Virus record (IMG/VR): IMGVR_UViG_3300037517_002612
Coordinates: 5,201-69,200 of that record
Origin: a virus
DNA: 64,000 bases
Reading direction: 5' to 3' (one strand)
Shown: piece by piece, positions 1 to 64,000 of the stretch
How positions within the stretch are numbered: the stretch's first letter is position 1
Layout: each line of letters opens with the position of its first letter
Notes under the pieces: generated by a model
What the model was told of the DNA's origin: nothing
Databases searched by the model: none
The model's input: the letters and a program-made list of their open reading frames with translations, nothing else
Translations under genes and position numbers: made by a program

Positions 1-40
1 GAAATTTTGCAAAATAAATTAAGTAAATTATAATATTCAT

Positions 41-48
41 TATATTTG
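41..48 (+). promoter_or_regulatory. Bacteroidota sigma-A -7 box (TAnnTTTG)
   Basis: TATATTTG 15 nt upstream of ATG 64. Confidence 0.6.
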
Positions 49-63
49 ACAAACTTATTACTT

Positions 64-420
64 ATGCTAACCTCTTTTGTTTATCTCTTATTAGGTTTTA
101 TCCTTTCAAACCTTGGGTACTACGCTACCAGAAACAGAGAAAGCCACAACTCACCAGTTAAACCAAGCTTTATTTTCTTTTTTAAAGATAATTACATCCG
201 GTTAATACACTCAGCTTTAATTGCGTCTATTATAAATGTAATACTAATGATGGATATAGCACAGACCAATGAAGTATTAGGCATGCCATATCTCCCAATA
301 TATGCTGTAGGAGTTGGTTTATTCCCAGACGCAATTTTAGCGTTCCTAAAGAATAAATTCGGCTTCATGCAGCCTAAGAAAGTTCAGGATGAGGATGGAT
401 CAATTTATAAAAGGAAATAA
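64..420 (+). CDS. membrane protein, putative holin
   Basis: About 3 hydrophobic segments and a basic C-terminus. ATG 64 is preferred over TTG 46, which overlaps the promoter box. Confidence 0.55.
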   Translation: MLTSFVYLLLGFILSNLGYYATRNRESHNSPVKPSFIFFFKDNYIRLIHSALIASIINVILMMDIAQTNEVLGMPYLPIYAVGVGLFPDAILAFLKNKFGFMQPKKVQDEDGSIYKRK

Positions 421-422
421 CT

Positions 423-716
423 ATGTTTTATAGCCACGACTCAAGCCAACAACCTGTACACACAGGAACCTGGACAGGATTTTTAATCACCATGGGATGT
501 AACCTTGTAGGAGGTGCCATATTAGGGATCTTACAGATCGTAGAGGATATTGATAAGCTAACCGTCTTATTCCTACACCTACTTGGAGTTATATCAGTGA
601 CTATTGGTATTGTGGTAGGTATAATTACGTTGTTCGATAAAATAGAGGCGAGGGTACAAAGGAAAAAGAAAAAGTCCGACACTCCCCATGAAAGAGCATC
701 GGACCTGAAACCATAA
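423..716 (+). CDS. membrane protein, putative holin/antiholin
   Basis: Two TM segments followed by RKKKK; adjacent to the previous membrane gene. Confidence 0.5.
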   Translation: MFYSHDSSQQPVHTGTWTGFLITMGCNLVGGAILGILQIVEDIDKLTVLFLHLLGVISVTIGIVVGIITLFDKIEARVQRKKKKSDTPHERASDLKP

Positions 717-726
717 CCATTATTAG

Positions 727-756
727 AAACGTAGTTATCTGCAGATTATTGCGTCT
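727..756. repeat. 30-bp pseudo-palindromic site, copy 1
   Basis: AAACGTAGTT-ATCTGCAGAT-TATTGCGTCT; arms identical to copies at 3239 and 51483; overlaps the resolvase stop codon. Confidence 0.85.
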
Positions 757-1393
757 GCTCAAATTCTTTTCTTAAATATTTAACTGCCCTATCACCGAAG
801 GGGCGGGTAAAGCTAGGATCAAACTTAGGCATAAGAATAAATATCTCAGCATTAGTTTTTCCTTCTTTAATAAAGTGTAGTATAAGCTCTCTCATAGGCT
901 TCACTCGGTCCAAGAACTTCTGCCTGTTGGCTTCTTGGCCTGCCTTCTGTCCGGTGAGGTTTTTTGCGTTGCCCAAAGACTCTCCTCTTGCTCTCTTAGC
1001 TGAAAGAGCTTCCTTGATCCTGGTTTGTATTCTTTTTACTTCCCACTCGGCAATGACGGCCATAATTTTAATGGTGAGTTCATTAGCTTCTGGGAAGTCG
1101 CAAGCCCTAATTGGTACTTCTGAGTCAAGGATAGAGAATAGGAATTTACAGTCACGACTCAGACGATCAATTTTAGAAACTAGAAGAGTAGCTTTAAGGT
1201 CCTTACAGGCTAATAGGGCTTGTTGTAATTTGGGACGCAGATTATTGCGTCCACTCTCCACCTCTATAAAAGAAGCAACTACTTCATCCCCTGGACGTAG
1301 GTATTGTTGGACGGCTGCTTCTTGAGCTTCCAATCCTAGTCCGGATATCTCTTGAGACTTCCGGCTAACTCTCTTATAAACTACGTACCTCAT
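746..1393 (-). CDS. small serine recombinase (resolvase/invertase family)
   Basis: YKRVS catalytic motif, EVESG, KIDRLSR, helix-E AEWE..RI..RIKEAL; short C-terminal DNA-binding region. Confidence 0.92.
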   Translation of the reverse strand: MRYVVYKRVSRKSQEISGLGLEAQEAAVQQYLRPGDEVVASFIEVESGRNNLRPKLQQALLACKDLKATLLVSKIDRLSRDCKFLFSILDSEVPIRACDFPEANELTIKIMAVIAEWEVKRIQTRIKEALSAKRARGESLGNAKNLTGQKAGQEANRQKFLDRVKPMRELILHFIKEGKTNAEIFILMPKFDPSFTRPFGDRAVKYLRKEFEQTQ

Positions 1394-2058
1394 ATATCTA
1401 TCTTATTAGGTCCCGCCCATTGCTCGGCCATGCTTTTCGCAATACCTGGGAATGTTTTACTTCTTATTGTGCTGCGTTCTTCTTTAGTTTTAGCCTGTGT
1501 TAATGCTTTGTAATACCACATTGGCTGAGACTTTATTTTACCTGTCTTCCTATCGGTCCAATAAAATCTTTCTTCCGGTTCAACGTGAGTTATTTTGTCA
1601 CCAAATAAATTTTCTCTATCATTATGGTATAGCTTAGGTAAATTCTTTAACCATAGGCAAGTTGTTTTCTGAAATCCGTCCCCAAAAAAATAAGGCTGTA
1701 TAACTTGATCGTATGGTCTATAAATCTTCCCCATTATTCCCATAGGGTTTTCTATTGCTATTTTGTGTATTGGAGCATTGGCTATTTTTAAAAAGAAATC
1801 AATACCTTCCTGTTGCCTTCCGTCTAATCTTTTTTTTTCAAAGTGCATAGAACCACTTAAAGCTAAATGAGTACATGGAGGAAACGCAATCATCATATCC
1901 CAACCCATATTTATTACTTCAAAAATATCTCTTTGGTAATGCCATTCGGGATGTCCACCACTACAAGGCAACAAATCACAACTAAAGGCTTCATGTCCTA
2001 ATTTACGCAACTCTTTTGTTACGGCTTGGCTTTCTTCACATCCTACTAATATTCTCAT
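1390..2058 (-). CDS. DNA cytosine methyltransferase-like protein (short phage type)
   Basis: ILVGCEES, SCDLLP, AFPPCT (motif IV PC), IENP (motif VI), KTTCLWL, RSKTFPGIA. Confidence 0.75.
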   Translation of the reverse strand: MRILVGCEESQAVTKELRKLGHEAFSCDLLPCSGGHPEWHYQRDIFEVINMGWDMMIAFPPCTHLALSGSMHFEKKRLDGRQQEGIDFFLKIANAPIHKIAIENPMGIMGKIYRPYDQVIQPYFFGDGFQKTTCLWLKNLPKLYHNDRENLFGDKITHVEPEERFYWTDRKTGKIKSQPMWYYKALTQAKTKEERSTIRSKTFPGIAKSMAEQWAGPNKIDI

Positions 2059-2095
2059 TCCTACGCTAATTTTAAAAGTTTAAAAAAATACAGAC

Positions 2096-2149
2096 ACATA
2101 ACAGCAGATTGGCGGCATTAAAACGACCGCCAATCTGTAACCGTTATCT
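2096..2149 (-). mobile_element. attC-like (integron cassette-type) hairpin
   Basis: On the minus strand AGATAAC ... GTTATGT core boxes flank the perfect stem CAGATTGGCGG/CCGCCAATCTG. The stop codon of the upstream ORF lies in the first box. Confidence 0.55.
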
Positions 2150-2356
2150 GCCCCAAAAATACCTTCTTTTTTCTGATTGATAGCAAACATGTTTATGGAG
2201 TTTAATAGAATAATATGGAAACGCAATTATCGTCATTATAAATAACAGCGTCAACCCATTAGCCTGTTTAACTACGGTAATATTTACCCATAGCAGGAAT
2301 ATTGCCAGTACTATGGTTAGCATTACAATCAGGATTAAAAACTTAAATTTCGTCAT
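2144..2356 (-). CDS. small membrane protein
   Basis: Two hydrophobic helices; ATG 2356. Confidence 0.5.
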   Translation of the reverse strand: MTKFKFLILIVMLTIVLAIFLLWVNITVVKQANGLTLLFIMTIIAFPYYSIKLHKHVCYQSEKRRYFWGR

Positions 2357-2424
2357 AGAAAATTGCGTTTTAAATGAATAGAGCAATAACCATCATTATT
2401 AGGAATATGATCCAAAGTATAGCT

Positions 2425-2748
2425 TCAATCGTCGTCCTCTTCATCGTTTATCTTTTTAACAGTTAGTATTAATGACTTCTTGTCTATTGGTTTAAGATTG
2501 TATTCTATAATGGCAATCTTAAAGTGGTTGCTTATATAACGCTGTATTTCAGGTGTTATTGCTACTAATAGCCTACTTTCTTCCGAGTTTATTAGTCTTG
2601 TTTTTAAGAACTTTGGCATGAGTGGGTCTTTCTGAAGTCTGTAAAGTAGACGTACTGAGTACCCGTGAAGTTTTATTGTGCGGATCTTATTATTTTGTAC
2701 TTGCTCATCGGGTTGGCTGCTTCCTCTATCTTCTTCTTCCAGGTACAT
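2425..2748 (-). CDS. hypothetical protein
   Basis: ORF in the co-oriented early block; start uncertain. Confidence 0.45.
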   Translation of the reverse strand: MYLEEEDRGSSQPDEQVQNNKIRTIKLHGYSVRLLYRLQKDPLMPKFLKTRLINSEESRLLVAITPEIQRYISNHFKIAIIEYNLKPIDKKSLILTVKKINDEEDDD

Positions 2749-2888
2749 AATGCTCTTGGTTTATTGGTTAAAATGATTTGCCCTGTTCTTTCGTGGATTA
2801 GGTCCCAAAGGTCCTTTAGTTTAGGTTTGGGGGCTTCAGGATCAATACCAGTCTTTTTTGCTATTGCTGCTCTTACGTATTGGTTCAT
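2673..2888 (-). CDS. hypothetical protein
   Basis: ORF in the early block; ATG 4 nt after a 20-bp motif site. Confidence 0.5.
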   Translation of the reverse strand: MNQYVRAAIAKKTGIDPEAPKPKLKDLWDLIHERTGQIILTNKPRALCTWKKKIEEAANPMSKYKIIRSAQ

Positions 2889-2980
2889 GGGTAGACGTAG
2901 TTATTTGCGTTGTTTAAAATACTTAAACAGGTACCCGAAAGGTGATAGTCCTGCTATATCAAGAATTATGTTGATTAATT

Positions 2981-3217
2981 TCATAGTCCGGCTGCGATTA
3001 AATGCGTCTTTTCTAATGAATAAAGCTTATCTATAGCAGCACAATACTGTAGTCCTGCTAATTCTTCGTCTTTATCGCATTCAGGTAGTGCCCATTCACA
3101 GAAGCCAAACATTTCTATTGTTACTTCTATTAGTTGGCCCATTAAAGCTCTCCAAGGGTAAAGCTCGTTAATGAAGTTGAATTTGTCTTGGATGTTTGGT
3201 GGGAGTTCGTAGTTCAT
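2981..3217 (-). CDS. hypothetical protein
   Basis: ORF with A-rich leader in the early block. Confidence 0.55.
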   Translation of the reverse strand: MNYELPPNIQDKFNFINELYPWRALMGQLIEVTIEMFGFCEWALPECDKDEELAGLQYCAAIDKLYSLEKTHLIAAGL

Positions 3218-3238
3218 GGCTACTTTTGTTTTATGGTT

Positions 3239-3268
3239 AAACGTAGTTAATTACAGAATATTGCGTCT
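3239..3268. repeat. 30-bp pseudo-palindromic site, copy 2
   Basis: AAACGTAGTT-AATTACAGAA-TATTGCGTCT; overlaps the stop codon of ORF 3251-3451. Confidence 0.85.
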
Positions 3269-3451
3269 AATATACTTATTATATGTATTTTCTTCTACTT
3301 CAATGAATCCATAGAAGGGATCTATTACTTCTCCATATGGTAGCCAATACTCTTTACCTTCAATCAGGCAGAGCTTTGAGTTCTTGCCTGTCTTTCGGTT
3401 CTTGAATTCTCTTAGGATCTTACCTGGGATTTGTATGAAGGTTCTTTCCAT
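3251..3451 (-). CDS. hypothetical protein
   Basis: ORF coupled to the upstream ORF (TAATG overlap). Confidence 0.55.
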   Translation of the reverse strand: MERTFIQIPGKILREFKNRKTGKNSKLCLIEGKEYWLPYGEVIDPFYGFIEVEENTYNKYIRRNIL

Positions 3452-3660
3452 TAAAATAATTGTAGCTGTTTATAATAAGCTTCTAAGCTATTGCTTACTC
3501 TCGATAGTGTGCAATGAGTTAGTGGATACTCCTCACCCGTGATTACTTTGAGGACTTCCTGTCTTCTTATTACGTTTGTTCCTAGGTACATTGCTACCTG
3601 GATATCGAGGCTGAACCTATCGGTACCTCTTTCTTTTAGTTTCTCTAATAGCTCTTTCAT
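3451..3660 (-). CDS. hypothetical protein
   Basis: ORF in the early block. Confidence 0.55.
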   Translation of the reverse strand: MKELLEKLKERGTDRFSLDIQVAMYLGTNVIRRQEVLKVITGEEYPLTHCTLSRVSNSLEAYYKQLQLF

Positions 3661-3786
3661 GGTGAATTGTGGTTTATATGGGTTAACGTATATTTCTGTG
3701 ATTTATTTTAAAGTGTGTGGTCCGGTTAAAAATAAAAAATTTCTGTAGAATATTGCGTTTAATATAAAATTGCTTCCCTTTCGTGA

Positions 3787-3957
3787 TTAATTCCTGATGG
3801 CCAAAATACTGAGGGCCATAAACAAGGCTAAAAGAATAGTAAAAGGGATGGTTAAAATTAAGGATTGTATAATAATACTCATGGCAATGGTGATGCCCGT
3901 TAATAGGATTAATGACAATAATATTAGGGCTGCGGATATTAGTAAGCGTGTTTTCAT
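3787..3957 (-). CDS. 56-aa hydrophobic membrane protein (not in ORF track)
   Basis: Manual translation MKTRLLISAALILLSLILLTGITIAMSIIIQSLILTIPFTILLALFMALSILAIRN. Confidence 0.55.
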   Translation of the reverse strand: MKTRLLISAALILLSLILLTGITIAMSIIIQSLILTIPFTILLALFMALSILAIRN

Positions 3958-3998
3958 AGGCTGTGTGTTTATTTTGCTGTTGTTTGCTTTGGATTTAG

Positions 3999-4262
3999 TT
4001 AGATATTAACCTTTAGGCCGAATGTATGCAACGGGATAAACCTATGACATAAATTAAGCCTTAATAATATCAACACGCTTTCTTTATTAATTTGGCTAAA
4101 ATCGTCTGAGGCATGAAATAACCTTATAAATTCGGGTTTTGCATATCCTTCAATATCTCTAAAAAATGCGGTATTGTCATTCATCATCTCCGCTGCCTGT
4201 TGTATTCCTTTGATATACTTATTCAGCCTTTTTATGTCTCTGTTTAATTCTTGTACTGTCAT
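3999..4262 (-). CDS. hypothetical protein
   Basis: ORF in the early block. Confidence 0.6.
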   Translation of the reverse strand: MTVQELNRDIKRLNKYIKGIQQAAEMMNDNTAFFRDIEGYAKPEFIRLFHASDDFSQINKESVLILLRLNLCHRFIPLHTFGLKVNI

Positions 4263-4290
4263 GGTTATATAGTTTTAATGGTTTTCACCT

Positions 4291-4322
4291 AAAAAGCCCG
4301 CAACGTTTAAAGCGTGCGGGCT
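4291..4322 (-). terminator. hairpin + U-tract (terminator or RNA processing site)
   Basis: AGCCCGCA/TGCGGGCT stem followed by TTTTT on the minus strand. Confidence 0.5.
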
Positions 4323-4340
4323 GTTGTTTGCTTTGGTGGA

Positions 4341-4628
4341 TTAAATGAACTCTTGTAAAATAAATGCAACCACATATAATTCAATAGCGTGTTCAACTAC
4401 TTCTTTTTCGTTGGCGAACTTCTTATGTAAGTGCTGTTTTTGTGCTGTTAGTCGTTTATAGATTTCTAATAAGTGATGGCAGCCGTTATGCGTTTGAACA
4501 GATGCGAAGCTAGTTTTATCAGAACCTTGCATAAAACTAATAGAAGTTATCTGATTGCCTTCTTTAACAATCTTTATATATCTATCATGATCATTGTTGA
4601 AGTAAATTTCTTGGCTTAATGTTTTCAT
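4341..4628 (-). CDS. hypothetical protein
   Basis: ORF with AAACGACC-ATG leader, shared with ardA. Confidence 0.6.
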   Translation of the reverse strand: MKTLSQEIYFNNDHDRYIKIVKEGNQITSISFMQGSDKTSFASVQTHNGCHHLLEIYKRLTAQKQHLHKKFANEKEVVEHAIELYVVAFILQEFI

Positions 4629-4649
4629 GGTCGTTTATTTATTTATGGT

Positions 4650-4778
4650 TTATAATTTACAAAAATTAACTGCGTCTTCTTCTTCTTGGGCTTCTGTTAC
4701 GTAGTGGCCCGCTTCCGTTATTATATAGACGCGATTAACTGCGTCGTATATAATAATATAGCCGTTTATTTCATTCAT
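4650..4778 (-). CDS. 42-aa hypothetical protein (not in ORF track)
   Basis: Manual translation MNEINGYIIIYDAVNRVYIITEAGHYVTEAQEEEDAVNFCKL; fills the gap. Confidence 0.45.
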   Translation of the reverse strand: MNEINGYIIIYDAVNRVYIITEAGHYVTEAQEEEDAVNFCKL

Positions 4779-4790
4779 AGCATAGTAGTA

Positions 4791-5078
4791 TTAAATTAAT
4801 CCTTCATCAGCAAATGAGTAGTATCCGCTTTCAGTTAAAATTATATGGTCTAATAGTTGAAAGTTCATTATTTTACAGGCGGCCTTTATATTGTTGGTTG
4901 CGGCCTTATCCGATTCGCTTGGAAATAATTGTCCGCTTGGGTGGTTATGGCTTAATATAATAGCTGTTGAGTGAGCTAATAGTGCACCTTCAAATAAAAT
5001 TCTTTGGTCTATTAAGTGTGTTAATGCAACTTGTAGACAATTTACTTGTAGTTCGTTTAAATTTTTTGCTTCTATCAT
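4791..5078 (-). CDS. radC: RadC-like JAB/MPN domain protein, N-terminally truncated
   Basis: SHNHPSG...SESD...LLDHII motif; the usual upstream E-F-x-V strand region is missing; start 5078 or 5126. Confidence 0.75.
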   Translation of the reverse strand: MIEAKNLNELQVNCLQVALTHLIDQRILFEGALLAHSTAIILSHNHPSGQLFPSESDKAATNNIKAACKIMNFQLLDHIILTESGYYSFADEGLI

Positions 5079-5088
5079 GGTGGTCCGT

Positions 5089-5355
5089 CTAAATTTGGTT
5101 TGTGATTCTTTTGTATATAAAGTCATGGAATTGGGTTAAAATAAAATTTTCTGCGGTTTCCCATTCATCAGGGACGTTTTGTCCCCATTCTATTTCGTCA
5201 CTCCTTCTGCTTAATGTTGGGGCTTGTATTATATAGCCGTCGTAGTCCATTATTTGGGCTCCTTTATCGTCGTACATTGTAAAGCTGAAATCGTATCGGC
5301 CATGTTGTCTGTCTGTGTTGTCTTCGAATACTATGTCTTTAATAATTTCTGTCAT
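5089..5355 (-). CDS. acidic hypothetical protein
   Basis: ORF in the early block. Confidence 0.6.
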   Translation of the reverse strand: MTEIIKDIVFEDNTDRQHGRYDFSFTMYDDKGAQIMDYDGYIIQAPTLSRRSDEIEWGQNVPDEWETAENFILTQFHDFIYKRITNQI

Positions 5356-5388
5356 GATTATATAATTTAGTGGTTATTAATTTAGTTA

Positions 5389-5640
5389 TTATTGAACTTT
5401 TGTTACAAACCATTTTACTTCATGCCCTGAGTTATATAGGATGTTGTCTATCTTGGTTATCAGGTTATCCATGGCCATATCATTTGTAAGGCACATTGTT
5501 AGGTCTTTATCGTCTTCCTCTATTCCTGCGCCAAATTCGTTGGCTTTTTTTATATATTGGTGAAGGGCATCCGCTTCGAATTGAAACGTATATACGTCTA
5601 TTATGCCTTTGTTTGTGGTTATTATTGCATTTACTTCCAT
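5389..5640 (-). CDS. acidic hypothetical protein
   Basis: ORF in the early block. Confidence 0.6.
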   Translation of the reverse strand: MEVNAIITTNKGIIDVYTFQFEADALHQYIKKANEFGAGIEEDDKDLTMCLTNDMAMDNLITKIDNILYNSGHEVKWFVTKVQ

Positions 5641-5740
5641 AGGTTATTAATTTAAGTTTGTGATTAATTGCGTCTCACCACCTTAATCCCCTACCTACAT
5701 TCAAGTAGATTAGAGGCTAAGGGGGTTGTTTGGAGTTTAT

Positions 5741-6301
5741 TTAATCATTCCAATTATCGTTTATTAGGTAGTAAATGCCATCATATTGAAATTCGGTATA
5801 ATTTTCCCGTTTAAAGCGGTCGTAATCAATGCTGATATAGTCGCTTTTGCTCTCTGCTTCTACTACATCAGGGTAAAACATCTCGAATTCTTCATAAATA
5901 GCGTCGCGTGTGTCCTCTATTAAATAAACGTCTTCGAATTTATCCATGGCATAACTAAAACTTTCACCTTGGTCCATGATAAAACAAACCTTAATTTTGT
6001 CATCATCATCTAGGTTAATAAACTCGTATAACTCTTCGAAGTCCATTCCTGACTCACTATAAAAAGAACGTGGGAACCCTTCGAAGTCTGTTATCATTAT
6101 TTCCTCTCTTTTACTGCCAAACCCTAAAGGGCTTTTTTGGTCCGCTTCTTCAAAGTGGTTCTGAATATACTCGTCTAACTCGTCCGCGTCATTGAAGTCG
6201 GTTAAATCAACCCAATGGCCAAACTCGAATTGCGTGCCGTTATTATAACTTGCGTAATCTGTTAGAAAGATTTTTGGGGTTTCTGCTGTTGTGGTTTTCA
6301 T
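5741..6301 (-). CDS. ardA: ArdA-like antirestriction protein (DNA mimic)
   Basis: IFLTDYASYNNG...GHWVDL, EEIMITDFEGFP, C-terminal YIDYDRF-type motif; very acidic. Confidence 0.85.
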   Translation of the reverse strand: MKTTTAETPKIFLTDYASYNNGTQFEFGHWVDLTDFNDADELDEYIQNHFEEADQKSPLGFGSKREEIMITDFEGFPRSFYSESGMDFEELYEFINLDDDDKIKVCFIMDQGESFSYAMDKFEDVYLIEDTRDAIYEEFEMFYPDVVEAESKSDYISIDYDRFKRENYTEFQYDGIYYLINDNWND

Positions 6302-6321
6302 GGTCGTTAATTTTAAAAGGT

Positions 6322-6417
6322 TTAATTAAATAATTTACTTTTGATTTCTGCTTGTTCGTAGTTAACTGCGTATACTATTATACTGCATCCGTTAACAATA
6401 AAATTATATAGCTTCAT
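6322..6417 (-). CDS. 31-aa hypothetical protein (not in ORF track)
   Basis: MKLYNFIVNGCSIIVYAVNYEQAEIKSKLFN; ATGA overlap with the upstream ORF. Confidence 0.4.
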   Translation of the reverse strand: MKLYNFIVNGCSIIVYAVNYEQAEIKSKLFN

Positions 6418-6518
6418 AGTACATAGGTTAAGAGGTTAATAATATACACTATACCTGCTAACCATAGTAACCATCCATAAATAAGGAGGTCAATAATAAG
6501 ATTTTTTAATTGTTTCAT
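6414..6518 (-). CDS. 34-aa single-TM protein, first gene of the leftward operon (not in ORF track)
   Basis: MKQLKNLIIDLLIYGWLLWLAGIVYIINLLTYVL; AACGACCA-ATG leader. Confidence 0.5.
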   Translation of the reverse strand: MKQLKNLIIDLLIYGWLLWLAGIVYIINLLTYVL

Positions 6519-6556
6519 TGGTCGTTAATTTAAGTGATTTATACTAATATTTACGG

Positions 6557-6564
6557 CAAAGATA
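6557..6564 (-). promoter_or_regulatory. Bacteroidota -7 box driving the leftward early block
   Basis: TATCTTTG on the minus strand about 40 nt upstream of ATG 6518. Confidence 0.65.
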
Positions 6565-6675
6565 AAAAAAGGTTTCAAACCAATTTAATATAATTGACAT
6601 AATTACCTTAATTAACTCTTTTTTAACACAAAATTTTTAATATTTTGAGCTAAAATAGGCTTATAAAATACTGAT

Positions 6676-7074
6676 AATCAATGCTTTGTAATTATACAAA
6701 TATACTGGATTAATAATCAATAAGTTATGGATGAGTATTTTGGCTGCTTTTTAGGATGATTAGATAAATGGAATTAAATCCGTATAATATAAACCAATAG
6801 GAGAACAAAACAGCAAACAGCCATCCCGAATAAAGGACCAAGGTAAAAGGATAAGCCAAGATAATTGCGTCTCATATAATAACCTCACCCATAACATAAG
6901 AGAACAACCAAAAAAGTTAAACCTGCAAGAGGTATTAAAGTAAACATGATAAACCCCAATTGAGATAAAAGAAATCAATCCCAATTTAAAAGAAACAAAA
7001 AGAAAAAAAAGAATAAAGTATTTCGTGATGAAGAACCAAGACAACAACCTATTTATTTATTAATCAATACTTTG
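6676..7074 (+). promoter_or_regulatory. three IHF-consensus boxes (WATCAANNNNTTR)
   Basis: AATCAATGCTTTG 6676, AATCAATAAGTTA 6715 and AATCAATACTTTG 7062 in the largest non-coding region. Confidence 0.45.
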
Positions 7075-7420
7075 TACTTTGTTTGGACCTATTCTCCTGC
7101 ATGCAATAGCCTTACACCTTTGCGACTAATGTTATTGTGATGTAATCAGATTGCTTTTATTGATTTGCTTTTGCATTTGTCCACAAATTTGACCGCTTTA
7201 AGCCTTTGCGCCTTTATTTATGCGACTTTCATGGGGTGGGGGTGGGTTTCGGAATTTTTTTTCGTACGATTGCATGCCCTACCATATTTATATATATACT
7301 CTCCAGAAACACTCAAGATAATCTTTTAAAAACGTGTCATAAAAACGTCCATATATGCTTGATTATCAGCGAACGGTATTTGAGATATATATAAAATCTT
7401 GTATATTAATAAATTAAGCA

Positions 7421-7428
7421 TATATTTG
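7421..7428 (+). promoter_or_regulatory. Bacteroidota -7 box (rightward)
   Basis: TATATTTG with TTG about 19 nt upstream; ATG at 7433, so the mRNA would be near-leaderless. Confidence 0.6.
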
Positions 7429-7432
7429 CCCT

Positions 7433-7777
7433 ATGAATAAGTTTACAAAGAAGAATGGGTTTGGATATGTGTGGTTACTGTACTATAGATACCGAGTAGT
7501 TTATGTTGGCAGTTGTGTAAGTTTTAATGGAGACTTGTTCGATAGTTTAAATGGGAAGAAGTTTGACGGGATGAAATATAAGGAGGTGGTCCTGGGTGAT
7601 ATGTTAAAGTTAAAGCGGGAGTTGGTGAGGAAGTATGATCCGGTATATAATAGGAAGAATGTAAAGCGGGTCTCGTTGGTTAAGGAATTGACTTTACAGG
7701 AGAAGTTGGATTATTGTAGGGTGAATGGAATAAGTTTGGCTGAGTATAGATTAACCCATAACCCCCAACAAATATGA
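7433..7777 (+). CDS. GIY-YIG-like domain protein
   Basis: GYVWLL...VVYVGS and YDPVYN motifs; catalytic R/E not evident. Confidence 0.45.
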   Translation: MNKFTKKNGFGYVWLLYYRYRVVYVGSCVSFNGDLFDSLNGKKFDGMKYKEVVLGDMLKLKRELVRKYDPVYNRKNVKRVSLVKELTLQEKLDYCRVNGISLAEYRLTHNPQQI

Positions 7778-7819
7778 AAGAGCTAATAGAATTAGGTAGA
7801 ATAGTAGCCGTAGTTTTCT

Positions 7820-8083
7820 ATGAAAAGAATTAGTGATAAACGCAGAAAGCAAAACAAAGAGTACCTTAAAATTAGGGCCGAGATACTTGCGTCCAACCCA
7901 ATCTGCCCAGTAACAAACCAACCAGCTACCGAAATCCACCACATGAAAGGGAGAACCGGAACACTCCTCACAGACAGAAAATATATGCTGCCTGTTTCCA
8001 GGGAAGGACACGTATGGATCGAGATGAACCCCGAAGAGGCAAAGGCTAAGGGGTGGTCATTATCAAGACTTTCCAAAGATTAA
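7820..8083 (+). CDS. small HNH-like endonuclease
   Basis: CPV...ATEIHH.KGR...VSREGHVWI. Confidence 0.7.
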   Translation: MKRISDKRRKQNKEYLKIRAEILASNPICPVTNQPATEIHHMKGRTGTLLTDRKYMLPVSREGHVWIEMNPEEAKAKGWSLSRLSKD

Positions 8084-8199
8084 TTGCTTATATGCAATCA
8101 ATTCACAATATTTGTAATATCTATTCGTTCTTTATATAAATTCTAACTAGGTCAACAAGCTCGTAGAGATATGGGCTTGTTCCCTTAAAACTTTAACTT

Positions 8200-8778
8200 A
8201 TGAATTTTATTGATCTTATTGAATCTAGACGCATTAAACTAGGAATTAACATCGAGGAACTCTGCCGGAGAGCTGGTATGACTCACGCTTCTAACTACAT
8301 TAAATACAGGGATATGGGTGTGATGCCTGGCTTCCAAAACGTAGTTGATCTTATGAATGCTGTAGGGTATAACCTCGTTGCCATGGACGATAAGTTGAGG
8401 AACCCAGATAAAATTATTGAGTGGTGCACAATAAGTCTTTATATTCACCGTTATAAAGATCATCTCTGCTACGTGTTTGAGAAGATAACTGGGTTCAGAA
8501 CACCGGTTAGTAGACATAACTCGGCATTGATAAAGACTGTTCTTTTTTATGTTTGGTATCACAAGACAACGCAGAATATCGCGTCCAACATAACTCTCCA
8601 CGACGTAGTGTACGAACCAGGAGTAGATATGGAGGACATGATCCACGACTTATCCGCAATAGGATTAATTACGTTGGAGGGAAACCCGTCTAACATAGCC
8701 TATCAATTCTTCATGGAAGTAAGCGAAGGTCTTAAACAATATCTTGAATCGGCTGAATTAGCGGTTCATTTAACTTAA
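8200..8778 (+). CDS. XRE-family HTH protein with C-terminal extension
   Basis: RRIKLGINIEELCRRAGM...P.FQNVVDLMNAVG. Confidence 0.65.
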   Translation: MNFIDLIESRRIKLGINIEELCRRAGMTHASNYIKYRDMGVMPGFQNVVDLMNAVGYNLVAMDDKLRNPDKIIEWCTISLYIHRYKDHLCYVFEKITGFRTPVSRHNSALIKTVLFYVWYHKTTQNIASNITLHDVVYEPGVDMEDMIHDLSAIGLITLEGNPSNIAYQFFMEVSEGLKQYLESAELAVHLT

Positions 8779-8840
8779 TCTGGCCGAGCCCCGATTGCCT
8801 TCTTGGTCGTTGGCTACGGGCTCGATCGCCAGATCTTTTT
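8779..8840 (+). terminator. long GC-rich hairpin + U-tract
   Basis: Nested stems TCTGGC/GCCAGA and CGAGCCC/GGGCTCG, then TCTTTTT. Confidence 0.5.
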
Positions 8841-8997
8841 AAACATAATTTGTTTTTTAAATTAATAAGCCATATCATTGTGGTACAATACAAACGATCA
8901 AGTGAAAAATCAGATAAATACTTATTTAAAATAAAGCCATAGGGGGTGTGCTTCTTACTTGATCGTTTGTGCATGCCTCCGACTGGCCTACTTTATT

Positions 8998-9198
8998 ATG
9001 AAAGTTATATTCGAAGAATACGAGTTTAATGACGGCACTGAATTGGCAATGTTTATTAATGCTAAAGAAAAACTGTACTTAGGGATTAGCACAGAGCATG
9101 ATGCAGATTGTGAACGAAGATGTATAGTCCTAGAAAAGTGGCAGGTAAAAGAGTTATTAAGGGAGATGCGTAAAATGTATAATCAAATGGAAGAATGA
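8998..9198 (+). CDS. hypothetical protein
   Basis: ATG 8998 after a structured leader; ATGA overlap with the initiator gene. Confidence 0.6.
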
Positions 9199-9863
9199 CA
9201 GGATACGAACTATCAAGATCATGGTTTGACTGGGCATACGAAAACCCAGACTTAAACACTCCTACTCATACGGCACTATACATGTGGCTTATTGAGAAGT
9301 GGAACCGTTGCGGGCAAAAAGAAAAAATCTCCATAACTACATCCGAAAATATGGAGGCTATTGGAGTAAAATCTCGAAACACCCACTCTAAAATATTGGC
9401 AGATTTAATAGAATATGGATTTATAATTATGGTAGTTCCATCTCGAAATCAGTTCTCCTGTAATGTTATATCGCTTACTCAAAAAATAAGCAAGCAAAAG
9501 GACAGCAAGAGGACAGCTCTTGATCAAGCACTTATACAGCACGAGGACAGCACGAGGACAGCAAGTGTGCAAGCACCTATACTATTAATAAACAAAGAAA
9601 CAAGTAAACAAAGAAACAAAGAAACAATAGATATGCCTGCGATTTTTTATAGACAGTTCGTTCATCTAAAAATAACCCATGATGAAATACAGGAATTAAT
9701 AAAAGCAGGTTATTCTCAAGAACAAATTGACGACACCTTGGACGATATCGAAAACTATAAAAAAAACACAGCTTACAAATCTCTTTACCTTACCGCTAGA
9801 AAATGGTTAAAAAGGGATAAGGATAAAACACAGCCACAAGGAACGCTTAAAATGGTTTACTAA
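9195..9863 (+). CDS. phage replication initiator / replisome organiser
   Basis: N-terminal wHTH-like region ([11 protein letters not shown]...ALYMWL), low-complexity linker, C-terminal [12 protein letters not shown]; directly upstream of the primase-helicase. Confidence 0.7.
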
Positions 9864-11626
9864 TGATTGTAATTAACCTAGAAGATAAACAGGAGTATGA
9901 TATCGAAGTCCAAAGAGACGGAGAGAACCATATGACTTGTCCGGTTTGTTCCCACACAAGGAAGAAGCAGAAAGAGAAGTGCTTCTCGTTTAATTACAAC
10001 AAGAAGGTAGGAAGATGCAATCACTGTAACGTGGTGCTCGTTGAAAAGAAAGAATTTAAACCGGAGCCTAAATTTAAAAAGCCAGAGTGGAACCCAAAAC
10101 TTGAAATATTATCAGGGGCCGCAGTAAACTGGTTCAGGGATCGCAAAATATCCGCAAGCACATTAATCCACTTCCGAATTACTGAGGGTAAGACTTATAT
10201 GCCACAGGTCCAAAAGGAGAGAAATACCATTCAGTTTAATTACTTCAAAAACGGGGAGCTCATCAACGTCAAATACAGGGACGGCCAGAAAAACTTTAAA
10301 ATGGTATCCGAGGCAGAACTTTGCCTTTATAACATCGACGCAGTTATTAACTCCAAACAGGTTATTATTTGCGAAGGAGAAATGGATGCTCTTTCTTTTC
10401 ACGAAGCAGGATACAGAAACGTAGTATCAGTACCTAATGGGGCTACTATTGGACGCAATAATCTGTCATACCTCGATAATTGTATTGACCTTTTTGAAAA
10501 CGATACGGAGTTTATCCTAGCTACAGATAATGACGTCGCTGGAAATAACCTAAGAGACGAACTCGTAAGAAGACTCGGTGCCGAGAACTGTTATAAGGTT
10601 TCATTCAGGGATTGCAAAGATGCAAACGAATGCCTAGTTAAATACGGACCATCGGCCATCAAGGAAACAATCGACAATAAGAAGCCGTTTCCAGTATCAG
10701 GAATATTCACCGCCCTTGATATATCAGAAGAGATCGACGACTACTTCCATAACGGACTTCCTGTAGGTTGTGAGATAGGCATAGCTGATTTTGACAAACT
10801 ACTAAAGTTCCACCCAGGTTATATAACAGTCATCACTGGAATACCTGGTCATGGAAAATCTGAGTTTACGGACTTTATGATGTCGCTACTAAACATTAAG
10901 CACGATTGGCAGTTTGGAGTCTACTCTCCAGAGAATTACCCACTACAACTTCACTTCAGTAAGTTTGCCGAGAAGCTAATAGGGAAGTCCTTCAGCCGCA
11001 TGAACGAGTTGGAGTTAAGATTAGCCAAGAACTACTTTAACGAAAACTTCTTTTTTATTAAACCAGAGGAGGACAGCAAACTAGACAACATCCTTGAGAA
11101 GGCTAAATACCTTGTTAAAAAGAAAGGAATACGAGGACTTGTTATCGACGCTTGGAACAAGATTGAACATAATTGGGTGGGATCAGAAACGCAGTACATC
11201 AGCAAGGAACTTGATAAACTTGCCATGTTTTGCGAAAGATACGGAGTGCATTTATTCCTAGTGGCTCACCCAACAAAGATACAGAAAGATAAGAACACAG
11301 GATTATACGAGGTGCCAAATCTTTATAACATTAACGGATCTGCCAACTTCTTTAATAAAACCCATAACGGTATCAGTGTTTACCGGAATTTTACTACGAA
11401 ACGTACAGAAATCTACGTCCAAAAAGTAAAATTCAAACACTGGGGAGAACCTGGACAAGTAGAACTTGAATGGGATTGGACCAACGGCAGGTATTACCGC
11501 TACACACCAGACTCCTCTAATTGGATAACCAACCAAACGCAGCAATCAGAATTACATATACCACAAAAATTAACACCTTTAAACCAATTAATAGTCCCAA
11601 CAGGGGACGAAGATATCCCGTTCTAA
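9863..11626 (+). CDS. bifunctional primase-helicase (T7 gp4/Twinkle type)
   Basis: Zn finger CPVC..CNHC, TOPRIM CEGEMDAL and ATDNDVAG, KDANE, Walker A GIPGHGKS, VIDAWN, VAHP, C-terminal DEDIPF. Confidence 0.93.
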   Translation: MIVINLEDKQEYDIEVQRDGENHMTCPVCSHTRKKQKEKCFSFNYNKKVGRCNHCNVVLVEKKEFKPEPKFKKPEWNPKLEILSGAAVNWFRDRKISASTLIHFRITEGKTYMPQVQKERNTIQFNYFKNGELINVKYRDGQKNFKMVSEAELCLYNIDAVINSKQVIICEGEMDALSFHEAGYRNVVSVPNGATIGRNNLSYLDNCIDLFENDTEFILATDNDVAGNNLRDELVRRLGAENCYKVSFRDCKDANECLVKYGPSAIKETIDNKKPFPVSGIFTALDISEEIDDYFHNGLPVGCEIGIADFDKLLKFHPGYITVITGIPGHGKSEFTDFMMSLLNIKHDWQFGVYSPENYPLQLHFSKFAEKLIGKSFSRMNELELRLAKNYFNENFFFIKPEEDSKLDNILEKAKYLVKKKGIRGLVIDAWNKIEHNWVGSETQYISKELDKLAMFCERYGVHLFLVAHPTKIQKDKNTGLYEVPNLYNINGSANFFNKTHNGISVYRNFTTKRTEIYVQKVKFKHWGEPGQVELEWDWTNGRYYRYTPDSSNWITNQTQQSELHIPQKLTPLNQLIVPTGDEDIPF

Positions 11627-11629
11627 ATT

Positions 11630-11905
11630 ATGGCAAAACAAAACTTAGCAAAAAAAGTAGTCCTTATGTACGAAGGTAAACCGGTTAAAGCCCTCATAAT
11701 TGAGCCCAACCATCAGTACTACAGAATCCACGTACCAACTCATAAAGTGGAACAAATAGAACTCCAATACGATATGACGGCTGTAAACTTTGATACAGAA
11801 TATCACTACCTTCAGGCACTATCATCAGAAAAAGCCCTTGAAAAATTTATTAAATTTCAGAAAAATGAAGCCAATAAGCAATCACGTACTAATAAAGTTA
11901 ACTAA
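11630..11905 (+). CDS. hypothetical protein
   Basis: ORF in operon. Confidence 0.6.
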   Translation: MAKQNLAKKVVLMYEGKPVKALIIEPNHQYYRIHVPTHKVEQIELQYDMTAVNFDTEYHYLQALSSEKALEKFIKFQKNEANKQSRTNKVN

Positions 11906-12605
11906 GAAAACCGACGAGCTCCAACTTCCAGGAGTAGGAACACTTGCCCTTGAGACTATCTTCAATGAGGAGCAGCATCAAAGACTCGTGGGTGAGGTTA
12001 TTACGGTCCCAGAGAAATTGACGTTTATTAAAATGGATCACGGTAATATGCCATGGGAAACAGAGATGGAGATTTTAGTAGGAGACGAAGTTATCTTGAG
12101 AAGAACCGATGTTTCAGTTTCTCGGTTTGAGGGAAAGTCTTTCGAATCAGAAGGCCACTTGTACGTGCACGTTCCTTATCACGCTGTTATTCTTTCGAAG
12201 AGAAGGCTTAAATATAGTAACTTTCCTCATGGTGATATATTAGAACTTGACGGAGAAAACTACGTTGTTACAATGCTAAACGGCTACATGCTAGTTCAAC
12301 AGGACGACATAGACTTCCAAACAGAATTCTACATCCCAGGAAACATAAAGAACCCAAAAGCCGAAACCGGAATAATTGCGTTTATAGGAAAACCAAACAC
12401 AGCCTATCACCCTCAATTTATTTCAGCAGGATTTGAATACGGATCACAACTCCCCGACACCCGCTTTGATTTAAAGGTAGGAGATAGAGTAGCCTTCATT
12501 AAACACGCATCCGTAGACTTAGAATACGATATACACAGAACCTTTAACGGACAAGGAAATCACTACGTTAGAATGCAGAGAAATAAGATATTGGCAAAAC
12601 TGTAA
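11865..12605 (+). CDS. tandem GroES-like (two Cpn10-like domains) protein
   Basis: MKPISNHVLIK...GEVITVP...ILVGDEVI; second repeat MLNGYMLV...GIIAFIG...LKVGDRVAF...ILAKL. Confidence 0.65.
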   Translation: MKPISNHVLIKLTKKTDELQLPGVGTLALETIFNEEQHQRLVGEVITVPEKLTFIKMDHGNMPWETEMEILVGDEVILRRTDVSVSRFEGKSFESEGHLYVHVPYHAVILSKRRLKYSNFPHGDILELDGENYVVTMLNGYMLVQQDDIDFQTEFYIPGNIKNPKAETGIIAFIGKPNTAYHPQFISAGFEYGSQLPDTRFDLKVGDRVAFIKHASVDLEYDIHRTFNGQGNHYVRMQRNKILAKL

Positions 12606-12610
12606 AGTGT

Positions 12611-12618
12611 TATATTTG
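12611..12618 (+). promoter_or_regulatory. Bacteroidota -7 box
   Basis: TATATTTG 6 nt before the terL ATG. Confidence 0.5.
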
Positions 12619-12624
12619 TAAAAT

Positions 12625-15063
12625 ATGCAGTATAAGTACGAGAAACCAGATACACACTTTTTCATTAACGTAGACGAGGATCTTACCCCAATACGCATTG
12701 ACATAAATAAAACTATAAAGCAGATTTATAAGTTTTGGCATCCGAACGCGAAAGACTGCCCAATATTAAAACCACCTCCAGAGAAGATTGCCAACTACGG
12801 ACTAGACCCCAAAGATCAATATTTCGAAAGACGAGAAATACCAGCAAAACTTAAAAAGCTCCAGAAAGAAAAAGATGGAAGAGCAGATGAAATCTGGAGA
12901 GTACTTACCGCCCACAAAGAAAACTGGGCAGAGGAAATAGAGTTTATCAAAAGAGAATGGTTCCATTGCCTATACGGATACTGGGTATATATCAAAGGAA
13001 AACCTACCTGGATATCACCATGGCACTACCAATACCTTAACTATTCTACAGGTAGCTATACAGTCACCGACCGGAAGACAGGAAAGAAAGTTCAAAGTAT
13101 GTTTGGTGAGTACAGGGATAAGGACAGACGCAAGGATATTGCGTACACCTACCTATACACCACAACAGAAACATTCGCCAACATAAACAAGGAAGGAAAC
13201 GCTATCCCAGAAGAAGACGGTAGCTACGAAATGATTGACACAGGACGTCTACTTTTTTTCGGAGTCATTAACCCTAAAACACGACGAGAAGGGGAAACAG
13301 GTAAAAGCCTTTCAAAACTTCACTTCACCTCAATAGTAGTGGCCGGGCCACAAGCATATTCTTCAATGTGCGCAAACCACGAGTCAACAGTAAAAGGACA
13401 CTGGAACTCTAAATTTGTACCCATGTGGAGACGTATGGCTTTTTTCTTTAAGCCGATTAATGACGTTACAACAAGACCAAAAACAGAAATTACATATAAG
13501 TCTCCAGCAGCTAAACAAAACTCTAAAAACTTTAACTCAAACGTATCAGTAGAGTCCACAGAGCTTGACTCCACGGTAGACTTCTCACCAGTAGTAAGCA
13601 GACACTACTATGACCACAATAAAATCACAGGAATAATATTACTTGATGAGGAAGCAAAGACAGACCTTATTGACGTTTACGATGAATGGAACCTTGTTAA
13701 ACCAGCAATGGCACAGGGAGCAGAATCGGAAAGGAACAGATACGCATTCTCCTTGCATCCCTCTACAGTAGAAGATATGGAAGGAGGAGCCGGAGCAAAC
13801 TTTAAAAGGATGTGCGACGCATCTAACTTCTACCAACGAGGCTTAAAATCTGGACAGACAAAATCCGGACTAGCATTAATCTACATGCCATCATGGGACG
13901 GACTTGAAAACTTCATTGGACCATATGGAGAGTCTATTATCGACGACCCAACCCCCGAACAACAGGCATTCACGAAATGGGACATCGGGGCCAAAGAATA
14001 TATTAACAGTAAAATTGCCGAGTACGAGGCAAACCCCATAATCGAAAACCTTAGAAAACTTGCTCAGTTCAAAAGACAGAACCCACCATGTTACGCAGAT
14101 ATCTGGAGATCCATTGCCGGAGAGATAGGATTTAACATTAAAAAGATTGACTTAAGAACCGATCAGTTAAGAAGGATGTTGTCATTGGAACAAGACCCAC
14201 GGGAGCAAGGAGACTTCGTTTGGATCATCGACGGATACCCACCACTCACCGCAGAGAAGTTTTGGAACCTAAGATTACAGGACTACTTCCTGCCAAAGGC
14301 ACACGTTGAATGGAAACCGTCCACTTCAGGTAGGTTTTTCCTAAGTAAAAAGTTAGCAGAAGGTTCACACAATCGCGTCCAATATAATAGAGACCTAGAA
14401 ACATGGGAGGTAATAGATGACGTCTACCACGCATCTGCCGACCCAGTTACTTACCAAACAAAAAACCAAGCCAAACAAAGAGAGGATAAAGCAGCAGCCT
14501 CCTTCGCATCAGGAGCCGTCCTTTATCCAGCCCAAAACGATGACCTTGAAAAACCCGTAAGCGAATGGCAGAGCCACAAAATAGTTTGCACCTACAAAAA
14601 CAAACCACAGCTTGACGATATCTATATGGAAGAGATGCTTATGATGTGCCGGTACTTTGGTTGCAAAATGTTTCCCGAAACAAACATTAACTCAGTAGTT
14701 AAGCACTTTGAGAACAGAGGCTACGGAGGCTTATTAAGATACGCATGGTTAGCAGATAAGGGAAAGTACAGAGATACACCAGGCTTCCACACAGGAGGAC
14801 AGCAATCAAAGGATGAACTTATATCCGAAGTGCGCGACTACATCGAATACTACGCATTAAACGAAAACCATATTGAGGTTCTTGACGAATGTAGAAAGAT
14901 GAAGTCCAAAGAGGATATGACTAAACTCGACTTATTTGTTTCCGTTGCAGGTGCATTATTGTCTTATAAGTACCGCCCAATGGTTCTTTCAGAAAAAAGA
15001 ATGAGCAAGGAAGACGAAGATGAAGAGTTTAATCCTGAAGACTTTTGGGGTAAACAAAGATAA
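12625..15063 (+). CDS. terL: terminase large subunit (crAss-like size)
   Basis: KTRREGET Walker A variant, ILLDEEAK Walker B, nuclease ADP, FPETN, KLDLFVS; precedes portal. Confidence 0.85.
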   Translation: MQYKYEKPDTHFFINVDEDLTPIRIDINKTIKQIYKFWHPNAKDCPILKPPPEKIANYGLDPKDQYFERREIPAKLKKLQKEKDGRADEIWRVLTAHKENWAEEIEFIKREWFHCLYGYWVYIKGKPTWISPWHYQYLNYSTGSYTVTDRKTGKKVQSMFGEYRDKDRRKDIAYTYLYTTTETFANINKEGNAIPEEDGSYEMIDTGRLLFFGVINPKTRREGETGKSLSKLHFTSIVVAGPQAYSSMCANHESTVKGHWNSKFVPMWRRMAFFFKPINDVTTRPKTEITYKSPAAKQNSKNFNSNVSVESTELDSTVDFSPVVSRHYYDHNKITGIILLDEEAKTDLIDVYDEWNLVKPAMAQGAESERNRYAFSLHPSTVEDMEGGAGANFKRMCDASNFYQRGLKSGQTKSGLALIYMPSWDGLENFIGPYGESIIDDPTPEQQAFTKWDIGAKEYINSKIAEYEANPIIENLRKLAQFKRQNPPCYADIWRSIAGEIGFNIKKIDLRTDQLRRMLSLEQDPREQGDFVWIIDGYPPLTAEKFWNLRLQDYFLPKAHVEWKPSTSGRFFLSKKLAEGSHNRVQYNRDLETWEVIDDVYHASADPVTYQTKNQAKQREDKAAASFASGAVLYPAQNDDLEKPVSEWQSHKIVCTYKNKPQLDDIYMEEMLMMCRYFGCKMFPETNINSVVKHFENRGYGGLLRYAWLADKGKYRDTPGFHTGGQQSKDELISEVRDYIEYYALNENHIEVLDECRKMKSKEDMTKLDLFVSVAGALLSYKYRPMVLSEKRMSKEDEDEEFNPEDFWGKQR

Positions 15064-15094
15064 TTTATTAGTTTTGTAGGAAATAGCTTCTTAC

Positions 15095-17479
15095 ATGGCA
15101 ACTAAATCAAAACTTTTTGCAGGGGACAAATACGAAAATAAAGGCTCTAACCTATTTCCTTCCGACGATATATCTCCAATGTCCAAAAGAAAAGGAGACT
15201 CTGCAAAACAATTTGCGCTGCAGTTTGCCAAAGCTTTCTACTCTGGATGGGGAACCGGCATATTTGCCTACTCAAGGTTCTCAGAAAGAGATCAGCTTAT
15301 TCAACTAAGAAACTATTCAAGAGGCCGACAAGCAGAGGAAATCTACCAAGAGTTTATATACGGACGCAACGACCAGAACGAGATTATTAAGAAGGGATAC
15401 ATGAACGTTAACTGGGATATCCTGAAAATTGCGTTGCAATACAAAGATGGGTTCATCAGTAAACTTAACGAATGGGACTACGATCCGGTTATTTCCTCTC
15501 AAGACCAATACGCAAGGGACGAGAGAAAAGAACGTATGATGGTAGACTACGTTAAGAACAAAATGAAAGGCATCTTCCAGGCAAACCCAGGCATGGACGA
15601 AAACACCATGGCCCCAGACTCTATAGCGGAATTCGAAATCCTTGAGCAAATGGGAGTCTATAAGAACAAAGCAGAATACGCTTGGGAGAAATATATAAAC
15701 AACGTATTTAATGGCTTTAACCGTTGGGACCTTAAATTAAAGAACAAACTCCTTGACGATATCTTTACCCTTGGAAGACTTTGCGTTCGCGACTATGTGG
15801 ATCCAGAAACTCAAACCGTAAAGACACAATACATTGACCCCCTTAACCTTATCATAAGACTCACCACAGACGGAGAGGTAATCGACGGAGGTTTCATTGA
15901 CCTTATGACCGTTCAAGATCTGAAGAAAGCATCAGGACTCCCAGAAGAAGAATTATTTGCTATTGCCCAAAACGCTTGCGGGTGGTATGGTAATCCGGAT
16001 AAATCGCGTTGGAACTACGGAACATCCTACGAAGCCTACCTACAGCAAAACGCAGTTTCCAGAGGGAGTCTTGGCAATTGCGAGTGGTACGCATTTAGAG
16101 TACCCGTTCTTAAATGTGAATACAGATCAGTAGACACAGAATACTACACCGAACAACAAACCCAAAATGGAACAAAATATTCAAGAGGGAAATATGGTAA
16201 AACCTTTACCAAATCCCCAACTAGAAAAACAATTAAAAAAGACACAATCAATTATTATACCTGCTCATGGATCGTTGGAACGGACTATTGTTATGACTAC
16301 GGTTTACAATACGACATGCCAAGAACCGAGAGAGCAGAAGCAAGATGCTCATTCCACTACTACCAAATGGACGATCCATCCATAGTAGAAAGATGCAAAC
16401 CAGTATTCGATAACGTACAATTAGCATGGTTAAATTTCCAAAATGGTATTGCCAAGTCAAGGCCAGACGGAAACCTATATGATCTTTCAGCCCTCGTAAA
16501 CGCAAACGTAGGGGATAAGATTAAACCATACGATATAATTAAAGGTATAAACGAAACAGGTTCCGGATTCTGGAACTCAATGAATAAGAGGAAAGACCGA
16601 CCTGTACAAGCACCAAACTCAGGACCACCCGTAATCCCAATGAAAGGCGGTTACCAAGGAGCATTAGAAGACTTCGTTGGAGCATGGAACTCAATGAGTA
16701 TGATGCTATCGAGTTTGTCAGGAATGAACCCTAGCTTCATAGGATCAAGCACCGGACTACCAGAAGGAGCAAGAGTAAATGAAGGCCAAATGGCAGCAAG
16801 TGTATCATTGCTTAAACCAAAGATAGACGCATATTTCTTCGTTAAATCAAGTTGTGCACTAAACATCCTATTAAGAGGACAAGTAATATTTAGACATAAC
16901 GACAAGATCAGTGAAGAATATAAAAACATCCTTGGCCCAGATATCGTACAAATTTTAAAGACAGCCAGCGAAAAGAACTATTCTCAGTACGGATTAAAGA
17001 TGACGTTGAGAATAAGCGGAGCCCTAAAAGAAGATGTAAAAGGAGCCGCAGTAGCAGCATTACAAGCAGGAAGAAATGGACAACCTGGACTTACATTCAT
17101 GGAGTACTTCAAAATTCTTGACATGCTAGAAAGCAACGTCGAGATAAAATATATCCAAGGTTTCATGCAAAGGCTAATCGACAAGAGAGAAGGCCAAATG
17201 CAAAAAATGCAACAGGAAAACGCAGACAATCAGAATAAAGGACTTATGCAACTTGAGCAACAAAAGGCAGCAGGTCAAATGGAATTACTGAAGTTTACTA
17301 CGGATCTTGAAATACAAAAAGGAGTTATACTAGAAGCCGCAAAAGCCTATTACGCAATAGAACAAATGAAAGAGCAAGGCAACCAAGACATCACCGGAAG
17401 TTCACTTGATTTGATTATGCAAACGGCAATGCAACAGTATGCTTCGACAATGGCTCCTCAAACACAAGGACAAGCATAA
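15095..17479 (+). CDS. portal protein
   Basis: 794 aa after TerL; YSRGRQ, NVNW, YIDPLNL; Q-rich coiled C-terminus. Confidence 0.8.
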   Translation: MATKSKLFAGDKYENKGSNLFPSDDISPMSKRKGDSAKQFALQFAKAFYSGWGTGIFAYSRFSERDQLIQLRNYSRGRQAEEIYQEFIYGRNDQNEIIKKGYMNVNWDILKIALQYKDGFISKLNEWDYDPVISSQDQYARDERKERMMVDYVKNKMKGIFQANPGMDENTMAPDSIAEFEILEQMGVYKNKAEYAWEKYINNVFNGFNRWDLKLKNKLLDDIFTLGRLCVRDYVDPETQTVKTQYIDPLNLIIRLTTDGEVIDGGFIDLMTVQDLKKASGLPEEELFAIAQNACGWYGNPDKSRWNYGTSYEAYLQQNAVSRGSLGNCEWYAFRVPVLKCEYRSVDTEYYTEQQTQNGTKYSRGKYGKTFTKSPTRKTIKKDTINYYTCSWIVGTDYCYDYGLQYDMPRTERAEARCSFHYYQMDDPSIVERCKPVFDNVQLAWLNFQNGIAKSRPDGNLYDLSALVNANVGDKIKPYDIIKGINETGSGFWNSMNKRKDRPVQAPNSGPPVIPMKGGYQGALEDFVGAWNSMSMMLSSLSGMNPSFIGSSTGLPEGARVNEGQMAASVSLLKPKIDAYFFVKSSCALNILLRGQVIFRHNDKISEEYKNILGPDIVQILKTASEKNYSQYGLKMTLRISGALKEDVKGAAVAALQAGRNGQPGLTFMEYFKILDMLESNVEIKYIQGFMQRLIDKREGQMQKMQQENADNQNKGLMQLEQQKAAGQMELLKFTTDLEIQKGVILEAAKAYYAIEQMKEQGNQDITGSSLDLIMQTAMQQYASTMAPQTQGQA

Positions 17480-17502
17480 TTTTTTTATTTGAATATTTCT
17501 AT

Positions 17503-17510
17503 TATTTTTG
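17503..17510 (+). promoter_or_regulatory. Bacteroidota -7 box
   Basis: TATTTTTG upstream of the scaffold-MCP unit. Confidence 0.55.
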
Positions 17511-17527
17511 CTTAAAACTAAGTAATT

Positions 17528-18598
17528 ATGGCAGAAGAATTAACAGAAGAAGAAGTTATTGCGAAATTTAACGCAGGTGAAAAATTTGAGGAAGTTATCA
17601 ACAAAGATGATCCATCAAAAACAACCCCAGCTACTCCAACCGACACACCCGTAGAACCAGAAAAAACATACTGGGAACAGAAGGGTTTTGCCTCTCAAGA
17701 AGAACTTGATACCTATATTGAATCAAGGAGACACGGAGTAGAACCGGAGTATAAAAGCCAATATGCAAAAGAGCTTGATACCTTCGCAAAGGTTACCGGA
17801 AAAGACGATCCAGAAACCTTCCAGTTCTATAAGAATACCGAGGTAAAAGACACCATGGAACCGATGGATTATATTGATCTATTGGTAAAAGATCACGTTC
17901 TTAAAAACCCTGAGTTTAAAGGGGATGAAGATATTATCAAGGATCGTTTTATTAAACAATATCTAGTAGATATGGACCCTACAGACGAGGCCCTTACCAA
18001 GGAAGATTTGTTTGACAAGAAAATGAAAACCATCGAGCTTAAAAAATCAGCAGAAACGGTTGTCAACGAGATCAAAGAAATTAAAACCAAGATTGCAAAT
18101 AATGGTGTCACCCCAGAAGAAATAGCTGAAAGACAATCTAAGATTGAACAGTCTAAAACTAAATGGAACGACGAACTTAATAAAGCAGCAGAGAACTTTA
18201 AGGTCGATATTTTTGACGAGGCAAAAAATAAAGAAGGCAAATTCGAATTTCTTCAAACAGATAAGGATGAGCCAGTTGTCTTAAAAAGTTTTACCTTTGG
18301 TGACGAGGAAAAAGAATTCTACAAAAGTTCCCTAGGTGGAGTAATTAACCAAATGGGGTATCCTGAACCAGATAGTGAGAACGCGAAAATGGCTCAGAAA
18401 ATTGCAGAAATGGCAACGTTCTATGAATTTAGAGGAAGGCTGATTAAAGAAGTGATAGCACAGACAAAATCATCCCTAATCAAAGAAGATAAGATCGAGG
18501 CCGATAACCCCTCAAAATTGAAAATTGCAGCTAGCACTGATAATCCAGAAGGCATATTGTCGGAGGAAGAAGCGGTGAAAAGAGCAATGAACGGATAG
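17528..18598 (+). CDS. putative capsid scaffolding protein
   Basis: Acidic and helical; lies between portal and MCP. Confidence 0.6.
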   Translation: MAEELTEEEVIAKFNAGEKFEEVINKDDPSKTTPATPTDTPVEPEKTYWEQKGFASQEELDTYIESRRHGVEPEYKSQYAKELDTFAKVTGKDDPETFQFYKNTEVKDTMEPMDYIDLLVKDHVLKNPEFKGDEDIIKDRFIKQYLVDMDPTDEALTKEDLFDKKMKTIELKKSAETVVNEIKEIKTKIANNGVTPEEIAERQSKIEQSKTKWNDELNKAAENFKVDIFDEAKNKEGKFEFLQTDKDEPVVLKSFTFGDEEKEFYKSSLGGVINQMGYPEPDSENAKMAQKIAEMATFYEFRGRLIKEVIAQTKSSLIKEDKIEADNPSKLKIAASTDNPEGILSEEEAVKRAMNG

Positions 18599-18657
18599 TG
18601 AAAAGCAGTTAAAGGGCTATGGGAAATTAAATATAAACCCCATAAAACTTAAAGACA

Positions 18658-20091
18658 GTGAGCAATAATACAGCATCGAGTCTATATACAAGTTTAATTA
18701 CTTCGATAGACCCACTTTTGGAAAAATTTGCCATCGGCCGTGAAATATTTGCCGCCTATGGAGATCAGCACTATAACGCAGCAATGCTTATCAAGTCGTT
18801 GACAAACAGTCAATCGGTTCCAGTGAACCAAGAGACTTATTACCATTTTGAAGATCTTCCAATTAACCAAAACCTTTTAACAGCAGCAGGTGGTCCATAC
18901 GTGGCAGCTTCTCCTGGTGCTTCGGTTGTAGTTAACTTGGCATTATCTAACAACTCTACTTTAAACGGACTTTTACCGGTACGTGAAAAGTGGACAATCG
19001 TTGACCCAAACAACAACCAAAGATTGTATCGTATCGAAACTGTAACAAACAGTGGAGTTACCCCTTCTATTACAATTGCACCGCTTGATCCTACAATCAC
19101 AATCTCTATCTCTGGTGGAGTGTTATTGAAAATTGGACCTTCGGCTTTTGGTGAAGGAACCGGACAACCAGGTGGAATTGTTACTCCTGTATTACGTAGA
19201 AACTTTAACCTTTCTATCTTAAAAGAAGGTTTAAATTTCTCTGGTTCAGAAGCTACCAACGAAGCTAGTGTTGACGCAGTATCGTTAGCAGGTATGTACA
19301 CCGCAGCTAATATCGAACTTCCTGCAGGTTTAGGTAATACCTACGTAGTAAGAAATGCAAAACAAATGGAGTTCCGTATGATGGAGCAACATGCTGACCT
19401 TTACTACTGGGGAGAGAAAAACACCAACACTTCTGTTGTTGTTGACTCAGGTACCGACGGTACAGTAAGATCATCTGAAGGGTTAAAAAGAACTACTACT
19501 TTATACGGAACTCCAATTCCTTATTCAGTTGGTTCAATGACCATGGGTATCTTCAGCCAGGCTGGTGATGCTTTAGATGCTCAATACGTTTCTCCTTCCA
19601 GAGCAATCCTTTGGTTACAAGGTAGAAAGCAGTACACTGAGGCTGAGTCATTATTGGCTACCAACAACTACTATACCGGTATCCGTTACGATAGAGATTC
19701 TTCTCTACCATATGTATATGGAGACGCTATGGCTGTTCAAGGTAAGAAATACAACTTCGCATTTATCGGAGTAGAACTTGGTGGATACAAATATGTATCT
19801 ATGAGAGAGCCTTTATTCACCGACCCTAACGGTACAGGTGCATTAGGTTACCCAGTTCCAAACTTAGGATTCATGTTGCCTTTGGCCTCCATGACTGATC
19901 CTGTTAATAAAGTATCGAGAGATACCGTTACAATGAGATATAAGTCATTGGGTGGTATTAACCGTGCTTACAAAACATGGGTGAGAGGTCAAGAGATCAC
20001 TAACGTGGATACTTACGATATCAACATGCAAGCCAACGTTTCTTACGAGTGGTTCGGAGCTAACAGATTTATCCAAGTTCAAGGTACCTAG
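18658..20091 (+). CDS. major capsid protein
   Basis: 477 aa, GTG start, strong codon bias, SAFGEGT and SEGL motifs, followed by a terminator. Confidence 0.8.
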   Translation: MSNNTASSLYTSLITSIDPLLEKFAIGREIFAAYGDQHYNAAMLIKSLTNSQSVPVNQETYYHFEDLPINQNLLTAAGGPYVAASPGASVVVNLALSNNSTLNGLLPVREKWTIVDPNNNQRLYRIETVTNSGVTPSITIAPLDPTITISISGGVLLKIGPSAFGEGTGQPGGIVTPVLRRNFNLSILKEGLNFSGSEATNEASVDAVSLAGMYTAANIELPAGLGNTYVVRNAKQMEFRMMEQHADLYYWGEKNTNTSVVVDSGTDGTVRSSEGLKRTTTLYGTPIPYSVGSMTMGIFSQAGDALDAQYVSPSRAILWLQGRKQYTEAESLLATNNYYTGIRYDRDSSLPYVYGDAMAVQGKKYNFAFIGVELGGYKYVSMREPLFTDPNGTGALGYPVPNLGFMLPLASMTDPVNKVSRDTVTMRYKSLGGINRAYKTWVRGQEITNVDTYDINMQANVSYEWFGANRFIQVQGT

Positions 20092-20108
20092 TACTTGATC
20101 GAAATATT

Positions 20109-20144
20109 AAAAACCCTGGTAATTAATTTTATCAGGGTTTTTTT
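20109..20144 (+). terminator. intrinsic terminator
   Basis: AACCCTG/CAGGGTT + T-run. Confidence 0.8.
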
Positions 20145-20202
20145 ATTTCAAATATATTACTATTTTTACCGAGAATTAGGTAATAATTAAAACAAAACCG
20201 TT

Positions 20203-21264
20203 ATGATACTTATTGATAAGAAAAAAGCAGTCTTCGCAAAATCTTACATTACAAAGAAGAAAAATGAAATTGGAGACGGAAGATACGTCCAGTCACCACA
20301 GGAGCTTTTATCCAAACTACCAACAAACAAAGAAGGTTACTTCGTACAGGTAGGTCCGGCAGGTAGCCCCATCTTATTAAACGATACCTTCCACGGAACC
20401 ATCGAATATAACGATGCAGGTGAAATTACTGGATTTGACTTCTCTAAAAAGAGAGCAGAGGCAGGTCCTCATTTAGTTCACTTCTGTAATACAGCTACCA
20501 TTGAACCGGATGGAGTGCATTACAGAGACATGAAGCCTGAGTACTATCAATCATACGGCCATAGAAATGGAAACGCTACCATCGTTATTCAACAAGAAGA
20601 TGTAGAACTTTATATTTTCCTATCAGATTTCTGTAGAAAAGTAAAGAACTCTTTAAATGCACATGCTAATACCATCAAGGATTACGTGCTAGAAATCTCT
20701 AATCCAGAGAAGAGTGCCGCAGAAGAAGCCTCAAAACGCAGACCAAGATTAAAAGCCGAAAGACTTATCTTCGAAGATCCTACAGAAGGTGGTATGACAG
20801 AAGCACAATTAGACATGGTTGCCCGTCACCTTGGACTACCAATTGAACAATATAAAACTACAGCCCTTAAACAGAAAGCTATATGGGCCGCAATCGTAGC
20901 AGACGAAACATCTCGTAAACTATCCGGTGATTCTGATGTTTATGGCTACGAATTCTTAGCTAAACTATCTGAGAACAAAGGCCCAGACTTTAAGTTAAGG
21001 GAATTAGTTACCCTTGCTTTAAAAGAAAGATGTATCTCTATGGATACTAAGAGAAAGATGTTTGTATTTATAGGAGGACCTAATGATGACATCATTGGAA
21101 CCATTTGTCCATACGACGACGCAGCACCTATTAAGATAAACGTCCTCATCACTTATCTGAAGTTCAACCCAGAGGTGGAGGAAAGAATTCACAAACTTGT
21201 CTACGGGGATTTCGAACCGGAACAAACCCCGAAAGTTAAAAAAGCAGGGACCGCAAAAGCATAA
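20203..21264 (+). CDS. hypothetical protein (post-MCP position)
   Basis: 353-aa ORF with its own promoter-like box and terminator. Confidence 0.7.
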   Translation: MILIDKKKAVFAKSYITKKKNEIGDGRYVQSPQELLSKLPTNKEGYFVQVGPAGSPILLNDTFHGTIEYNDAGEITGFDFSKKRAEAGPHLVHFCNTATIEPDGVHYRDMKPEYYQSYGHRNGNATIVIQQEDVELYIFLSDFCRKVKNSLNAHANTIKDYVLEISNPEKSAAEEASKRRPRLKAERLIFEDPTEGGMTEAQLDMVARHLGLPIEQYKTTALKQKAIWAAIVADETSRKLSGDSDVYGYEFLAKLSENKGPDFKLRELVTLALKERCISMDTKRKMFVFIGGPNDDIIGTICPYDDAAPIKINVLITYLKFNPEVEERIHKLVYGDFEPEQTPKVKKAGTAKA

Positions 21265-21275
21265 ATTTTCAAGAG

Positions 21276-21296
21276 AGGGGCATTAGCCCCTTTTTT
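21276..21296 (+). terminator. intrinsic terminator
   Basis: AGGGGC/GCCCCT + TTTTT. Confidence 0.75.
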
Positions 21297-21334
21297 GTTG
21301 TAATTATTTTCTATTTTTGGTAAAAATATATCAA

Positions 21335-23500
21335 ATGGCAACTACCATCTCAGTAACCTCAACAATCATTACTTCAACACACGTTTTTAAAGCAGATGAC
21401 GTTACGGACTATAGTGCCGTTACCTATTTTGTAGACTCTAAATCAGTCCTCAAATTACAGGGACCATCCGCAACTTTATATAACAACACGAATTTTGCGT
21501 CTCCAGATTTTAACTATCCTGGAACATTAACCAAGTCAATTGTTATTCCTTTAATCAGTGGACTTATCCCACAAGGAGGTTATATCTTAACCACCACAAC
21601 AAAAATCACAAAGACCTGCCCAATCATTGACGTAAACCTTGGATCAAACTACATCCTAGTTGATCTTGCGTTATTGGATAACTTCATAGCAGGACAATCA
21701 ATTGTATTAGCCGGAGGACCAAACGCAGGTACCTACGAAATTCAATCAGTATCTTCCAACGCATTCGGCACTATCCTAACATTGGTAGAAGCCTTAGTTT
21801 CAGATACAGCAACAGATACAGTTACATTTGACGAGACAGTAGAAACCATTGGAGACTACACTTATTGCTACACAGCCCCATCAGGAGTATTAACGCTGGA
21901 GGCTACTTGTGAATCGGCTATCTTAACAGCAACCGACAACACCAACTACGCAATCACTTGTGAGGGAGAAAGTATTCTTCCAACCACCAATACCAAACTT
22001 ATTACGATCGACGCACCACTTAACTCAGGTGGTACACCAGTATATCCTCAAACAACATCATCGGTATCACCGGTAGTTATTCCTGAGTTATGGACGCAAA
22101 CATGGACAGGTAGCCTAACCGCAACACTTGTTTATACACTTCCTTCAGGCTTGATTATAAATACGTCGGTAACAACAACAACTCATTTAGACGTTGCTTG
22201 TGATGACTCTTTATGTTGCATGAGCACTTGCCTTCAAAACGCAACCAATACCTTCTTAACAGCAGTATCGTGTAACTCTAACCTAAACGCAATACTATCA
22301 GCAACGGTTCAGTATAATAAAATACTTGGAGCCTTTATGATGTATTCGGTAGGAGTTAGATGCGGAAACACAACTATCATTGACACTGCAGTAGCAAACA
22401 TGAAGTCCTATCTTTCGGATACTGATTGTTGTAATAACTGTAGTGATACAGGACAGTCTACTCAGATTGTGGCTATATACAACGTAGTTATCTCTGGAAA
22501 TACCTTAGTGGTTCAGTCAGGTGACGCTTACATTGATATATCACAATCTGTAGTTGGAGATGTTACTACCGCAACGTTTACATTAGACGTTGCAGCAGTT
22601 CAAGCTTTAATTGCGTCGTATATAAACAATAACATCGACATCATTACCGATATTGTAGATGCGCTTAAACTAAGAGTATCCACCTTCAGTAACGACAGTA
22701 CAGCATATGATGTTCCAATTTCATTTGACGCAGACACCTCAACAGGTAGCCCAATCATTGATAACGTAGTCTTCTCCACAGGAGCCTTAACAGACATAGC
22801 TGCAGGAGACCCAGTATCAATGCAAGATTTCCCAGTAGGAACAACCATCTCTACAATTAATCTTGACGGAAGCATTACTCTTAGTGCAAACTCTACCGGA
22901 ACAAGCGTAGGTCAAGTAGCACTTATTAGATCAGAGTATGAAGGAATAAGAGCTGATAGATTTAAAAGAACACTTGCCGGTGTGGTTGGATATTATTATA
23001 AAATTGTACTTAATTATCAAAACTCAATAGTTATTGATTCGACAACTGGGGCCGTACACCTTTCAGGAGATGTGCCAAATCCAGGAACAAACAAAGTATA
23101 TAAAACAAACGCAGTCGGAGTAAGAGAGTGGGGATCACCAGTGCCTAGCATATTCACACAAAATGCCGGAGGAACAGTAACCTCAAATACATCTTATGCC
23201 TTAGCAACAATTACCCCAACAACAATTGGCACTTATGCGATTATGTTAAGCTGCCAAGTAGATGCCGGTGGTGCCGCAAATGCCTATAGAATATCAATAT
23301 ACAAAAATGGAGCTTTAATAAATACAAGAGCCGTATTCTACAATACATCAACAAGCGGAGGTATTGACTCTGTAAGCATTGTTACTGAAGAAACCCTTAT
23401 TGATGCAGATGCTATTACATTATTTATGGAGGTTACATCAGTAGGCGGATCAACAGCAGATATTTCTAATATTTCAGCAGTCTTAATGAGAATAGCATAA
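21335..23500 (+). CDS. virion structural protein (fibre/collar-like)
   Basis: T/S/V-rich beta composition, Cys clusters (CDDSLCC, DCCNNC), C1q-like C-terminus; ATG 21335. Confidence 0.6.
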   Translation: MATTISVTSTIITSTHVFKADDVTDYSAVTYFVDSKSVLKLQGPSATLYNNTNFASPDFNYPGTLTKSIVIPLISGLIPQGGYILTTTTKITKTCPIIDVNLGSNYILVDLALLDNFIAGQSIVLAGGPNAGTYEIQSVSSNAFGTILTLVEALVSDTATDTVTFDETVETIGDYTYCYTAPSGVLTLEATCESAILTATDNTNYAITCEGESILPTTNTKLITIDAPLNSGGTPVYPQTTSSVSPVVIPELWTQTWTGSLTATLVYTLPSGLIINTSVTTTTHLDVACDDSLCCMSTCLQNATNTFLTAVSCNSNLNAILSATVQYNKILGAFMMYSVGVRCGNTTIIDTAVANMKSYLSDTDCCNNCSDTGQSTQIVAIYNVVISGNTLVVQSGDAYIDISQSVVGDVTTATFTLDVAAVQALIASYINNNIDIITDIVDALKLRVSTFSNDSTAYDVPISFDADTSTGSPIIDNVVFSTGALTDIAAGDPVSMQDFPVGTTISTINLDGSITLSANSTGTSVGQVALIRSEYEGIRADRFKRTLAGVVGYYYKIVLNYQNSIVIDSTTGAVHLSGDVPNPGTNKVYKTNAVGVREWGSPVPSIFTQNAGGTVTSNTSYALATITPTTIGTYAIMLSCQVDAGGAANAYRISIYKNGALINTRAVFYNTSTSGGIDSVSIVTEETLIDADAITLFMEVTSVGGSTADISNISAVLMRIA

Positions 23501-24300
23501 TGACGTTAGATCAAATATTACAACACGCTTATTCGCGTCTAAACAAAGACCAATCTGGTAACACCTATGGTCCAGATCAATTTAATATTGACCTACCATT
23601 TTTCCTATATACTTTCCTAAATAAAAGATATGGGATACCTGCCAATTGGTTACCAGGACTTAAAATGCCTACGTTTGGATTTGAGGTGACGCAATTAATG
23701 ACAGACGACCTTGCACCATTAAAAGTAGTTATGGGAGGAAATGGACCATCAGATCCAGGAACACTTGCCGTTAACAGCAACGGAATAGCAACACTCCCTA
23801 CAGACTACTTTCACTACTCTGCCTTAAACGGAGCAGTGACAGACGGCACCTGTAATGATATGAGCTTACCAGCCATTGAGGTTTGCACCGACCAACAGTT
23901 CAGCGAAAACCTAACCCACTACTCAAGAAACAAATATCTTAGACAGGAGCCCTATTGTAACTTCCAAAACGGAGTTATTGAGTTCCGTCCAAAGGATATA
24001 GGCATGGTAAGGTTTGCGTACCTTAAAACACCTACAAATCCATTCTACGATTATTACACAGTGGTTGCCACAGCAGAAATTGTCTTCTTACAAGAAGGAC
24101 AATCATTCACCGCTACAGCAGCAAACATGTACAGAACAGGAGCCGTAGCAGGAACATTCACATCACAAACAGTAGAACTTCCAGTAGCAGAATACCTACA
24201 CGGGGACTTCGCAAACATGATAGTAGATCTCATGTCCGATAATCTACGTTCACAATACATGAAACAATCATCAGCTATCAGGGAGGGTAAAGACGCATGA
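23500..24300 (+). CDS. tail ring/adaptor protein
   Basis: LNKDQSG...FN, LPTDY, YLKTP motifs resembling crAss-like ring proteins. Confidence 0.65.
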   Translation: MTLDQILQHAYSRLNKDQSGNTYGPDQFNIDLPFFLYTFLNKRYGIPANWLPGLKMPTFGFEVTQLMTDDLAPLKVVMGGNGPSDPGTLAVNSNGIATLPTDYFHYSALNGAVTDGTCNDMSLPAIEVCTDQQFSENLTHYSRNKYLRQEPYCNFQNGVIEFRPKDIGMVRFAYLKTPTNPFYDYYTVVATAEIVFLQEGQSFTATAANMYRTGAVAGTFTSQTVELPVAEYLHGDFANMIVDLMSDNLRSQYMKQSSAIREGKDA

Positions 24301-24956
24301 AAAAGATAGAGATACTTGAAAGAGCAGAAGCAGAATTGGCCGGTGGAAACATGACGGCTGATATGAAGTCGAGATACCCACGATGGCTTGTTAGACAAGT
24401 TTTGTCCAAAGGCTATGACTCTATATTAGGAGATGCCTACGAACAATACCGACAAGGGATATTCGCAAAGAACCAATTCCTTTTAGACAACTACACCGTA
24501 ACCTTTACCCCAACAACAAACCCACCTGTAGTAGTCCAGTATGACACCGAAAGGAAACGCTACTATTGTGACCTGCCTAAATCAGTATTGGTGCTTAAAC
24601 ACAACGAAGGCATACGCTTAGTTTGCCCCGTAGAAAACGAGGCAGGAGCCGCCATCCCAATACAGAGTACTGCGTCGGTTATAAGAAAACCACTAACAGT
24701 AAGTGCAATAAACCCAAGGTTCACATATACATTAGAGGGGACCAAGAGAATATGGTTCACTTTCCCAATAGTACCATACACCGCTTTAATGATTAAAATG
24801 GTAGTGCCATTCGATGAGTTGGAAGATTTTGATGAAGTAGATGAACCAGCCATTATGACAAAGAACGGTATATATACCCTCTATAACTACGTTATGGAAA
24901 ACCTATTAAGAATGCCAATAACAAAGCAAACTGAAAACAACAATCCTACAGCCTAA
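24297..24956 (+). CDS. tail ring protein
   Basis: Position and size in the ring gene series; YCDLP. Confidence 0.55.
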   Translation: MKKIEILERAEAELAGGNMTADMKSRYPRWLVRQVLSKGYDSILGDAYEQYRQGIFAKNQFLLDNYTVTFTPTTNPPVVVQYDTERKRYYCDLPKSVLVLKHNEGIRLVCPVENEAGAAIPIQSTASVIRKPLTVSAINPRFTYTLEGTKRIWFTFPIVPYTALMIKMVVPFDELEDFDEVDEPAIMTKNGIYTLYNYVMENLLRMPITKQTENNNPTA

Positions 24957-25708
24957 TGTACACAAACGGATTTTTAACCATAGATGAAATTGTAAGCGAC
25001 CTACAATACAGAGGGCAGGATTACTCATTGACCAACTATGACTATTGGTTCCACCTCGTTATTAAAGGCCTTCAGAAAATCAACGTGTACAACCTACGCA
25101 CATCAAACGTTGCGTATCTACCCCTAACCACAACAAACATTATACAACTCCCTTCCGATTATATTGACTACATCCAAATAGGGGTAGTAAACGGATCGGG
25201 AGTATTTAAGCCACTAACCTACGACCCAAACATATTCCCAGTACCACAGGCAGATTGTGGGGAAGATACCTCTACCGTACTACACGCAGACAAAGTATCA
25301 GAAGCCCCAATAGCAGGACTTCCAGGGCCCTATATTTTGTACGGAGAAACACTGCCAGTAGTATATGGTGCGACAGGGGGATACAACGCAGGATACTATA
25401 ATGTAAATAGACAGGACAACCAATTGTATATTTCAGGATTACCAGTAGGAACCGCAATTGCAGTAGAGTACAAAACCAGTGGTGTTAGCTTAACAGGACT
25501 TACTATGATACGGCAACAGTGCCAAGAGGCTTTAATTTCTTGGTGCATGATGACAGCACAACAGTTTGGAGTTATTCAGTCACAAACAAATTGGGCAAAT
25601 AAATATTACGGAGACGAGGCCGAACTTGAGTCACTTGACCAAGCGTTAACCTCTCAAGAATTACAAGACATACTTTACGGAACTTGGAAACAATCACCTA
25701 AGAGATAA
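24956..25708 (+). CDS. tail ring protein
   Basis: TIDEIV, LPSDYIDY, AVEY motifs. Confidence 0.6.
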   Translation: MYTNGFLTIDEIVSDLQYRGQDYSLTNYDYWFHLVIKGLQKINVYNLRTSNVAYLPLTTTNIIQLPSDYIDYIQIGVVNGSGVFKPLTYDPNIFPVPQADCGEDTSTVLHADKVSEAPIAGLPGPYILYGETLPVVYGATGGYNAGYYNVNRQDNQLYISGLPVGTAIAVEYKTSGVSLTGLTMIRQQCQEALISWCMMTAQQFGVIQSQTNWANKYYGDEAELESLDQALTSQELQDILYGTWKQSPKR

Positions 25709-28700
25709 TGCAAGATAACAGGCAACAAACCATAGAGTTTAAATATACCGGACTAGACCAGGACAGCGATCAAAGATTAATGAACCCTGGGGATAGCCGC
25801 TATCGCCTTAATTGTATTAACGACAGTACCGATGATGGACTATTAGGGGACATTCAGAATATTAAGGGAAACGCAATTTATCCATACGATGCGCCAGCCG
25901 GAACAAATAAGGTTATTGGTAGCTGTAAGGATACGCAGAATAACGCGATAGTTTTCTTCGTTTATAACTCAAATGGAGATCATCAAATAAGACGTTTCTA
26001 CCCAGACACATTAGCAAACGAACTTATCCTACAAAGTGAAGAGTTAAACTTTCAGGCCAACTTCCGTATTTACCACGCAAATATCATTAACGGATTGCTG
26101 TATTGGACAGACGGTTGGTTTGAGGACTTCGAATACGGATCCAACAATAAACTTAATTACAACCCCCCAAGGAAGATAAATATCCAAAAAGCAATTGACG
26201 GTGACCCTGGTTATTCACCTATTACATTTGAAACACTAGATAGGATTAAATACCAACCACCAACAACAGCTTCTCTTAGGTATATTTATGATGCGGCAAA
26301 CGCAATTAACTACGTCTACGGAAAACTATATCAAGTCACCTACCGTTACATTTGTGATGATAAAGAAGTAACAACATGGGCATCACTCAGCAAAGCCCTA
26401 CTACCTGTTTATAACTACAAGGATAATAACGTTTTTGAGCTATTAGAAAACACCCTTGGTATTACATTATGGACAGGATCAGAGATAGTTACCGACATTG
26501 AAATAGCATTGAGAATAAATGATTCTTACTTTATCATATCAAGACTAAACAAAGCTGAGGCCGGTATAGGATCAAATACACTATACGAATATAATTACAA
26601 CGGTATTGGCTATAAGGAAAACCTATTGGCAGAAGATTTTCTACGTCCATTTGATTACGTCCCACAAATATCACAAACCCAAGACATTGTAGGAGGCAGA
26701 ATAACAGATGGAAACGTTACAGAAAACTACGACAATCTTGACCTTGATATGGAGTTTGAGTTTATTAGGTATGATAAAACCACAGATATTCGATCAACAA
26801 GCCCAGATATTATCAATACAGCAGACCCAAATACATTCCCTTGGGGAACAGGTATAAACACCATGCAATATCCCTTGTGCACATTTAAAAGCGAAGGGGT
26901 ATATCAACCCTGCATAATCTATAAAGATAGAGCTAAGAGGTCGGGAGTGGCACAAACAAAAGAAGAATACATCTTATTAAGCCCATCATATAACGTTGGG
27001 TTATTCCCGCTTAATGGAATGTTATTGGATCCATTAAAGCTAAGATACACTATTAACCATGAGCCGCCTGTTTGGGCAAAGTACTATTCGTTTGGACTAA
27101 CCAAAGAACTTAGTTACATTAAAAAACAGCAAATACTTCTTACTGCTAGGAACTTTAATTTAAGAGATGGCAAGATTAAACTACCATTACAAACTGGATA
27201 TACATTTACTGAAGGAGATAAAATAAAACTTATTTCAGTAATGACACCCCAATCAAATGCTCCAGACGATCTTTATACCTACGCAGACCAGATTGCAGAT
27301 TACTTTTATCTACCATTTAGCAACTCGAACAACTACACCGTAGATCAACAGGTAAGCACATTTAACTATAAGGTAGATGAGTACGATCCCGCAACATTCG
27401 AAATTGTATTAACAAAGGGCGATGCAGCCGATATGAAAAACTACATTCAAGGAGAAATAGTTCCGGATCCAACAAAGGTATCAGCATTTCCATATTATAG
27501 TAACTATTACTACCTAATTGAGATATACAATAATAACAGAGATACAACAGAAAATAAAGTGTTTTATGAGGTAGGAGAAGACTTCGAAATTGGAAACGCA
27601 TATACCCCCTCCAGATACCACAAGTGCTCTGTACAAAACCAAGTTAATGGTGGACAACCAGCAATTGGAGAAGTATATGGGTTTGACGCATATCTTAGAA
27701 GAAAGAAAACACTACTAAACGACCAATCAATCTTATTAGATATTTTTACTCCAGCGTATTTTGTTCATACATCTTCAGTAGATAACACCATAGCATTCCC
27801 AACAGCATGGCTTCAGGCATTTAACAATTCAAACCTTGATATCAACGGAGATTATAGCGGAACAGCCTTAATTACAAATACGCAGTTTTTAGGATATGTA
27901 GGTTTTGGACAACCGGAAGAGGACCTGTTAACAAATACTATTATTATTTCACAAATATCTGGATCATGGACACCGCTTCCTCCAGCCAATACATATCCTA
28001 CATACATTAGCTTCTTTGGAACACAGGAAATTTATCCATGGTTAGAAGACGAAGCATTCGCAGATGACTACCCATCTACAGTTTACAACGACGGTAGAGT
28101 AAACTCAAACCTTGAAACCCTTGGTAGAAAGAACTACATATCAAGACTACGTTGGTCCGGCCCGTTATTTGAGAATACCCTTACAAACGAATTATCAACA
28201 GTATTTGAAGGATCATATAAAGACCTATCAGAAACGTATAACGAGATAAGCCGGATAAGACAAGTGGGTGATACCCTACGTGTACGACAGAAGAACAAGA
28301 TGTCATCGTTCTACATCGACAAGAACATGCTTAACGTTAATGAAGGTGTAGCAAACGTCGGACAATCCGCAGACTTCCTATCTACACCTAACCTATACGA
28401 TGAGTATTACGGATCCTCTACCCCAGGTTCCGACTCCATAAGCACCAGGACAACTTACTTCATGGACCTCCTTCACGGCCTTATTATACGGGACGCAGGT
28501 AACAAGCCCATCCCTATTTCTGGTGATGACGATAACCCGAACGATCAGTTTAAAATGGCAAAGTTCTTTAGGGACCTATGTAAAAACATCAGAGCCGTTG
28601 GAGAAGACAGCTTTAATATCATCAGTTGTTGGGATGAGTTCTCATCACTATATACCTTAACAGTACAGGACCTAAGAACCGTATTCAATACCATCCCAGA

Positions 28701-29238
28701 CCAATCCATGACCATTGTATTCCACGAGCCTACAAACAGGTGGAAGTCTTTCATGTCATATATTCCTGAGTGGTACGAAACCATGGGGCAATTCCTAGTT
28801 TCATTTAAGAATGCACAACCTTATTTACACTACACCAACCCAACAAGGAATAACTTCTTTGGTACCCAATATGGACAGGAGATAAGGGTAACAGCCAACA
28901 TTGCACGAAACACCGTTAAAATTTTTAACAATCTTGACGTGTATTCTAATATTGCCTGGGAGATACCTACTATTAATATCCCATCTACCCCAAACTCACC
29001 TAACGGAATGCTATCTGCTTTACCAGCAGCAAGGTTTAAAGCGAAAGAGGGGGTGTGGCACGCATCTTTCTTGAGAGATAAAAACGACCCCAAATATCCT
29101 ATCGCACCTTTAGCTTTAATTAACGGCAGAAGATTGCGTGGTGAAACAATTGAACTTGTTATGACAAATACTTCAACAAGTTTAGTATATTTGAGGGCAT
29201 TAAATATTTATATTAATCCATCTGAACTTACACTATAA
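25708..29238 (+). CDS. tail stabilisation / muzzle protein (P22 gp10-like)
   Basis: GLDQDSD.RL, LLYWTDG, PPRKINI, WKSFMSY.PE, NNFFG.QY, KEG.W, LRG motifs. Confidence 0.8.
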   Translation: MQDNRQQTIEFKYTGLDQDSDQRLMNPGDSRYRLNCINDSTDDGLLGDIQNIKGNAIYPYDAPAGTNKVIGSCKDTQNNAIVFFVYNSNGDHQIRRFYPDTLANELILQSEELNFQANFRIYHANIINGLLYWTDGWFEDFEYGSNNKLNYNPPRKINIQKAIDGDPGYSPITFETLDRIKYQPPTTASLRYIYDAANAINYVYGKLYQVTYRYICDDKEVTTWASLSKALLPVYNYKDNNVFELLENTLGITLWTGSEIVTDIEIALRINDSYFIISRLNKAEAGIGSNTLYEYNYNGIGYKENLLAEDFLRPFDYVPQISQTQDIVGGRITDGNVTENYDNLDLDMEFEFIRYDKTTDIRSTSPDIINTADPNTFPWGTGINTMQYPLCTFKSEGVYQPCIIYKDRAKRSGVAQTKEEYILLSPSYNVGLFPLNGMLLDPLKLRYTINHEPPVWAKYYSFGLTKELSYIKKQQILLTARNFNLRDGKIKLPLQTGYTFTEGDKIKLISVMTPQSNAPDDLYTYADQIADYFYLPFSNSNNYTVDQQVSTFNYKVDEYDPATFEIVLTKGDAADMKNYIQGEIVPDPTKVSAFPYYSNYYYLIEIYNNNRDTTENKVFYEVGEDFEIGNAYTPSRYHKCSVQNQVNGGQPAIGEVYGFDAYLRRKKTLLNDQSILLDIFTPAYFVHTSSVDNTIAFPTAWLQAFNNSNLDINGDYSGTALITNTQFLGYVGFGQPEEDLLTNTIIISQISGSWTPLPPANTYPTYISFFGTQEIYPWLEDEAFADDYPSTVYNDGRVNSNLETLGRKNYISRLRWSGPLFENTLTNELSTVFEGSYKDLSETYNEISRIRQVGDTLRVRQKNKMSSFYIDKNMLNVNEGVANVGQSADFLSTPNLYDEYYGSSTPGSDSISTRTTYFMDLLHGLIIRDAGNKPIPISGDDDNPNDQFKMAKFFRDLCKNIRAVGEDSFNIISCWDEFSSLYTLTVQDLRTVFNTIPDQSMTIVFHEPTNRWKSFMSYIPEWYETMGQFLVSFKNAQPYLHYTNPTRNNFFGTQYGQEIRVTANIARNTVKIFNNLDVYSNIAWEIPTINIPSTPNSPNGMLSALPAARFKAKEGVWHASFLRDKNDPKYPIAPLALINGRRLRGETIELVMTNTSTSLVYLRALNIYINPSELTL

Positions 29239-29942
29239 TGGATCCACTATCAGCAGTAATGGCAGGAATACAAGGGGGAACTGGAATTATCCAACTCCTT
29301 TCAGGTCTTTTTGGACAACAAGAAAGACCCAAATACGATATTCCAACAGCAGCAACAGAGTCTCTTAACGTAGCAAAGGGATTAGCCGGACAAACAAAAC
29401 TTCCAGGACAGGATATTTACGAAACGCAGTTAGGAGAGAAGACCGCTAACATGACTAAGAACATCGAGAGAATGGGCGGTGGTGGTTCTGGCCTTGGCAC
29501 CCTATCAAACATATATGCTCAAGAGGCAGGGGCCAAAAGAAACCTTGCCGTTGACGCAGCTAAATACTACCAACAAAACCAAAGAGGTTTACAAGGAGCT
29601 CTTGGGCAATATGCTGGATGGCAAGATAAAAAATGGCAAAACGACGTTGGGCAACCAGCAGCAGATAAAAACGCAGCGACAAGTGCATCTATTCAAGCAG
29701 GTATGAGTAACGCATTTGCAGCAGGAAATAACATTGCAGGCATGAACTTCTACGAAAACCTGTATAATCCAAAGACGCAGAATTCTACGTCTACTCCAAA
29801 AACACAGATTTTACAATCGTACGCTAATCCATTAGGAAGCCCAAAATCTAATGCCATATCTAATTCGGCAACAGCTACCGCTAATGGATTGTTTACTCCT
29901 GAAATGTTACAAATTTTAATGGGACAACTTAGACAAGTTTAA
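29238..29942 (+). CDS. ejection/cargo protein 1
   Basis: G/A/Q-rich with a hydrophobic N-terminus; first gene after the muzzle. Confidence 0.6.
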   Translation: MDPLSAVMAGIQGGTGIIQLLSGLFGQQERPKYDIPTAATESLNVAKGLAGQTKLPGQDIYETQLGEKTANMTKNIERMGGGGSGLGTLSNIYAQEAGAKRNLAVDAAKYYQQNQRGLQGALGQYAGWQDKKWQNDVGQPAADKNAATSASIQAGMSNAFAAGNNIAGMNFYENLYNPKTQNSTSTPKTQILQSYANPLGSPKSNAISNSATATANGLFTPEMLQILMGQLRQV

Positions 29943-29945
29943 AAG

Positions 29946-31796
29946 ATGGAGCTAGGCAGATCAAACGTATATCTTAAACAAGCGGGAACCGGAGCAGCAT
30001 GGATGGGGCCGCAATCTTCATTTGATCCCGTAGCAGCAGCCAAATACGCTGGTGCATTAAAGTTAGCTCAACAAAAACAAAAGCAACAGAAAGTCGATAA
30101 AGAACAATTAGACTTCCTTAATCGCCTAAAGGTTACTGGAGGCAAAGTTCTTGAAGAAGACTTTGACTTCTATAATCAAGTAGAACAGGACGTATATAAC
30201 TGGGCCGCAGGCGAAGTAGCTAAAGCAGATAAAGAAGGTAGAGAACCGAACTTACAGCAATTAACTATACAAGGCCAGAAAAAAGCAGCCAACGCAAACA
30301 ACCTATGGAAAAGAGGAACAGTGCAAAAAGAACGTTTCGATAAATTTCACCAATTAATACTTGGAGATAAATCAGCTAATCCTATTTACGACTCCGAAAC
30401 AATGACAAAAGGCGAAGGAATTTATACGCAGCCATATCGCTTTTTAGAAGACGAGCAGGACGGAGAGTTCCTACAACAAACATGGCTACCAATGTTTGAA
30501 GAAGCTATGCGTGATCCTATCAATCAACAGAACCCAGAGAGAACGATGAAGGAGGTTACGGTTGAGTGGAGAGATGCTTATGGCGACGAATATTTACAGC
30601 CAATATACAACCCTATTTCATTACAGAAAAACTTCAAAGATAACATCAAACCTATCTTAGCAGAATTTAAGAATTACAAGTCGGTACGCGACTCAAGCGG
30701 AAACACTATCACAGAAGAAGACGTTTACACTCTTCCCGATAATATGATTGTTACCGTAGAAATGGAAGACGGATCAACAAAAGAAGTTGAACTTCCAGGG
30801 GTAAGAAGCATGGCCATTGATAACTACGAAACAGATGTAACAGTTCAGCGTTCAGCAAAAACCCTGTTTAAGAATCAAGATAAAAGCGTTAAAGAAGATT
30901 ACATTAATCAGTTTGGTGAAGACGCAGCTAAAGAATGGTTTGCTGATGAGAACATGAACTGGGGCTTACAGGCTACTACAAAGAAAATTAACAACGCAGC
31001 AATACCAAAAACAGGAAACTCATATCGATACGGAAATAAAACATATCCATTTGAAGTAACCCTTGATGAAGGAACTAGAAACTACAATAGATTAGGAGTT
31101 TACAATCAGGGCACAGAAGGTGCTGGTATAGCTTATTCATACGCACAGGTTCCGGTAAGAGGAGTTTCGTTTGGGTCTGATAAAAACAAATACCCAAAAA
31201 TTAAAGTTAACCCACTTAGGATATTCGATCAGGATAGTTACTCGTGGATGAACTCGGATGCAAGTCAAGAATTTGACTTTACGGTTGCCGGAGTTTATGA
31301 AATGCCAGCCACCACAGAGCAGATTAATCTTAAAGACCCAAAGTATGCAGGCATACTTACTTGGGGAGCTAAAACATACGGTAAAAAAGCAAACACAGCC
31401 ATTGCTAAATATATAGCTTCTGGAAACTATATTATACCCGCAGGAACTCCTGTAAGTGGTGATGAAGCCGATATTGTAAACAAAATCAAAAAAGGTTCTG
31501 TTAGAAGCCAAAAGTTTGCAACAGGACAAATATCTGGTTACGATAAAGCCCAAGGAAAGAACTTTGAAATAGCAGGTGCCACAATCCCTTATGAAGAGGT
31601 GCAAGAGCAGGTAGAGCTTGCTACTAACGGTAACTGGAGTGAGGAGATTAACGCACAATACGGTGGTGGTGATGACTGGTGGAAGCCTAAAATTAAAGAA
31701 GGCAATCAGAATACTACGGCACCCAATATAAACATAGACCCATTACTTAATATAGTAAACCAGGTTAATACTGGGGGTAGACAAGTTTTAGAATAA
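29946..31796 (+). CDS. ejection/cargo protein 2
   Basis: 616 aa, Q/K-rich N-terminus, cargo position. Confidence 0.55.
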   Translation: MELGRSNVYLKQAGTGAAWMGPQSSFDPVAAAKYAGALKLAQQKQKQQKVDKEQLDFLNRLKVTGGKVLEEDFDFYNQVEQDVYNWAAGEVAKADKEGREPNLQQLTIQGQKKAANANNLWKRGTVQKERFDKFHQLILGDKSANPIYDSETMTKGEGIYTQPYRFLEDEQDGEFLQQTWLPMFEEAMRDPINQQNPERTMKEVTVEWRDAYGDEYLQPIYNPISLQKNFKDNIKPILAEFKNYKSVRDSSGNTITEEDVYTLPDNMIVTVEMEDGSTKEVELPGVRSMAIDNYETDVTVQRSAKTLFKNQDKSVKEDYINQFGEDAAKEWFADENMNWGLQATTKKINNAAIPKTGNSYRYGNKTYPFEVTLDEGTRNYNRLGVYNQGTEGAGIAYSYAQVPVRGVSFGSDKNKYPKIKVNPLRIFDQDSYSWMNSDASQEFDFTVAGVYEMPATTEQINLKDPKYAGILTWGAKTYGKKANTAIAKYIASGNYIIPAGTPVSGDEADIVNKIKKGSVRSQKFATGQISGYDKAQGKNFEIAGATIPYEEVQEQVELATNGNWSEEINAQYGGGDDWWKPKIKEGNQNTTAPNINIDPLLNIVNQVNTGGRQVLE

Positions 31797-31832
31797 TTTT
31801 TAAATTTATTTGCATAATTAATTTACGAGGCA

Positions 31833-32175
31833 TATATTTGTTTCGTGAAGTTAACGTTTAACATATATAATATTTACGATAAAGGCCCTGGCGTTAGCTT
31901 CACAACTTCGTTTACAGGGCCTTCGTATTTTAATACAGGATAGAAATAGCCCAAGATGGGTATAAGTCAAATTATCCTTAACAGACCAAACTTGCCTACG
32001 GGCTTGGATCTTGTAACCACTCCCTTTAAGAAGTTAAATGATCTTTAAGACTGGAAAGCTCTATCTATTGATCAGCCTCATTTGATAACCTCGTTATACT
32101 CGACGAATAGTCTGGTCTTCAAAAAGGGCTTGTTTTTATCTTCTTTTTTCAAGCTCTTTTTGAAGACCTTTTTTC
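31833..32175 (+). ncRNA. candidate structured RNA / attenuator leader
   Basis: Promoter box TATATTTG 31833; helices 31845-56/31892-903, 31882-90/31915-23, 31937-42/31973-78 and 31983-92/32109-18; terminator 32114-32/32150-68. Confidence 0.55.
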
Positions 32176-32270
32176 CTCCCTGTTTCCTCTCTGAATAGTA
32201 ATAGCTTTTTATAATAGATAGTACAATAAACAATAATTATAATCGTTATATAGATAAATACAGATAAACT

Positions 32271-32687
32271 ATGAAAAAATTAATTTTTATCTTAATCGCA
32301 GCATTAACCACGTTTAATTGCGTCGCACAACAACTTACCATCACAGATGCCGGAATAGATTATAAGTTTACAAAAGACTCTATTTTCACAACTAATCAGG
32401 CTCCAGAAGTAATATCTTTTATAGATGTAACATATTTAGGAGGAGGCAACTTCTTTTTAAATATTTATACAGCCAAAAACGTTTATGTTTTTAATAATAA
32501 ATCAATGGTCAAAATAGGTATGTATTCTAACGTTCAATTGGTTGTTAATAATTATAAACAAAACGAAGATAATTGGCTTGTTGAAACATGGTTTGATGTT
32601 AAACAGGAATCGTCCAATATTCCTCCATACGACCTTACAACAACACTTACCCCTAAATACGATTATGTGAATGTAATCATAAGGTAA
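32271..32687 (+). CDS. secreted protein (signal peptide), moron-like
   Basis: MKKLIFILIAALTTFNCVA-Q signal peptide; AT-rich; interrupts the cargo gene series. Confidence 0.7.
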   Translation: MKKLIFILIAALTTFNCVAQQLTITDAGIDYKFTKDSIFTTNQAPEVISFIDVTYLGGGNFFLNIYTAKNVYVFNNKSMVKIGMYSNVQLVVNNYKQNEDNWLVETWFDVKQESSNIPPYDLTTTLTPKYDYVNVIIR

Positions 32688-32693
32688 AAACAT

Positions 32694-32701
32694 TATATTT
32701 G
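32694..32701 (+). promoter_or_regulatory. Bacteroidota -7 box
   Basis: TATATTTG before the giant ORF. Confidence 0.55.
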
Positions 32702-32717
32702 TGGAAACAAAAATGCT

Positions 32718-35700
32718 ATGGCTCGACCAATTCCAGTTTCAAATAAAAAGGCTCGTCAATGGAATGAGTTCTTATTAGATTTTAACAATGCAGCAGCAGC
32801 AGAACTTCCGCTTGATGCTAATGGAAAACCTAATTATAGCTTATTAGATGACAATAAGCCGTTTGGGACATACTCTGGAGGCCAAGATTTTTACACAAAA
32901 CAGTTTAATAAGTTTAAGCAAAAGAACAATTATACCGCAGCCGATGATGTGTCTGAGGCTGATTTTCCTAAACTACAGCTTTTATTTACAGATATTTACA
33001 ATACCGTTCAGCAGGACCAAACACCATACAAAGCCTTTTTTGACGATAAGCAAGCAAAATTATTATCTGCATTTAATGGTGACCCAAACACGTTTAACCC
33101 TAATAGATCAGCCAGAGATAAAGAAACAGGAGAGGGTTGGATTGGTAGAGACACCAGGTTCTTTTTTATTCCAATGGAAGACGGCCCACTAACTGGGAGT
33201 TCAGGTAAACATATGATACTTCCAGAAAGTTTTGATGAAGGAGACTTAGATCAATCAGGAAATCCTATTTATCAGAAAAATCCAAAGAGAGATATTGGTG
33301 GTACTTTTTATAAGTTTGAAGATGGTGGAATGATTGAAGGTAAAGAGGAAGAGGAAGAGGAAGATGATGACGAAATGGAAGAGTCACCAGAACACGAGGC
33401 TTCTGAAGAAACTCTCGAAAGCAAAAACGGCATAAAAGAAATAGCCGACGATACTTACAAAGTAATTGGTAAGACCCACGAAAAAGGTGGAGTGAAAACA
33501 AAAATTAACGGGAAAAACGTTGAAGTAGAAAAAGGTGAGATTATTGACATGACTACCGAAGACGGCATCGTGCTATCAAATAACCTTCAATTAGCAGAGT
33601 TTGATAATAAAACTCCAGCCAAACTATACGAGGAAATCCTAGCCGAAGAAAAGAAATACGAAGGGGATAACCGTAATTGGGTTAAAAACAAACTAGCCTT
33701 CTTAGCAGAAAAAAAATCTAAGATAATTGCGTTGCAGCAAGAAAGAAACGGAAACCAATCTACCACCATGGCAGAGAATGGAACCATTGTACCAGCCCCA
33801 GAACCAGGAGGAGGAGAAGTGGACCCACCAAAAAAGAAAAGATTATTCTATACTCCAGACAATGTATTATATGAAGTAGCAGAAGACAAAGTAGCCAAAC
33901 ACGCAGACATCTTAAAAAACGCGGTTGAATACACTGAAGAGAAACCAGAAGGATACTCTAACCCAACAAAATTCTACGAGAAGAATGGAGTTGTAGTTGC
34001 CGTTCCACAAGACAAACTATACGCAGCTACAGAATACGTCAAGAGCCAATTTGGAGTTCAGGACTTAACAGACATAAAAGAACTTTACCTCGCAAACACG
34101 GGGCAAAAAAAAAATAAGGATGTACAGTCCATCTATGAAGACACTGATGCCAAGTTCTCAAAAAATACAGGAATCTTTGGAGCAAATACCCAGGTAGACC
34201 TTAATGAAGTTGGAGCCTCAGAACAGGACTTATTTAATTATGATAAGGCCCTGAACGACTACACCTCCTTCATTAAAAAGATACCACGCACCGAAGGCCA
34301 ACCAACAGCCTACAATGAAATCCTAGAAACAGGATACCTAGATAAGCTTTATCCAAACGACATTGACCTGTTAAAAGACGCGTCTCGTAAAATGAGGGAC
34401 GAGGATAATGAATTAGTCGGTAAAAAGTTCATTAATGACCTTCAGCTTGAAAAAGACGACATCATTAAAGAATATAAAATACAAACATCTGCTACCGGTT
34501 GGATGTATGATATCGAAGGCAATATCACCAAAACAAAAGAGTTTAGAGATCACCTTGACCGCAAGTTAAATGCGTCCACCATAGAAATAGACGGAAAGAA
34601 AATAGACTTCCAATCAATGCCAGGAAGCCAAAAAGAGGAGATAAGAAACTACGTAATAGGAAACTACAATACAGTACAGGACCTAAAGAAATCACAGGAC
34701 CATATAGCGTGGCTAACCGACCCAAACCCAACAGGAGATAAAGAGGCTGACGACATTAAATTAAAACAACAGCAAGCCATCTTCAATAAGACCGGAGTAG
34801 ACATTACTACCCTACACGATGAAGGATACTGGATGAAGATGATTGACGGTTTTAAGAAGAAGGCCGACTCAATTAATCAGGAATATGCCAACCTTGCGTC
34901 AAAACTTCCATACACAATTAAGGAAGACCTTGCCCCACTTAAAACGCAGTATGAATTTGATGACAACCAACTCACCCAAACAGGACTACAGGAACTTGAA
35001 TTACTTAAAAAAGATTTACAGTTTCAATTAGATAACGGACAAATTGATGAGGAATCAGCGAATAAAAAATTAGATGAAGCATTTACTGGACTTGAAGTAA
35101 AAAGAACAGAGATGTTCAATCAATACAATAGGGACTTAAACCAAAAAGCACAGCTCAAAATACAGGCAGCTACCGAAACCCTAAAGCTTAAATTTGAAGC
35201 CGAGATTACCGAAGGCTTAAAAGAGTTTGGGCTAGATGGAACCGACGTTATTAAAAACGCAGAAAACTACAACAAATTATTAATGTGGGAGTTTGGTAAC
35301 ATCCAAACAGACCAAATGGTTAGACTTCAAAACGAAGCAACCAGACTTGTTGACTATAAAGGAGACTGGGAACAGATTAAAAACAACCTTAATAGAGGAA
35401 CCCTTCAAATGTTCGAAGGACTTGGAGGAGGAATAAAGTGGCTCGGTGGTTACGAAATGGGTAACATTATGACCGATGCTATGGACGAATACAACGCAAC
35501 AAACCCACAACAGCAAGTACAATGGGACGGCATCGAATCACTTATGAACAAAGATTGGTGGATAGAAAGAGGTGTTACAACCATCCCATCTACCCTGATG
35601 TTTGTATTACCAGGAATAGGAATATCCGGGGCCGCAGGTAAAACCGCAGCAGCCATTGGGCTCGAAGGACTAGAGGCTAGTTTATTTCAAGGTTTTGCAG

Positions 35701-38700
35701 GTGCACTTGCAACCAGACCACTAGAATCATTTATTGAGGCCGGTACCCAGTTCAATACAGACCTTGAGAACGGAATGAATGTGGACGAAGCTAGTGATAG
35801 GGCCGCAAGCGTATTTACTGATAACCTTAAACTTATATTCACCGATGGCTTACAATTAGGATTAGCCTTCACCAAGTTTGGTAAACTATCTGGAATAAAA
35901 GCCGGATTAATTAAAATGCCAATCGAAGCCATAATGGAAGGATCAGAGGAGGTATATCAAGAACTTGCAGTTGAAAAGCTTGATAACCCATACGCAACAT
36001 TCCTAAGTTATATAGCATCACCGGCAGGACAAGAAACATTTGCGCTTGGAGCTTTAATGGCTACCCCATACGCTTTACCAGACATCGTATCAATATCATC
36101 CGGAAAAACCAATCAACAACAGTTTGGATTATTAATGGATATGATAGGCGACCCAAACAACATGGACGTTCGCTATTCCCAAATATTAAACCAAGCAGAG
36201 GTACAAGTAGCTAGGGGCTCAATGACACAAACAGAGTTTAAGCAGCTACAGGCCAAGGCAGAATTTGTTCTATCTAAAAATAGGGATATTCCAATAGACC
36301 TTGCACCAGAAGTAAGAAAAGGAGTACTCTATAAACTTGCGGATATAGCCGACGCAAATAACGTGATAAATGCGTCTCAAGACCCAACCATACAGAACAC
36401 CTATAAAGACAAAATAAAGGAACTTGAAAAGGGGGTTAAGGAATTAATAGCCGGCAAAGAGCCAATGTACTTTATCAACAACGCAATGTACACGAAAGAG
36501 GAGTTTAACGAAGTCCTCTCAAACGACGTTGTTATGCAAAGCCTTGCAGACCAAAACACCCCAATCGAAATCTTCAATGACGATACAATGAGTACTGCCT
36601 TAGAAGAAAGAATGGCAGAATTTAGAGTCGACCAGGAAAAGGTATTTAATGCAGTACAAAACTACGTTCCGGAAATACAAACAGAAGAAGTGGCCTTGAC
36701 TACAGAGGAAGATGTAACTAAAGCTAGCGTTTTAGAAGATACCAAAGAAAGTAGTGTTGGTGTAGGGGGAGATGTGGAGTTTACCGCAAAAGCGTTAGAG
36801 GGGGTAATAAAAGATAAGGTAAAAACACCAAATGATATTCCTAATACTATGGGAACTCATTTACAAAACCTTACTGATGGCTCTTGGCTCATTAGAGATG
36901 GAGATAAATCAAAAGAATGGGTTGACTTAGTTAATAATGGTATAAAAGAAATTGAAAACATATTTAGCGTAATCCCATTTTCAGAAAAAACCAAAAGCAT
37001 ATTAAAAGAAATAAAAGAAAAAGTAGCAAACGATAATTATGATATTTCAAAAGAAGTGTCAAATTTATCAGAAGCCACAAAAAAAGAATTTTATAGAGGT
37101 GGAGAAGGGTGGGGTGTAAAGGAAATTTCCGAAGCCTACCATAAAGCAAAAGCCGATGGCTCAAATCCTGAACTTGTAAAAGCAGTAGAACAATCCCTCA
37201 AAAAAGAACCAACTGCCTTAACACCCACTAAGACAAAAGAAGCAAGTACTAAAACACAACAAACAAACGTTACTAATCAAAATAAAACCATTAACAATGA
37301 AAATATACAAGAGAAACAGCTCGATGAGAAATCAACCGTCGCTATTCCAAAAACCCAAACCACAACTATCCAAGGAGGACCTGAAGAAATTGCACGCAAC
37401 ACTGCAAAAAGAGAAGAAATAAAACAATCTCTTAAAGATCTAAGAGACCAAGGGTTATTAGTTACAGCCGATAAGTCCTTACTAGCTAAAGCAAAGAAAC
37501 TTGTAGGCAAATCATCTGCTCCAGTTAAAATGACCGATGCCGAGATAGATGCTCAAATAAGCCTACTAGACTCCATGGCAAAAGTCTGGAAAGATACTAC
37601 CGGCAAAGACAACTTCTATGATAAGTTTATCGCAGACGTAAAGAAAGGTGACATAACTGCATTAAATAAAATGGGTGGTGCACTATTCCAAGAGGCAGAG
37701 AGCACACGAAAGCCTACATCAAGAGTTACACTAGGTGTATTCAATGAGCCACAATTTGTAAAGATGGAGGGACAATCCGTTAACCCACAATCCATCTCCG
37801 ACTTTATTAAAGGTAAGGGAAAGCAAATCGAAAAGGATATTATTAATCAAGTTCTATCCTATGATAAATACAAAGGGCAAAAAAGAATTCCATTTGACGA
37901 ATTTAAAAATGACGTAGAGCTTCAGTTAATGAAACTCGAAAAAATTAAATCATCATCATACGCTACTTATGGAAAAGATAATCTTGGCTACAATGAAGAT
38001 TATGGAAATGCTGAAACCATTATATTAAACACACCTTTAGATCATGGAGAAACTGGTCACTTTAGTGGAGACTTTATCTCTAGTCAAGTTGAAAATAAAA
38101 ACTGGGAAGTAAAACAGCTAGGCGACACAAACACGTGGGCTGCAGTTGACAAAGATATGCCAGCAGGAACAACTGCGCAGGATATACAAAACTACGTAGG
38201 AACAGCAGGATCAAAAGCAGAAGTTGAACGATGGGTAAACCAACGAAATCAAGAGAAAGATATTAACAAAGGACTATTCGGACATCTTAGGGCTTGGTTT
38301 AATAAGTCTACAAAAGTATTTACTCTAGCAGAACAGCAAAGCGACGTTTATCAGAAACACAAAGCCTCTGAATTATTTGCGGAGAAAATACCGCAAGACG
38401 AGATTGATGAGTATATGAACAGAGAAATCTGGGCTCCCATGCACGCAAAATATTTACAAGAACTTAAAGAGCATACTGGATTTACTACTGTAGTAAATAA
38501 AGAAGATAGAATGGTTTATATTTATGACAATAAAGGAAACCAAATTGGTTCAGCAGCGTTTCGGGATAATCCGTCTCCTGGATATAAAGTAGGAGAGGTC
38601 GAAGAAGCTCAATTATTTACTAGCACTGTACAAGGAATTTATGAGTATAGTGACTTTATCAAAGACTTTAAAGATAGGTACGACGAGGAAAGAAATAGCT

Positions 38701-41700
38701 TAAAACACAAAGAACAACAGTACATAAGCAAAAGAGTAGAAGAAGCTAAAGCAAGCGGGAAAATAGATCTTATTCAACAACAGTTTATAGCATCACAAAA
38801 AGTTCACGAATTGAGACTTTTTAGAGAAGCAATAAATTACGCAGCAGAATTAGGGGCCGAAACATTAAGGTTCCCTACACCATATACACTTGCCGTTATT
38901 GAAGGATATGTTGATAAGTCAGGAGAAGGAAACGCACCTTATGATATAATAGATGGAGATTCTGATGGGTTAGATGTTGGAGATATTATTGATTATGGAG
39001 GTGAGAAAATGCGTGTTGTAGAAAGTAATTCATATGATTTTAAAGCTATTTCTTTTGATGAAAGTTGGGAGGTGAATGTTGATGATTATATCTACGAGGA
39101 AGTTAATAATAGGTGGAGTGAAATAGAATATGAAGCAAAGCGTCATTTTGATAATCTATCCGCTATTACAAAAGAAGAACTTGAGAGTTATAGCGCAGAT
39201 GAGTGGATGGCTTACCATGCTAAAGATTTATTGGAGGCAGAATTTGAAGAATTAGAAGACGGTGAGACCGTAAGCTGGGATGATATTGAAAATAAATTAA
39301 GAGAAGAAATACAAGACAATTATAGCAGGATGGATTATGATGATCTATTTGGTGGCTATGGCGGTGTGTGGGATTTAGGCTATGGCAGAGTTGTTGTAAG
39401 CGAGTCTAGGGGATACGAAACATTTAATCAACCAGACGGATATAGCGGAGACTCCTCAGAGGAGGGGTTTGAAAATGATCTAAGTCGAGAACAGCAAACA
39501 GTAGTAAATAAGTATAAGGAGCTTGGAAAGCTAATTGAAAAAATGCGTCCAGACGCTACTATAGTAGAGGACGACAACGGCATGAAGTGGATTGAAACCA
39601 AGATCACGGACGAAGATGCTAGTAATCCAATAATAGCATTCCAAAAAGAAGGAGGTAAAGCCAAAGCTGCAGTAGATTTTATTAATGATAATAAGGCTAC
39701 GATTTATATTTTTGATGGAGCCGATATATCTTCTTTAGCTCACGAAATGACAGGGCATTTAGGTAGAAGATTTTTAGAAAGTCTAGCAAAAGAAAGTCCT
39801 GCATTCGCCAAAGAATATAACACTGTTAAGAAATGGGCCGGAGTGAAGGGAGATAAGTGGAGCACTAGGGCAGAAGAAAAATTTGCCAGAGCCTTTGAAA
39901 GATACCTTAGAGAAGGTATCTCACCAACAAAAGAACTACAAAGCGTATTCTCTAAGCTGAAGGAATGGTTGAGCAGTATTTATAAATCAATAAAAGGGAG
40001 TTCTATAGACGTTGAACTTACAGATGAAATAAGGGAAGTGTTTGATAGTATCTTGGGTGGAAGAAAGGATAAAGTAGAAGCAACCCCCACACCAAAGAAG
40101 ACGGGCAAAGCAGTAGTCAAAACGCAAATAGGTCCCGCTTCGAAGAAAACTACGTCCACCAAAGAAATACCAGTAAAGGGAGGATACAAATGGACTCAAT
40201 CACCAGAAGGTAAATGGACCATGGTAGATAAGGAAGGAAACCCTCACAAATTAGGAGACCGTTCTATGAACAACTACGAGAGACAACTCGTAGATAAACT
40301 AATCGAGAACGACGAATTTGATACTAAACAGAATTCTATTAAAAGCGACGTTGCTGATCCGGAAATAATAAGCGAAATAGAGCTATCGACCAATCCGAAT
40401 GAACTATTAAAAACAATAAACAATGCTAAAGAGTATATGGAGACTCTTGAAACATCACCAGAGGGAGTAGCGTTAGAAATGCTACAGGCTGGAGTCAAAA
40501 GAGGATCATTTGTAGAATATGGAGACGAAAATTTAATATCAGAAAGTATTGTTAGAACCTATGACTTAAAAAAGGGATCTGGTACTACGCTGGATAATAT
40601 ATCTCAATACCTTGAAGGAAAGGGAGTTATAATGAGTGAAAGTGACCTTGTAGATTTAATGACTACATATCCTGGAGGTATTAAGCAGTTCCTAAATGGG
40701 GAAGTTCCTGCCCTAAAAGCGGCAGAAGGCAGATTGTCTGAATTGGGTATTAATTATGCGTATGCGTTAAAAAAACTATATCCGAAATCATTTAGAACCA
40801 CACAGAAAGGTTCGTCTACCCAAGACTTCCCAGACGTACCATTCAGCAAAGGGAACCAAAAGACAGTAGGAAAGCAGTTTGGAAAAGAAATGCAAAAGCT
40901 GTTAAACGCATTAAGAGCCGGAGCACCAAATATAAAAGTAAACTTCGTTACCGATGAGTTCCTATTAGGGCTCAAGATGGAGGCTAATAAGTATTTAAAC
41001 ATAACAAACAATAGCGGCATCCCAATTGGAGCATACAACCCAAAGACAGGAGAAATCTATTACAATGAAAAATCACTAGATCCAGGAACAGCAATAGAGG
41101 AGTTTGCCCATATGTGGTTGCACGTATTAAAAGAAGTTAAGTCGGACATTTACAATAAGGCAACAGAATTAATACAAGCAACACAATTCTTTAGAGATAT
41201 TGTTAACAGCGAAGAGTATGGACAGTCACCATTATTCATCCAGCGTAACGAGGCTATCGCAAAAGCAATGCGAGCCAAGACCGAGGATATGGTAAACCAA
41301 ACCGGATTAAAGAAAGTGATTGGGCAGATCATGGACCTTATAAAGGAATTACTTTCTAAGTTGGGAATAAATGCGTCTACCCTAAATTTAAACAGCACCT
41401 TAGAGGACATAATCAACAAAGGATCAAAAGAACTTATAGCCAATAGACCATGGACATTAACAGACTCCATAAACCTAATGGGCAAGAACGCTAGAGCTGA
41501 AGAGATAATATCCATAAACTACCAATTATCAGAAGACGCTAAGTTACCGTCCGGAGATCCAAACAAGTTCACCAAAGAAGAGCTAAAAGAAATCAACGAT
41601 AGATTAGCAGAGCTAACCGATAAAGGAGCAAATAAAGACGTTAATGTAACTAATGCCAGTGTAATACGTCTAATGAAGACCCCTACTAAAGTAAGCGAGT

Positions 41701-44700
41701 GGGCCAGAAAAAACCTCACCATCACAAAGGGAGGTAACCCACAAGCCCTACAAAGCAAAGAAGGGATAATCGGTAAAAGTAAAAGGCTTGAGGAACAGTT
41801 GAAAAGAGAGTACCAAAAAACTCTTACCAAGAAGTTTATGCCATATATAAAGAAGATGAAACCGCAGGAAATGACGAACTTCTTTAATGACGTAAACTTC
41901 TATCTTACAAACCCAGATATTGTATCATTAACCGGAATGCCGGATGATATTATACAGTCAATTATAGGATTGAGACAACTTATCAATAAAACAACCAACG
42001 CATTCTTGGGAGTAATGAACCCAGATACATATATTCCTCACATCGGAACAGACCTAAACCTGTACCTTACAAATAACTTTGAAGTATTAAGAAGGTCCGA
42101 GTCTGAAATATCTGCGTATCAAGTACAGGAATCAAAAGAAATTCTTGACCTAAACGATACACTTCAGTCATTAAACTTAGATCAAAAATTTTCAACATTA
42201 AAAGACAAAGCCGCAAAGCTTAAAGCAGAACTAAAGGATCTTGACAAATACGTTGAAGACCAAGAAGTAAAAGACAGTATAAAAGACCTTCTTAACAGTG
42301 AGCAGGTGATGGAATCTGGTAAGCTATATAACTACGTACAATACCTTATAAAAGAGAAGTACAGCGCAAAAAGAGAGATAGCAAACCAAGAGCTTTACAG
42401 TAACAGGATAACCGAGATTGACTACAATAAAACAGATCAAGGCTATGATATTACAGTAGTTCACGCAGACGGCAGAACCCAACAGATGATATTGCAGCCC
42501 AACGAAGTTAAGATACTCTTCAAAGAAAACAGAGCAGCGACCATCTTTAAAACGGAGTCCGGTAATATTGAAGTAGATCTTGAAGAAAACTTCGTCCTCC
42601 AAAATAATGCCCTATACGAAAAACTCCAAAAGGATAAAGAAAGATACGTCACTAGAGCCTTCTATAAATACGAAACCCCTGAGTGGTGGAAAGCTAACTG
42701 GGAAACATACCTTAACGAGCATGTAGATGAACAAGGAAGAGTAATGTATGACGTTGCCGCTAATTGGGTAAAGAAAGAACTTGAAACCTCTAGAGTACGT
42801 CAAATGACCATCCAAAAAGGAGGGGCTAAAGGTAAAGACGGCTACTACACTTATACTGCTACCAACGCAAAAGGAGTACAATCAGAAGGAGTATTAACCG
42901 AGTCCCAATTTGAATTCTTAAACGAAGCCAACGGAGGCTTTATTAAGCCTACAGACTTCGAGAAAATAAAGAAAGACCTTAAAAGTGGAGTGGAGCAAAC
43001 CTTCGGTGGAGAACTTGACGATCAGAAAATGTTTACAGGATGGGGCAAAGAACAGTTCATTATACCGTTTAGCGTTTCAGATAACGTCGTAAACCAAACC
43101 ATGAAGAACCTGGCTACCGGATCAAACGTTCAAACAAACTTCTTTCAAATGGGTGCCGACATTGATAAGTTCAAAGGCGACATTTTAAAAAGAAAACAGG
43201 AGATCCCAGAAGAACTTAAATACATCTACGGTGAGATAACAGACCCAAGCCTTACTGTATTTAAAACCTTAATGGCTCAAACGCTTGCTATCAATAGTTA
43301 TAATACATTTAACACCATAGCAACAGAGAACGGATTATTTACGGACAACCCAACCGGAATGATTAGTATGTATGCCATGACTCAGGAAGAGTATGAAAGA
43401 TATGAAGGGTTAAGACCGTCAATCAGAGAGGAAATGATACCGGTAGATGGAACCAAACTATTTATGGCAGGTGCTAAGAATAACGGAACCATATATCTTA
43501 CTAAAGAGGCGCATGATATATTCTTCCCAGAGCCAGCTAAAATAAATAACAGTATAACAAGACTGTATTTTATGTTGGCCTCCATAATTAAATTTACCTA
43601 TACGAACCCAAATATTGCGTCTCGTAGTAGGAACGTACTTTCCAACCAAATAGCTTATTACAGATCAGGTGCATTAAACTTCAATCCACTTAAACCTGGA
43701 GCAAGCTATAAGCATATGTTGGACGCAGTTAATGTTATCTACTCAGACTTTACAACCAAAGAACAGGCCGTATCTGGATTTATGGATATACCTACCACCG
43801 TTCAGAGAGCATTAGGATTAGTAAGACAAAAAGCCAAAGGCATGACACAAGCCGAGCTTATTGAACTTAAAAACGAGGTAATTGAACTTGGACTTGACGA
43901 AGGATCATTAGACTCAGCAGATTTCGAAAGGTTACAGGAAGGCAGTATCACAGAAATGCTTGCCGGCTACAAAGAAACAAACACTAAAAACTGGATAAAG
44001 AAACGTGAGGAGAAATTAAAAGCCGGAGTAAAAAGAGTAACAAAAGGCTACGGAGCAGCAGATACAATTCTACGTACAGCCATATACTTCAGAGAGAAGG
44101 AAATGCTAATGAAGGCCAATGAAGAGTATAAGAAAATGGGTAAACAAGAAATACCCATAGCCCAACTTAAAAAAATGGCAGCAGAGAAAGCTATACGCAT
44201 CACCCCCGTTTATTCGCGTCTTCCAGAAGTCGCCAGAACCCTTGGAACAATTCCTGGAGTTGGAACTTTCTTTAAATGGTCCGCTTCTCAGTTTAGAGTA
44301 ACCTACAATCAATTTGTAGACGCTACCCAGGAAATGCAAAGCGACAATCAAGTTATTCGAAGAAACGGATGGAGGAAGTTTGGATCATACGCAGGTATGG
44401 CTATGGTAGGTCCAGTTATCGCTGCGTTAATGAAAATGAAATACGACATCGACGACGATGAGGAAGAGGCAGTCAGAACCGTTGATCCATCATGGTTAGA
44501 GAATTCATTATGGATACCGCTTGATAAGCCAATCATTAACGAGAATGGAAACGTAGAAATACGTCGTATAAACTTCTCATTCGTTGACCCATCATCTATG
44601 TGGCACCAAGGAACAATAGCATTCCTACGATCAGATAACGCGGTAGAAGGAACTATAAATGGACTTGGACAATTAGCAGCACCTTTCGTTGGATCCGACA

Positions 44701-45272
44701 TCCTATTAAATACGTTATCAGATATAAATAGAGGAGAGAACGATTACGGAGCTCCATTGTTTAAAGCGTATGATAGCAAGAACGAAAAGATAATGAAGGG
44801 CACCGGATATTTCCTTGAGAAAATGGTAGCACCAGAAATCAAGTCAGTAAAAGAACTTGGAAAGGATTGGAGAACAGAGGTTCAAAACTGGGCATTCGGA
44901 GTTAAGATAACACAGAAAGAGGTAAATAAAACCTTCAACGCTAGGATGAGAAAGATTGAGGAAGTATTTAACAGCCTTGAGTATGATCGCAAAAAGGAAA
45001 GACTTAGTGAAAATGATTATATTTCTAAGAGCCAAGATAACTTCTTAAATGCTAAAAAACTTATAAACTCAATGATAGAACTTGGTGCAAGCCCAGTAAA
45101 TATTTATAACGAGTTAGACTTCTTAAACATAGGAGACGAAAAAGAGGGAGGCTTTACAAAATATTCTTTAGGGTTTGACCGTTTACAAACAGAAGGAGTT
45201 GGTAAAGAGAAGATAGCAACAGAAGTAACCTATGATCCAAACAGACAATGGCAACCAAAACTACTGAAGTAA
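32718..45272 (+). CDS. giant ejection / large polyvalent protein (4184 aa)
   Basis: GKTHEKGG motif, central G/A-rich hydrophobic segments, HxR...EQQSD domain, zincin-like AHEMTGH and IEEFAH, KRKQEIPEELKYIYGEI, LPD38-like C-terminus. Confidence 0.75.
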   Translation: MARPIPVSNKKARQWNEFLLDFNNAAAAELPLDANGKPNYSLLDDNKPFGTYSGGQDFYTKQFNKFKQKNNYTAADDVSEADFPKLQLLFTDIYNTVQQDQTPYKAFFDDKQAKLLSAFNGDPNTFNPNRSARDKETGEGWIGRDTRFFFIPMEDGPLTGSSGKHMILPESFDEGDLDQSGNPIYQKNPKRDIGGTFYKFEDGGMIEGKEEEEEEDDDEMEESPEHEASEETLESKNGIKEIADDTYKVIGKTHEKGGVKTKINGKNVEVEKGEIIDMTTEDGIVLSNNLQLAEFDNKTPAKLYEEILAEEKKYEGDNRNWVKNKLAFLAEKKSKIIALQQERNGNQSTTMAENGTIVPAPEPGGGEVDPPKKKRLFYTPDNVLYEVAEDKVAKHADILKNAVEYTEEKPEGYSNPTKFYEKNGVVVAVPQDKLYAATEYVKSQFGVQDLTDIKELYLANTGQKKNKDVQSIYEDTDAKFSKNTGIFGANTQVDLNEVGASEQDLFNYDKALNDYTSFIKKIPRTEGQPTAYNEILETGYLDKLYPNDIDLLKDASRKMRDEDNELVGKKFINDLQLEKDDIIKEYKIQTSATGWMYDIEGNITKTKEFRDHLDRKLNASTIEIDGKKIDFQSMPGSQKEEIRNYVIGNYNTVQDLKKSQDHIAWLTDPNPTGDKEADDIKLKQQQAIFNKTGVDITTLHDEGYWMKMIDGFKKKADSINQEYANLASKLPYTIKEDLAPLKTQYEFDDNQLTQTGLQELELLKKDLQFQLDNGQIDEESANKKLDEAFTGLEVKRTEMFNQYNRDLNQKAQLKIQAATETLKLKFEAEITEGLKEFGLDGTDVIKNAENYNKLLMWEFGNIQTDQMVRLQNEATRLVDYKGDWEQIKNNLNRGTLQMFEGLGGGIKWLGGYEMGNIMTDAMDEYNATNPQQQVQWDGIESLMNKDWWIERGVTTIPSTLMFVLPGIGISGAAGKTAAAIGLEGLEASLFQGFAGALATRPLESFIEAGTQFNTDLENGMNVDEASDRAASVFTDNLKLIFTDGLQLGLAFTKFGKLSGIKAGLIKMPIEAIMEGSEEVYQELAVEKLDNPYATFLSYIASPAGQETFALGALMATPYALPDIVSISSGKTNQQQFGLLMDMIGDPNNMDVRYSQILNQAEVQVARGSMTQTEFKQLQAKAEFVLSKNRDIPIDLAPEVRKGVLYKLADIADANNVINASQDPTIQNTYKDKIKELEKGVKELIAGKEPMYFINNAMYTKEEFNEVLSNDVVMQSLADQNTPIEIFNDDTMSTALEERMAEFRVDQEKVFNAVQNYVPEIQTEEVALTTEEDVTKASVLEDTKESSVGVGGDVEFTAKALEGVIKDKVKTPNDIPNTMGTHLQNLTDGSWLIRDGDKSKEWVDLVNNGIKEIENIFSVIPFSEKTKSILKEIKEKVANDNYDISKEVSNLSEATKKEFYRGGEGWGVKEISEAYHKAKADGSNPELVKAVEQSLKKEPTALTPTKTKEASTKTQQTNVTNQNKTINNENIQEKQLDEKSTVAIPKTQTTTIQGGPEEIARNTAKREEIKQSLKDLRDQGLLVTADKSLLAKAKKLVGKSSAPVKMTDAEIDAQISLLDSMAKVWKDTTGKDNFYDKFIADVKKGDITALNKMGGALFQEAESTRKPTSRVTLGVFNEPQFVKMEGQSVNPQSISDFIKGKGKQIEKDIINQVLSYDKYKGQKRIPFDEFKNDVELQLMKLEKIKSSSYATYGKDNLGYNEDYGNAETIILNTPLDHGETGHFSGDFISSQVENKNWEVKQLGDTNTWAAVDKDMPAGTTAQDIQNYVGTAGSKAEVERWVNQRNQEKDINKGLFGHLRAWFNKSTKVFTLAEQQSDVYQKHKASELFAEKIPQDEIDEYMNREIWAPMHAKYLQELKEHTGFTTVVNKEDRMVYIYDNKGNQIGSAAFRDNPSPGYKVGEVEEAQLFTSTVQGIYEYSDFIKDFKDRYDEERNSLKHKEQQYISKRVEEAKASGKIDLIQQQFIASQKVHELRLFREAINYAAELGAETLRFPTPYTLAVIEGYVDKSGEGNAPYDIIDGDSDGLDVGDIIDYGGEKMRVVESNSYDFKAISFDESWEVNVDDYIYEEVNNRWSEIEYEAKRHFDNLSAITKEELESYSADEWMAYHAKDLLEAEFEELEDGETVSWDDIENKLREEIQDNYSRMDYDDLFGGYGGVWDLGYGRVVVSESRGYETFNQPDGYSGDSSEEGFENDLSREQQTVVNKYKELGKLIEKMRPDATIVEDDNGMKWIETKITDEDASNPIIAFQKEGGKAKAAVDFINDNKATIYIFDGADISSLAHEMTGHLGRRFLESLAKESPAFAKEYNTVKKWAGVKGDKWSTRAEEKFARAFERYLREGISPTKELQSVFSKLKEWLSSIYKSIKGSSIDVELTDEIREVFDSILGGRKDKVEATPTPKKTGKAVVKTQIGPASKKTTSTKEIPVKGGYKWTQSPEGKWTMVDKEGNPHKLGDRSMNNYERQLVDKLIENDEFDTKQNSIKSDVADPEIISEIELSTNPNELLKTINNAKEYMETLETSPEGVALEMLQAGVKRGSFVEYGDENLISESIVRTYDLKKGSGTTLDNISQYLEGKGVIMSESDLVDLMTTYPGGIKQFLNGEVPALKAAEGRLSELGINYAYALKKLYPKSFRTTQKGSSTQDFPDVPFSKGNQKTVGKQFGKEMQKLLNALRAGAPNIKVNFVTDEFLLGLKMEANKYLNITNNSGIPIGAYNPKTGEIYYNEKSLDPGTAIEEFAHMWLHVLKEVKSDIYNKATELIQATQFFRDIVNSEEYGQSPLFIQRNEAIAKAMRAKTEDMVNQTGLKKVIGQIMDLIKELLSKLGINASTLNLNSTLEDIINKGSKELIANRPWTLTDSINLMGKNARAEEIISINYQLSEDAKLPSGDPNKFTKEELKEINDRLAELTDKGANKDVNVTNASVIRLMKTPTKVSEWARKNLTITKGGNPQALQSKEGIIGKSKRLEEQLKREYQKTLTKKFMPYIKKMKPQEMTNFFNDVNFYLTNPDIVSLTGMPDDIIQSIIGLRQLINKTTNAFLGVMNPDTYIPHIGTDLNLYLTNNFEVLRRSESEISAYQVQESKEILDLNDTLQSLNLDQKFSTLKDKAAKLKAELKDLDKYVEDQEVKDSIKDLLNSEQVMESGKLYNYVQYLIKEKYSAKREIANQELYSNRITEIDYNKTDQGYDITVVHADGRTQQMILQPNEVKILFKENRAATIFKTESGNIEVDLEENFVLQNNALYEKLQKDKERYVTRAFYKYETPEWWKANWETYLNEHVDEQGRVMYDVAANWVKKELETSRVRQMTIQKGGAKGKDGYYTYTATNAKGVQSEGVLTESQFEFLNEANGGFIKPTDFEKIKKDLKSGVEQTFGGELDDQKMFTGWGKEQFIIPFSVSDNVVNQTMKNLATGSNVQTNFFQMGADIDKFKGDILKRKQEIPEELKYIYGEITDPSLTVFKTLMAQTLAINSYNTFNTIATENGLFTDNPTGMISMYAMTQEEYERYEGLRPSIREEMIPVDGTKLFMAGAKNNGTIYLTKEAHDIFFPEPAKINNSITRLYFMLASIIKFTYTNPNIASRSRNVLSNQIAYYRSGALNFNPLKPGASYKHMLDAVNVIYSDFTTKEQAVSGFMDIPTTVQRALGLVRQKAKGMTQAELIELKNEVIELGLDEGSLDSADFERLQEGSITEMLAGYKETNTKNWIKKREEKLKAGVKRVTKGYGAADTILRTAIYFREKEMLMKANEEYKKMGKQEIPIAQLKKMAAEKAIRITPVYSRLPEVARTLGTIPGVGTFFKWSASQFRVTYNQFVDATQEMQSDNQVIRRNGWRKFGSYAGMAMVGPVIAALMKMKYDIDDDEEEAVRTVDPSWLENSLWIPLDKPIINENGNVEIRRINFSFVDPSSMWHQGTIAFLRSDNAVEGTINGLGQLAAPFVGSDILLNTLSDINRGENDYGAPLFKAYDSKNEKIMKGTGYFLEKMVAPEIKSVKELGKDWRTEVQNWAFGVKITQKEVNKTFNARMRKIEEVFNSLEYDRKKERLSENDYISKSQDNFLNAKKLINSMIELGASPVNIYNELDFLNIGDEKEGGFTKYSLGFDRLQTEGVGKEKIATEVTYDPNRQWQPKLLK

Positions 45273-45391
45273 ACAGAGAAAACTACGTCCCATCAAGACA
45301 TATCCACCGCTTCCAAATAATTAGAAAATCAGCAGAAGATGGTACTCCTAAGTGGAAGTGTAGATGCGGGATGATAGTAAAAAGCTCCTAA
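45248..45391 (+). CDS. 47-aa putative Zn-binding protein (not in ORF track)
   Basis: MATKTTEVNRENYVPSRHIHRFQIIRKSAEDGTPKWKCRCGMIVKSS; HxH...CxC. Confidence 0.45.
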   Translation: MATKTTEVNRENYVPSRHIHRFQIIRKSAEDGTPKWKCRCGMIVKSS

Positions 45392-45465
45392 AAACGTATG
45401 GGATAATTATTTATTGCACAAACCATTAATTATATTATTTTTGTAGCAATATATTATTCCATAAT

Positions 45466-46479
45466 ATGATTGTATCAATATTCACAGTGGTGAGAAAAGG
45501 GACTCAGTCCTTTGACCCCGCAAGAAAGTACATGTTCAACGTAGGAAGACTCGGTGGAGCTTCTGAAGTATCGGACTATGTAACGCAGCTCCTATTCCAA
45601 GGCACAGCCCTGGCTTCTCCTCCACAGGGGATTCAAGTTCAAGGTGGTTTTGAAACCATCCAAAACTCTATCGAAGGTTCAGTAAACATGGACAACACGT
45701 TCACTATTACACCTAACTACATTAACAACGTCGCCAATTCAAACCCAGTATCAATTAAGAGTGGAAACATTCTTTACGGTATCGAGTCTGGTGCAAACGT
45801 ATTGTTATTTGTAGCAAACACATTAAACGTTTTAACCCCAACAATGTACCAGATTAACTCTACTACATTGGAGGCTCAAACGTTATTCTTAAACAACTTG
45901 TCTGATAACATTAACTTTACAGCGACCTTTACCACCGAAACGCTATCAAGCCAATCAGCTACTTACAGCGTTAATCAGGCAGTTAGTTTACAACTTCAGA
46001 AGTCTACTGGAGAAGCTTGGGTGCCTATTTCAGCAGCATCAGCTACAGCAGCCGGTACAGGAACAAAAGTATTCAATTTTGATATTGGAGACTTAGTTCT
46101 TAATGACCTTATGAGGATTGTTGCTATCAGAGGTGATGGTACTACAGTTCCAATTGTAAACGGATTATTTGCTGGAACCGGTGGTTCTGCATCTGGATCT
46201 GGAACTCCTGGAGATTGTACTATGTACGCATACTTCGATGGCGGTGGATGGGATAATACCTTGAAATCACTTAATGTTGGTGCTACTTGTAGCCAAGGTT
46301 ACAATATCCAAATTGCAAGCAAGGCTTCTTTCGAAGAGTCTTCTATCGTTGAGGATATCAACACCGACGCAACAATCATACAGTTGTTAGACCTGCCAGC
46401 AGGAACTTACTACGCAAGAGTAGGTAACCTTGGTGGACAAACAGCGTTCTCTTCTGTATTGACTTTCGTTAATTCATAG
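45466..46479 (+). CDS. virion structural protein with C-terminal Fn3-like domain
   Basis: YNIQIA...LPAGTYYARV...FS; own promoter (45436-43) and terminator; MCP-like codon bias. Confidence 0.6.
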   Translation: MIVSIFTVVRKGTQSFDPARKYMFNVGRLGGASEVSDYVTQLLFQGTALASPPQGIQVQGGFETIQNSIEGSVNMDNTFTITPNYINNVANSNPVSIKSGNILYGIESGANVLLFVANTLNVLTPTMYQINSTTLEAQTLFLNNLSDNINFTATFTTETLSSQSATYSVNQAVSLQLQKSTGEAWVPISAASATAAGTGTKVFNFDIGDLVLNDLMRIVAIRGDGTTVPIVNGLFAGTGGSASGSGTPGDCTMYAYFDGGGWDNTLKSLNVGATCSQGYNIQIASKASFEESSIVEDINTDATIIQLLDLPAGTYYARVGNLGGQTAFSSVLTFVNS

Positions 46480-46498
46480 ATTAATTGTTTATAAAGGG

Positions 46499-46528
46499 AA
46501 ACCCGATCAGTAATGGTCGGGTTTTTTT
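46499..46528 (+). terminator. intrinsic terminator
   Basis: AAACCCGATCA/TGGTCGGGTTT + T-run. Confidence 0.8.
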
Positions 46529-46598
46529 ATTGCAAAATATTTGCTATAATTGCACAATAATCGGTAAAAATATCGTTATAGCTTAAAACAAATTCAAA

Positions 46599-48191
46599 AT
46601 GATAAAAGACATACACTTCGGGGAAGAAGGAAGAAAAGAAGTCCTAAATGGCATAGACATCGTTGTAAACGCAGTTAAAACATCACTTGGGGCCGCAGGA
46701 AAAACAACCCTCATCGGATATGGATATGATGGACTTGTAGCAACGAAAGACGGAGTATCAATTGCTCGTGCTATAATGGTAGCAAACCCACTAACAAACA
46801 TGGGATGCTCATTAGCAAAAGAGGTATCCGGAAAAACAGTAGATGACTCTGGTGACGGAACAACTACTGCAGCCATCCTATTTCAAGCAATTGTTCATGG
46901 CGGTGTAGAAGCAATCAACAAAGGAGCCAACTCTGTTGAGCTTAAAAAAGGCATTCAAAAAGCCGTTGAAATGATAGTCGCCCATTTAAAAACGTTATCC
47001 AAACCAATTGACAACGTTGAAACTCTTATCCAAATCGCATCCATCTCAGCAAACAATGACGAAACAATAGGCAAGCTAATAGCCGAAGCCGTAGATTCAG
47101 TTGGAAAAGACGGACTTGTTATCGTTGAGGATAGCAAGAACCACGAAACCTTTGTGGATACCATAGAAGGTATGAAGTTTGACAGAGGTTTTGCGTCTCC
47201 AACATACATCACAAACCGAGAAAAAAATCGTTGTGAATTAGAAAACCCATTAATTCTTGTTACCGATAAGAAATTATCATTGGTAAAAGAGGTTCTTGAT
47301 TTTATCCAACACGTAAGCTCAAAACACCCAGGCAAACCACTCTTGATTATTTGTGATAACATCGAAGGTGAAGCACAGTCTTTCTTTGTTGAGAACAAAT
47401 CGAGAGGAGTATTAAACGTATGCGTGGTTAAGGCACCTGAGTTTGGAACAAACCGGACCAGAACCCTTGAGGATATTGCAATCCTTGTTGGAGCAAACTT
47501 TATCTCTGATGAGAAAGGCATGCTTGTAAATAAAGCTCAAGACAAAGACCTTGGTAGAGCCGAAAAGGTTATTGTAGATAAAGACTCTACCCTAATTGTA
47601 GGGGGTAAAGGAAACTCTTTATCGGTTGATGAAAGATGTAACTCCATAAGAGTTGCTATCGAGGAGTCTAAAAACGAAACCGAAACAACCCAGTTAAAAA
47701 CAAGACTTGCTAAAATGCAAGGTAAAATCGCTGTATTAAAGGTTGGAGCAATTACCCCTACCGAGGCAAAAGAAAAGAAGGACCGTATTGACGATGCCCT
47801 TTGCGCAACACGAGCAGCCAATGAAGAAGGCTTCGTTGTTGGTGGTGGAATGGCATTAATGGAGTGCTCTGACATTGATTTATTAGTCATACCAGCAGGA
47901 GATCAATATGAGGGAGCTTGTATTGTTCGTGAAGCATTAAGAGCACCATTTAAGCAACTATTAACAAATGCCGGCATCGAACCAGCACCAGTCTTAAAAG
48001 AATTAGCAGCCACAGAATATGGAGTTGGATTCAATGCTAAAACAGAAAAGGTTGAAAACCTATTCGACTCTGGAGTAATCGACCCTACAAAAGTAGTTAG
48101 ATGCGCCCTTGAAAATGCAGCCTCTATTGCTGAAATCTTCCTTACTACCGAATGTGTTATTAGTGATCCAACACCTAAAGACTTAAAGTAA
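46599..48191 (+). CDS. groEL: chaperonin GroEL
   Basis: TKDGVSIA, GDGTTTA, EGMKFDRG, KDRIDDAL.ATRAA, GVIDPTKV; lacks the GGM tail. Confidence 0.97.
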   Translation: MIKDIHFGEEGRKEVLNGIDIVVNAVKTSLGAAGKTTLIGYGYDGLVATKDGVSIARAIMVANPLTNMGCSLAKEVSGKTVDDSGDGTTTAAILFQAIVHGGVEAINKGANSVELKKGIQKAVEMIVAHLKTLSKPIDNVETLIQIASISANNDETIGKLIAEAVDSVGKDGLVIVEDSKNHETFVDTIEGMKFDRGFASPTYITNREKNRCELENPLILVTDKKLSLVKEVLDFIQHVSSKHPGKPLLIICDNIEGEAQSFFVENKSRGVLNVCVVKAPEFGTNRTRTLEDIAILVGANFISDEKGMLVNKAQDKDLGRAEKVIVDKDSTLIVGGKGNSLSVDERCNSIRVAIEESKNETETTQLKTRLAKMQGKIAVLKVGAITPTEAKEKKDRIDDALCATRAANEEGFVVGGGMALMECSDIDLLVIPAGDQYEGACIVREALRAPFKQLLTNAGIEPAPVLKELAATEYGVGFNAKTEKVENLFDSGVIDPTKVVRCALENAASIAEIFLTTECVISDPTPKDLK

Positions 48192-48565
48192 TGGGAATAC
48201 AAGAATTCTTAGAAAGCAAAGGTGCCTTGTTCCATATGGATGAGAAAAGCATGGCTAAACTATACCCTCTTATTGAAGAGTGGAAAACAATGCCATCAGG
48301 AAAAATTCAACCATTATACGACAAAGTAATGGTTGAGCTAATCGAAGGAGACTTAATGGTAGGTAATATTCACCTACCACAGTCCTCCCAAGAGAAGCCA
48401 ATAAGAGGCTTAGTAATTGCAGTAGGTCCAGGTAAAGACGGAGAGCCAATGAGTACAAAGGTTGGTGACATTGTTCTATTTGGGAAACACGCAGGTACAG
48501 AGGTTGATATTGATAACAAGACGTATAAGTTAATGAGGGAAATAGAGATATTCGCTATCGTATGA
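48191..48565 (+). CDS. groES: co-chaperonin GroES with N-terminal extension
   Basis: IQPLYDKV, I.LP.SSQEKP..G.VIAVGPG, KVGD.VLFGK.AGTEV. Confidence 0.92.
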   Translation: MGIQEFLESKGALFHMDEKSMAKLYPLIEEWKTMPSGKIQPLYDKVMVELIEGDLMVGNIHLPQSSQEKPIRGLVIAVGPGKDGEPMSTKVGDIVLFGKHAGTEVDIDNKTYKLMREIEIFAIV

Positions 48566-49845
48566 TGAAAGAAATCGAACCGGTAATTGAGTCGCTGCCA
48601 GGATGGACGTCCATCAAGAAGGCAAACCAGCTTTATAATCTAATAAAGGATACCAAAGCACAAGTTAGCGTAGAACTAGGATGCTTCGGACTTAAAGCTG
48701 GATTAGCTATGGCATCGGCTCATAAAGAGGTTGGTGGCATGTATTATGGCATAGACGCATACGACAAAGAACCCTGTTTATTAGGTGCCGGAAACCCAGA
48801 CAACGATCAGTATTGGTCAGAGATGGACTTTATTGGTGTACACTACGAAGCATTAAGAGCAGTAGAACAGACAGGATTAAAAGAATGGGTTAACATCATT
48901 AAGCTACCAACAGAAAAAGCCGCTTCAAAGTTTAAAGCGATTAACGTTCTTTACATCGACGCAAATTTCACCACCGAGGAAACAGAAAAAGATATTCACA
49001 ATTATGCTGCGCTTGTAACAAAAGAGGGCTATGTAGTTGTTAATAACTCAAATTGGGCTACAAAAAGAAGTGCTAAAAGAATACTCGAAAGCTATGGGTT
49101 TGACTTCGTAGGAGAAGATAAAGACGATGACGGTACCCAGTGGGCATTCTACCAACGACTGAAAATTGCGTCTCCCCCAAAGATAACACCTATCACAAAA
49201 ACCCAAGATAGAATAGATCAGGTAGTAAACTCACTCGAAGGATGGTCCTCTACTAAGCAGTGCCAAACATTATACAACCTAGTAATACAGTCTAAAGCTA
49301 AAGTAAGTATTGATTGTGGAGTATTTGGTGGACGCAGTTTATTTGCCATGGCCCTTGCTCATAAAACAATGAACCAAGGAAAATGTTTTGGGATTGATCC
49401 ATGGTCGGTAGAGGCTTGCTTAGAAGGAGAGAACCCAGACGGCAATGACGAGTGGTGGGCAAACAACGTTGACTTCAAAATTATTTTCACCGGTGTATTA
49501 GAAATGCTTATTAAGGAAGACCTCACCGAATACTCCAATATATTGCGTTTCAAATCAGAAGAAGTATGCCACCTATTTAGCCGCATAGACGTAATATTTA
49601 TAGACGGCAACCACTCAGAAGAACTATCCTGTAGAGACGTAGCTAACTTCGCCCCATTGGTAGTACCTGGAGGCTTCATAATGTTCGATGATATTAAGTG
49701 GAAAGAAACAGCGAAGGCCCAAGACTTAATCTTAAACTACGGGTTTATAGAAATCATCAGTTGCGAAGATCCGGTAGATGGGTATTGGAAAGTCTACCAA
49801 AAATTACCAGACACAACAAGAATAATCGAAGAATCAAAATACTAA
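48562..49845 (+). CDS. tandem class I SAM methyltransferase (two Methyltransf_24-like domains)
   Basis: VELGCFG/YGIDAY/YIDAN and IDCGVFGG/GIDPW/FIDGNH repeats. Confidence 0.8.
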   Translation: MMKEIEPVIESLPGWTSIKKANQLYNLIKDTKAQVSVELGCFGLKAGLAMASAHKEVGGMYYGIDAYDKEPCLLGAGNPDNDQYWSEMDFIGVHYEALRAVEQTGLKEWVNIIKLPTEKAASKFKAINVLYIDANFTTEETEKDIHNYAALVTKEGYVVVNNSNWATKRSAKRILESYGFDFVGEDKDDDGTQWAFYQRLKIASPPKITPITKTQDRIDQVVNSLEGWSSTKQCQTLYNLVIQSKAKVSIDCGVFGGRSLFAMALAHKTMNQGKCFGIDPWSVEACLEGENPDGNDEWWANNVDFKIIFTGVLEMLIKEDLTEYSNILRFKSEEVCHLFSRIDVIFIDGNHSEELSCRDVANFAPLVVPGGFIMFDDIKWKETAKAQDLILNYGFIEIISCEDPVDGYWKVYQKLPDTTRIIEESKY

Positions 49846-49847
49846 CC

Positions 49848-50606
49848 ATGGACGATAAAGGAGCAGTAGCACACAACGGACCCATTTACGACCCGCTATC
49901 ATGGCCTCATAAATGCGCAGAAATCTACGTCAACCCACACGACATAGCCTTAAAAGGAGGTATGAAGATAGGACCCTTAAACGTCCAACCAATATTATTA
50001 TACATCCCAGACACTACCTACTTCCAAGATAGATGGGAAACAGTACAGAAACACCTTCAGGAAAGAGGCATAGAAAACCTCATCCAAGTAGCAGGGATAC
50101 ACGGAACCCGCTTCGGGATTGACGGAACCCACACCTACGACGTAGACAATCCTGGAAGCGGATTTAAAATAGGACCTGGCTACACAGCAGAATTCTTATC
50201 TGTTTACATGATGTACAACATTATGAGTGTACTACCTGCAACCCACTTCTTAAAGTTGGAATGCGACGTAGATATGATACCAGACTTCCTTCACCACCTA
50301 TCACGGGAACTAGAAAACGTTCCAGAAGACTTTGACTTCTTATGGGTAGGATCATGCTGTATGACAGGCAAGACTCATAAGCTAATCAAGGGAAACGTTT
50401 ACCAATTCGATCAATCAACAGGATACCCATTTGGAGGGCATTGTTACATCGTAGCAAAGAAGGCCATTCCTTATATCATCCAAACCCAAAGAGACGCATA
50501 CGCAAGCAGCGACTTAAATTTATGCTTCCATACATTCCCGAACTTGAAATGTTACGGAATATTTCCTAGATTAGCAACTCAAAAAAATACAGACTTACCA
50601 CTATGA
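49848..50606 (+). CDS. GT25-like glycosyltransferase
   Basis: DRW...L...GI, FLS, LKLECDV (ExD variant), FDFLWVG, HCYIV; ATG 49848. Confidence 0.65.
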   Translation: MDDKGAVAHNGPIYDPLSWPHKCAEIYVNPHDIALKGGMKIGPLNVQPILLYIPDTTYFQDRWETVQKHLQERGIENLIQVAGIHGTRFGIDGTHTYDVDNPGSGFKIGPGYTAEFLSVYMMYNIMSVLPATHFLKLECDVDMIPDFLHHLSRELENVPEDFDFLWVGSCCMTGKTHKLIKGNVYQFDQSTGYPFGGHCYIVAKKAIPYIIQTQRDAYASSDLNLCFHTFPNLKCYGIFPRLATQKNTDLPL

Positions 50607-51220
50607 CAATTGAGGAACAATTAAAACTAGACGACGGGCACCGCTTCCAAAAGGCAGTTGGTGAAATAATTAAAGAGAAAGGGTTTTCTACTATAGTTGA
50701 AACAGGTACCGGAGTTTCCAGCGTTTACATCTTAAAAGCTCTCGATGACGCAGGAATAGATGGTAAACTTCACTCAATTGATGTTGGGCAATGGTATCCT
50801 CACAAGATAGAACACCCCAAATTTAATGCGATCGTAAGCAAGAGTATCGAGGCTATGCTTCCATTATACCAATTAGTTGGTCCGTGGGATATGTTTGTAT
50901 GCGACGGAAATCACGAAATCCTTTGTCAGTCTTATGAATATGAACTTTCTTTTAACTTCCTGAAGCCTGGAGGATACTTAATCGTCGATGATCGTACCTG
51001 GAATCAGAACAATGCGTGGCAGGACTTCCTATTAAGACATGGACTAAAAGAAACTATATTAGGAGACGCAGCTTATATTATTAAGCCAGCGCATTTAAGC
51101 TATTGTCCAGCCGCATCAGCAGTAAAGTTGCATGAGGAAATCCTATCAATGGCTAAACTAGCTGAAGACAATTGGATTGCCAAAGGAGGAGTTAAAGCAG
51201 ACGTATTTAAAGATACATAG
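50603..51220 (+). CDS. class I SAM methyltransferase (Methyltransf_24-like)
   Basis: VETGTG.SS, LHSID, DMFVCDGNH, LKPGG.LIVDD. Confidence 0.8.
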   Translation: MTIEEQLKLDDGHRFQKAVGEIIKEKGFSTIVETGTGVSSVYILKALDDAGIDGKLHSIDVGQWYPHKIEHPKFNAIVSKSIEAMLPLYQLVGPWDMFVCDGNHEILCQSYEYELSFNFLKPGGYLIVDDRTWNQNNAWQDFLLRHGLKETILGDAAYIIKPAHLSYCPAASAVKLHEEILSMAKLAEDNWIAKGGVKADVFKDT

Positions 51221-51484
51221 ATGTTCGGATACGAAGGCAAAAAAAGGTTCACACTCAATATACCAGGAATAGGTCTAGTTCGATACGGGACTTGCGAAAG
51301 AGATACAGATGATTGGAGGGACCTATGGTATGACGGGGAAGGTTGGTGGATAAGGCACTGGACTCCTACATACGGGGAAGAGATTAGCAGGGGGAAACTT
51401 CCAGAAGGAACGCAGATAGCTAATGGGTTCTACGACACAGAACACGACGAATTCTTATGGCCTGATGACTTTGTTTTTAAATAG
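51221..51484 (+). CDS. hypothetical protein (Trp/acid-rich)
   Basis: ORF in operon. Confidence 0.55.
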   Translation: MFGYEGKKRFTLNIPGIGLVRYGTCERDTDDWRDLWYDGEGWWIRHWTPTYGEEISRGKLPEGTQIANGFYDTEHDEFLWPDDFVFK

Positions 51485-51512
51485 ACGCAATATTCTACAG
51501 TTAACTACGTTT
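51483..51512. repeat. 30-bp pseudo-palindromic site, copy 3
   Basis: AGACGCAATA-TTCTACAGTT-AACTACGTTT; reverse-complement arms of copies 1 and 2; overlaps a TAG stop. Confidence 0.85.
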
Positions 51513-51519
51513 ACTCAAT

Positions 51520-51762
51520 ATGGAAAAAAGCAATCACACTTACTCTCTCTCCATCTACAATGGTAGAGTAAAAATCTACATAGATGGTATTGTAATGGTA
51601 TCATTTAATCAAATAGATTTTAAGGGATACTACGCATTTAAAGACGATACTAAGCTATATGGATTAGACATCTATCTTATTGGTGGAGTTACTATCGAAA
51701 CCTCTTATAAAACTAAAGAGGTATGGACGCAGGTTTTAAAGCTAATGGATAAAGAATTATGA
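51520..51762 (+). CDS. hypothetical protein
   Basis: ORF in operon. Confidence 0.6.
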   Translation: MEKSNHTYSLSIYNGRVKIYIDGIVMVSFNQIDFKGYYAFKDDTKLYGLDIYLIGGVTIETSYKTKEVWTQVLKLMDKEL

Positions 51763-51998
51763 ATAAAATAATTGATATAAAGACAATCAGTACCTCGAAT
51801 AATGATACTGATAAAAGCTCTAATTGCTATAAATTTTCTTTTAATGCACAAGTAGAACGGCTATTAGAGGATGGATATGTGCCTTATGACCAGCTTCAAG
51901 TATCTTTTTCTAGCGCAACAAAATCTGTTACAGGAGGAGAGAACTCTGGGCATAGATACCTTACTCAGCAATTTGTAAAATATGAAGATGAATTTTAA
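51759..51998 (+). CDS. small protein (DUF1737-like)
   Basis: FNAQVERLLEDGY.P...YLTQQFVKYE. Confidence 0.5.
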   Translation: MNKIIDIKTISTSNNDTDKSSNCYKFSFNAQVERLLEDGYVPYDQLQVSFSSATKSVTGGENSGHRYLTQQFVKYEDEF

Positions 51999-52014
51999 AC
52001 ACAGTTAACTACGT

Positions 52015-53676
52015 ATGTTTAAAAAATACCGCATAATATCCGAAGGGCAACTACCAAACTCCCAACATGGCATCTTTAACCCTGGAGCAGTACAATGCCC
52101 TCTAATTAAAAGCGATCGCAACATCCTTTTAAGACAGGATACCACTCGCGGATATAGTAATGACTGTAACACCGTACTCGTAGTAGACAAAATAGAAAAG
52201 CTAAAACACGGGGAAGTAGACAACTACTACTACCTCACAAAAGAAGGCTTCCCAGAAGGCAAAATAGAGGATTTCAGACTCTTCCACTTCCGAGGAGAAT
52301 TATATGCTATCCACACATTAGTAGTTACAAAAGACCTATTAATGAATGCCGAGGTAATCAAGCCTGTTATATCCAAGGTTACACGTTCAACCATCACAAT
52401 GGTAGACTACGTAGAACTACCAGGTATCACAAAGAAACAATGGGAGAAGAACTGGATGCCAATAGTCTGGAAGGACAATCTATACATAATCTACGGAATA
52501 GATCCCTTAATCATTTATAAGCTACAGGGTTGGTCATGGATGCAAGTAATGGAAGTAGACACCGGACTCATAGCACAAGTCAAACAATGGCACCCAAAAG
52601 CTTCATTCTTATCATTATCAGCGACGCATTTATTTGAAGGAAACCAAGTACTCGGCTTCTGGCACATAAGAGAAAACGATATTTATTATCAGGGAATGTT
52701 TGCCTTAGACATGGAAACCCTGAAAATAACCCACTTTACCCCTCCTGTTATCGACGGCACCGATGCAGAGGGGTATAAAGCAGGGTGCCTATACGTTAAC
52801 GACTTAGTGGTAACAGAGAACAACGTAGAAGTTTGGTGCGGAGAAGGAGACTCCCATACAACAATGTTGGAAGCCCCAAAAAACTACGTCGCCCAAAAGC
52901 TATCCGAACACCCATATAACTACACAGCCCCATTAAAGATTAAACTACTTGACAACGGAGTAGGAGACTTCATTTGCGCCATGTATGCAATAAACGGATG
53001 GCTCAGAGATAACCCTACCAGAAAGATAAAACTATACCTATTAGCTAACCGACAAATAGCCACCATCCTAAACATCCCAAGAGTGGAGATATGGAATTGG
53101 TCCGGACAAAGGGTAGACCTCGATCTATCCTCCAACCAAGACAATATCCCATTCAGAGATAGAAAAATCTACCATGAAAAGGTGAAAGGATCATTCAAGG
53201 AGTGGTATAGTAAAGCACTCGGCACAACACCGGAGGATATAAAAGTAGACCACATAGAGCCATTAAAAGGCTATGAAGATGCTATAGTATTATTCCCATT
53301 CGCAGCGCATCCAGAAAGATGCTGGCCTAAAGAGAGATGGATAGAATTGGCGACGCAGTTAATTGCGTCTAATCACAGAGTCATAATATCAGATCCCTTC
53401 CCCGAAAGATGTAAGGACTTCCCAGGAGAACACTTATTAGGAACCTCCATGAGAGAAGTATTAGGATTAATTAAAACAGCTAAATTAACAGTTTCAAACG
53501 AGTCAGGAGCAGCCCATATGGGAGGACTCTTTGAAAGCAAGACTTTAGTATTAAGTGGTTGGCTTGATCCGGCCAAGATTAATGATCGAACAAACAACGA
53601 CTACATATTCAAACCTTCACTTAAACTAATTGAAGTTGAAGAAGTTTACAATAAAATTATTGGTTTAATAAAATAA
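52015..53676 (+). CDS. GH130-like beta-propeller + GT9-like glycosyltransferase fusion
   Basis: FNPG, EDFRL, WEKNWMP in the N-terminal part; GVGDFI, FPFAA..ERCWP.ERW, VSNESG.AH in the C-terminal part. Confidence 0.75.
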   Translation: MFKKYRIISEGQLPNSQHGIFNPGAVQCPLIKSDRNILLRQDTTRGYSNDCNTVLVVDKIEKLKHGEVDNYYYLTKEGFPEGKIEDFRLFHFRGELYAIHTLVVTKDLLMNAEVIKPVISKVTRSTITMVDYVELPGITKKQWEKNWMPIVWKDNLYIIYGIDPLIIYKLQGWSWMQVMEVDTGLIAQVKQWHPKASFLSLSATHLFEGNQVLGFWHIRENDIYYQGMFALDMETLKITHFTPPVIDGTDAEGYKAGCLYVNDLVVTENNVEVWCGEGDSHTTMLEAPKNYVAQKLSEHPYNYTAPLKIKLLDNGVGDFICAMYAINGWLRDNPTRKIKLYLLANRQIATILNIPRVEIWNWSGQRVDLDLSSNQDNIPFRDRKIYHEKVKGSFKEWYSKALGTTPEDIKVDHIEPLKGYEDAIVLFPFAAHPERCWPKERWIELATQLIASNHRVIISDPFPERCKDFPGEHLLGTSMREVLGLIKTAKLTVSNESGAAHMGGLFESKTLVLSGWLDPAKINDRTNNDYIFKPSLKLIEVEEVYNKIIGLIK

Positions 53677-53718
53677 AACTATATTTGTACAACTGTAGTC
53701 TTTTTAGCTTTTTTTACT

Positions 53719-53754
53719 TCCCCGTACAATAATATGTACGGGGATTCGTTTTTT
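53719..53754 (+). terminator. hairpin/terminator just downstream of a promoter box (53680-87)
   Basis: TCCCCGTACA/TGTACGGGGA + T-run. Confidence 0.6.
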
Positions 53755-53790
53755 ATAATGGATTGAATTATAACTTTAAATTTAAAAATA

Positions 53791-54057
53791 ATGGAAGAAA
53801 TAAATAACTTAATTGCCAAGTATAAGAATAAGATTGAATTTGCAAAAATGATTCAGGGGGGCGCAGGCTCAAATCCTGACTTGGATAGAATAATAATGTC
53901 GCAATTAAATGATATGGTTGCATATTTAAAATCTTTAAATGAAACTATCGAACACAAGTCTTGGGAATTTTGTGATAACTGCCCACATCAACACTCATGC
54001 TCACATAATGGAGCTTGTTCACGTAATAAAGTACAGAATATCCCATCAATAAAATAG
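53791..54057 (+). CDS. hypothetical protein with Cys cluster
   Basis: CDNCPHQHSC....C. Confidence 0.55.
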   Translation: MEEINNLIAKYKNKIEFAKMIQGGAGSNPDLDRIIMSQLNDMVAYLKSLNETIEHKSWEFCDNCPHQHSCSHNGACSRNKVQNIPSIK

Positions 54058-54149
54058 TTTTTTTATATCAAAAATATTGTTATTTTTACCACGCAATCAA
54101 CTACGTTCACCCCTAAAAAATACTCAAAATAACCACAAATAATACTACT

Positions 54150-54362
54150 TTGGAAGCAATAAGTGATAGAATATTGATAAAAGCAGATGAAGGTAACGAT
54201 TATACCCCTCCAGACTTCCTTCCTACTACCGGAACAGTAGAAAGTTCTAACACCAATGTAGTAAAGCAAGGTGATAAAGTAGTCTTCCAAAAAGGAAACC
54301 ACCCAACCCACGAAGGACTTATTATAATCAGAGAAGAACAACTATACGCAAAAATACTATGA
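54150..54362 (+). CDS. minimal GroES-like protein
   Basis: AISDRILIK...TGTV...VKQGDKVVF...IIREEQLYAK; TTG start. Confidence 0.6.
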   Translation: MEAISDRILIKADEGNDYTPPDFLPTTGTVESSNTNVVKQGDKVVFQKGNHPTHEGLIIIREEQLYAKIL

Positions 54363-54997
54363 GCCAATTTGACGAAACCTACAAAGACAAGACAATCAAA
54401 GGAAGCACCTTCCCAGGAAAGCCTTATGACTTCAATCAGAAGATCATCTTAAACCCTGCTATAATCAAGGAATACTTGCCTGCATTTGACAGAGCCATCC
54501 CGAACTCAACTAAGGGATTAAAGCTATTATTAACCATCATGGCATTTAAAGAGGGATTCTACCCTAAAAGGAATAGTGCTAAAGTAGTAGTAGGTACCAG
54601 ATCATACGTCAACAACAACCCTGGGAACATCGGTAATGACGACGCAGGGAACAACGTTAAATATCCAACCCTTGAAGATGGCATAAGGAAGCAGCAGTCA
54701 TTTGTCCACGATATAATCAACGGCAAGAGAAAAGCGTTTCCAATGGGTAAACTAAAGGTTATTAAGCCTTTTTACTCAGAAGAGATAGCAAAGAACTCTA
54801 AACTATACGGCATGTCACCGTGGCTTCCAGGCTATGAGTTTACCTTCACAGGCCAGTTAGATCAGTTTGTAAAGATTTATTCAACAGGAGCCAGAGGAGG
54901 TAACTCATACTTAAACACCATAGTTTCCTACTTCAGGTCCAACGGCATCATCATCACACCAGAAAGTAAACTTCAAGATATTATAAAGGCTGAATGA
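54359..54997 (+). CDS. lysozyme-like endolysin / peptidoglycan hydrolase
   Basis: KEGFY...TRSY.NNNPGNIG...YPTLEDGI. Confidence 0.6.
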   Translation: MSQFDETYKDKTIKGSTFPGKPYDFNQKIILNPAIIKEYLPAFDRAIPNSTKGLKLLLTIMAFKEGFYPKRNSAKVVVGTRSYVNNNPGNIGNDDAGNNVKYPTLEDGIRKQQSFVHDIINGKRKAFPMGKLKVIKPFYSEEIAKNSKLYGMSPWLPGYEFTFTGQLDQFVKIYSTGARGGNSYLNTIVSYFRSNGIIITPESKLQDIIKAE

Positions 54998-55593
54998 AAC
55001 CAATTCACCTACATAACGGCAACCCTGTAACAAGGAACCACACTTCAACACGATTATATGCGTTGTCAGAAAGTGGTATGCCCAAAGGTAATGGATTACC
55101 AAAAGACCTTTTAGAGATTGCTAAGTACCTTAATCCTGCAATATCAGCACGATACGGCCATACGTTCAACAACTCTATCACCTACGTATATGACTTCTGT
55201 TATTTAGCAGGAGCCTACCTACCTAGAGTTTGGTGGAGAAACGTACTTGAACCGGATCCGCAAAGAATTATTGATATGAACGTCCAAACCGTTTATGATT
55301 GGCTTATTGACTTCGGCCATGACTTCGGTTGGAGGGAAGTATCCGACACAAGGCACGCACAGGAATTAGCTGAAATAGGGCACGTTGTGGTGATAATTGC
55401 GTTGCCAAAAAAACCATCTTTCACTGGAGGTTTATCAGTAGTACTTCCAGAGGATAAAGCAATGTTTAATCCTCCAGCTAAAGACACATCTATCCCTCAC
55501 CAAACATCATCAGGTAAACTTTACTTCAGAACTGATTGGTATAAGGGTAAAAGAAATAAGGAGTTTAAACTCTACGTAAACTACATGAAGTAA
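54994..55593 (+). CDS. CHAP/NlpC-like amidase homolog, catalytic residues apparently lost
   Basis: ARY..TF(N)N...YDFC.LAGAYLPRVWW, DWL.DFG..FGWR, AQ.LA..G; the expected Cys and His are replaced. Confidence 0.5.
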   Translation: MKPIHLHNGNPVTRNHTSTRLYALSESGMPKGNGLPKDLLEIAKYLNPAISARYGHTFNNSITYVYDFCYLAGAYLPRVWWRNVLEPDPQRIIDMNVQTVYDWLIDFGHDFGWREVSDTRHAQELAEIGHVVVIIALPKKPSFTGGLSVVLPEDKAMFNPPAKDTSIPHQTSSGKLYFRTDWYKGKRNKEFKLYVNYMK

Positions 55594-56033
55594 TGGGATT
55601 TTCACTCGAAGACTATAAGAAATTACAAGCCGCAGTTGACAGGGGTAAAACTAAAGGACAGCCGATCCCAGAGAAAACTACGTCTACTAAAACATGGTCC
55701 AAAGAAACAAGAGCCAAAGGAACCAAGCAAAAGGCTGAGATGGAATGGGTAATTAAAGCCATGTTTCCAGAATACGTAAAAGAATTCAAGTTCTCGGACA
55801 GGAAGTTCAGATTTGACTTCTACATACCATGGTTAAAGACCGGCATTGAATACGAAGGTATTATGGTAAAGTCAGAAGAGAAGTCTGGACATACCTCAAT
55901 GGCAGGATATTCTTCTAATTGTGAAAAATACAACCTTGCTCAAATACTAGGATACAGAGTATTGCGTTACACAGCATTAAACCATAAGACTCTCGGAACT
56001 GATTTACAAACCCTTTTAGATAACCATAAATGA
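55593..56033 (+). CDS. PD-(D/E)xK endonuclease (DUF559/Vsr-like)
   Basis: EFKFS.RKFRFDF...IEYEG...GH...GY..NCEKYN.A..LGYRVLRYT. Confidence 0.75.
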   Translation: MGFSLEDYKKLQAAVDRGKTKGQPIPEKTTSTKTWSKETRAKGTKQKAEMEWVIKAMFPEYVKEFKFSDRKFRFDFYIPWLKTGIEYEGIMVKSEEKSGHTSMAGYSSNCEKYNLAQILGYRVLRYTALNHKTLGTDLQTLLDNHK

Positions 56034-56227
56034 CAGTACTTACACTAGCCCTCATAAACGCTGAATTAAAGCGAAGAGGAATAACCAACAAGGATATTGC
56101 TGATAGGCTATGCAAGTCTCCAGGAACCATCACGAATTGGCTATCTAAAGGCAATATAACAATCAAACAGTTAGACGAGCTTATGATCGCATACGGAATA
56201 CAAATTGAAAGAATTGTGTTTAAATGA
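56030..56227 (+). CDS. XRE/Cro-like HTH regulator
   Basis: LKRRGITNKDIADRL.KS..TITNWL. Confidence 0.8.
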   Translation: MTVLTLALINAELKRRGITNKDIADRLCKSPGTITNWLSKGNITIKQLDELMIAYGIQIERIVFK

Positions 56228-56631
56228 TCGTACAGAACTACTTCGTAATAGCTCAGTTAGTAGATGAATACCTTAAAGGAGGTGGAACCATAAGCCGATT
56301 AACCCACATCCTTGGAGTGAAGAACGATAAATACACCCTTGAAAGAATTGAAAAGCAGGATTGGACCAAAAAACACGTAAAGAAAATGACTAAAGCCGGA
56401 ATCATATCTCCCAAAAAGCGCAGGGGAAGAAGAAAACTCATCAAAGACGCAGAGGCTATCTCCGAAGAAGTCATCAAGTGGTTGGATGAATTGGGGGATC
56501 CTGTTAAGTTCTGCAGGTGCATTGGTATTAGAAGCCCAAAGACACTAAAATCGCGTCTCATATCCCACACATGGACTGAACAAGAAAAAAGTATATTAAT
56601 CTCAAAACGAATATTAGATGATAGTTTTTAA
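56224..56631 (+). CDS. basic protein with two tandem HTH-like repeats
   Basis: Internal duplication: LG(V/I)...TL..R...(D/T)WT...GII/RIL. Confidence 0.5.
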   Translation: MIVQNYFVIAQLVDEYLKGGGTISRLTHILGVKNDKYTLERIEKQDWTKKHVKKMTKAGIISPKKRRGRRKLIKDAEAISEEVIKWLDELGDPVKFCRCIGIRSPKTLKSRLISHTWTEQEKSILISKRILDDSF

Positions 56632-56956
56632 CCCTAGCAACCTAAACCTCACCCCAAACGAGGAGAGTAAATTTATAGAGATGAGAACCATCTTTGGTAA
56701 AGTCATATACCGAATAGAACGTGACAAGAATAACCTTAATATGGAACGACAAGAGGACAGAGTAGGTTACCGCTTCCAAGGTCATTATGACTACCTAAAA
56801 ATCCACCGTAACACGGATATACTCAGCGAAACCTTTAAAGTAGAATTAGTATGCCCAAACTGTAAAGACAAGGCTTATAACCTTACTGGAAAACTACCAT
56901 TTGTATTCATTCTTAAAACCGATTTTGATGTTACAAAAGATACCAGTAAAGGTTAA
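56618..56956 (+). CDS. hypothetical protein (CPNC)
   Basis: ORF in operon. Confidence 0.55.
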   Translation: MIVFNPSNLNLTPNEESKFIEMRTIFGKVIYRIERDKNNLNMERQEDRVGYRFQGHYDYLKIHRNTDILSETFKVELVCPNCKDKAYNLTGKLPFVFILKTDFDVTKDTSKG

Positions 56957-57977
56957 TACACCAGAATGGTTGGAGTTGCGACGCAGTTATATAGGCTGTA
57001 GCGATATCCCCATCCTTACAGGGTCAAATAGAAATTATGGATCCCCACTCGATATTTTCTATGACAAAATAGGACTTGAAATAAAGAAGTTTAAGATGTC
57101 AGAGAGACCTTTAATGGGACACATCCAGGAACCTACCATACTTAACCTATGGAGGTATTCAGACGGCAAAGAATGGGTAGATAACTACACCAACGGCAGA
57201 GTTCTACGTGAGTTTAAACAAAACACCGGCTATATTGTAGTTAACCCAGAGATACCATTTATGTCAGATACCCCCGACGGTACCATAGAGAAAGGTACCT
57301 TAAACCTATTCGGGGAAAAGTTAGATAAAGACGCACCACTACAAGCAAAGAATATTGACTCCCTTAAATGGGCTTCTTCCGACGGTTGGATCCCAGAACA
57401 TAAAGAACAGGTTACAGGTGAGATGTTAGTATTCGGAACGCAATATTCTGAAACAGTATCTTTAATCGGAGGTAACCAACTCGTAGTAGCACAGGTAGAA
57501 TATAACGAAGACGTTGCAGCCGCCATATATAATATCTGTAAAAACTTCTGGATTAACTGCGTTCAACCAGCCAAACCACTTGCTAAACAATTTCTATTAG
57601 CTTACTCTAAAGCAGAGAAAGAAGCTATTATGAAAGATATCATGGCACTAGAACCTCTACCGGACGACAGTGACGCTTACAGGGACTTTTTATCAACAAG
57701 ATTCAAAAATCAAGATAACCCAGAGAAAAAAGTAAAAGCTTCCCCTGATATGGAGGTCCTTATGAACTATTATCAGTTTTATAATGATATTGGAAAAGAA
57801 GTAGATTTAATAAAGCGTAAAATAAAAAACACTTTATTGCGTTATCACGAACACAACGCAGTTACACTCATACAAGGGGAAGGATGTAAAAGCACAATGA
57901 ATAAAAATCACCTTGTAAAAGGCAGGGAGATTTCAACAAAACATATTAAAGATCAATTAAACAAACTAAAACCGTAA
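56901..57977 (+). CDS. YqaJ/lambda-exonuclease family recombination nuclease
   Basis: EWLELRRSYIGCSD, GH..E, TPDG; QAKN in place of ExK; true start may be ATG 56928. Confidence 0.8.
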   Translation: MYSFLKPILMLQKIPVKVNTPEWLELRRSYIGCSDIPILTGSNRNYGSPLDIFYDKIGLEIKKFKMSERPLMGHIQEPTILNLWRYSDGKEWVDNYTNGRVLREFKQNTGYIVVNPEIPFMSDTPDGTIEKGTLNLFGEKLDKDAPLQAKNIDSLKWASSDGWIPEHKEQVTGEMLVFGTQYSETVSLIGGNQLVVAQVEYNEDVAAAIYNICKNFWINCVQPAKPLAKQFLLAYSKAEKEAIMKDIMALEPLPDDSDAYRDFLSTRFKNQDNPEKKVKASPDMEVLMNYYQFYNDIGKEVDLIKRKIKNTLLRYHEHNAVTLIQGEGCKSTMNKNHLVKGREISTKHIKDQLNKLKP

Positions 57978-57979
57978 AA

Positions 57980-58678
57980 ATGGCACAAGGAACATCAGAA
58001 CAAGGAGGTACGTTTTTCTACGTCAAACCAAAACATCTTAAACCAGGAGAGAACGAATACCCCTGCATGGAGCTTATCCAAAAAAAAGGAGAGAACTATG
58101 AAGTAGTAAATACAGTAAACTTCTTAACCGGACACATCACCGAAATATCTAAGGTGGATAAAATGATAGAGAAGTACGGAAGATTCAGAGGAGTTAAGTT
58201 TACTCTTTCCGACCTTGAGTTAAATGAAAAATACGTATTTGATCTACCATATAGCGGCCCATCCAGAGAAATGCTTAACCGATTAGCCACCTTATCCTCA
58301 TTCAAGGACATGCTTAAAATATCTTTTTATCGTGGTGATAAAGGGTACGCTGGAACTTCAGTTAAAGTATTTACATCCAGTGGTGAGCAGAAACTTGAAA
58401 TTAAGTACGGGTACAAAGAGCATATAGAGCCACGTATGAAAAAAGTAATGTTTCAGGGAAAAGAACTTAACGACTACACTAAAGTAGACGATATGTTTGA
58501 CGCTTTAATTGACACAGTTCTTTCTAAATTCGAAGTAGCTACGTCAAAACAACCATCAAACACACCTGCAGGAACAGTGTATAAAGACCTTAATGTTATC
58601 GAGCCAGAAGCAGATAACTACGTACAACCATCATTCTCCCCTACTGTAGATGATAACGACTTAGGATTGCCATTTTAA
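57980..58678 (+). CDS. putative single-stranded DNA-binding protein
   Basis: Beta-rich core, acidic C-tail DDNDLGLPF; lies between YqaJ and ERF. Confidence 0.6.
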   Translation: MAQGTSEQGGTFFYVKPKHLKPGENEYPCMELIQKKGENYEVVNTVNFLTGHITEISKVDKMIEKYGRFRGVKFTLSDLELNEKYVFDLPYSGPSREMLNRLATLSSFKDMLKISFYRGDKGYAGTSVKVFTSSGEQKLEIKYGYKEHIEPRMKKVMFQGKELNDYTKVDDMFDALIDTVLSKFEVATSKQPSNTPAGTVYKDLNVIEPEADNYVQPSFSPTVDDNDLGLPF

Positions 58679-58700
58679 TAACTAATTGATAATAAAGTAT

Positions 58701-60014
58701 ATGAGTATTAGAAAGAAAATAGTAGCAATCTCTCAAGCAGTAGGGCAGCTAGAATTCAAAAAGACAGACTTTCAGGGAGTAGACATCTACACCTCTGAAT
58801 ACATCAACAGTATGATTAAGCCCATCTTCGATGAACATGGAGTGGTCCCAATTGTAAACGTGCAATACGGCCAGGATAAGGTAGCAATTACCATTCAATA
58901 CATCCATGACGGAGAGGATGAATTAATTCAAACCGTAGAGCATCCAATCAATACAGCCCTTTGGGGAGGTGGGAATATTACCTTGACCAACAAATATGCG
59001 TATATCCTAATGTTCCAAATAGGAACCAAGGATGATGTTAGTTTAAAGGCTACCAGAGATACTGCCTTCGGGCCTAAAAATGAAGATTTAAAGGCAAATA
59101 TAGAGTATAGGGAAGTTGATCTTAATGGCCGAACAACATCTACAAAAACAATTAAACTACAAGATACTGCAGTATATAACATTGGAACACACTCTAATTC
59201 TACATTAAATATACAAAAAGCAGAAGACATCCATCCTCCAGAAGGTATGATGTTACGTAAAACAGATGAGCTACAAGCCGGAGATGAGGATAAACCGGTA
59301 GACCAAGTATTAGCCGCCATTAATAACGTAGTTAAAGACGAGGATCTTGAAATCATAGTAGACAAGCCCGAAAAACAAGAACCACAACCAGACCAAGCAC
59401 TATTCGAAAGGCTAAATGAAGGAGAATGGAAGATAAAGGTAGCCATAACTGACTGTATGAGTGAAGTATCAGCAGTAAAATCATTGGACGAGCAGTACAA
59501 AATGATTGGCACGGATATATATGGATATAAAGACTTAGCCTTATGCCCTATCCCTATCGAGAGCATTATTGACTTATTTCCGCGCAGGTCCAACAGTAAA
59601 ATACGTCTACCCTTAATTCAATACAGAGTATTCGGAGAAGAAGCAGCCTGGAAGATGTTAGAGGTTCAAACAAGTAGAACAAGAGCCGACCTTGAGGTGA
59701 TGCTTACCAATAAGAAATCCGAGCAGCCAGAAGAAACCTTAAAGCCAGTTATCCACAAACTAAGCCTACCTTTTGAAATATCCGAACATATTGGTATTGA
59801 CAGGAATATTGAAGTAACCCACAAGCTGTTTGCCGATATAAAAGGAATGGGATTATCTGCGTTTATGATAATATATGCACTAGGCAAAATGAAGGACAAA
59901 CCAGAGATTGACACTACAGGAGGGGACGATGGTATCATAACCAACTTCCTATCAAAAGCCTCAAGGTTACAGATTGAAGAAATGATTAAATTAGCTATGA
60001 GTGTAGCAGCGTAA
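58701..60014 (+). CDS. ERF-like ssDNA-annealing protein with long C-terminal extension
   Basis: IKP.F.EHG, GG.IT..NKYAY..MFQI...DD. Confidence 0.6.
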   Translation: MSIRKKIVAISQAVGQLEFKKTDFQGVDIYTSEYINSMIKPIFDEHGVVPIVNVQYGQDKVAITIQYIHDGEDELIQTVEHPINTALWGGGNITLTNKYAYILMFQIGTKDDVSLKATRDTAFGPKNEDLKANIEYREVDLNGRTTSTKTIKLQDTAVYNIGTHSNSTLNIQKAEDIHPPEGMMLRKTDELQAGDEDKPVDQVLAAINNVVKDEDLEIIVDKPEKQEPQPDQALFERLNEGEWKIKVAITDCMSEVSAVKSLDEQYKMIGTDIYGYKDLALCPIPIESIIDLFPRRSNSKIRLPLIQYRVFGEEAAWKMLEVQTSRTRADLEVMLTNKKSEQPEETLKPVIHKLSLPFEISEHIGIDRNIEVTHKLFADIKGMGLSAFMIIYALGKMKDKPEIDTTGGDDGIITNFLSKASRLQIEEMIKLAMSVAA

Positions 60015-60015
60015 C

Positions 60016-60726
60016 ATGGAATATACCCCAGAAGACCTTAATAAAGTAAGAATAAAAACTCGTGATGGGAAGGGAATACATGAACTTCCCATCACAGTTG
60101 ATATTTTAGAAGTGGTTCCGGAACTTAAAGCCCTAGACCAATTCGATACCGTATTCTTTGCCTGGGGCCATACCGATGATGGACGCATTATAGCCAGAAA
60201 TAAAATTATTAGGTTCATTAATTTCATGTACTCAAGAGAGTTAACCTGCATTAAAGAGCAACACAAGTCATACAGAGCCCAAAAAGTAGAATGTGCCTTG
60301 TTAGCAGGGTTTGAATATGACCCCGTTACTGGTAAATTCACCGAAGAGGTAGAAAGGATGCTTATGTGTTTAAATCCTATAGCAAATAGGATGATAATAG
60401 CCTTTTGTAGGCATAACTATTATGACGATGAAGTTACTTTAGTAGCTATGAGAGAGGTTTTTTATAGAAGCATGGCTGACCTTTTAGATAATAGAGATGC
60501 AAAGCCAGATGATATTACAGAATGGAAAAAAACGTCTAAAAGCATAACAGACCTTAAAGTGGAAATTCTTAACGGTGACGAAAACAGAATCCTTTCAGCA
60601 GCATTAGTTAAAAAGATTGAAGAAGAAAGCCTTGGCTTCCGACCAGAAGACGTTGCATATAGAATTAAAAGAGGTGAAGACCCCTTAGACGGGTATGATT
60701 TTTACAGAGATGACGTCCTCGGTTAA
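60016..60726 (+). CDS. hypothetical protein
   Basis: 236-aa ORF in operon. Confidence 0.65.
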   Translation: MEYTPEDLNKVRIKTRDGKGIHELPITVDILEVVPELKALDQFDTVFFAWGHTDDGRIIARNKIIRFINFMYSRELTCIKEQHKSYRAQKVECALLAGFEYDPVTGKFTEEVERMLMCLNPIANRMIIAFCRHNYYDDEVTLVAMREVFYRSMADLLDNRDAKPDDITEWKKTSKSITDLKVEILNGDENRILSAALVKKIEEESLGFRPEDVAYRIKRGEDPLDGYDFYRDDVLG

Positions 60727-61012
60727 AAAGAAATATTACTCTAAGGCATACCTCGTTAAGTTTATCGACGGTACCTATAAACTCATTGGTAATAACATCC
60801 AAACAGTATCTTATCAACAAGTAAGAGGCCCAGAAGGGGAAATTGAAAAGATACCATTTACCACAGATCATTACGTCTACTCATCTAAGGAAACAAAATA
60901 CGGTACCATGCCATGTACCTCTGTCATGTGGTTAGAAGAAGTAAAGACCCAAAAACAAAAAGATGGCATCCATGTATTTAATAATTTAGGCAAAGAATTA
61001 ATGGTAATGTAA
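60710..61012 (+). CDS. hypothetical protein
   Basis: ORF in operon; start 60695 or 60710. Confidence 0.55.
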   Translation: MTSSVKKKYYSKAYLVKFIDGTYKLIGNNIQTVSYQQVRGPEGEIEKIPFTTDHYVYSSKETKYGTMPCTSVMWLEEVKTQKQKDGIHVFNNLGKELMVM

Positions 61013-61042
61013 ATTTTTCTATATTTGAACAAAATATAGACC

Positions 61043-61699
61043 ATGGCATTTATACAAAAAGCTAAAGCCTCTTTAGGCGACGTAATAATGAAAGGAGTCC
61101 TTACTCCAACAACTTCAACAGCCTTTGATACAACTCAAAATGAACTTTGGACCGGTGCTGTAACAGCAGTGGCCTCACAAATAACCTCCATTGGTGTTAC
61201 GTGCTTTACCACTAATCAAGCATTAGACTTCCCAAGACAACCAGGAGCCCCCGTTATATTTAATCAGGATTGGGTATCAACTCAAATTGATACATGTACT
61301 GCTCTAGTTGCTCAGATTAACGCAGCAGCCTTAGATGTAGATAGTCCTCTTTATGGATTAGTTTCAGCAGCATCTACCGGAGGTGGGGGTTATACAATTA
61401 CTACTACGGATCCTTCATTGGTTCTGCAGTTCGATAACTTGGTAAGAACTACCATCACAAAAACTTTATCGGGATTTGACCTATCTACCTTCCAAGGTAA
61501 TTGTATTGTGGTGGCAACCACCACTACTGCCATTAACTATAATGAACTAGGAGTAGCAGCAACAGCCGGAGTAGGAATACTCGTTGGTGCAGGAGCTCCT
61601 TTTGATATCATTGGAAACGCAAATATCTTGAACTTCCGTTGTATTGAAGCTTCAGGAGCTTCCCCTGCAACCGTTAATTACGAAATCTACGTTGGATAA
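61043..61699 (+). CDS. virion structural protein
   Basis: T/A/G-rich; promoter box at 61020-27. Confidence 0.55.
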   Translation: MAFIQKAKASLGDVIMKGVLTPTTSTAFDTTQNELWTGAVTAVASQITSIGVTCFTTNQALDFPRQPGAPVIFNQDWVSTQIDTCTALVAQINAAALDVDSPLYGLVSAASTGGGGYTITTTDPSLVLQFDNLVRTTITKTLSGFDLSTFQGNCIVVATTTTAINYNELGVAATAGVGILVGAGAPFDIIGNANILNFRCIEASGASPATVNYEIYVG

Positions 61700-62468
61700 T
61701 ATAAAAAATACACGAATAATAAGGGCAGATAAACCCCTTAAAAGCAGAGATACGTTCAAGTCTGTTAATGGATGCCCTACTATTACAATAGGCGATAATC
61801 AAGAAAGTGGGATTGTATTTATTGGTGACGGTGCCGCATTTACTGCTTTAATTAGTGGAGGTGAACCAGGTTATACAATAGGAACTGTAACAGGGGAAGT
61901 TCCACCAGGCTGCATTGCAGATGTTACTGAAATAGACGGAGATTATTATGTAATTCTTGATGGAAAGGCTACTACATTTGGTTCTTATACATTTTCATTA
62001 ACAGTATTAGATGATAATAACTGTGAAAGTGATCCTAAAACATTTACCATTGAAGTATGGGCAGAGTTTAATAATAAAATTCCACAGGTTGTAACTATAT
62101 TAGATCCTTTTTTAATAGCTGTATCTGAACTCCCATTAACTTATGGCTCAGGTGTAGCTTTAGATTCTATAATTTTGAATTATACAAGTGTTGGCGCATC
62201 ATTTCCTAATATAGAAGATCCAAACGGTGATTTTACAGCTGATTTATATAATTCTCCTGCAACAGGTGATGTTACTGATGCTGTAATTTATGATATAACT
62301 GAGGCATACCCACAGTTTGCAACAGGGTCAACTCCATACACGGATAATTTTATTTCTGGATCAGATTCATTTACTGAATTTGATGGATCAGCGGCTAATG
62401 GAGATTGGAAATTTCGTGGAGTGACCGGGACTATTAATGTAGTATCGCTTGTATTTAAACCAGTATAA
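61692..62468 (+). CDS. Ig-like + proprotein-convertase-P-like decoration protein
   Basis: SGGEPGYT...G.VPPG...G.ATT.GSYTF.LTV.D; FDG.AANGDW; no ATG in frame, so start uncertain. Confidence 0.55.
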   Translation: MDNIKNTRIIRADKPLKSRDTFKSVNGCPTITIGDNQESGIVFIGDGAAFTALISGGEPGYTIGTVTGEVPPGCIADVTEIDGDYYVILDGKATTFGSYTFSLTVLDDNNCESDPKTFTIEVWAEFNNKIPQVVTILDPFLIAVSELPLTYGSGVALDSIILNYTSVGASFPNIEDPNGDFTADLYNSPATGDVTDAVIYDITEAYPQFATGSTPYTDNFISGSDSFTEFDGSAANGDWKFRGVTGTINVVSLVFKPV

Positions 62469-62469
62469 T

Positions 62470-63024
62470 ATGCAAAAACGTAAACTAATAATACTTATTT
62501 CTATAGCACTATTACTGATAGCAATGATATTAACCTCATGCTGTACCACTAGACAGCGTGAGGTTATAGTTTACAAAACAAAGGATAGTACAGCAATTCA
62601 CGTAGATACTACATGGAGGGTATTCACTAATCCGGCAGATAGCATATCTATATTTGGTAAGCTTACAGCCTACCATGATAGCCTTGGCAAGTGCAAAATA
62701 AAAGACACAGAAGGAACCACAGAGTCAGGAAAGATAAAGGTAAAGTATATCATTAAGAACGACAGCATCTTTATCGAATGCAACACCAAGCCTTATGAGA
62801 TTAAAATAGCAGAGTTAACCACAACCATAGAGAAGTTCAAAGAGATTTACGAGTCATACACCAGTGAAACAACGAAGGTTAAAAACACCTCATGGTTCTC
62901 GTTCTGGCAGACTTGGGCAGTACTAGCCTATATCGCACTTACTACAACGTACCTCATTTTAAAGGCATTTAAGTTGAAAATTGCGTTCACCATAACACCA
63001 CCCTTTATCACCATAACAAAATGA
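62470..63024 (+). CDS. putative unimolecular spanin
   Basis: Lipoprotein signal (LTSC), beta-rich periplasmic region and C-terminal TM helix. Confidence 0.6.
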   Translation: MQKRKLIILISIALLLIAMILTSCCTTRQREVIVYKTKDSTAIHVDTTWRVFTNPADSISIFGKLTAYHDSLGKCKIKDTEGTTESGKIKVKYIIKNDSIFIECNTKPYEIKIAELTTTIEKFKEIYESYTSETTKVKNTSWFSFWQTWAVLAYIALTTTYLILKAFKLKIAFTITPPFITITK

Positions 63025-63311
63025 TCTATACCTACAACATAGATTCTGCCAAAGGCGACGAAACTATTGTTGCAGGGAGAACAGGTAAGATAATTACGTT
63101 GACCTCAATCAATATCAACAAACCTACAGGAGCTTATTTTGTTTCTCTTATTTTAGTACGTGGATCAGTAGAAAGCACTTTGTGGATTTATAATTTAGAT
63201 GAGGGAGACATAATATTAGATACCACTGATTATAAAATAGATCAATCTTCATCAATTAATATATCAAGTACCCCAGGAATTTCATTAACCGTAATTGGAG
63301 TAATAGAATGA
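63021..63311 (+). CDS. small beta-rich hypothetical protein
   Basis: ATGA-coupled ORF. Confidence 0.6.
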
Positions 63312-64000
63312 TAATAATAAGAGATAAAGACGGCAATGAGAAGGTTAAGATAACTGGTGGCTTTACAGGGTACACTGGTTACACTGGATCAGAAGGCCCT
63401 ACGGGTTATACTGGGGCAACTGGTTATACTGGACCTGGTAATTTTACAGGTTACACAGGATATACTGGATATACAGGGGATACCGGATTTACGGGATACA
63501 CAGGTTATACTGGCCCTGGAAATTTCACGGGCTATACAGGTCCTACAGGTTACACTGGAGATACGGGAGCAACGGGTTACACTGGTCCTGGTAATTTTAC
63601 GGGTTACACTGGTCCTACAGGATACACAGGGCCACAAGGTAATATTGGAGCAACTGGTTATACGGGTTTTACAGGTTTCACTGGCTATACAGGACCAGGA
63701 GCATTTACGGGTTACACAGGCCCCACGGGTTACACTGGTTATACGGGTCCGCTTGGTCCAACAGGTCCTACAGGATACACAGGGCCACAAGGTAATATAG
63801 GATCAACTGGTTATACGGGATATACTGGTTTTACTGGCTATACAGGACCAGGAGCATTTACGGGTTATACAGGACCCACGGGTTACACTGGACCTCAGGG
63901 TGCAACAGGTTATACTGGTTACACTGGTCCTGCTGGACAAGATGGACAATCATCTTCATTCTACGATTACAAAACAGACACAAATACAACTTCTGGTAAT
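63308..64000 (+). CDS. collagen-like (Gly-X-Thr) repeat protein, runs off window end (not in ORF track)
   Basis: [27 protein letters not shown]... open to 64000; ATGA overlap with the upstream gene. Confidence 0.85.

Follow-up and report, generated by a model that had tools for sequence, protein, structure and literature searches.

A short asymmetric word, AYTRCGT/ACGYART, is enriched in the genome of a 69-kb uncultured lake phage (labelled G000 in comparisons with its relatives). This enrichment is real and acts at the level of the DNA, and the word is both an arm of the palindromic sites of the phage and specific to its lineage. The best reading, which we put forward tentatively, is that the copies may be places where a DNA-binding protein encoded by the phage docks, in a role that would depend on their density. 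Below, the window means the whole stretch of 64,000 nucleotides that was analysed.

Enrichment of the AYTRCGT word

The window contained 100 copies of the word.

220..63099, both strands: span of all 100 copies by motif count, 57 on the + strand and 43 on the − strand

The initial annotation, made by eye, had put the tally at roughly 100 against about 35 expected; the exact values are 100 against 34.5 by base composition (Markov order 0), and the expectations at orders 1 to 5 were 23.1, 28.7, 42.1, 54.8 and 76.5. The longer forms, which had been described as more enriched still, are indeed so: AATTGCGTY occurred 18 times against an order-0 expectation of 1.3, AACTACGT 22 times against 2.5, and AACTGCGTY/RACGCAGTT 12 times against 0.8. 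The signal rests on three words, ATTGCGT, ACTACGT and ACTGCGT, and ATTACGT, included in the degenerate motif as first proposed, does not belong to it (12 vs 13.0 expected). Since the broader core YTGCGTY was enriched too (101 vs 23.7), along with AATGCGT, TCTGCGT and GCTGCGT, the signal is in part less strict than a defined site would be.

The proposed check of k-mer counts against Markov and codon-shuffle nulls was carried out, and the excess persists under all of them. The codon-aware nulls span the whole genome, and their values are inflated because the DNA left unshuffled retains its sites. Within-gene synonymous shuffling left 49.0 ± 4.6 copies, synonymous shuffling that kept the codon-junction dinucleotides 68.4 ± 5.5, and codon-order shuffling 39.7 ± 5.1; for all three, none of the 200 shuffles reached 100. 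Nor did the excess vanish, the outcome named in advance as its refutation, when 50 genes, pooled, were put through an Euler shuffle that preserves dicodons (79 observed vs 52.9 ± 5.6; 0 of 200), in which the longer TAAYTRCGT stood at 26 vs 5.2. The residual z under the junction-preserving and dicodon nulls was 4.6–5.7, and the excess rises with word length.

Distribution of the copies

As initially noted, the copies occupy both strands and include coding DNA: 84 lie in ORFs, equally divided between sense (42) and antisense (42), and 16 are intergenic. Their positions are random along the genome, at an overall density of about one site per 0.7 kb, or about one per 1.1–1.5 kb on each strand. The evenness of spacing is at chance level, with coefficients of variation of 0.86 (+) and 1.04 (−), both within the null range. 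Only four pairs of sites have similar flanks, indicating independent occurrences rather than copies of a longer repeat. The term "solo half-sites" is apt for the 86 copies whose partner half matches at no more than 4 of 7 positions, and fails for the 11 whose partner matches at 6–7 of 7. Two AT-rich segments, 36750–37200 and 61750–62450, had been called sparse, a claim we do not retain: at the density of the window, only 0.7 and 1.1 sites are expected there, so their emptiness is uninformative.

Codon choice at the word

GCG accounts for 95 of the 1311 Ala codons, and 34 of these 95 stand in the context T-GCG-T. Where Ala lies between ATT and T, it is encoded by GCG 12 times, by GCC once, and by GCA or GCT never, in agreement with the earlier remark that this uncommon codon recurs in ATT-GCG-T (12, against 0 for ATT-GCA-T). 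The seven positions named as examples all lie in + strand genes and have the word in frame 0.

12375..12381, + strand: ATT-GCG-T in frame 0 (also at 15428, 22610, 33726, 49165, 55396 and 62980)

Synonymous codons are bent toward the motif, as suspected, the rare GCG and ACG codons being chosen to form the word. The protein sequence permits the word at 413 places; it is present at 69 of them, where 23.0 would be expected. In each of the six orientation-by-frame classes, the count lies above the plain synonymous null (observed/expected 16/1.9, 17/11.8, 6/1.9, 9/1.3, 25/15.5 and 5/1.8). Under the junction-preserving null, a clear excess is found in two of the six, sense frame 0 (16 vs 5.4) and antisense frame 0 (9 vs 2.8); of the other four, one is marginal and three are without enrichment. 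The signal is carried by the DNA, not by a peptide.

The word as an arm of palindromic sites

In the 16-bp palindromes of the phage, the word corresponds to the strong arm together with the AT-rich centre (WAAYTRCGTY), and it is often preceded by a weak A-G. Palindromes scoring at least 14/16 were found at 10 sites, against 0.4 expected, and their spacing is fixed. In the 78 coding copies, the three upstream positions are 82–86% A/T against a background of 61%, like the palindrome centre, and a Y directly follows the word in 62. The extended consensus is about 10–14 bp. The sites include the following.

26300..26315: perfect palindrome ACGYARTTAAYTRCGT (16/16), inside a 1176-aa gene
53353..53368: perfect 16-bp palindrome (16/16), close to the 3' end of gene 52015-53676
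2895..2910: 15/16 palindrome by palindrome scoring, early region
4729..4744: 15/16 palindrome, early region, with TATAAT-like boxes 3–4 bp outward on each side
6356..6371: 15/16 palindrome, on the edge of 6300-7200, a long non-coding stretch rich in AT
51999..52014: 15/16 palindrome, immediately 5' of the ATG of gene 52015-53676
54091..54106: 15/16 palindrome by palindrome scoring
729..754: 26-bp composite, two outer half-sites flanking a central CTGCAG, overlapping the stop of the invertase-like gene
3241..3266: 26-bp composite with the half-site layout of 729..754
51485..51510: 26-bp composite, inverted relative to 729..754 and 3241..3266

Words of related phages

Among 56 related loci, all 9 kb or longer, none reached a twofold excess by base composition, compared with 2.7-fold in G000. 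In coding DNA of the closest relative, G404, AYTRCGT occurred 43 times vs 21.1 expected, and a longer two-part word, ATTAAT-NN-CGTCGCC, 26 times vs 3.6; an asymmetric word of this build would be well matched by a DNA-binding domain in two parts. The positions are not conserved: of 59 G000 sites with an alignment to G404, only 4 have the word there as well. Other relatives bear differing dispersed words of their own, and three of the five related records G404–G408, analysed as whole genomes, have stronger ones. The AYTRCGT word is lineage-specific, and since related phages carry different words of their own, there is probably some factor that reads the DNA of the phage as such.

Candidate readers and the methyltransferase-like gene

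Two adjacent genes enter into the readings discussed below.

746..1393, − strand: small serine recombinase (resolvase/invertase family, 215 aa); Pfam Resolvase E 4.4e-21, PHROG 125 DNA invertase
1390..2058, − strand: small methyltransferase-like gene (222 aa); PHROG 757 "DNA methyltransferase" E 3.5e-60

The recombinase is the only candidate reader that we can name, and an early protein of unrecognised type is an equally possible one; no DNA-binding Pfam family was detected in 10 small early ORFs at E values up to 0.1. Among the proteins scanned, the small serine recombinase was noted but no integrase. The recombinase gene adjoins the composite 729–754, made of two inverted arms, as resolvases and invertases lie beside res or hix sites, and each arm resembles theirs in combining a GC-containing outer part with an AT-rich inner part. 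Inverted arms with an AT-rich inner part are the typical site layout of small serine recombinases; a genome-wide excess of single arms is not known from such systems. A homologue, 58% identical, was found only in G404, the sole relative that shares the word, and AYTRCGT enrichment was seen in both records with a close homologue (G000 and G404) and in neither of the two fully analysed without one (G405 and G406), a co-occurrence that rests on four genomes. G405 and G406 nevertheless carry dispersed words that are even stronger, so that the phenomenon in general does not require that gene.

The C5-methyltransferase-like gene of the initial annotation is borne out by the PHROG 757 match, but not as a C5 methylase by Pfam, PF00145 having no match in the genome. 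Atlas neighbours carry the automatic name "putative DNA cytosine methyltransferase". Homologues of about 50% identity occur in 159 records of phages with many different hosts; so wide a range speaks against a long target specific to one lineage.

A proposed density-dependent role for the single arms

The solo half-sites are genuine DNA-level signals, each a strong arm plus the AT-rich centre of the 16-bp palindromes and 26-bp composites. A single arm would dock one subunit of a phage-encoded, sequence-specific DNA-binding protein, and the same protein would bind as a pair at palindromes in early and regulatory regions. The 86 partnerless copies might retain the protein on phage DNA, mark that DNA, or absorb the protein as genomes multiply. 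Because they are random in position and turn over from one relative to the next, any role of theirs would be tied to density rather than to position. It counts against this reading that known regulators usually have too few stray sites rather than too many. Stray sites are normally selected against, and about 100 copies of a regulatory half-site, bought with rare codons, point to a process on the DNA itself that depends on site density. We infer that a protein reads the word, which protein this may be and how the dispersed copies would function. Two readings had been offered initially, of which selection for many sites bound by a protein is favoured by the palindrome arm, the freedom of orientation and the long G404 version, and a HIP1-like drive is less likely, neither being proven.

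A broader version, which we regard as rather speculative, is that a clade of uncultured 60–75-kb phages "signs" its DNA with a lineage-own word of 7–17 bp, placed about once per kb on both strands, coding DNA included, and read by a fast-evolving phage factor that distinguishes self from host or competitor DNA. If so, AYTRCGT would be the signature of this phage, and its reader would also be at work at the early-promoter palindromes; the signature could serve to shield the DNA from a phage nuclease, or to have it replicated or packaged selectively. The differing words of the relatives, together with the longer version in the closest one, form a tractable comparative system, with a concrete motif and a candidate protein in hand. 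With them it can be asked how such a word evolves in step with its reader, and what part genome-wide words play in the life of lytic phages, with self-marking, titration timers and silencing as candidates.

Alternative explanations

In cyanobacteria, the short word HIP1 lies in coding DNA at a cost in codon choice, and a methyltransferase is suspected behind it. A similar drive, in which the methyltransferase would mark the CpG of the word and biased T:G mismatch repair would regenerate the word from near-cognates, is unlikely here. As with HIP1, the word is written into coding DNA and codon choice is paid; the phage has a methyltransferase-like gene, the random scatter and fast turnover of the sites fit, and where the word could be encoded, depletion is strongest for the CpG-to-TpG/CpA neighbours (18 vs 32.0, compared with 30 vs 35.4 for those that differ by a transversion). 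However, counted genome-wide, the three words have six TpG/CpA variants that sum to 48 against about 53.5 (order 2), so there is no overall depletion, and transversion options are also missing in ATT-Ala-T (GCT 0, GCC 1). No homologue of the methyltransferase-like gene was found in G404–G408, three of which have stronger words, and the Vsr family had no match in the phage. Moreover, the fixed-spacing palindromes and the 15–17-bp word of G404 are left unexplained. In contrast to HIP1, the enriched 7-mers are not palindromes, 11 of 100 having a partner half, and the word belongs to a phage, at a density unmatched in 401 sampled Bacteroidota genomes.

It is quite unlikely that the word is a host-defined signal copied by the phage, whether a Chi-like protective word, an uptake-type word or the binding site of some abundant regulator of the host, which the phage would be soaking up. 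Uptake and Chi-type words are dense, scattered, present in coding DNA and lineage-specific, and the density, random scatter, coding presence and lineage "dialects" of the phage words resemble them. The 5200 genome bases that precede the window, a tail-fibre and glycan module, also lack the word (0, where the density elsewhere in the genome would give 8.1), as expected of newly acquired DNA. The 33 copies of TAAYTRCGTY nonetheless amount to 477 per Mb in the phage, against a maximum of about 30 per Mb in the 401 Bacteroidota genomes sampled; the 16-bp palindrome was absent from the three MAG genomes searched, and the strand polarity of Chi is lacking (57 + / 43 −; 42 sense / 42 antisense).

It is also quite unlikely that the word is a by-product of context-dependent codon and dinucleotide bias together with heavy restriction-site avoidance, which would funnel CpGs into contexts like TGCGT. 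CpG is low (0.75), GGCGT (1 vs 60.2), ATCGAT (2 vs 45.6), CTCGAG (0 vs 18.4) and GCGC (0.25-fold) are scarce, TGCGT is enriched as a whole (188 vs 94.8), and the junction-preserving and dicodon nulls take up much of the excess (68.4 and 52.9). Yet z values of 4.6–5.7 are left under those nulls, with TAAYTRCGT at 26 vs 5.2, and ACTACGT is enriched although the TACGT pool is flat (149 vs 149.3). Such bias also fails to account for a word that builds palindromes and shows no excess in the 56 related loci with homologous proteins.

Equally doubtful is the idea that the copies are promoters, or decoys resembling them, of an RNA polymerase of the phage. The word would be the upstream recognition element, completed to a functional promoter by a TATA-type box that follows it after four bases, a spacing that recalls single-subunit polymerase promoters. 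TATA stands exactly 4 bp downstream in 8 of 100 sites against 0.75 expected, six of them on the + strand.

6864..6880, + strand: promoter-like word + 4 bp + TATAAT, from the offset scan (further + strand sites start at 220, 3260, 3752, 4738 and 22610)

The sites at 220, 3260, 3752 and 6864 lie upstream of + strand ORFs, and a 4184-aa phage protein without assigned function could contain a virion polymerase. Against this, 92 of 100 copies have no box, antisense copies are as frequent as sense ones, and no polymerase family was detected, though the blank for PF00940 carries no information, its controls having been blank as well.

Start sites of a phage primase for lagging-strand synthesis are highly improbable: the per-strand density falls within the range of Okazaki fragment lengths, which includes about 1.1–1.5 kb, but the spacing is only as even as chance (0.86 and 1.04), the 587-aa phage primase is of the Toprim/DnaB type, known members of which read trinucleotides, and the fixed-spacing palindromes stay unexplained.

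Comparison with dispersed sites of other phages

The docking-site reading has its nearest counterpart in the stoperators of Cluster A mycobacteriophages. These are short asymmetric repressor sites, present in many copies genome-wide including coding DNA and mostly in one orientation relative to transcription, whose motif also serves at the early promoter and varies between related phages in step with genome distance (PMC6550527). Their repressor is reported to be a monomer with two domains that read the asymmetric site (PMC9283540). The present sites are likewise numerous, asymmetric and spread genome-wide (86 of 100 partnerless, 84 in ORFs), and a two-domain monomer of the Cluster A kind would suit the two-part G404 word. 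Unlike stoperators, with their one main orientation, they are 42 sense and 42 antisense; the word is also shorter and looser, and no repressor was found in the 10 early ORFs by Pfam. In Cluster O mycobacteriophages, 17-bp dyad repeats occur in more than 30 copies between and inside genes, and are reported to have no known function (PMC4351075). Those repeats are complete and almost invariant palindromes, whereas the phage studied here has 10–11 palindromic sites and 86 single arms.

The heptamer excess survives composition and codon nulls

The word AYTRCGT (ACGYART on the opposite strand) occurs 57 times on the plus strand and 43 times on the minus strand of the window, as compared with 34.5 copies predicted by base composition and 23-42 by Markov models of orders 1-3, in agreement with the initial annotation, which had estimated about 100 matches against about 35. 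At order 0, three members of the degenerate motif were enriched, ATTGCGT (38 observed, 8.2 expected), ACTACGT (31, 8.2) and ACTGCGT (19, 5.1), and the fourth, ATTACGT, was not (12, 13.0). The motif as originally written therefore holds for three of its members, and a looser signal extends beyond it: YTGCGTY was found 101 times versus 23.7 and TGCGT 188 times versus 94.8, with a preceding G avoided. The longer forms had been proposed to be enriched still more, and they were, with 18 copies versus 1.3 for AATTGCGTY, 22 versus 2.5 for AACTACGT and 12 versus 0.8 for AACTGCGTY (all order 0); TAAYTRCGTY reached 33 versus 1.7. These words ranked at or near the top, being among the most over-represented in an unbiased 7-/8-mer ranking of the window and at the top when all 6- and 7-mers were scored against synonymous shuffles.

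We then compared the 100 copies with whole-genome codon shuffles (200 each), in which DNA left unshuffled retains its sites. Swapping codons among synonymous positions within each gene gave 49.0 ± 4.6 copies, a synonymous shuffle keeping every codon-junction dinucleotide gave 68.4 ± 5.5, and shuffling codon order gave 39.7 ± 5.1; none of the 200 replicates reached 100 in any of the three. Within the 34 genes that encode 200 a.a. or more, 65 copies were counted, versus 28.9 and 41.0 under the codon-aware nulls. The excess did not vanish even when both dicodon and amino-acid content were preserved in 50 pooled genes (79 copies versus 52.9 ± 5.6, 0/200), and AATTGCGTY (14 versus 3.1) and TAAYTRCGT (26 versus 5.2) also stood out in this shuffle. 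The plain synonymous null was exceeded in all six orientation-by-frame classes. Under the junction-preserving null, a clear excess was seen in only two, sense frame 0 (16 versus 5.4) and antisense frame 0 (9 versus 2.8); one of the other four was marginal and three showed no enrichment.

Codon choice is plainly bent to build the word, as had been proposed for its synonymous codons. Of the 1311 Ala codons, GCG makes up 95 and has the context T-GCG-T in 34 cases, and the Ala codon between ATT and T is GCG 12 times, GCC once, and GCA or GCT never. All seven places previously named as ATT-GCG-T have that context.

Finally, terminase alignment yielded 80 IMG/VR loci, of which we examined the 56 that are 9 kb or longer. 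None showed a two-fold excess of AYTRCGT by base composition (range 0-1.5), the value for the phage being 2.7. A peptide or codon-pair artefact was rejected, since the excess outlasts the synonymous, junction-preserving, codon-order and dicodon-preserving shuffles, appears in both orientations and is missing from these 56 loci with homologous proteins. Taken together, the excess of AYTRCGT is real and robust.

Most copies are single arms of a palindrome

AYTRCGT forms one arm of a palindrome, ACGYAR-TTAA-YTRCGT, for which 10 places match at least 14 of 16 positions, versus 0.4 in order-3 Markov simulations. In addition, three 26-bp composite sites hold a central hexamer between two arms. The description of the copies as solo half-sites is correct for the 86 of 100 that have no recognisable partner half (a match at no more than 4 of 7 positions); it does not apply to the 11 whose partner matches at 6-7 positions (0.5 expected), and 3 more match at 5. 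Genes that encode 100 a.a. or more contain 78 copies, and these retain the palindrome centre, with 82-86% A/T at the three upstream positions versus a background of 61%; position -4 is G in 28 of them, and a pyrimidine directly follows the word in 62. A matrix trained on the sites found 82 matches at 13 bits, versus 5.2 in simulations, a generous figure because the training and tested genomes are the same. TATA lies exactly 4 bp downstream of 8 of the 100 copies (0.75 expected), and these constitute a promoter-like subclass.

The copies have no preferred orientation, 42 being sense to genes, 42 antisense and the other 16 located between genes, consistent with the original remark that both strands and coding DNA are involved. 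They are distributed evenly along genes (16, 15, 17, 13 and 17 in successive fifths), no preferred place within genes was found, and the gaps were neither regular nor clustered beyond chance (CV 0.86-1.04). Except at the composite sites, flanking sequences are mutually unrelated; only 4 site pairs match at 19 or more of 30 flanking bases, which rules out copies of a longer repeat. None of 40 listed differences from public contigs (of 141) fell inside the word, a comparison without power because only 0.56 were expected.

Related viruses carry dispersed words of their own

Several relatives have dispersed words of their own. Terminases 58-67% identical to that of the phage are found in public assemblies, and single-protein scans over viral and metagenome contigs found no close relatives. 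Among the related virus records fetched whole (G404, G405 and G406), G404 is the closest, its terminase being 55% identical and its 32 reciprocal best hits having a mean identity of 52%. Its word, CGTCGCC, occurs 43 times versus 1.3 expected, 34 of them dispersed and the remainder in a coding tandem repeat, and extends to ATTAAT-NN-CGTCGCC(CC). When the G404 and phage words are aligned on CGT, T-A-A-T/Y lies at the same distance in both. In G404 coding DNA, CGTCGCC was found 26 times versus 3.6 in synonymous shuffles, and AYTRCGT 43 times versus 21.1. The G405 word is AGCTAA-NN-TTGGCGTT; TGGCGTT occurs 63 times versus 5.8 (48 versus 7.1 in coding DNA), with no excess of AYTRCGT (23 versus 22.8). 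In G406, CTGTGGC occurs 75 times versus 5.1, with a strong strand bias (54 antisense, 15 sense) and, with the strands pooled, a spacing more even than chance (CV 0.77, P 0.007), and AYTRCGT is depleted (5 versus 21.4). CTGTGGC is another kind of signal than the word in the window.

Of the G404 sites, 29 were mapped, and five of these fall on sites of the phage, versus 0.10 under a random-position null. Of the 59 phage sites that align to G404 without gaps, the G404 protein permits the word at 12, and it is present at 4. With peptide identity thus considered, we do not claim positional conservation, because 4 of 12 permissive places are too few; as judged from these alignments, the site positions turn over between the two genomes.

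Candidate readers and other explanations

The best fit, which we put forward tentatively, is that a phage-encoded DNA-binding factor may act through single-arm sites in a density-dependent manner. Ranked below it are, in order, a modification-linked drive, a host signal, a context bias, decoy promoters and priming sites. Two neighbouring genes are relevant here.

746-1393, minus strand: serine recombinase of the resolvase/invertase family, 215 a.a., adjoining a composite site
1390-2058, minus strand: methyltransferase-like protein, 222 a.a.

The recombinase has a homologue in G404 (58% identical) and none in G405-G408. Among 24 further records and genomes, two had distant matches only (43-44% identity, catalytic domain alone). 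The AYTRCGT excess is present in both records with the gene and absent from both fully analysed records without it, a link across four genomes that makes the recombinase a candidate reader, as a lead only. Stronger dispersed words occur in G405 and G406, which lack this gene, so that the clade-wide word habit must depend on something else.

A HIP1-like drive, in which DNA modification maintains the word, ranks next. The 1390-2058 product matches PHROG 757, 'DNA methyltransferase' (E 3.5e-60), and its language-model neighbours carry the automatic name cytosine methyltransferase; the gene had earlier been labelled C5-MTase-like. No PF00145 match was found in the phage, nor one to Vsr (PF03852), while the positive controls matched in both searches. 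A PDB sequence search with the protein also gave no match. Also against a drive, its family shows about 50% identity across 159 phage records from many hosts, and none of G404-G408 has a homologue although three of them bear stronger words. At 413 protein-permissive places, the exact three words (ATTGCGT, ACTACGT and ACTGCGT) occurred 69 times versus 23.0 and their transversion neighbours 30 times versus 35.4. The CpG-to-TpG/CpA neighbours were the most depleted class (18 versus 32.0), which speaks for a drive, but these variants were not depleted genome-wide (48 versus about 53.5). Furthermore, GCT and GCC are missing too from ATT-Ala-T, and a drive leaves the fixed-spacing palindromes unexplained.

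A signal set by the host and copied by the phage would predict a comparable density in host genomes. TAAYTRCGTY occurs at 477 per Mb in the phage, but peaked at about 30 per Mb among 401 Bacteroidota genomes sampled evenly over the phylum, in most of which it was less frequent than a reversed control pattern, and the 16-bp palindrome was found in none of three MAG genomes searched. As far as these sampled genomes go, this reading is weakened, though it may still hold. A context bias that produces the excess ranks behind it, followed by decoy promoters. A scan for sigma-70-type promoters found 36 sites versus 36.4 in shuffles, with no surplus, and a PF00940 search was uninformative, having matched neither the phage nor its controls. 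Priming sites rank last, given a primase of Toprim/DnaB type and the uneven spacing of the copies.

Among described systems, the nearest are the Cluster A mycobacteriophage stoperators and, in Cluster O phages, a family of 17-bp dyad repeats. Stoperators are described as many asymmetric repressor sites whose motif tracks phage relatedness (PMC6550527; PMC9283540), mostly in one orientation relative to transcription (PMC6550527), and the Cluster O repeats as inter- and intragenic, in more than 30 copies, of unknown function (PMC4351075). The present case differs in that the copies are orientation-free, mainly single arms and more numerous, and the word is looser. For this phage and its relatives, the full-text literature searched gave no description of a dispersed word like this one.

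Genome context and other biased words

The record is 69,200 bases long, of which the window is bases 5201-69200, and CheckV rates it complete. The phage encodes a Toprim/DnaB-type primase-helicase, a large terminase, a GroEL-like chaperonin, an Erf-type annealing protein, glycosyltransferases and Methyltransf_24 proteins. Its terminase is just 22.7% identical to the best GenBank phage matches (Flavobacterium, Cellulophaga and Maribacter phages). Distant relatives occur in MAGs of several phyla, four of seven being Bacteroidota, and contigs of 20 public runs contain phage DNA (by run label, 19 lake water and 1 wastewater). Two further features are as follows.

5741-6301, minus strand: ArdA gene, in the early region
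32718-45272: giant ORF, 4184 a.a., in which no Pfam match passed the cut-off and a single PHROG, of unknown function, matched residues 2281-2447; possibly an ejected giant protein

The early region (746-6301), mainly leftward, encodes ArdA, a RadC-like JAB protein and the small methyltransferase-like and serine recombinase proteins, and by gene content resembles an anti-defence set. The wastewater contig is a variant sharing about three-quarters of sampled words in a test stretch (20000-29999), with few differences over the part of 1-20000 it covers. In its early region (2137-4649), 676 letters are added at 2137/2139, and 3976-4275 and 4348-4649 are skipped, which points to gene-cassette turnover. 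Genome bases 1-5200, before the window, have a G+C content of 42.7% and encode collagen-like, glycine-rich and glycosyltransferase genes; they contain no copy of AYTRCGT, versus 8.1 expected at the density of the rest of the genome and 2.8 from composition. The segment probably represents a host-range module that was exchanged recently.

Several CG-containing words are nearly missing from the whole window: GGCGT (1 versus 60.2), ATCGAT (2 versus 45.6), CTCGAG and AGCGCT (each 0 versus 18.4), and GCGC (0.25-fold). Together with the ArdA gene, this scarcity looks like heavy restriction-site avoidance. Other words are confined to one strand. GGTTACAC (10 plus, 0 minus) belongs to the longer CCAGTGTAACC on the opposite strand, present in 7-8 copies, and GGGCCGCA occurs 7 times on the plus strand and never on the minus; these may serve the rightward operons as promoters or as stems of terminators. 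CCACCACC, with 13 copies on the minus strand only, has 17 copies in G405, likewise on a single strand, and is a strand-specific word common to the two genomes.

Follow-up and report, generated by a model that had tools for sequence, protein, structure and literature searches.

The DNA analysed here (the window) is a 64,000-nucleotide stretch of the 69.2-kb genome of a lake-water phage whose host is probably a member of the Bacteroidota. We found about 15 copies of one 16-base near-palindrome in this phage, mostly in short gaps 5' of small non-structural genes. The window total is 15 sites, four beyond the eleven stretches listed in the original prediction, all eleven of which read as stated there; a scan of the genome's first 5200 bases, which precede the window, yielded 0 sites.

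On the minus strand, 30-bp site 1 (727..756; AGACGCAATAATCTGCAGATAACTACGTTT when read in the gene direction) overlaps the TAA stop codon of a small serine recombinase gene (746..1393, minus strand) with a Resolvase N-terminal domain, and is followed downstream on the transcribed strand by a terminator-like hairpin with a T-run (672..706, minus strand). The same gene contains a 20-bp site (1233..1252) that is homotypic, both arms being of the ACGCA type. An intergenic heterotypic 20-bp site (2893..2912) ends 6 nt before the ATG of ORF 2673..2888, and 30-bp site 2 (3239..3268) overlaps the stop codon of 3251..3451 (minus strand) and ends 23 nt before the ATG of 2981..3217. Further minus-strand sites, all intergenic, are a 20-bp site (4727..4746) about 100 nt before the ATG of 4341..4628, a degenerate site (5656..5675; 3 mismatches to the 16-mer, and missing from the original list) 17 nt before the ATG of 5389..5640, and a heterotypic 20-bp site (6354..6373) 54 nt before the ATG of an ArdA-like gene (5741..6301). 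An extra half-site lies at about 4660-4677, near site 4727..4746.

The remaining sites are on the plus strand. A degenerate site (8567..8586) lies inside ORF 8200..8778, its 16-mer core starting 13 nt past a TATGTTTG box at 8548-8555; a perfect 16-mer core (26298..26317), heterotypic and co-oriented with the gene, lies inside the gene for a 1176-aa muzzle-like protein; and the newly found site ACGCAGAATTCTACGT (29773..29792) lies inside ORF 29238..29942. Toward the right end, 30-bp site 3 (51483..51512) overlaps the TAG stop codon of 51221..51484 (plus strand) and ends 9 nt before the ATG of 51520..51762. An intergenic site missing from the original list (51997..52016) has its 16-mer core ending at the ATG of a GT9-like gene (52015..53676), inside which there is a perfect, homotypic 16-mer core (53351..53370); in relative G001, these codons likewise carry a cognate site. 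Intergenic site 54089..54108, at the head of the gene run that includes both HTH genes described below, directly abuts the 3' end of a promoter-like box, TATTTTTA (54081..54088, plus strand), one mismatch from the Bacteroidota -7 box TAnnTTTG. The same TATTTTTACC is also found before gene 20203. The last site (58606..58625), again an addition, lies within the 3' end of 57980..58678, with an Erf-like gene starting 62 nt further on.

For a paired search, arms were defined as ACG[CT]A and T[AG]CGT with a variable spacer between them. Arm pairs are enriched at exactly two spacings: N6, with 12 strand hits (6 sites) in the whole 69.2-kb genome against a mean of 0.18 strand hits in 100 dinucleotide shuffles, and N16, with 6 strand hits (3 sites) against 0.22 in the same genome and number of shuffles, the shuffled expectation being about 0.1 sites per spacing. 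The histogram for spacers of 0 to 40 has six at 6, three at 16 and at most two elsewhere (0.4 expected per bin). With their centres 11 or 21 bp apart, the arms lie on one face of the helix. Sequence ACGYARTTAAYTRCGT, with up to two mismatches allowed, occurs 10 times in the window (30 dinucleotide shuffles: mean 0.13, maximum 1), and the occurrences at 729 and 3241 are the first 16-mers of 30-bp sites. The original prediction had cast the pattern as ACG-N10-CGT or ACG-N20-CGT, to be checked by a spacer histogram against codon-preserving shuffles; in our dinucleotide-preserving shuffles the five-base arms are in excess at both spacings, but bare triplets are much weaker (15 at N10 and 10 at N20, against 6.8 expected per bin), so that N20 is not significant on triplets alone. 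The three 30-bp sites do share arms (AAACGTAGTT / TATTGCGTCT, inverted in 51483-51512), do each overlap a stop codon and do all have the same orientation relative to transcription (3/3), as had been described, although they can alternatively be read as two overlapping weak 16-mers with a common middle CTRYAG (n = 3). No sequence conservation was found outside the palindrome in this phage.

Intergenic sequence makes up 5.4% of the window but contains the centres of eight of the 15 sites (p = 3.5e-7); six sites lie wholly within genes, and the structural part, 53% of the window, has only two (p = 0.002). A start codon follows nine of the sites, at distances of 0, 6, 9, 17, 23, 43, 54, 62 and about 100 nt. 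By arm class, 10 sites are clearly heterotypic, four homotypic and one degenerate, and every clear heterotypic site (10/10) has the ACGCA arm upstream and the TACGT arm downstream with respect to transcription (P = 0.0047 with a composition-adjusted forward probability of 0.585; P = 0.014 when the three 30-bp sites are counted as one). No TAnnTTTG box was found within 90 nt of the nine site-preceded genes; such boxes occur 4-22 nt before the ATG of 7433, TerL 12625, 15095, 17528, the giant ORF 32718, 45466 and 61043. Box-preceded and motif-preceded genes do not overlap, which is not significant alone, an estimated 1.5 or so being expected (9 and 11 of 68 genes).

None of five relatives contains the exact motif, but the two nearest, G001 and G002, each have their own enriched motif, and in their full palindromes the ACG-N10-CGT frame is retained; conservation is thus of the frame in these two and not of the exact sequence. 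In G001 (TerL 55% identical), GACGNNATTAAT occurs 34 times against a shuffle mean of 0.24, with 17 of the 34 copies intergenic (8% intergenic fraction); most copies are half-sites, and only one full palindrome was found. In G002 (TerL 47% identical), ACGC-N8-GCGT occurs at 7 sites (14 strand hits; shuffle mean 0.24) and AACGCYAAY 39 times (shuffle mean 1.76), and the motif centre differs from that of our phage. From the shared frame only, we infer that the three motifs may be homologous. Orientation tracks transcription weakly in both relatives (G001: 19 co-oriented, 11 anti-oriented, 4 ambiguous; G002: 17, 7 and 1). Sites adjoin ATGs in G001 whichever way they point: forward ones are at -2 (three cases), -7 and -8, and reverse ones at -1 (two cases) and -9. 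TAnnTTTG boxes in this relative are at -16 or -17. G003-G005 were scanned and no enriched motif was found.

Four proteins had been named as candidate binders: the recombinase and the products of 8200, 56030 and 56224. Only that of 56224 has a relative in both G001 and G002, and thus in all three motif-bearing phages; for the other three, none was found in G002. This best candidate (56224..56631, plus strand) is a 135-aa protein with two predicted tandem XRE/Cro-like HTH modules and a basic linker (residues 58-75). Its AlphaFold2 model (mean pLDDT 81.8) has two four-helix modules (residues 6-57 and 76-127) with the linker between; at a pTM of 0.45, it does not define how the two modules are placed with respect to each other. 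The family profile matches G001 (E = 8.6e-53) and G002 (E = 4e-13) and has no match in G003-G005; both halves match a single-module 70-aa protein at the syntenic place in G002 (E = 1e-8 and 0.012). In a VIA search with either module, the majority of the best 50 matches were XRE/Cro/CI-type HTH proteins (Z 4.9-6.9; rmsd about 2.3-2.8 Å over 52-67 residues in the best rows), although the tool itself cautions that Z below 8 may reflect a common helical arrangement, and the fold matches are middling (best Foldseek E-value 0.67). The gene for a 65-aa HTH_3 (Cro-like) protein (56030..56227, plus strand), an alternative binder, and the recombinase gene each have an ortholog in G001 only, and both likewise co-occur with the ATTAAY-centred motif (our phage and G001). 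ORF 8200..8778 (plus strand) encodes a 192-aa protein whose G001 ortholog has a weak N-terminal HTH_3 match.

We suggest, at somewhat short of an even chance, that the sites are operators or stoperator-like cis-regulatory DNA for a phage HTH regulator, most likely the 135-aa protein. The binding, the identity of the binder, the arm contacts and the sign of regulation are what we infer, as follows. Having two XRE/Cro-like modules in one chain, the protein would be a covalent pseudo-dimer: one module would read the ACGCA arm and the other the TACGT arm one helical turn off, with the basic linker (SPKKRRGRRK) over the A/T-rich centre (TTAA), and at the 30-bp sites (n = 3) a flexible linker would allow it to span arms two turns apart on the same DNA face. 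The regulon would be the non-structural part of the genome, that is, the leftward small-gene block 746-7047 plus the 51.4-58.7-kb region, and the heads of structural and replication operons would carry host-type Bacteroidota -7 boxes instead. Sites 54089 (0 nt) and 8567 lie just 3' of a promoter-like box, so that binding would block initiation there; in the other gaps, over stop or start codons within gene runs, it may block or modulate read-through, as at mycobacteriophage stoperators. The sites do behave like sequence-specific protein sites (exact spacing, intergenic enrichment, cognate diverged motifs), in line with the original proposal of a dimeric phage protein, but the dimer may instead be a monomer with two HTH modules. 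Among the functions originally offered (stoperator-like repression, genome organisation, recombinase crossover), the stoperator-like one is the best fit, given the short gaps over stops and starts, the two sites after promoter-like boxes and the orientation. As the phage lacks a clear lysogeny module, nothing evident points to a role of the immunity type. This phage was absent from the RNA runs.

Most motif-preceded genes lack a recognisable promoter, and the sites could therefore be promoters or activator boxes. As a separate class serving small non-structural genes (compare T4 MotA boxes), used by the host RNA polymerase after modification by the phage, or by a polymerase or sigma factor that the phage encodes, they would have a modest chance of being the right explanation: nine are gene-co-oriented at 0-100 nt from start codons that lack a nearby TAnnTTTG, leaders are short genome-wide (the ATG comes 4-22 nt after a box), there is a loose likeness to TAnnTTTG in the motif's downstream half (TAACTACG in our phage, TAATCTCG in G001, TAAAGTTG in G002), and gene 20729-21424 of G001 is preceded by a TATATTTG box with a half-site immediately 5' of it. 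However, G001 sites abut ATGs both ways, which a bound protein fits better than a promoter, and in some ATTAAT overlaps the ATG, leaving no room for a start site; site 1 of our phage aims only at the terminator-like hairpin, nothing is conserved outside the palindrome, 6 of the 15 sites are wholly within genes, and scans of Pfam, PHROGs and NCBIfam yielded no sigma factor or RNA polymerase. Slightly less probable again is that the sites are operators bound by the 65-aa HTH_3 protein as a homodimer, or by the 192-aa protein, rather than by the tandem-HTH protein. The 65-aa protein has a curated HTH_3 match (E = 2.5e-7; bit score 31, cut-off 23), Cro-type dimers of this kind typically target 14-17-bp palindromes, and its G001 ortholog (60% identical) differs in the presumed recognition helix, which matches the small motif shift between the two phages; for the 192-aa protein there are the weak HTH_3 match of the G001 ortholog (E = 3.9e-5) and the internal sites that both orthologs carry. 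Yet neither has a detectable relative in G002, where a motif of the same frame occurs, and a symmetric homodimer explains neither the 10/10 heterotypic arrangement nor the two spacing classes.

Two readings are disfavoured, the sites as crossover points of the recombinase and as mRNA hairpins. That the recombinase uses the sites, or the three 30-bp ones at any rate, for crossover, as originally offered, or in an accessory role we regard as improbable, even though its Resolvase domain is clear (E = 4.4e-21), its gene has one site inside and one at its stop codon, and G001 has four distinct sites within 1 kb of the orthologous gene (4358/4364, 4467, 4690, 5313). The 30-bp sites also approximate the length and layout of resolvase and invertase sites as we know them (outer inverted arms, A/T-rich inner part), and arm spacing varies in res subsites too. 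Against this, the domain is found in none of the four relatives besides G001, G002 thus having the motif frame without it; recombination among 15 to 39 dispersed sites would scramble an essential genome; and we know of no resolvase site as short as the 16-20-bp palindromes, those known to us being 25-34 bp. Cassette differences in a strain variant have no edges at the sites, and for the excision of 757-3268 raised originally, no joint of sites 1 and 2 (about 757 to about 3268) was seen in contigs of four runs, a weak test since contigs drop rare variants. Least probable of all is that the palindromes act as mRNA hairpins (terminators, processing sites or translational operators), for which their location between genes, over stop codons and near start codons and the hairpin after site 1 would speak: for 8 of the 15 sites the sense-strand RNA stays unfolded (0.0 kcal/mol), the sense strands sum to an MFE of -39.7 kcal/mol against -82.9 for the antisense strands, variable positions lack covariation and give C.A mismatches on the sense strand, and G001 copies are mostly half-sites without a partner arm. 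By these predicted foldings a sense-strand hairpin is largely refuted.

Among known systems, the closest parallel to the proposed operators is in cluster A mycobacteriophages, where, according to PMC9283540, the L5 gp71-type immunity repressor has many short-site copies genome-wide, at promoters and in short intergenic spaces, with site orientation correlating with transcription direction, and binds its asymmetric site as a monomer with two DNA-binding domains. Our phage shares the dispersed copies, the orientation and a candidate with two DNA-binding modules per chain. The cluster A sites are 13-mers without dyad symmetry, whereas ours are near-palindromes of 16-20 bp, with an additional class of 30 bp; the second gp71-type domain is a special 'Stoperator domain', whereas that of the 135-aa candidate is a second HTH; and cluster A phages are temperate and infect Actinobacteria, whereas our phage has no evident lysogeny module and its hosts are probably Bacteroidota. 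We detected no sequence or fold relation between candidate and gp71-type family, and a block to elongation, as at cluster A stoperators, is for our sites a proposal by analogy. Like res, hix and gix systems, the phage encodes a small serine recombinase with sites in and beside the gene; unlike res, the sites are dispersed with no single compact locus and the 16-20-bp class is too short, and unlike all three, the motif frame persists in G002, where the recombinase is absent.

The virion RNA polymerase of coliphage N4 uses hairpin promoters, which our sites resemble in being short inverted repeats 5' of early-type genes; another N4-like trait is that 14 of the 15 sites fold on the template (antisense) strand, while the sense strand is often unfolded. 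Unlike N4 promoters, G001 sites are mostly half-sites in both orientations, and no RNA polymerase was found in the 4184-aa ORF (no PDB sequence match and no DFDxD motif; only an LPD39-type lead). For the crAss-like phage phi14:2, whose early promoters are unknown, the authors report no common motif upstream of early transcripts (bioRxiv 10.1101/2020.03.07.982082). Our phage shows crAss-like traits in having a muzzle C-terminal domain, a large TerL and a giant virion-type ORF. The 135-aa modules also resemble Cro/CI (XRE) proteins of temperate phages and the C proteins that control restriction-modification systems, matching Salmonella phage Rep, TP901-1 CI, lambda cI-NTD, C.AhdI and C.Esp1396I by fold only and at middling strength (Z 5.0-6.9). 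Those are single-module chains that dimerise, whereas two modules are fused in our phage and G001. The operators of such proteins, C-protein boxes included, span 14-17 bp with dyad symmetry and one helical turn between the arms; they cluster at one or two promoters, whereas the phage sites are dispersed over 58 kb of the window.

The sites constitute a real, statistically strong and lineage-conserved network of cis-elements. All eleven stretches listed in the original prediction read exactly as written there, and a search of the window for the 16-mer ACGYARTTAAYTRCGT with at most two mismatches returned 10 copies; 30 dinucleotide shuffles averaged 0.13, and none held more than 1. The spacer histogram of ACG[CT]A-Nk-T[AG]CGT peaks at k=6 (6 occurrences) and k=16 (3 occurrences); the other 39 spacings hold at most 2 each, with 0.4 expected per bin. 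Counted as strand hits over the whole genome, the two classes gave 12 and 6, against means of 0.18 and 0.22 in 100 shuffles. Arm centres lie 11 bp apart at the six sites of the first class, a dyad whose arms are about one helical turn apart, and 21 bp apart at the three sites of the second. The minimal ACG-N10/N20-CGT pattern proposed originally is borne out in its excess when the arms are taken as five bases; bare ACG-Nk-CGT triplets give a much weaker signal (15 at N10 and 10 at N20, against 6.8 expected), understating the N10 class and overstating N20. We added four sites (51997-52016, 58606-58625, 29773-29792 and the degenerate 5656-5675), bringing the total to 15. The isolated half-site TWAYYRCGT is likewise enriched: it gave 49 strand hits where shuffles averaged 7.0, and roughly half of the 49 belong to full sites. 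No description of such a motif was found in the literature on Cellulophaga or crAss-type phages, screened mainly at overview level.

The phage (here G000) comes from a 69.2-kb IMG/VR virus record, of which the window is bases 5201-69200. Both record ends (G000 1-290 and 68908-69200; window 63308-64000) overlap inside a collagen-like (Gly-X-Y) tail-fibre gene, so that the assembly is effectively circular and the 'linear' record is probably a circularly assembled complete genome; the overlapping end copies differ slightly from each other. At window 746-7047 a block of some 18 genes, most of them small, is transcribed leftward; it holds a serine recombinase, a DNA methyltransferase, a RadC-like gene and an ArdA-like anti-restriction gene. 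All genes outside this block are transcribed rightward, in the order primase/helicase, large TerL, structural genes (one protein with a crAss muzzle C-terminal domain) and a 4184-aa ORF, followed by GroEL and GroES, methyltransferases, a GT9-like gene and a series of small genes, RecE-like and Erf-like recombination genes among them. Relatives in culture are distant: TBLASTN with TerL found only phages of Flavobacterium, Cellulophaga and Maribacter, all below 60% identity (about 23% for the best among the matches listed), and megablast of window 1-8000 against cultured phages gave no match. Nearer TerL relatives exist at the protein level (P0002-P0010, 67-54% identical); a single-query TerL search of viral_contigs recovered no relative, and a scan of JGI metagenomes added none nearer than G001, one of the two closest genomes treated below. 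DNA of this phage recurs in lake-water metagenomes, with a variant form in wastewater metagenomes; none of the RNA runs checked was listed with it.

The Bacteroidota -7 box has the consensus TAnnTTTG. Boxes of this kind, mostly TATATTTG or TATTTTTG, lie close upstream of replication, TerL, structural and giant-ORF genes (window 7421-7428, 12611-12618, 15069-15076, 17503-17510, 32694-32701, 45436-45443 and 61020-61027), with 4-22 nt between box and ATG; this arrangement implies very short or absent leaders and transcription of the box-headed operons by the host polymerase. By eye, Shine-Dalgarno sequences are absent before the start codons; given this and the host-type boxes, a Bacteroidota host is likely.

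The sites are placed very unevenly. Intergenic DNA makes up 5.4% of the window yet holds the centres of 8 of the 15 sites (binomial p = 3.5e-7), and the structural 53% of the window holds only two (p = 0.002). Nine sites are followed by a start codon, at distances of 0, 6, 9, 17, 23, 43, 54, 62 and about 100 nt from the end of the site. All three 30-bp sites (727-756, 3239-3268 and 51483-51512, termed sites 1 to 3) extend across the stop codon of the gene before them; downstream of site 1 lies only a terminator-like hairpin (706-672 on the transcribed strand). The promoter-like box noted originally beside the site at 54089 is TATTTTTA at 54081-54088; it directly abuts the site, and gene 20203 is preceded by the same TATTTTTACC. 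Similarly, the 16-mer core of the site at 8567 begins 13 nt past TATGTTTG (8548-8555). Judged from position, both sites are where an operator would sit. The TAnnTTTG box is absent within 90 nt of all nine motif-preceded genes (small genes of unknown function together with ArdA-like, GT9-like and Erf-like genes), and the motif precedes none of the box-preceded genes (replication, TerL, portal-region, giant-ORF and tail genes). With zero genes shared where we estimate about 1.5 by chance, this exclusivity is not significant by itself, but the genes in the two sets are of different kinds. A sigma-70-type promoter scan of window 1-9000 was uninformative, with 35 matches against 33.5 in shuffles. 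Elements of ECF promoters are typically spaced by 16-17 nt, and we rejected an ECF-like promoter (AAC ... CGT) on the 11-nt spacing measured by eye.

Relative to local transcription the motif departs from a true palindrome, with ACGCA as its upstream arm and, in most sites, TACGT (complement ACGTA) as its downstream one. This order holds at 10 of the 10 clear heterotypic sites, those with unlike arms; four of the remaining sites have two ACGCA-type arms, one is degenerate, and no site among the 15 has two ACGTA-type arms. The transcribed-sense strand is A-rich, and composition alone predicts the choice of C/A over T/G in 58.5% of cases; with this adjustment the 10/10 order has P = 0.0047, or P = 0.014 when the three near-identical 30-bp sites count as one. 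A consequence of the fixed arm order is that the sense RNA is often unfolded and the antisense strand folds: the sense RNA has no fold at all at 8 of the 15 sites and the antisense strand folds at 14, with summed minimum free energies of -39.7 and -82.9 kcal/mol, respectively. This disfavours a hairpin acting in the mRNA. The gap suggests either selection against structure near start codons, with retention of a DNA site that tolerates transitions, or a binder that discriminates between the arms.

TerL alignment led to 13 IMG/VR loci, from which five long records (G001-G005) were taken. G001 (74.8 kb) and G002 (71.2 kb, with terminal repeats) have TerL 55% and 47% identical to that of G000; for G003-G005 the figure is 28-33%. 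The exact motif is not conserved: ACGYARTTAAYTRCGT at up to two mismatches has one chance-like match (with two mismatches) in the five relatives, and the 30-bp pattern has none in viral_contigs. Each of the two nearest genomes has its own enriched motif, GACGNNATTAAT in G001 (34 observed, shuffle mean 0.24) and AACGCYAAY in G002 (39 observed, shuffle mean 1.76). G002 also has the palindrome ACGC-N8-GCGT (14 strand hits, that is, 7 sites; shuffle mean 0.24). Half of the G001 copies (17 of 34) lie between genes, in a genome that is 8% intergenic; copies are often flanked by TTTTGGGGYG, and full palindromes such as GACGGGATTAATCTCGTC are few. A spacer scan counted seven full palindromes in G002 and one in G001, all in the common frame ACG-N10-CGT with an A/T-rich centre. 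The conservation in related phages is one of frame, seen in G001 and G002, and we infer the homology of the three motifs from that frame. G001 also repeats the division between box-preceded and motif-preceded genes: structural operon heads have CTATATTTG boxes at -16 or -17, a fixed position at which the box is found ahead of nine genes, and motif sites precede other genes. There the sites abut ATGs both ways, forward at -2 (three times), -7 and -8 and reverse at -1 (twice) and -9. In G003-G005, 8-mer and inverted-repeat scans of limited sensitivity found no comparable motif. A k-mer enrichment in G004 is explained entirely by a 12-nt tandem repeat within a gene at 5600-5990 (GGCCCCGATATT and variants), and a CTAAA-N3-TTTAG signal in G001 was rejected because it stems from repeated gene starts. 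As a separate observation, the intragenic site at 53351-53370 in the GT9-like gene lies at the same codons as G001 29960-29990 (ELATQLIAS / ELATRLIAS); the site fits each genome's own version of the motif, the Q-to-R change creating GATTAAT in G001.

Four proteins had been put forward as binders, and one of them has detected relatives in both motif-bearing relatives. The recombinase (PF00239, 746-1393) is present in G001 (E = 1.4e-25), as are the 65-aa HTH_3 protein (56030-56227; 60% identical) and the 192-aa protein (8200-8778; 32% identical); for none of these was a counterpart found in G002. The 135-aa protein (56224-56631) has a 46% identical relative in G001 and a single-module relative in G002. 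It is an internal duplication whose halves match the 70-aa G002 protein at E = 1e-8 and 0.012, and the gene for the latter is syntenic, following the ortholog of 55593. A family profile built from seven sequences hit G001 (E = 8.6e-53) and G002 (E = 4e-13) and gave no match in G003-G005, so that the family is present in 3/3 genomes with the motif and absent from 3/3 without it. The family is rare, with eight representatives among 1.84 billion proteins: seven are tandem proteins of 135-138 aa, and the eighth (P0119) is a 491-aa protein with five matched HTH-module stretches. Scanning viral_contigs recovered G001 alone.

The AlphaFold2 model of the 135-aa protein (mean pLDDT 81.8, pTM 0.45) predicts two four-helix modules (residues 6-57 and 76-127) with a basic linker between them (58-75, reading ...SPKKRRGRRK...). 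Foldseek matches were weak (best E-value 0.67), with SinR, HipB and C.AhdI in the top rows. In a VIA search both modules (4-66 and 73-135) aligned to XRE/Cro/CI/C-protein HTH domains in most of the top 50 rows, over 52-67 residues with rmsd of about 2.3-2.8 A in the best rows and Z of 4.9-6.9, a range (below 8) that may reflect a common helical arrangement. On this model we assign an XRE/Cro-like HTH fold, from matches of middling strength; Pfam and NCBIfam gave no match to the protein. The tandem-HTH gene itself contains a half-site, AATCGCGTC, in both G000 and G001 (about 56545-56560; G001 26080-26109), in the stretch coding for the second presumed recognition helix; against the aligned codons it is displaced by one base. 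This half-site may serve autoregulation or be coincidental.

The sites are most likely operator-like and roadblock-like sites for this small two-module HTH regulator. Its two HTH modules are unlike each other and would read the two unlike arms, spaced by one helical turn, with the basic linker positioned over the A/T-rich centre. If the linker is flexible it could also span arms two turns apart, which would explain a second spacing class exactly 10 bp further out; alternatively, the three 30-bp sites can be described as two overlapping weak 16-mers sharing a central CTRYAG. The single-module protein of G002 would have to dimerise. At 54089 and 8567, just after the promoter-like boxes, the bound protein would repress initiation; in short gaps within gene runs it would hinder read-through. 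Autoregulation is plausible, because the site at 54089 heads the gene run that includes both HTH genes.

Cluster A mycobacteriophages have a monomeric repressor with two DNA-binding domains that binds more than 20 asymmetric 13-mers, as in L5 (PMC9283540). These stoperators lie at promoters and in short intergenic spaces, their orientation correlating with transcription (PMC9283540). The network described here resembles them in its many dispersed copies (15 in G000, 34 in G001, 39 in G002), in the 8 of 15 intergenic centres in G000 and in the two G000 sites that follow promoter-like boxes. The candidate has two predicted HTH modules and the sites have unlike arms, and a monomer may bind here in a similar way. 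The second module is predicted to be another HTH rather than a Stoperator domain, and no structure of the L5 gp71 / TipsytheTRex type was among the Foldseek and VIA matches listed for the 135-aa protein. As to orientation, 10/10 heterotypic sites are co-oriented with transcription in G000, with 19 co-oriented and 11 anti-oriented copies in G001 and 17 and 7 in G002; the rule is clear only in G000, and the tracking in G001 is weak. The stoperator-like option of the original prediction fits the dispersed, often intergenic or promoter-adjacent placement; a block to elongation at bound sites would be its presumed mechanism. No lysogeny module is evident in G000, a point against this reading.

Two other readings bear on the same sites. 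Resolvase and invertase sites are about 25-34 bp long, with inverted arms of about 12 bp and a central crossover dinucleotide, and the three 30-bp sites match this length, so that these at least might serve the serine recombinase; the twelve 16-20-bp sites, however, fall outside it. G002, moreover, has its seven full palindromes of the ACG-N10-CGT frame and yet no detected PF00239 protein. The suggestion that the sites are crossover sites was therefore not borne out, and we disfavour it. A joint between 757 and 3268 was not seen in the contigs of four runs, contigs being a form of data that drops rare variants. One contig of run X13, from wastewater, matches the window from 3234 and is preceded by the reverse complement of 51518-51547, the far flank of site 3; this loose end may reflect cross-mapping of two 30-bp sites that are 27/30 identical, or sites 2 and 3 may truly be joined there by an inversion.

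Since most motif-preceded genes have no recognisable promoter, the sites could instead form a promoter class of their own, or its activator boxes; as promoters they would define a phage-specific transcription class in this lineage. In a special form of this idea, they would be hairpin-type early promoters read by an injected polymerase carried within the 4184-aa virion protein. The template strand does fold at 14 of the 15 sites, as G.T-tolerant stem-loops, against 7 of 15 for the sense strand, and the use of host-type boxes and the motif on different gene sets invites an analogy with the crAss-like phage phi14:2. The preprint on that phage (bioRxiv 10.1101/2020.03.07.982082) reports host-type promoters for its middle and late genes and no common motif upstream of the early transcripts of its virion polymerase. 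Against the injected-polymerase idea, no polymerase was found in the giant ORF (32718-45272), which gave no PDB sequence match, no DFDxD motif and only a weak unrelated Pfam match, and the sites in G001 stand directly at ATGs in both orientations. Residues 2281-2447 of the ORF match PHROG 9880 (unknown function), and its best Atlas clusters point to the polyvalent-protein domain LPD39, with a score of 0.88 that we treat as a lead only. We consider the injected-polymerase version very improbable; if true, it would give the first early-transcription promoter motif in the crAss-related lineage.

Gene regulation in Bacteroidota phages, the crAss-related ones included, is almost uncharted, most such phages being without a cultured host. 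G000 supplies a cis-element of exact geometry, two relatives with diverged cognate motifs and, from a rare family, one small candidate regulator. Binding of the sites by the tandem-HTH protein would place beside the actinobacteriophage stoperators a second, independent genome-wide network of oriented operators and roadblocks served by a two-domain monomer. On the same condition, the three genomes would offer a natural series of co-evolving recognition helices and sites, from a single module (G002) to a fused tandem (G000 and G001).

The wastewater variant X13 differs from the window by 676 extra bases at 2138, replacement of 3977-4648 by about 555 others, and about 330 extra bases near 5010 (about 5005-5014), which looks like cassette exchange in the small-gene block. 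The left edge of the replacement falls within CCAAAGCAAACAACAGC, which is repeated upstream of genes 3957 and 4262. We rejected cassette shuffling at the sites themselves, since the edges (2138, 3976-4649 and about 5010) lie away from them, one edge being 10-20 nt from a half-site. The sites at 727-5675 are unchanged in X13, with one change at 6365, at the contig end; this constancy is uninformative because 47 differences over about 10 kb predict about one change inside sites. Directly after 30-bp site 3, an 80-aa protein (51520-51762) matching no known family is 90% identical to G002 24760-24999, reflecting either recent exchange or unusual constraint, given TerL identity of only 47% between the two phages. 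Just upstream of TerL, a 271-aa protein (11790-12605) shows weak GroES/Cpn10-like matches at each of its ends; the GroEL/GroES pair at 46599-48565 is separate from it.
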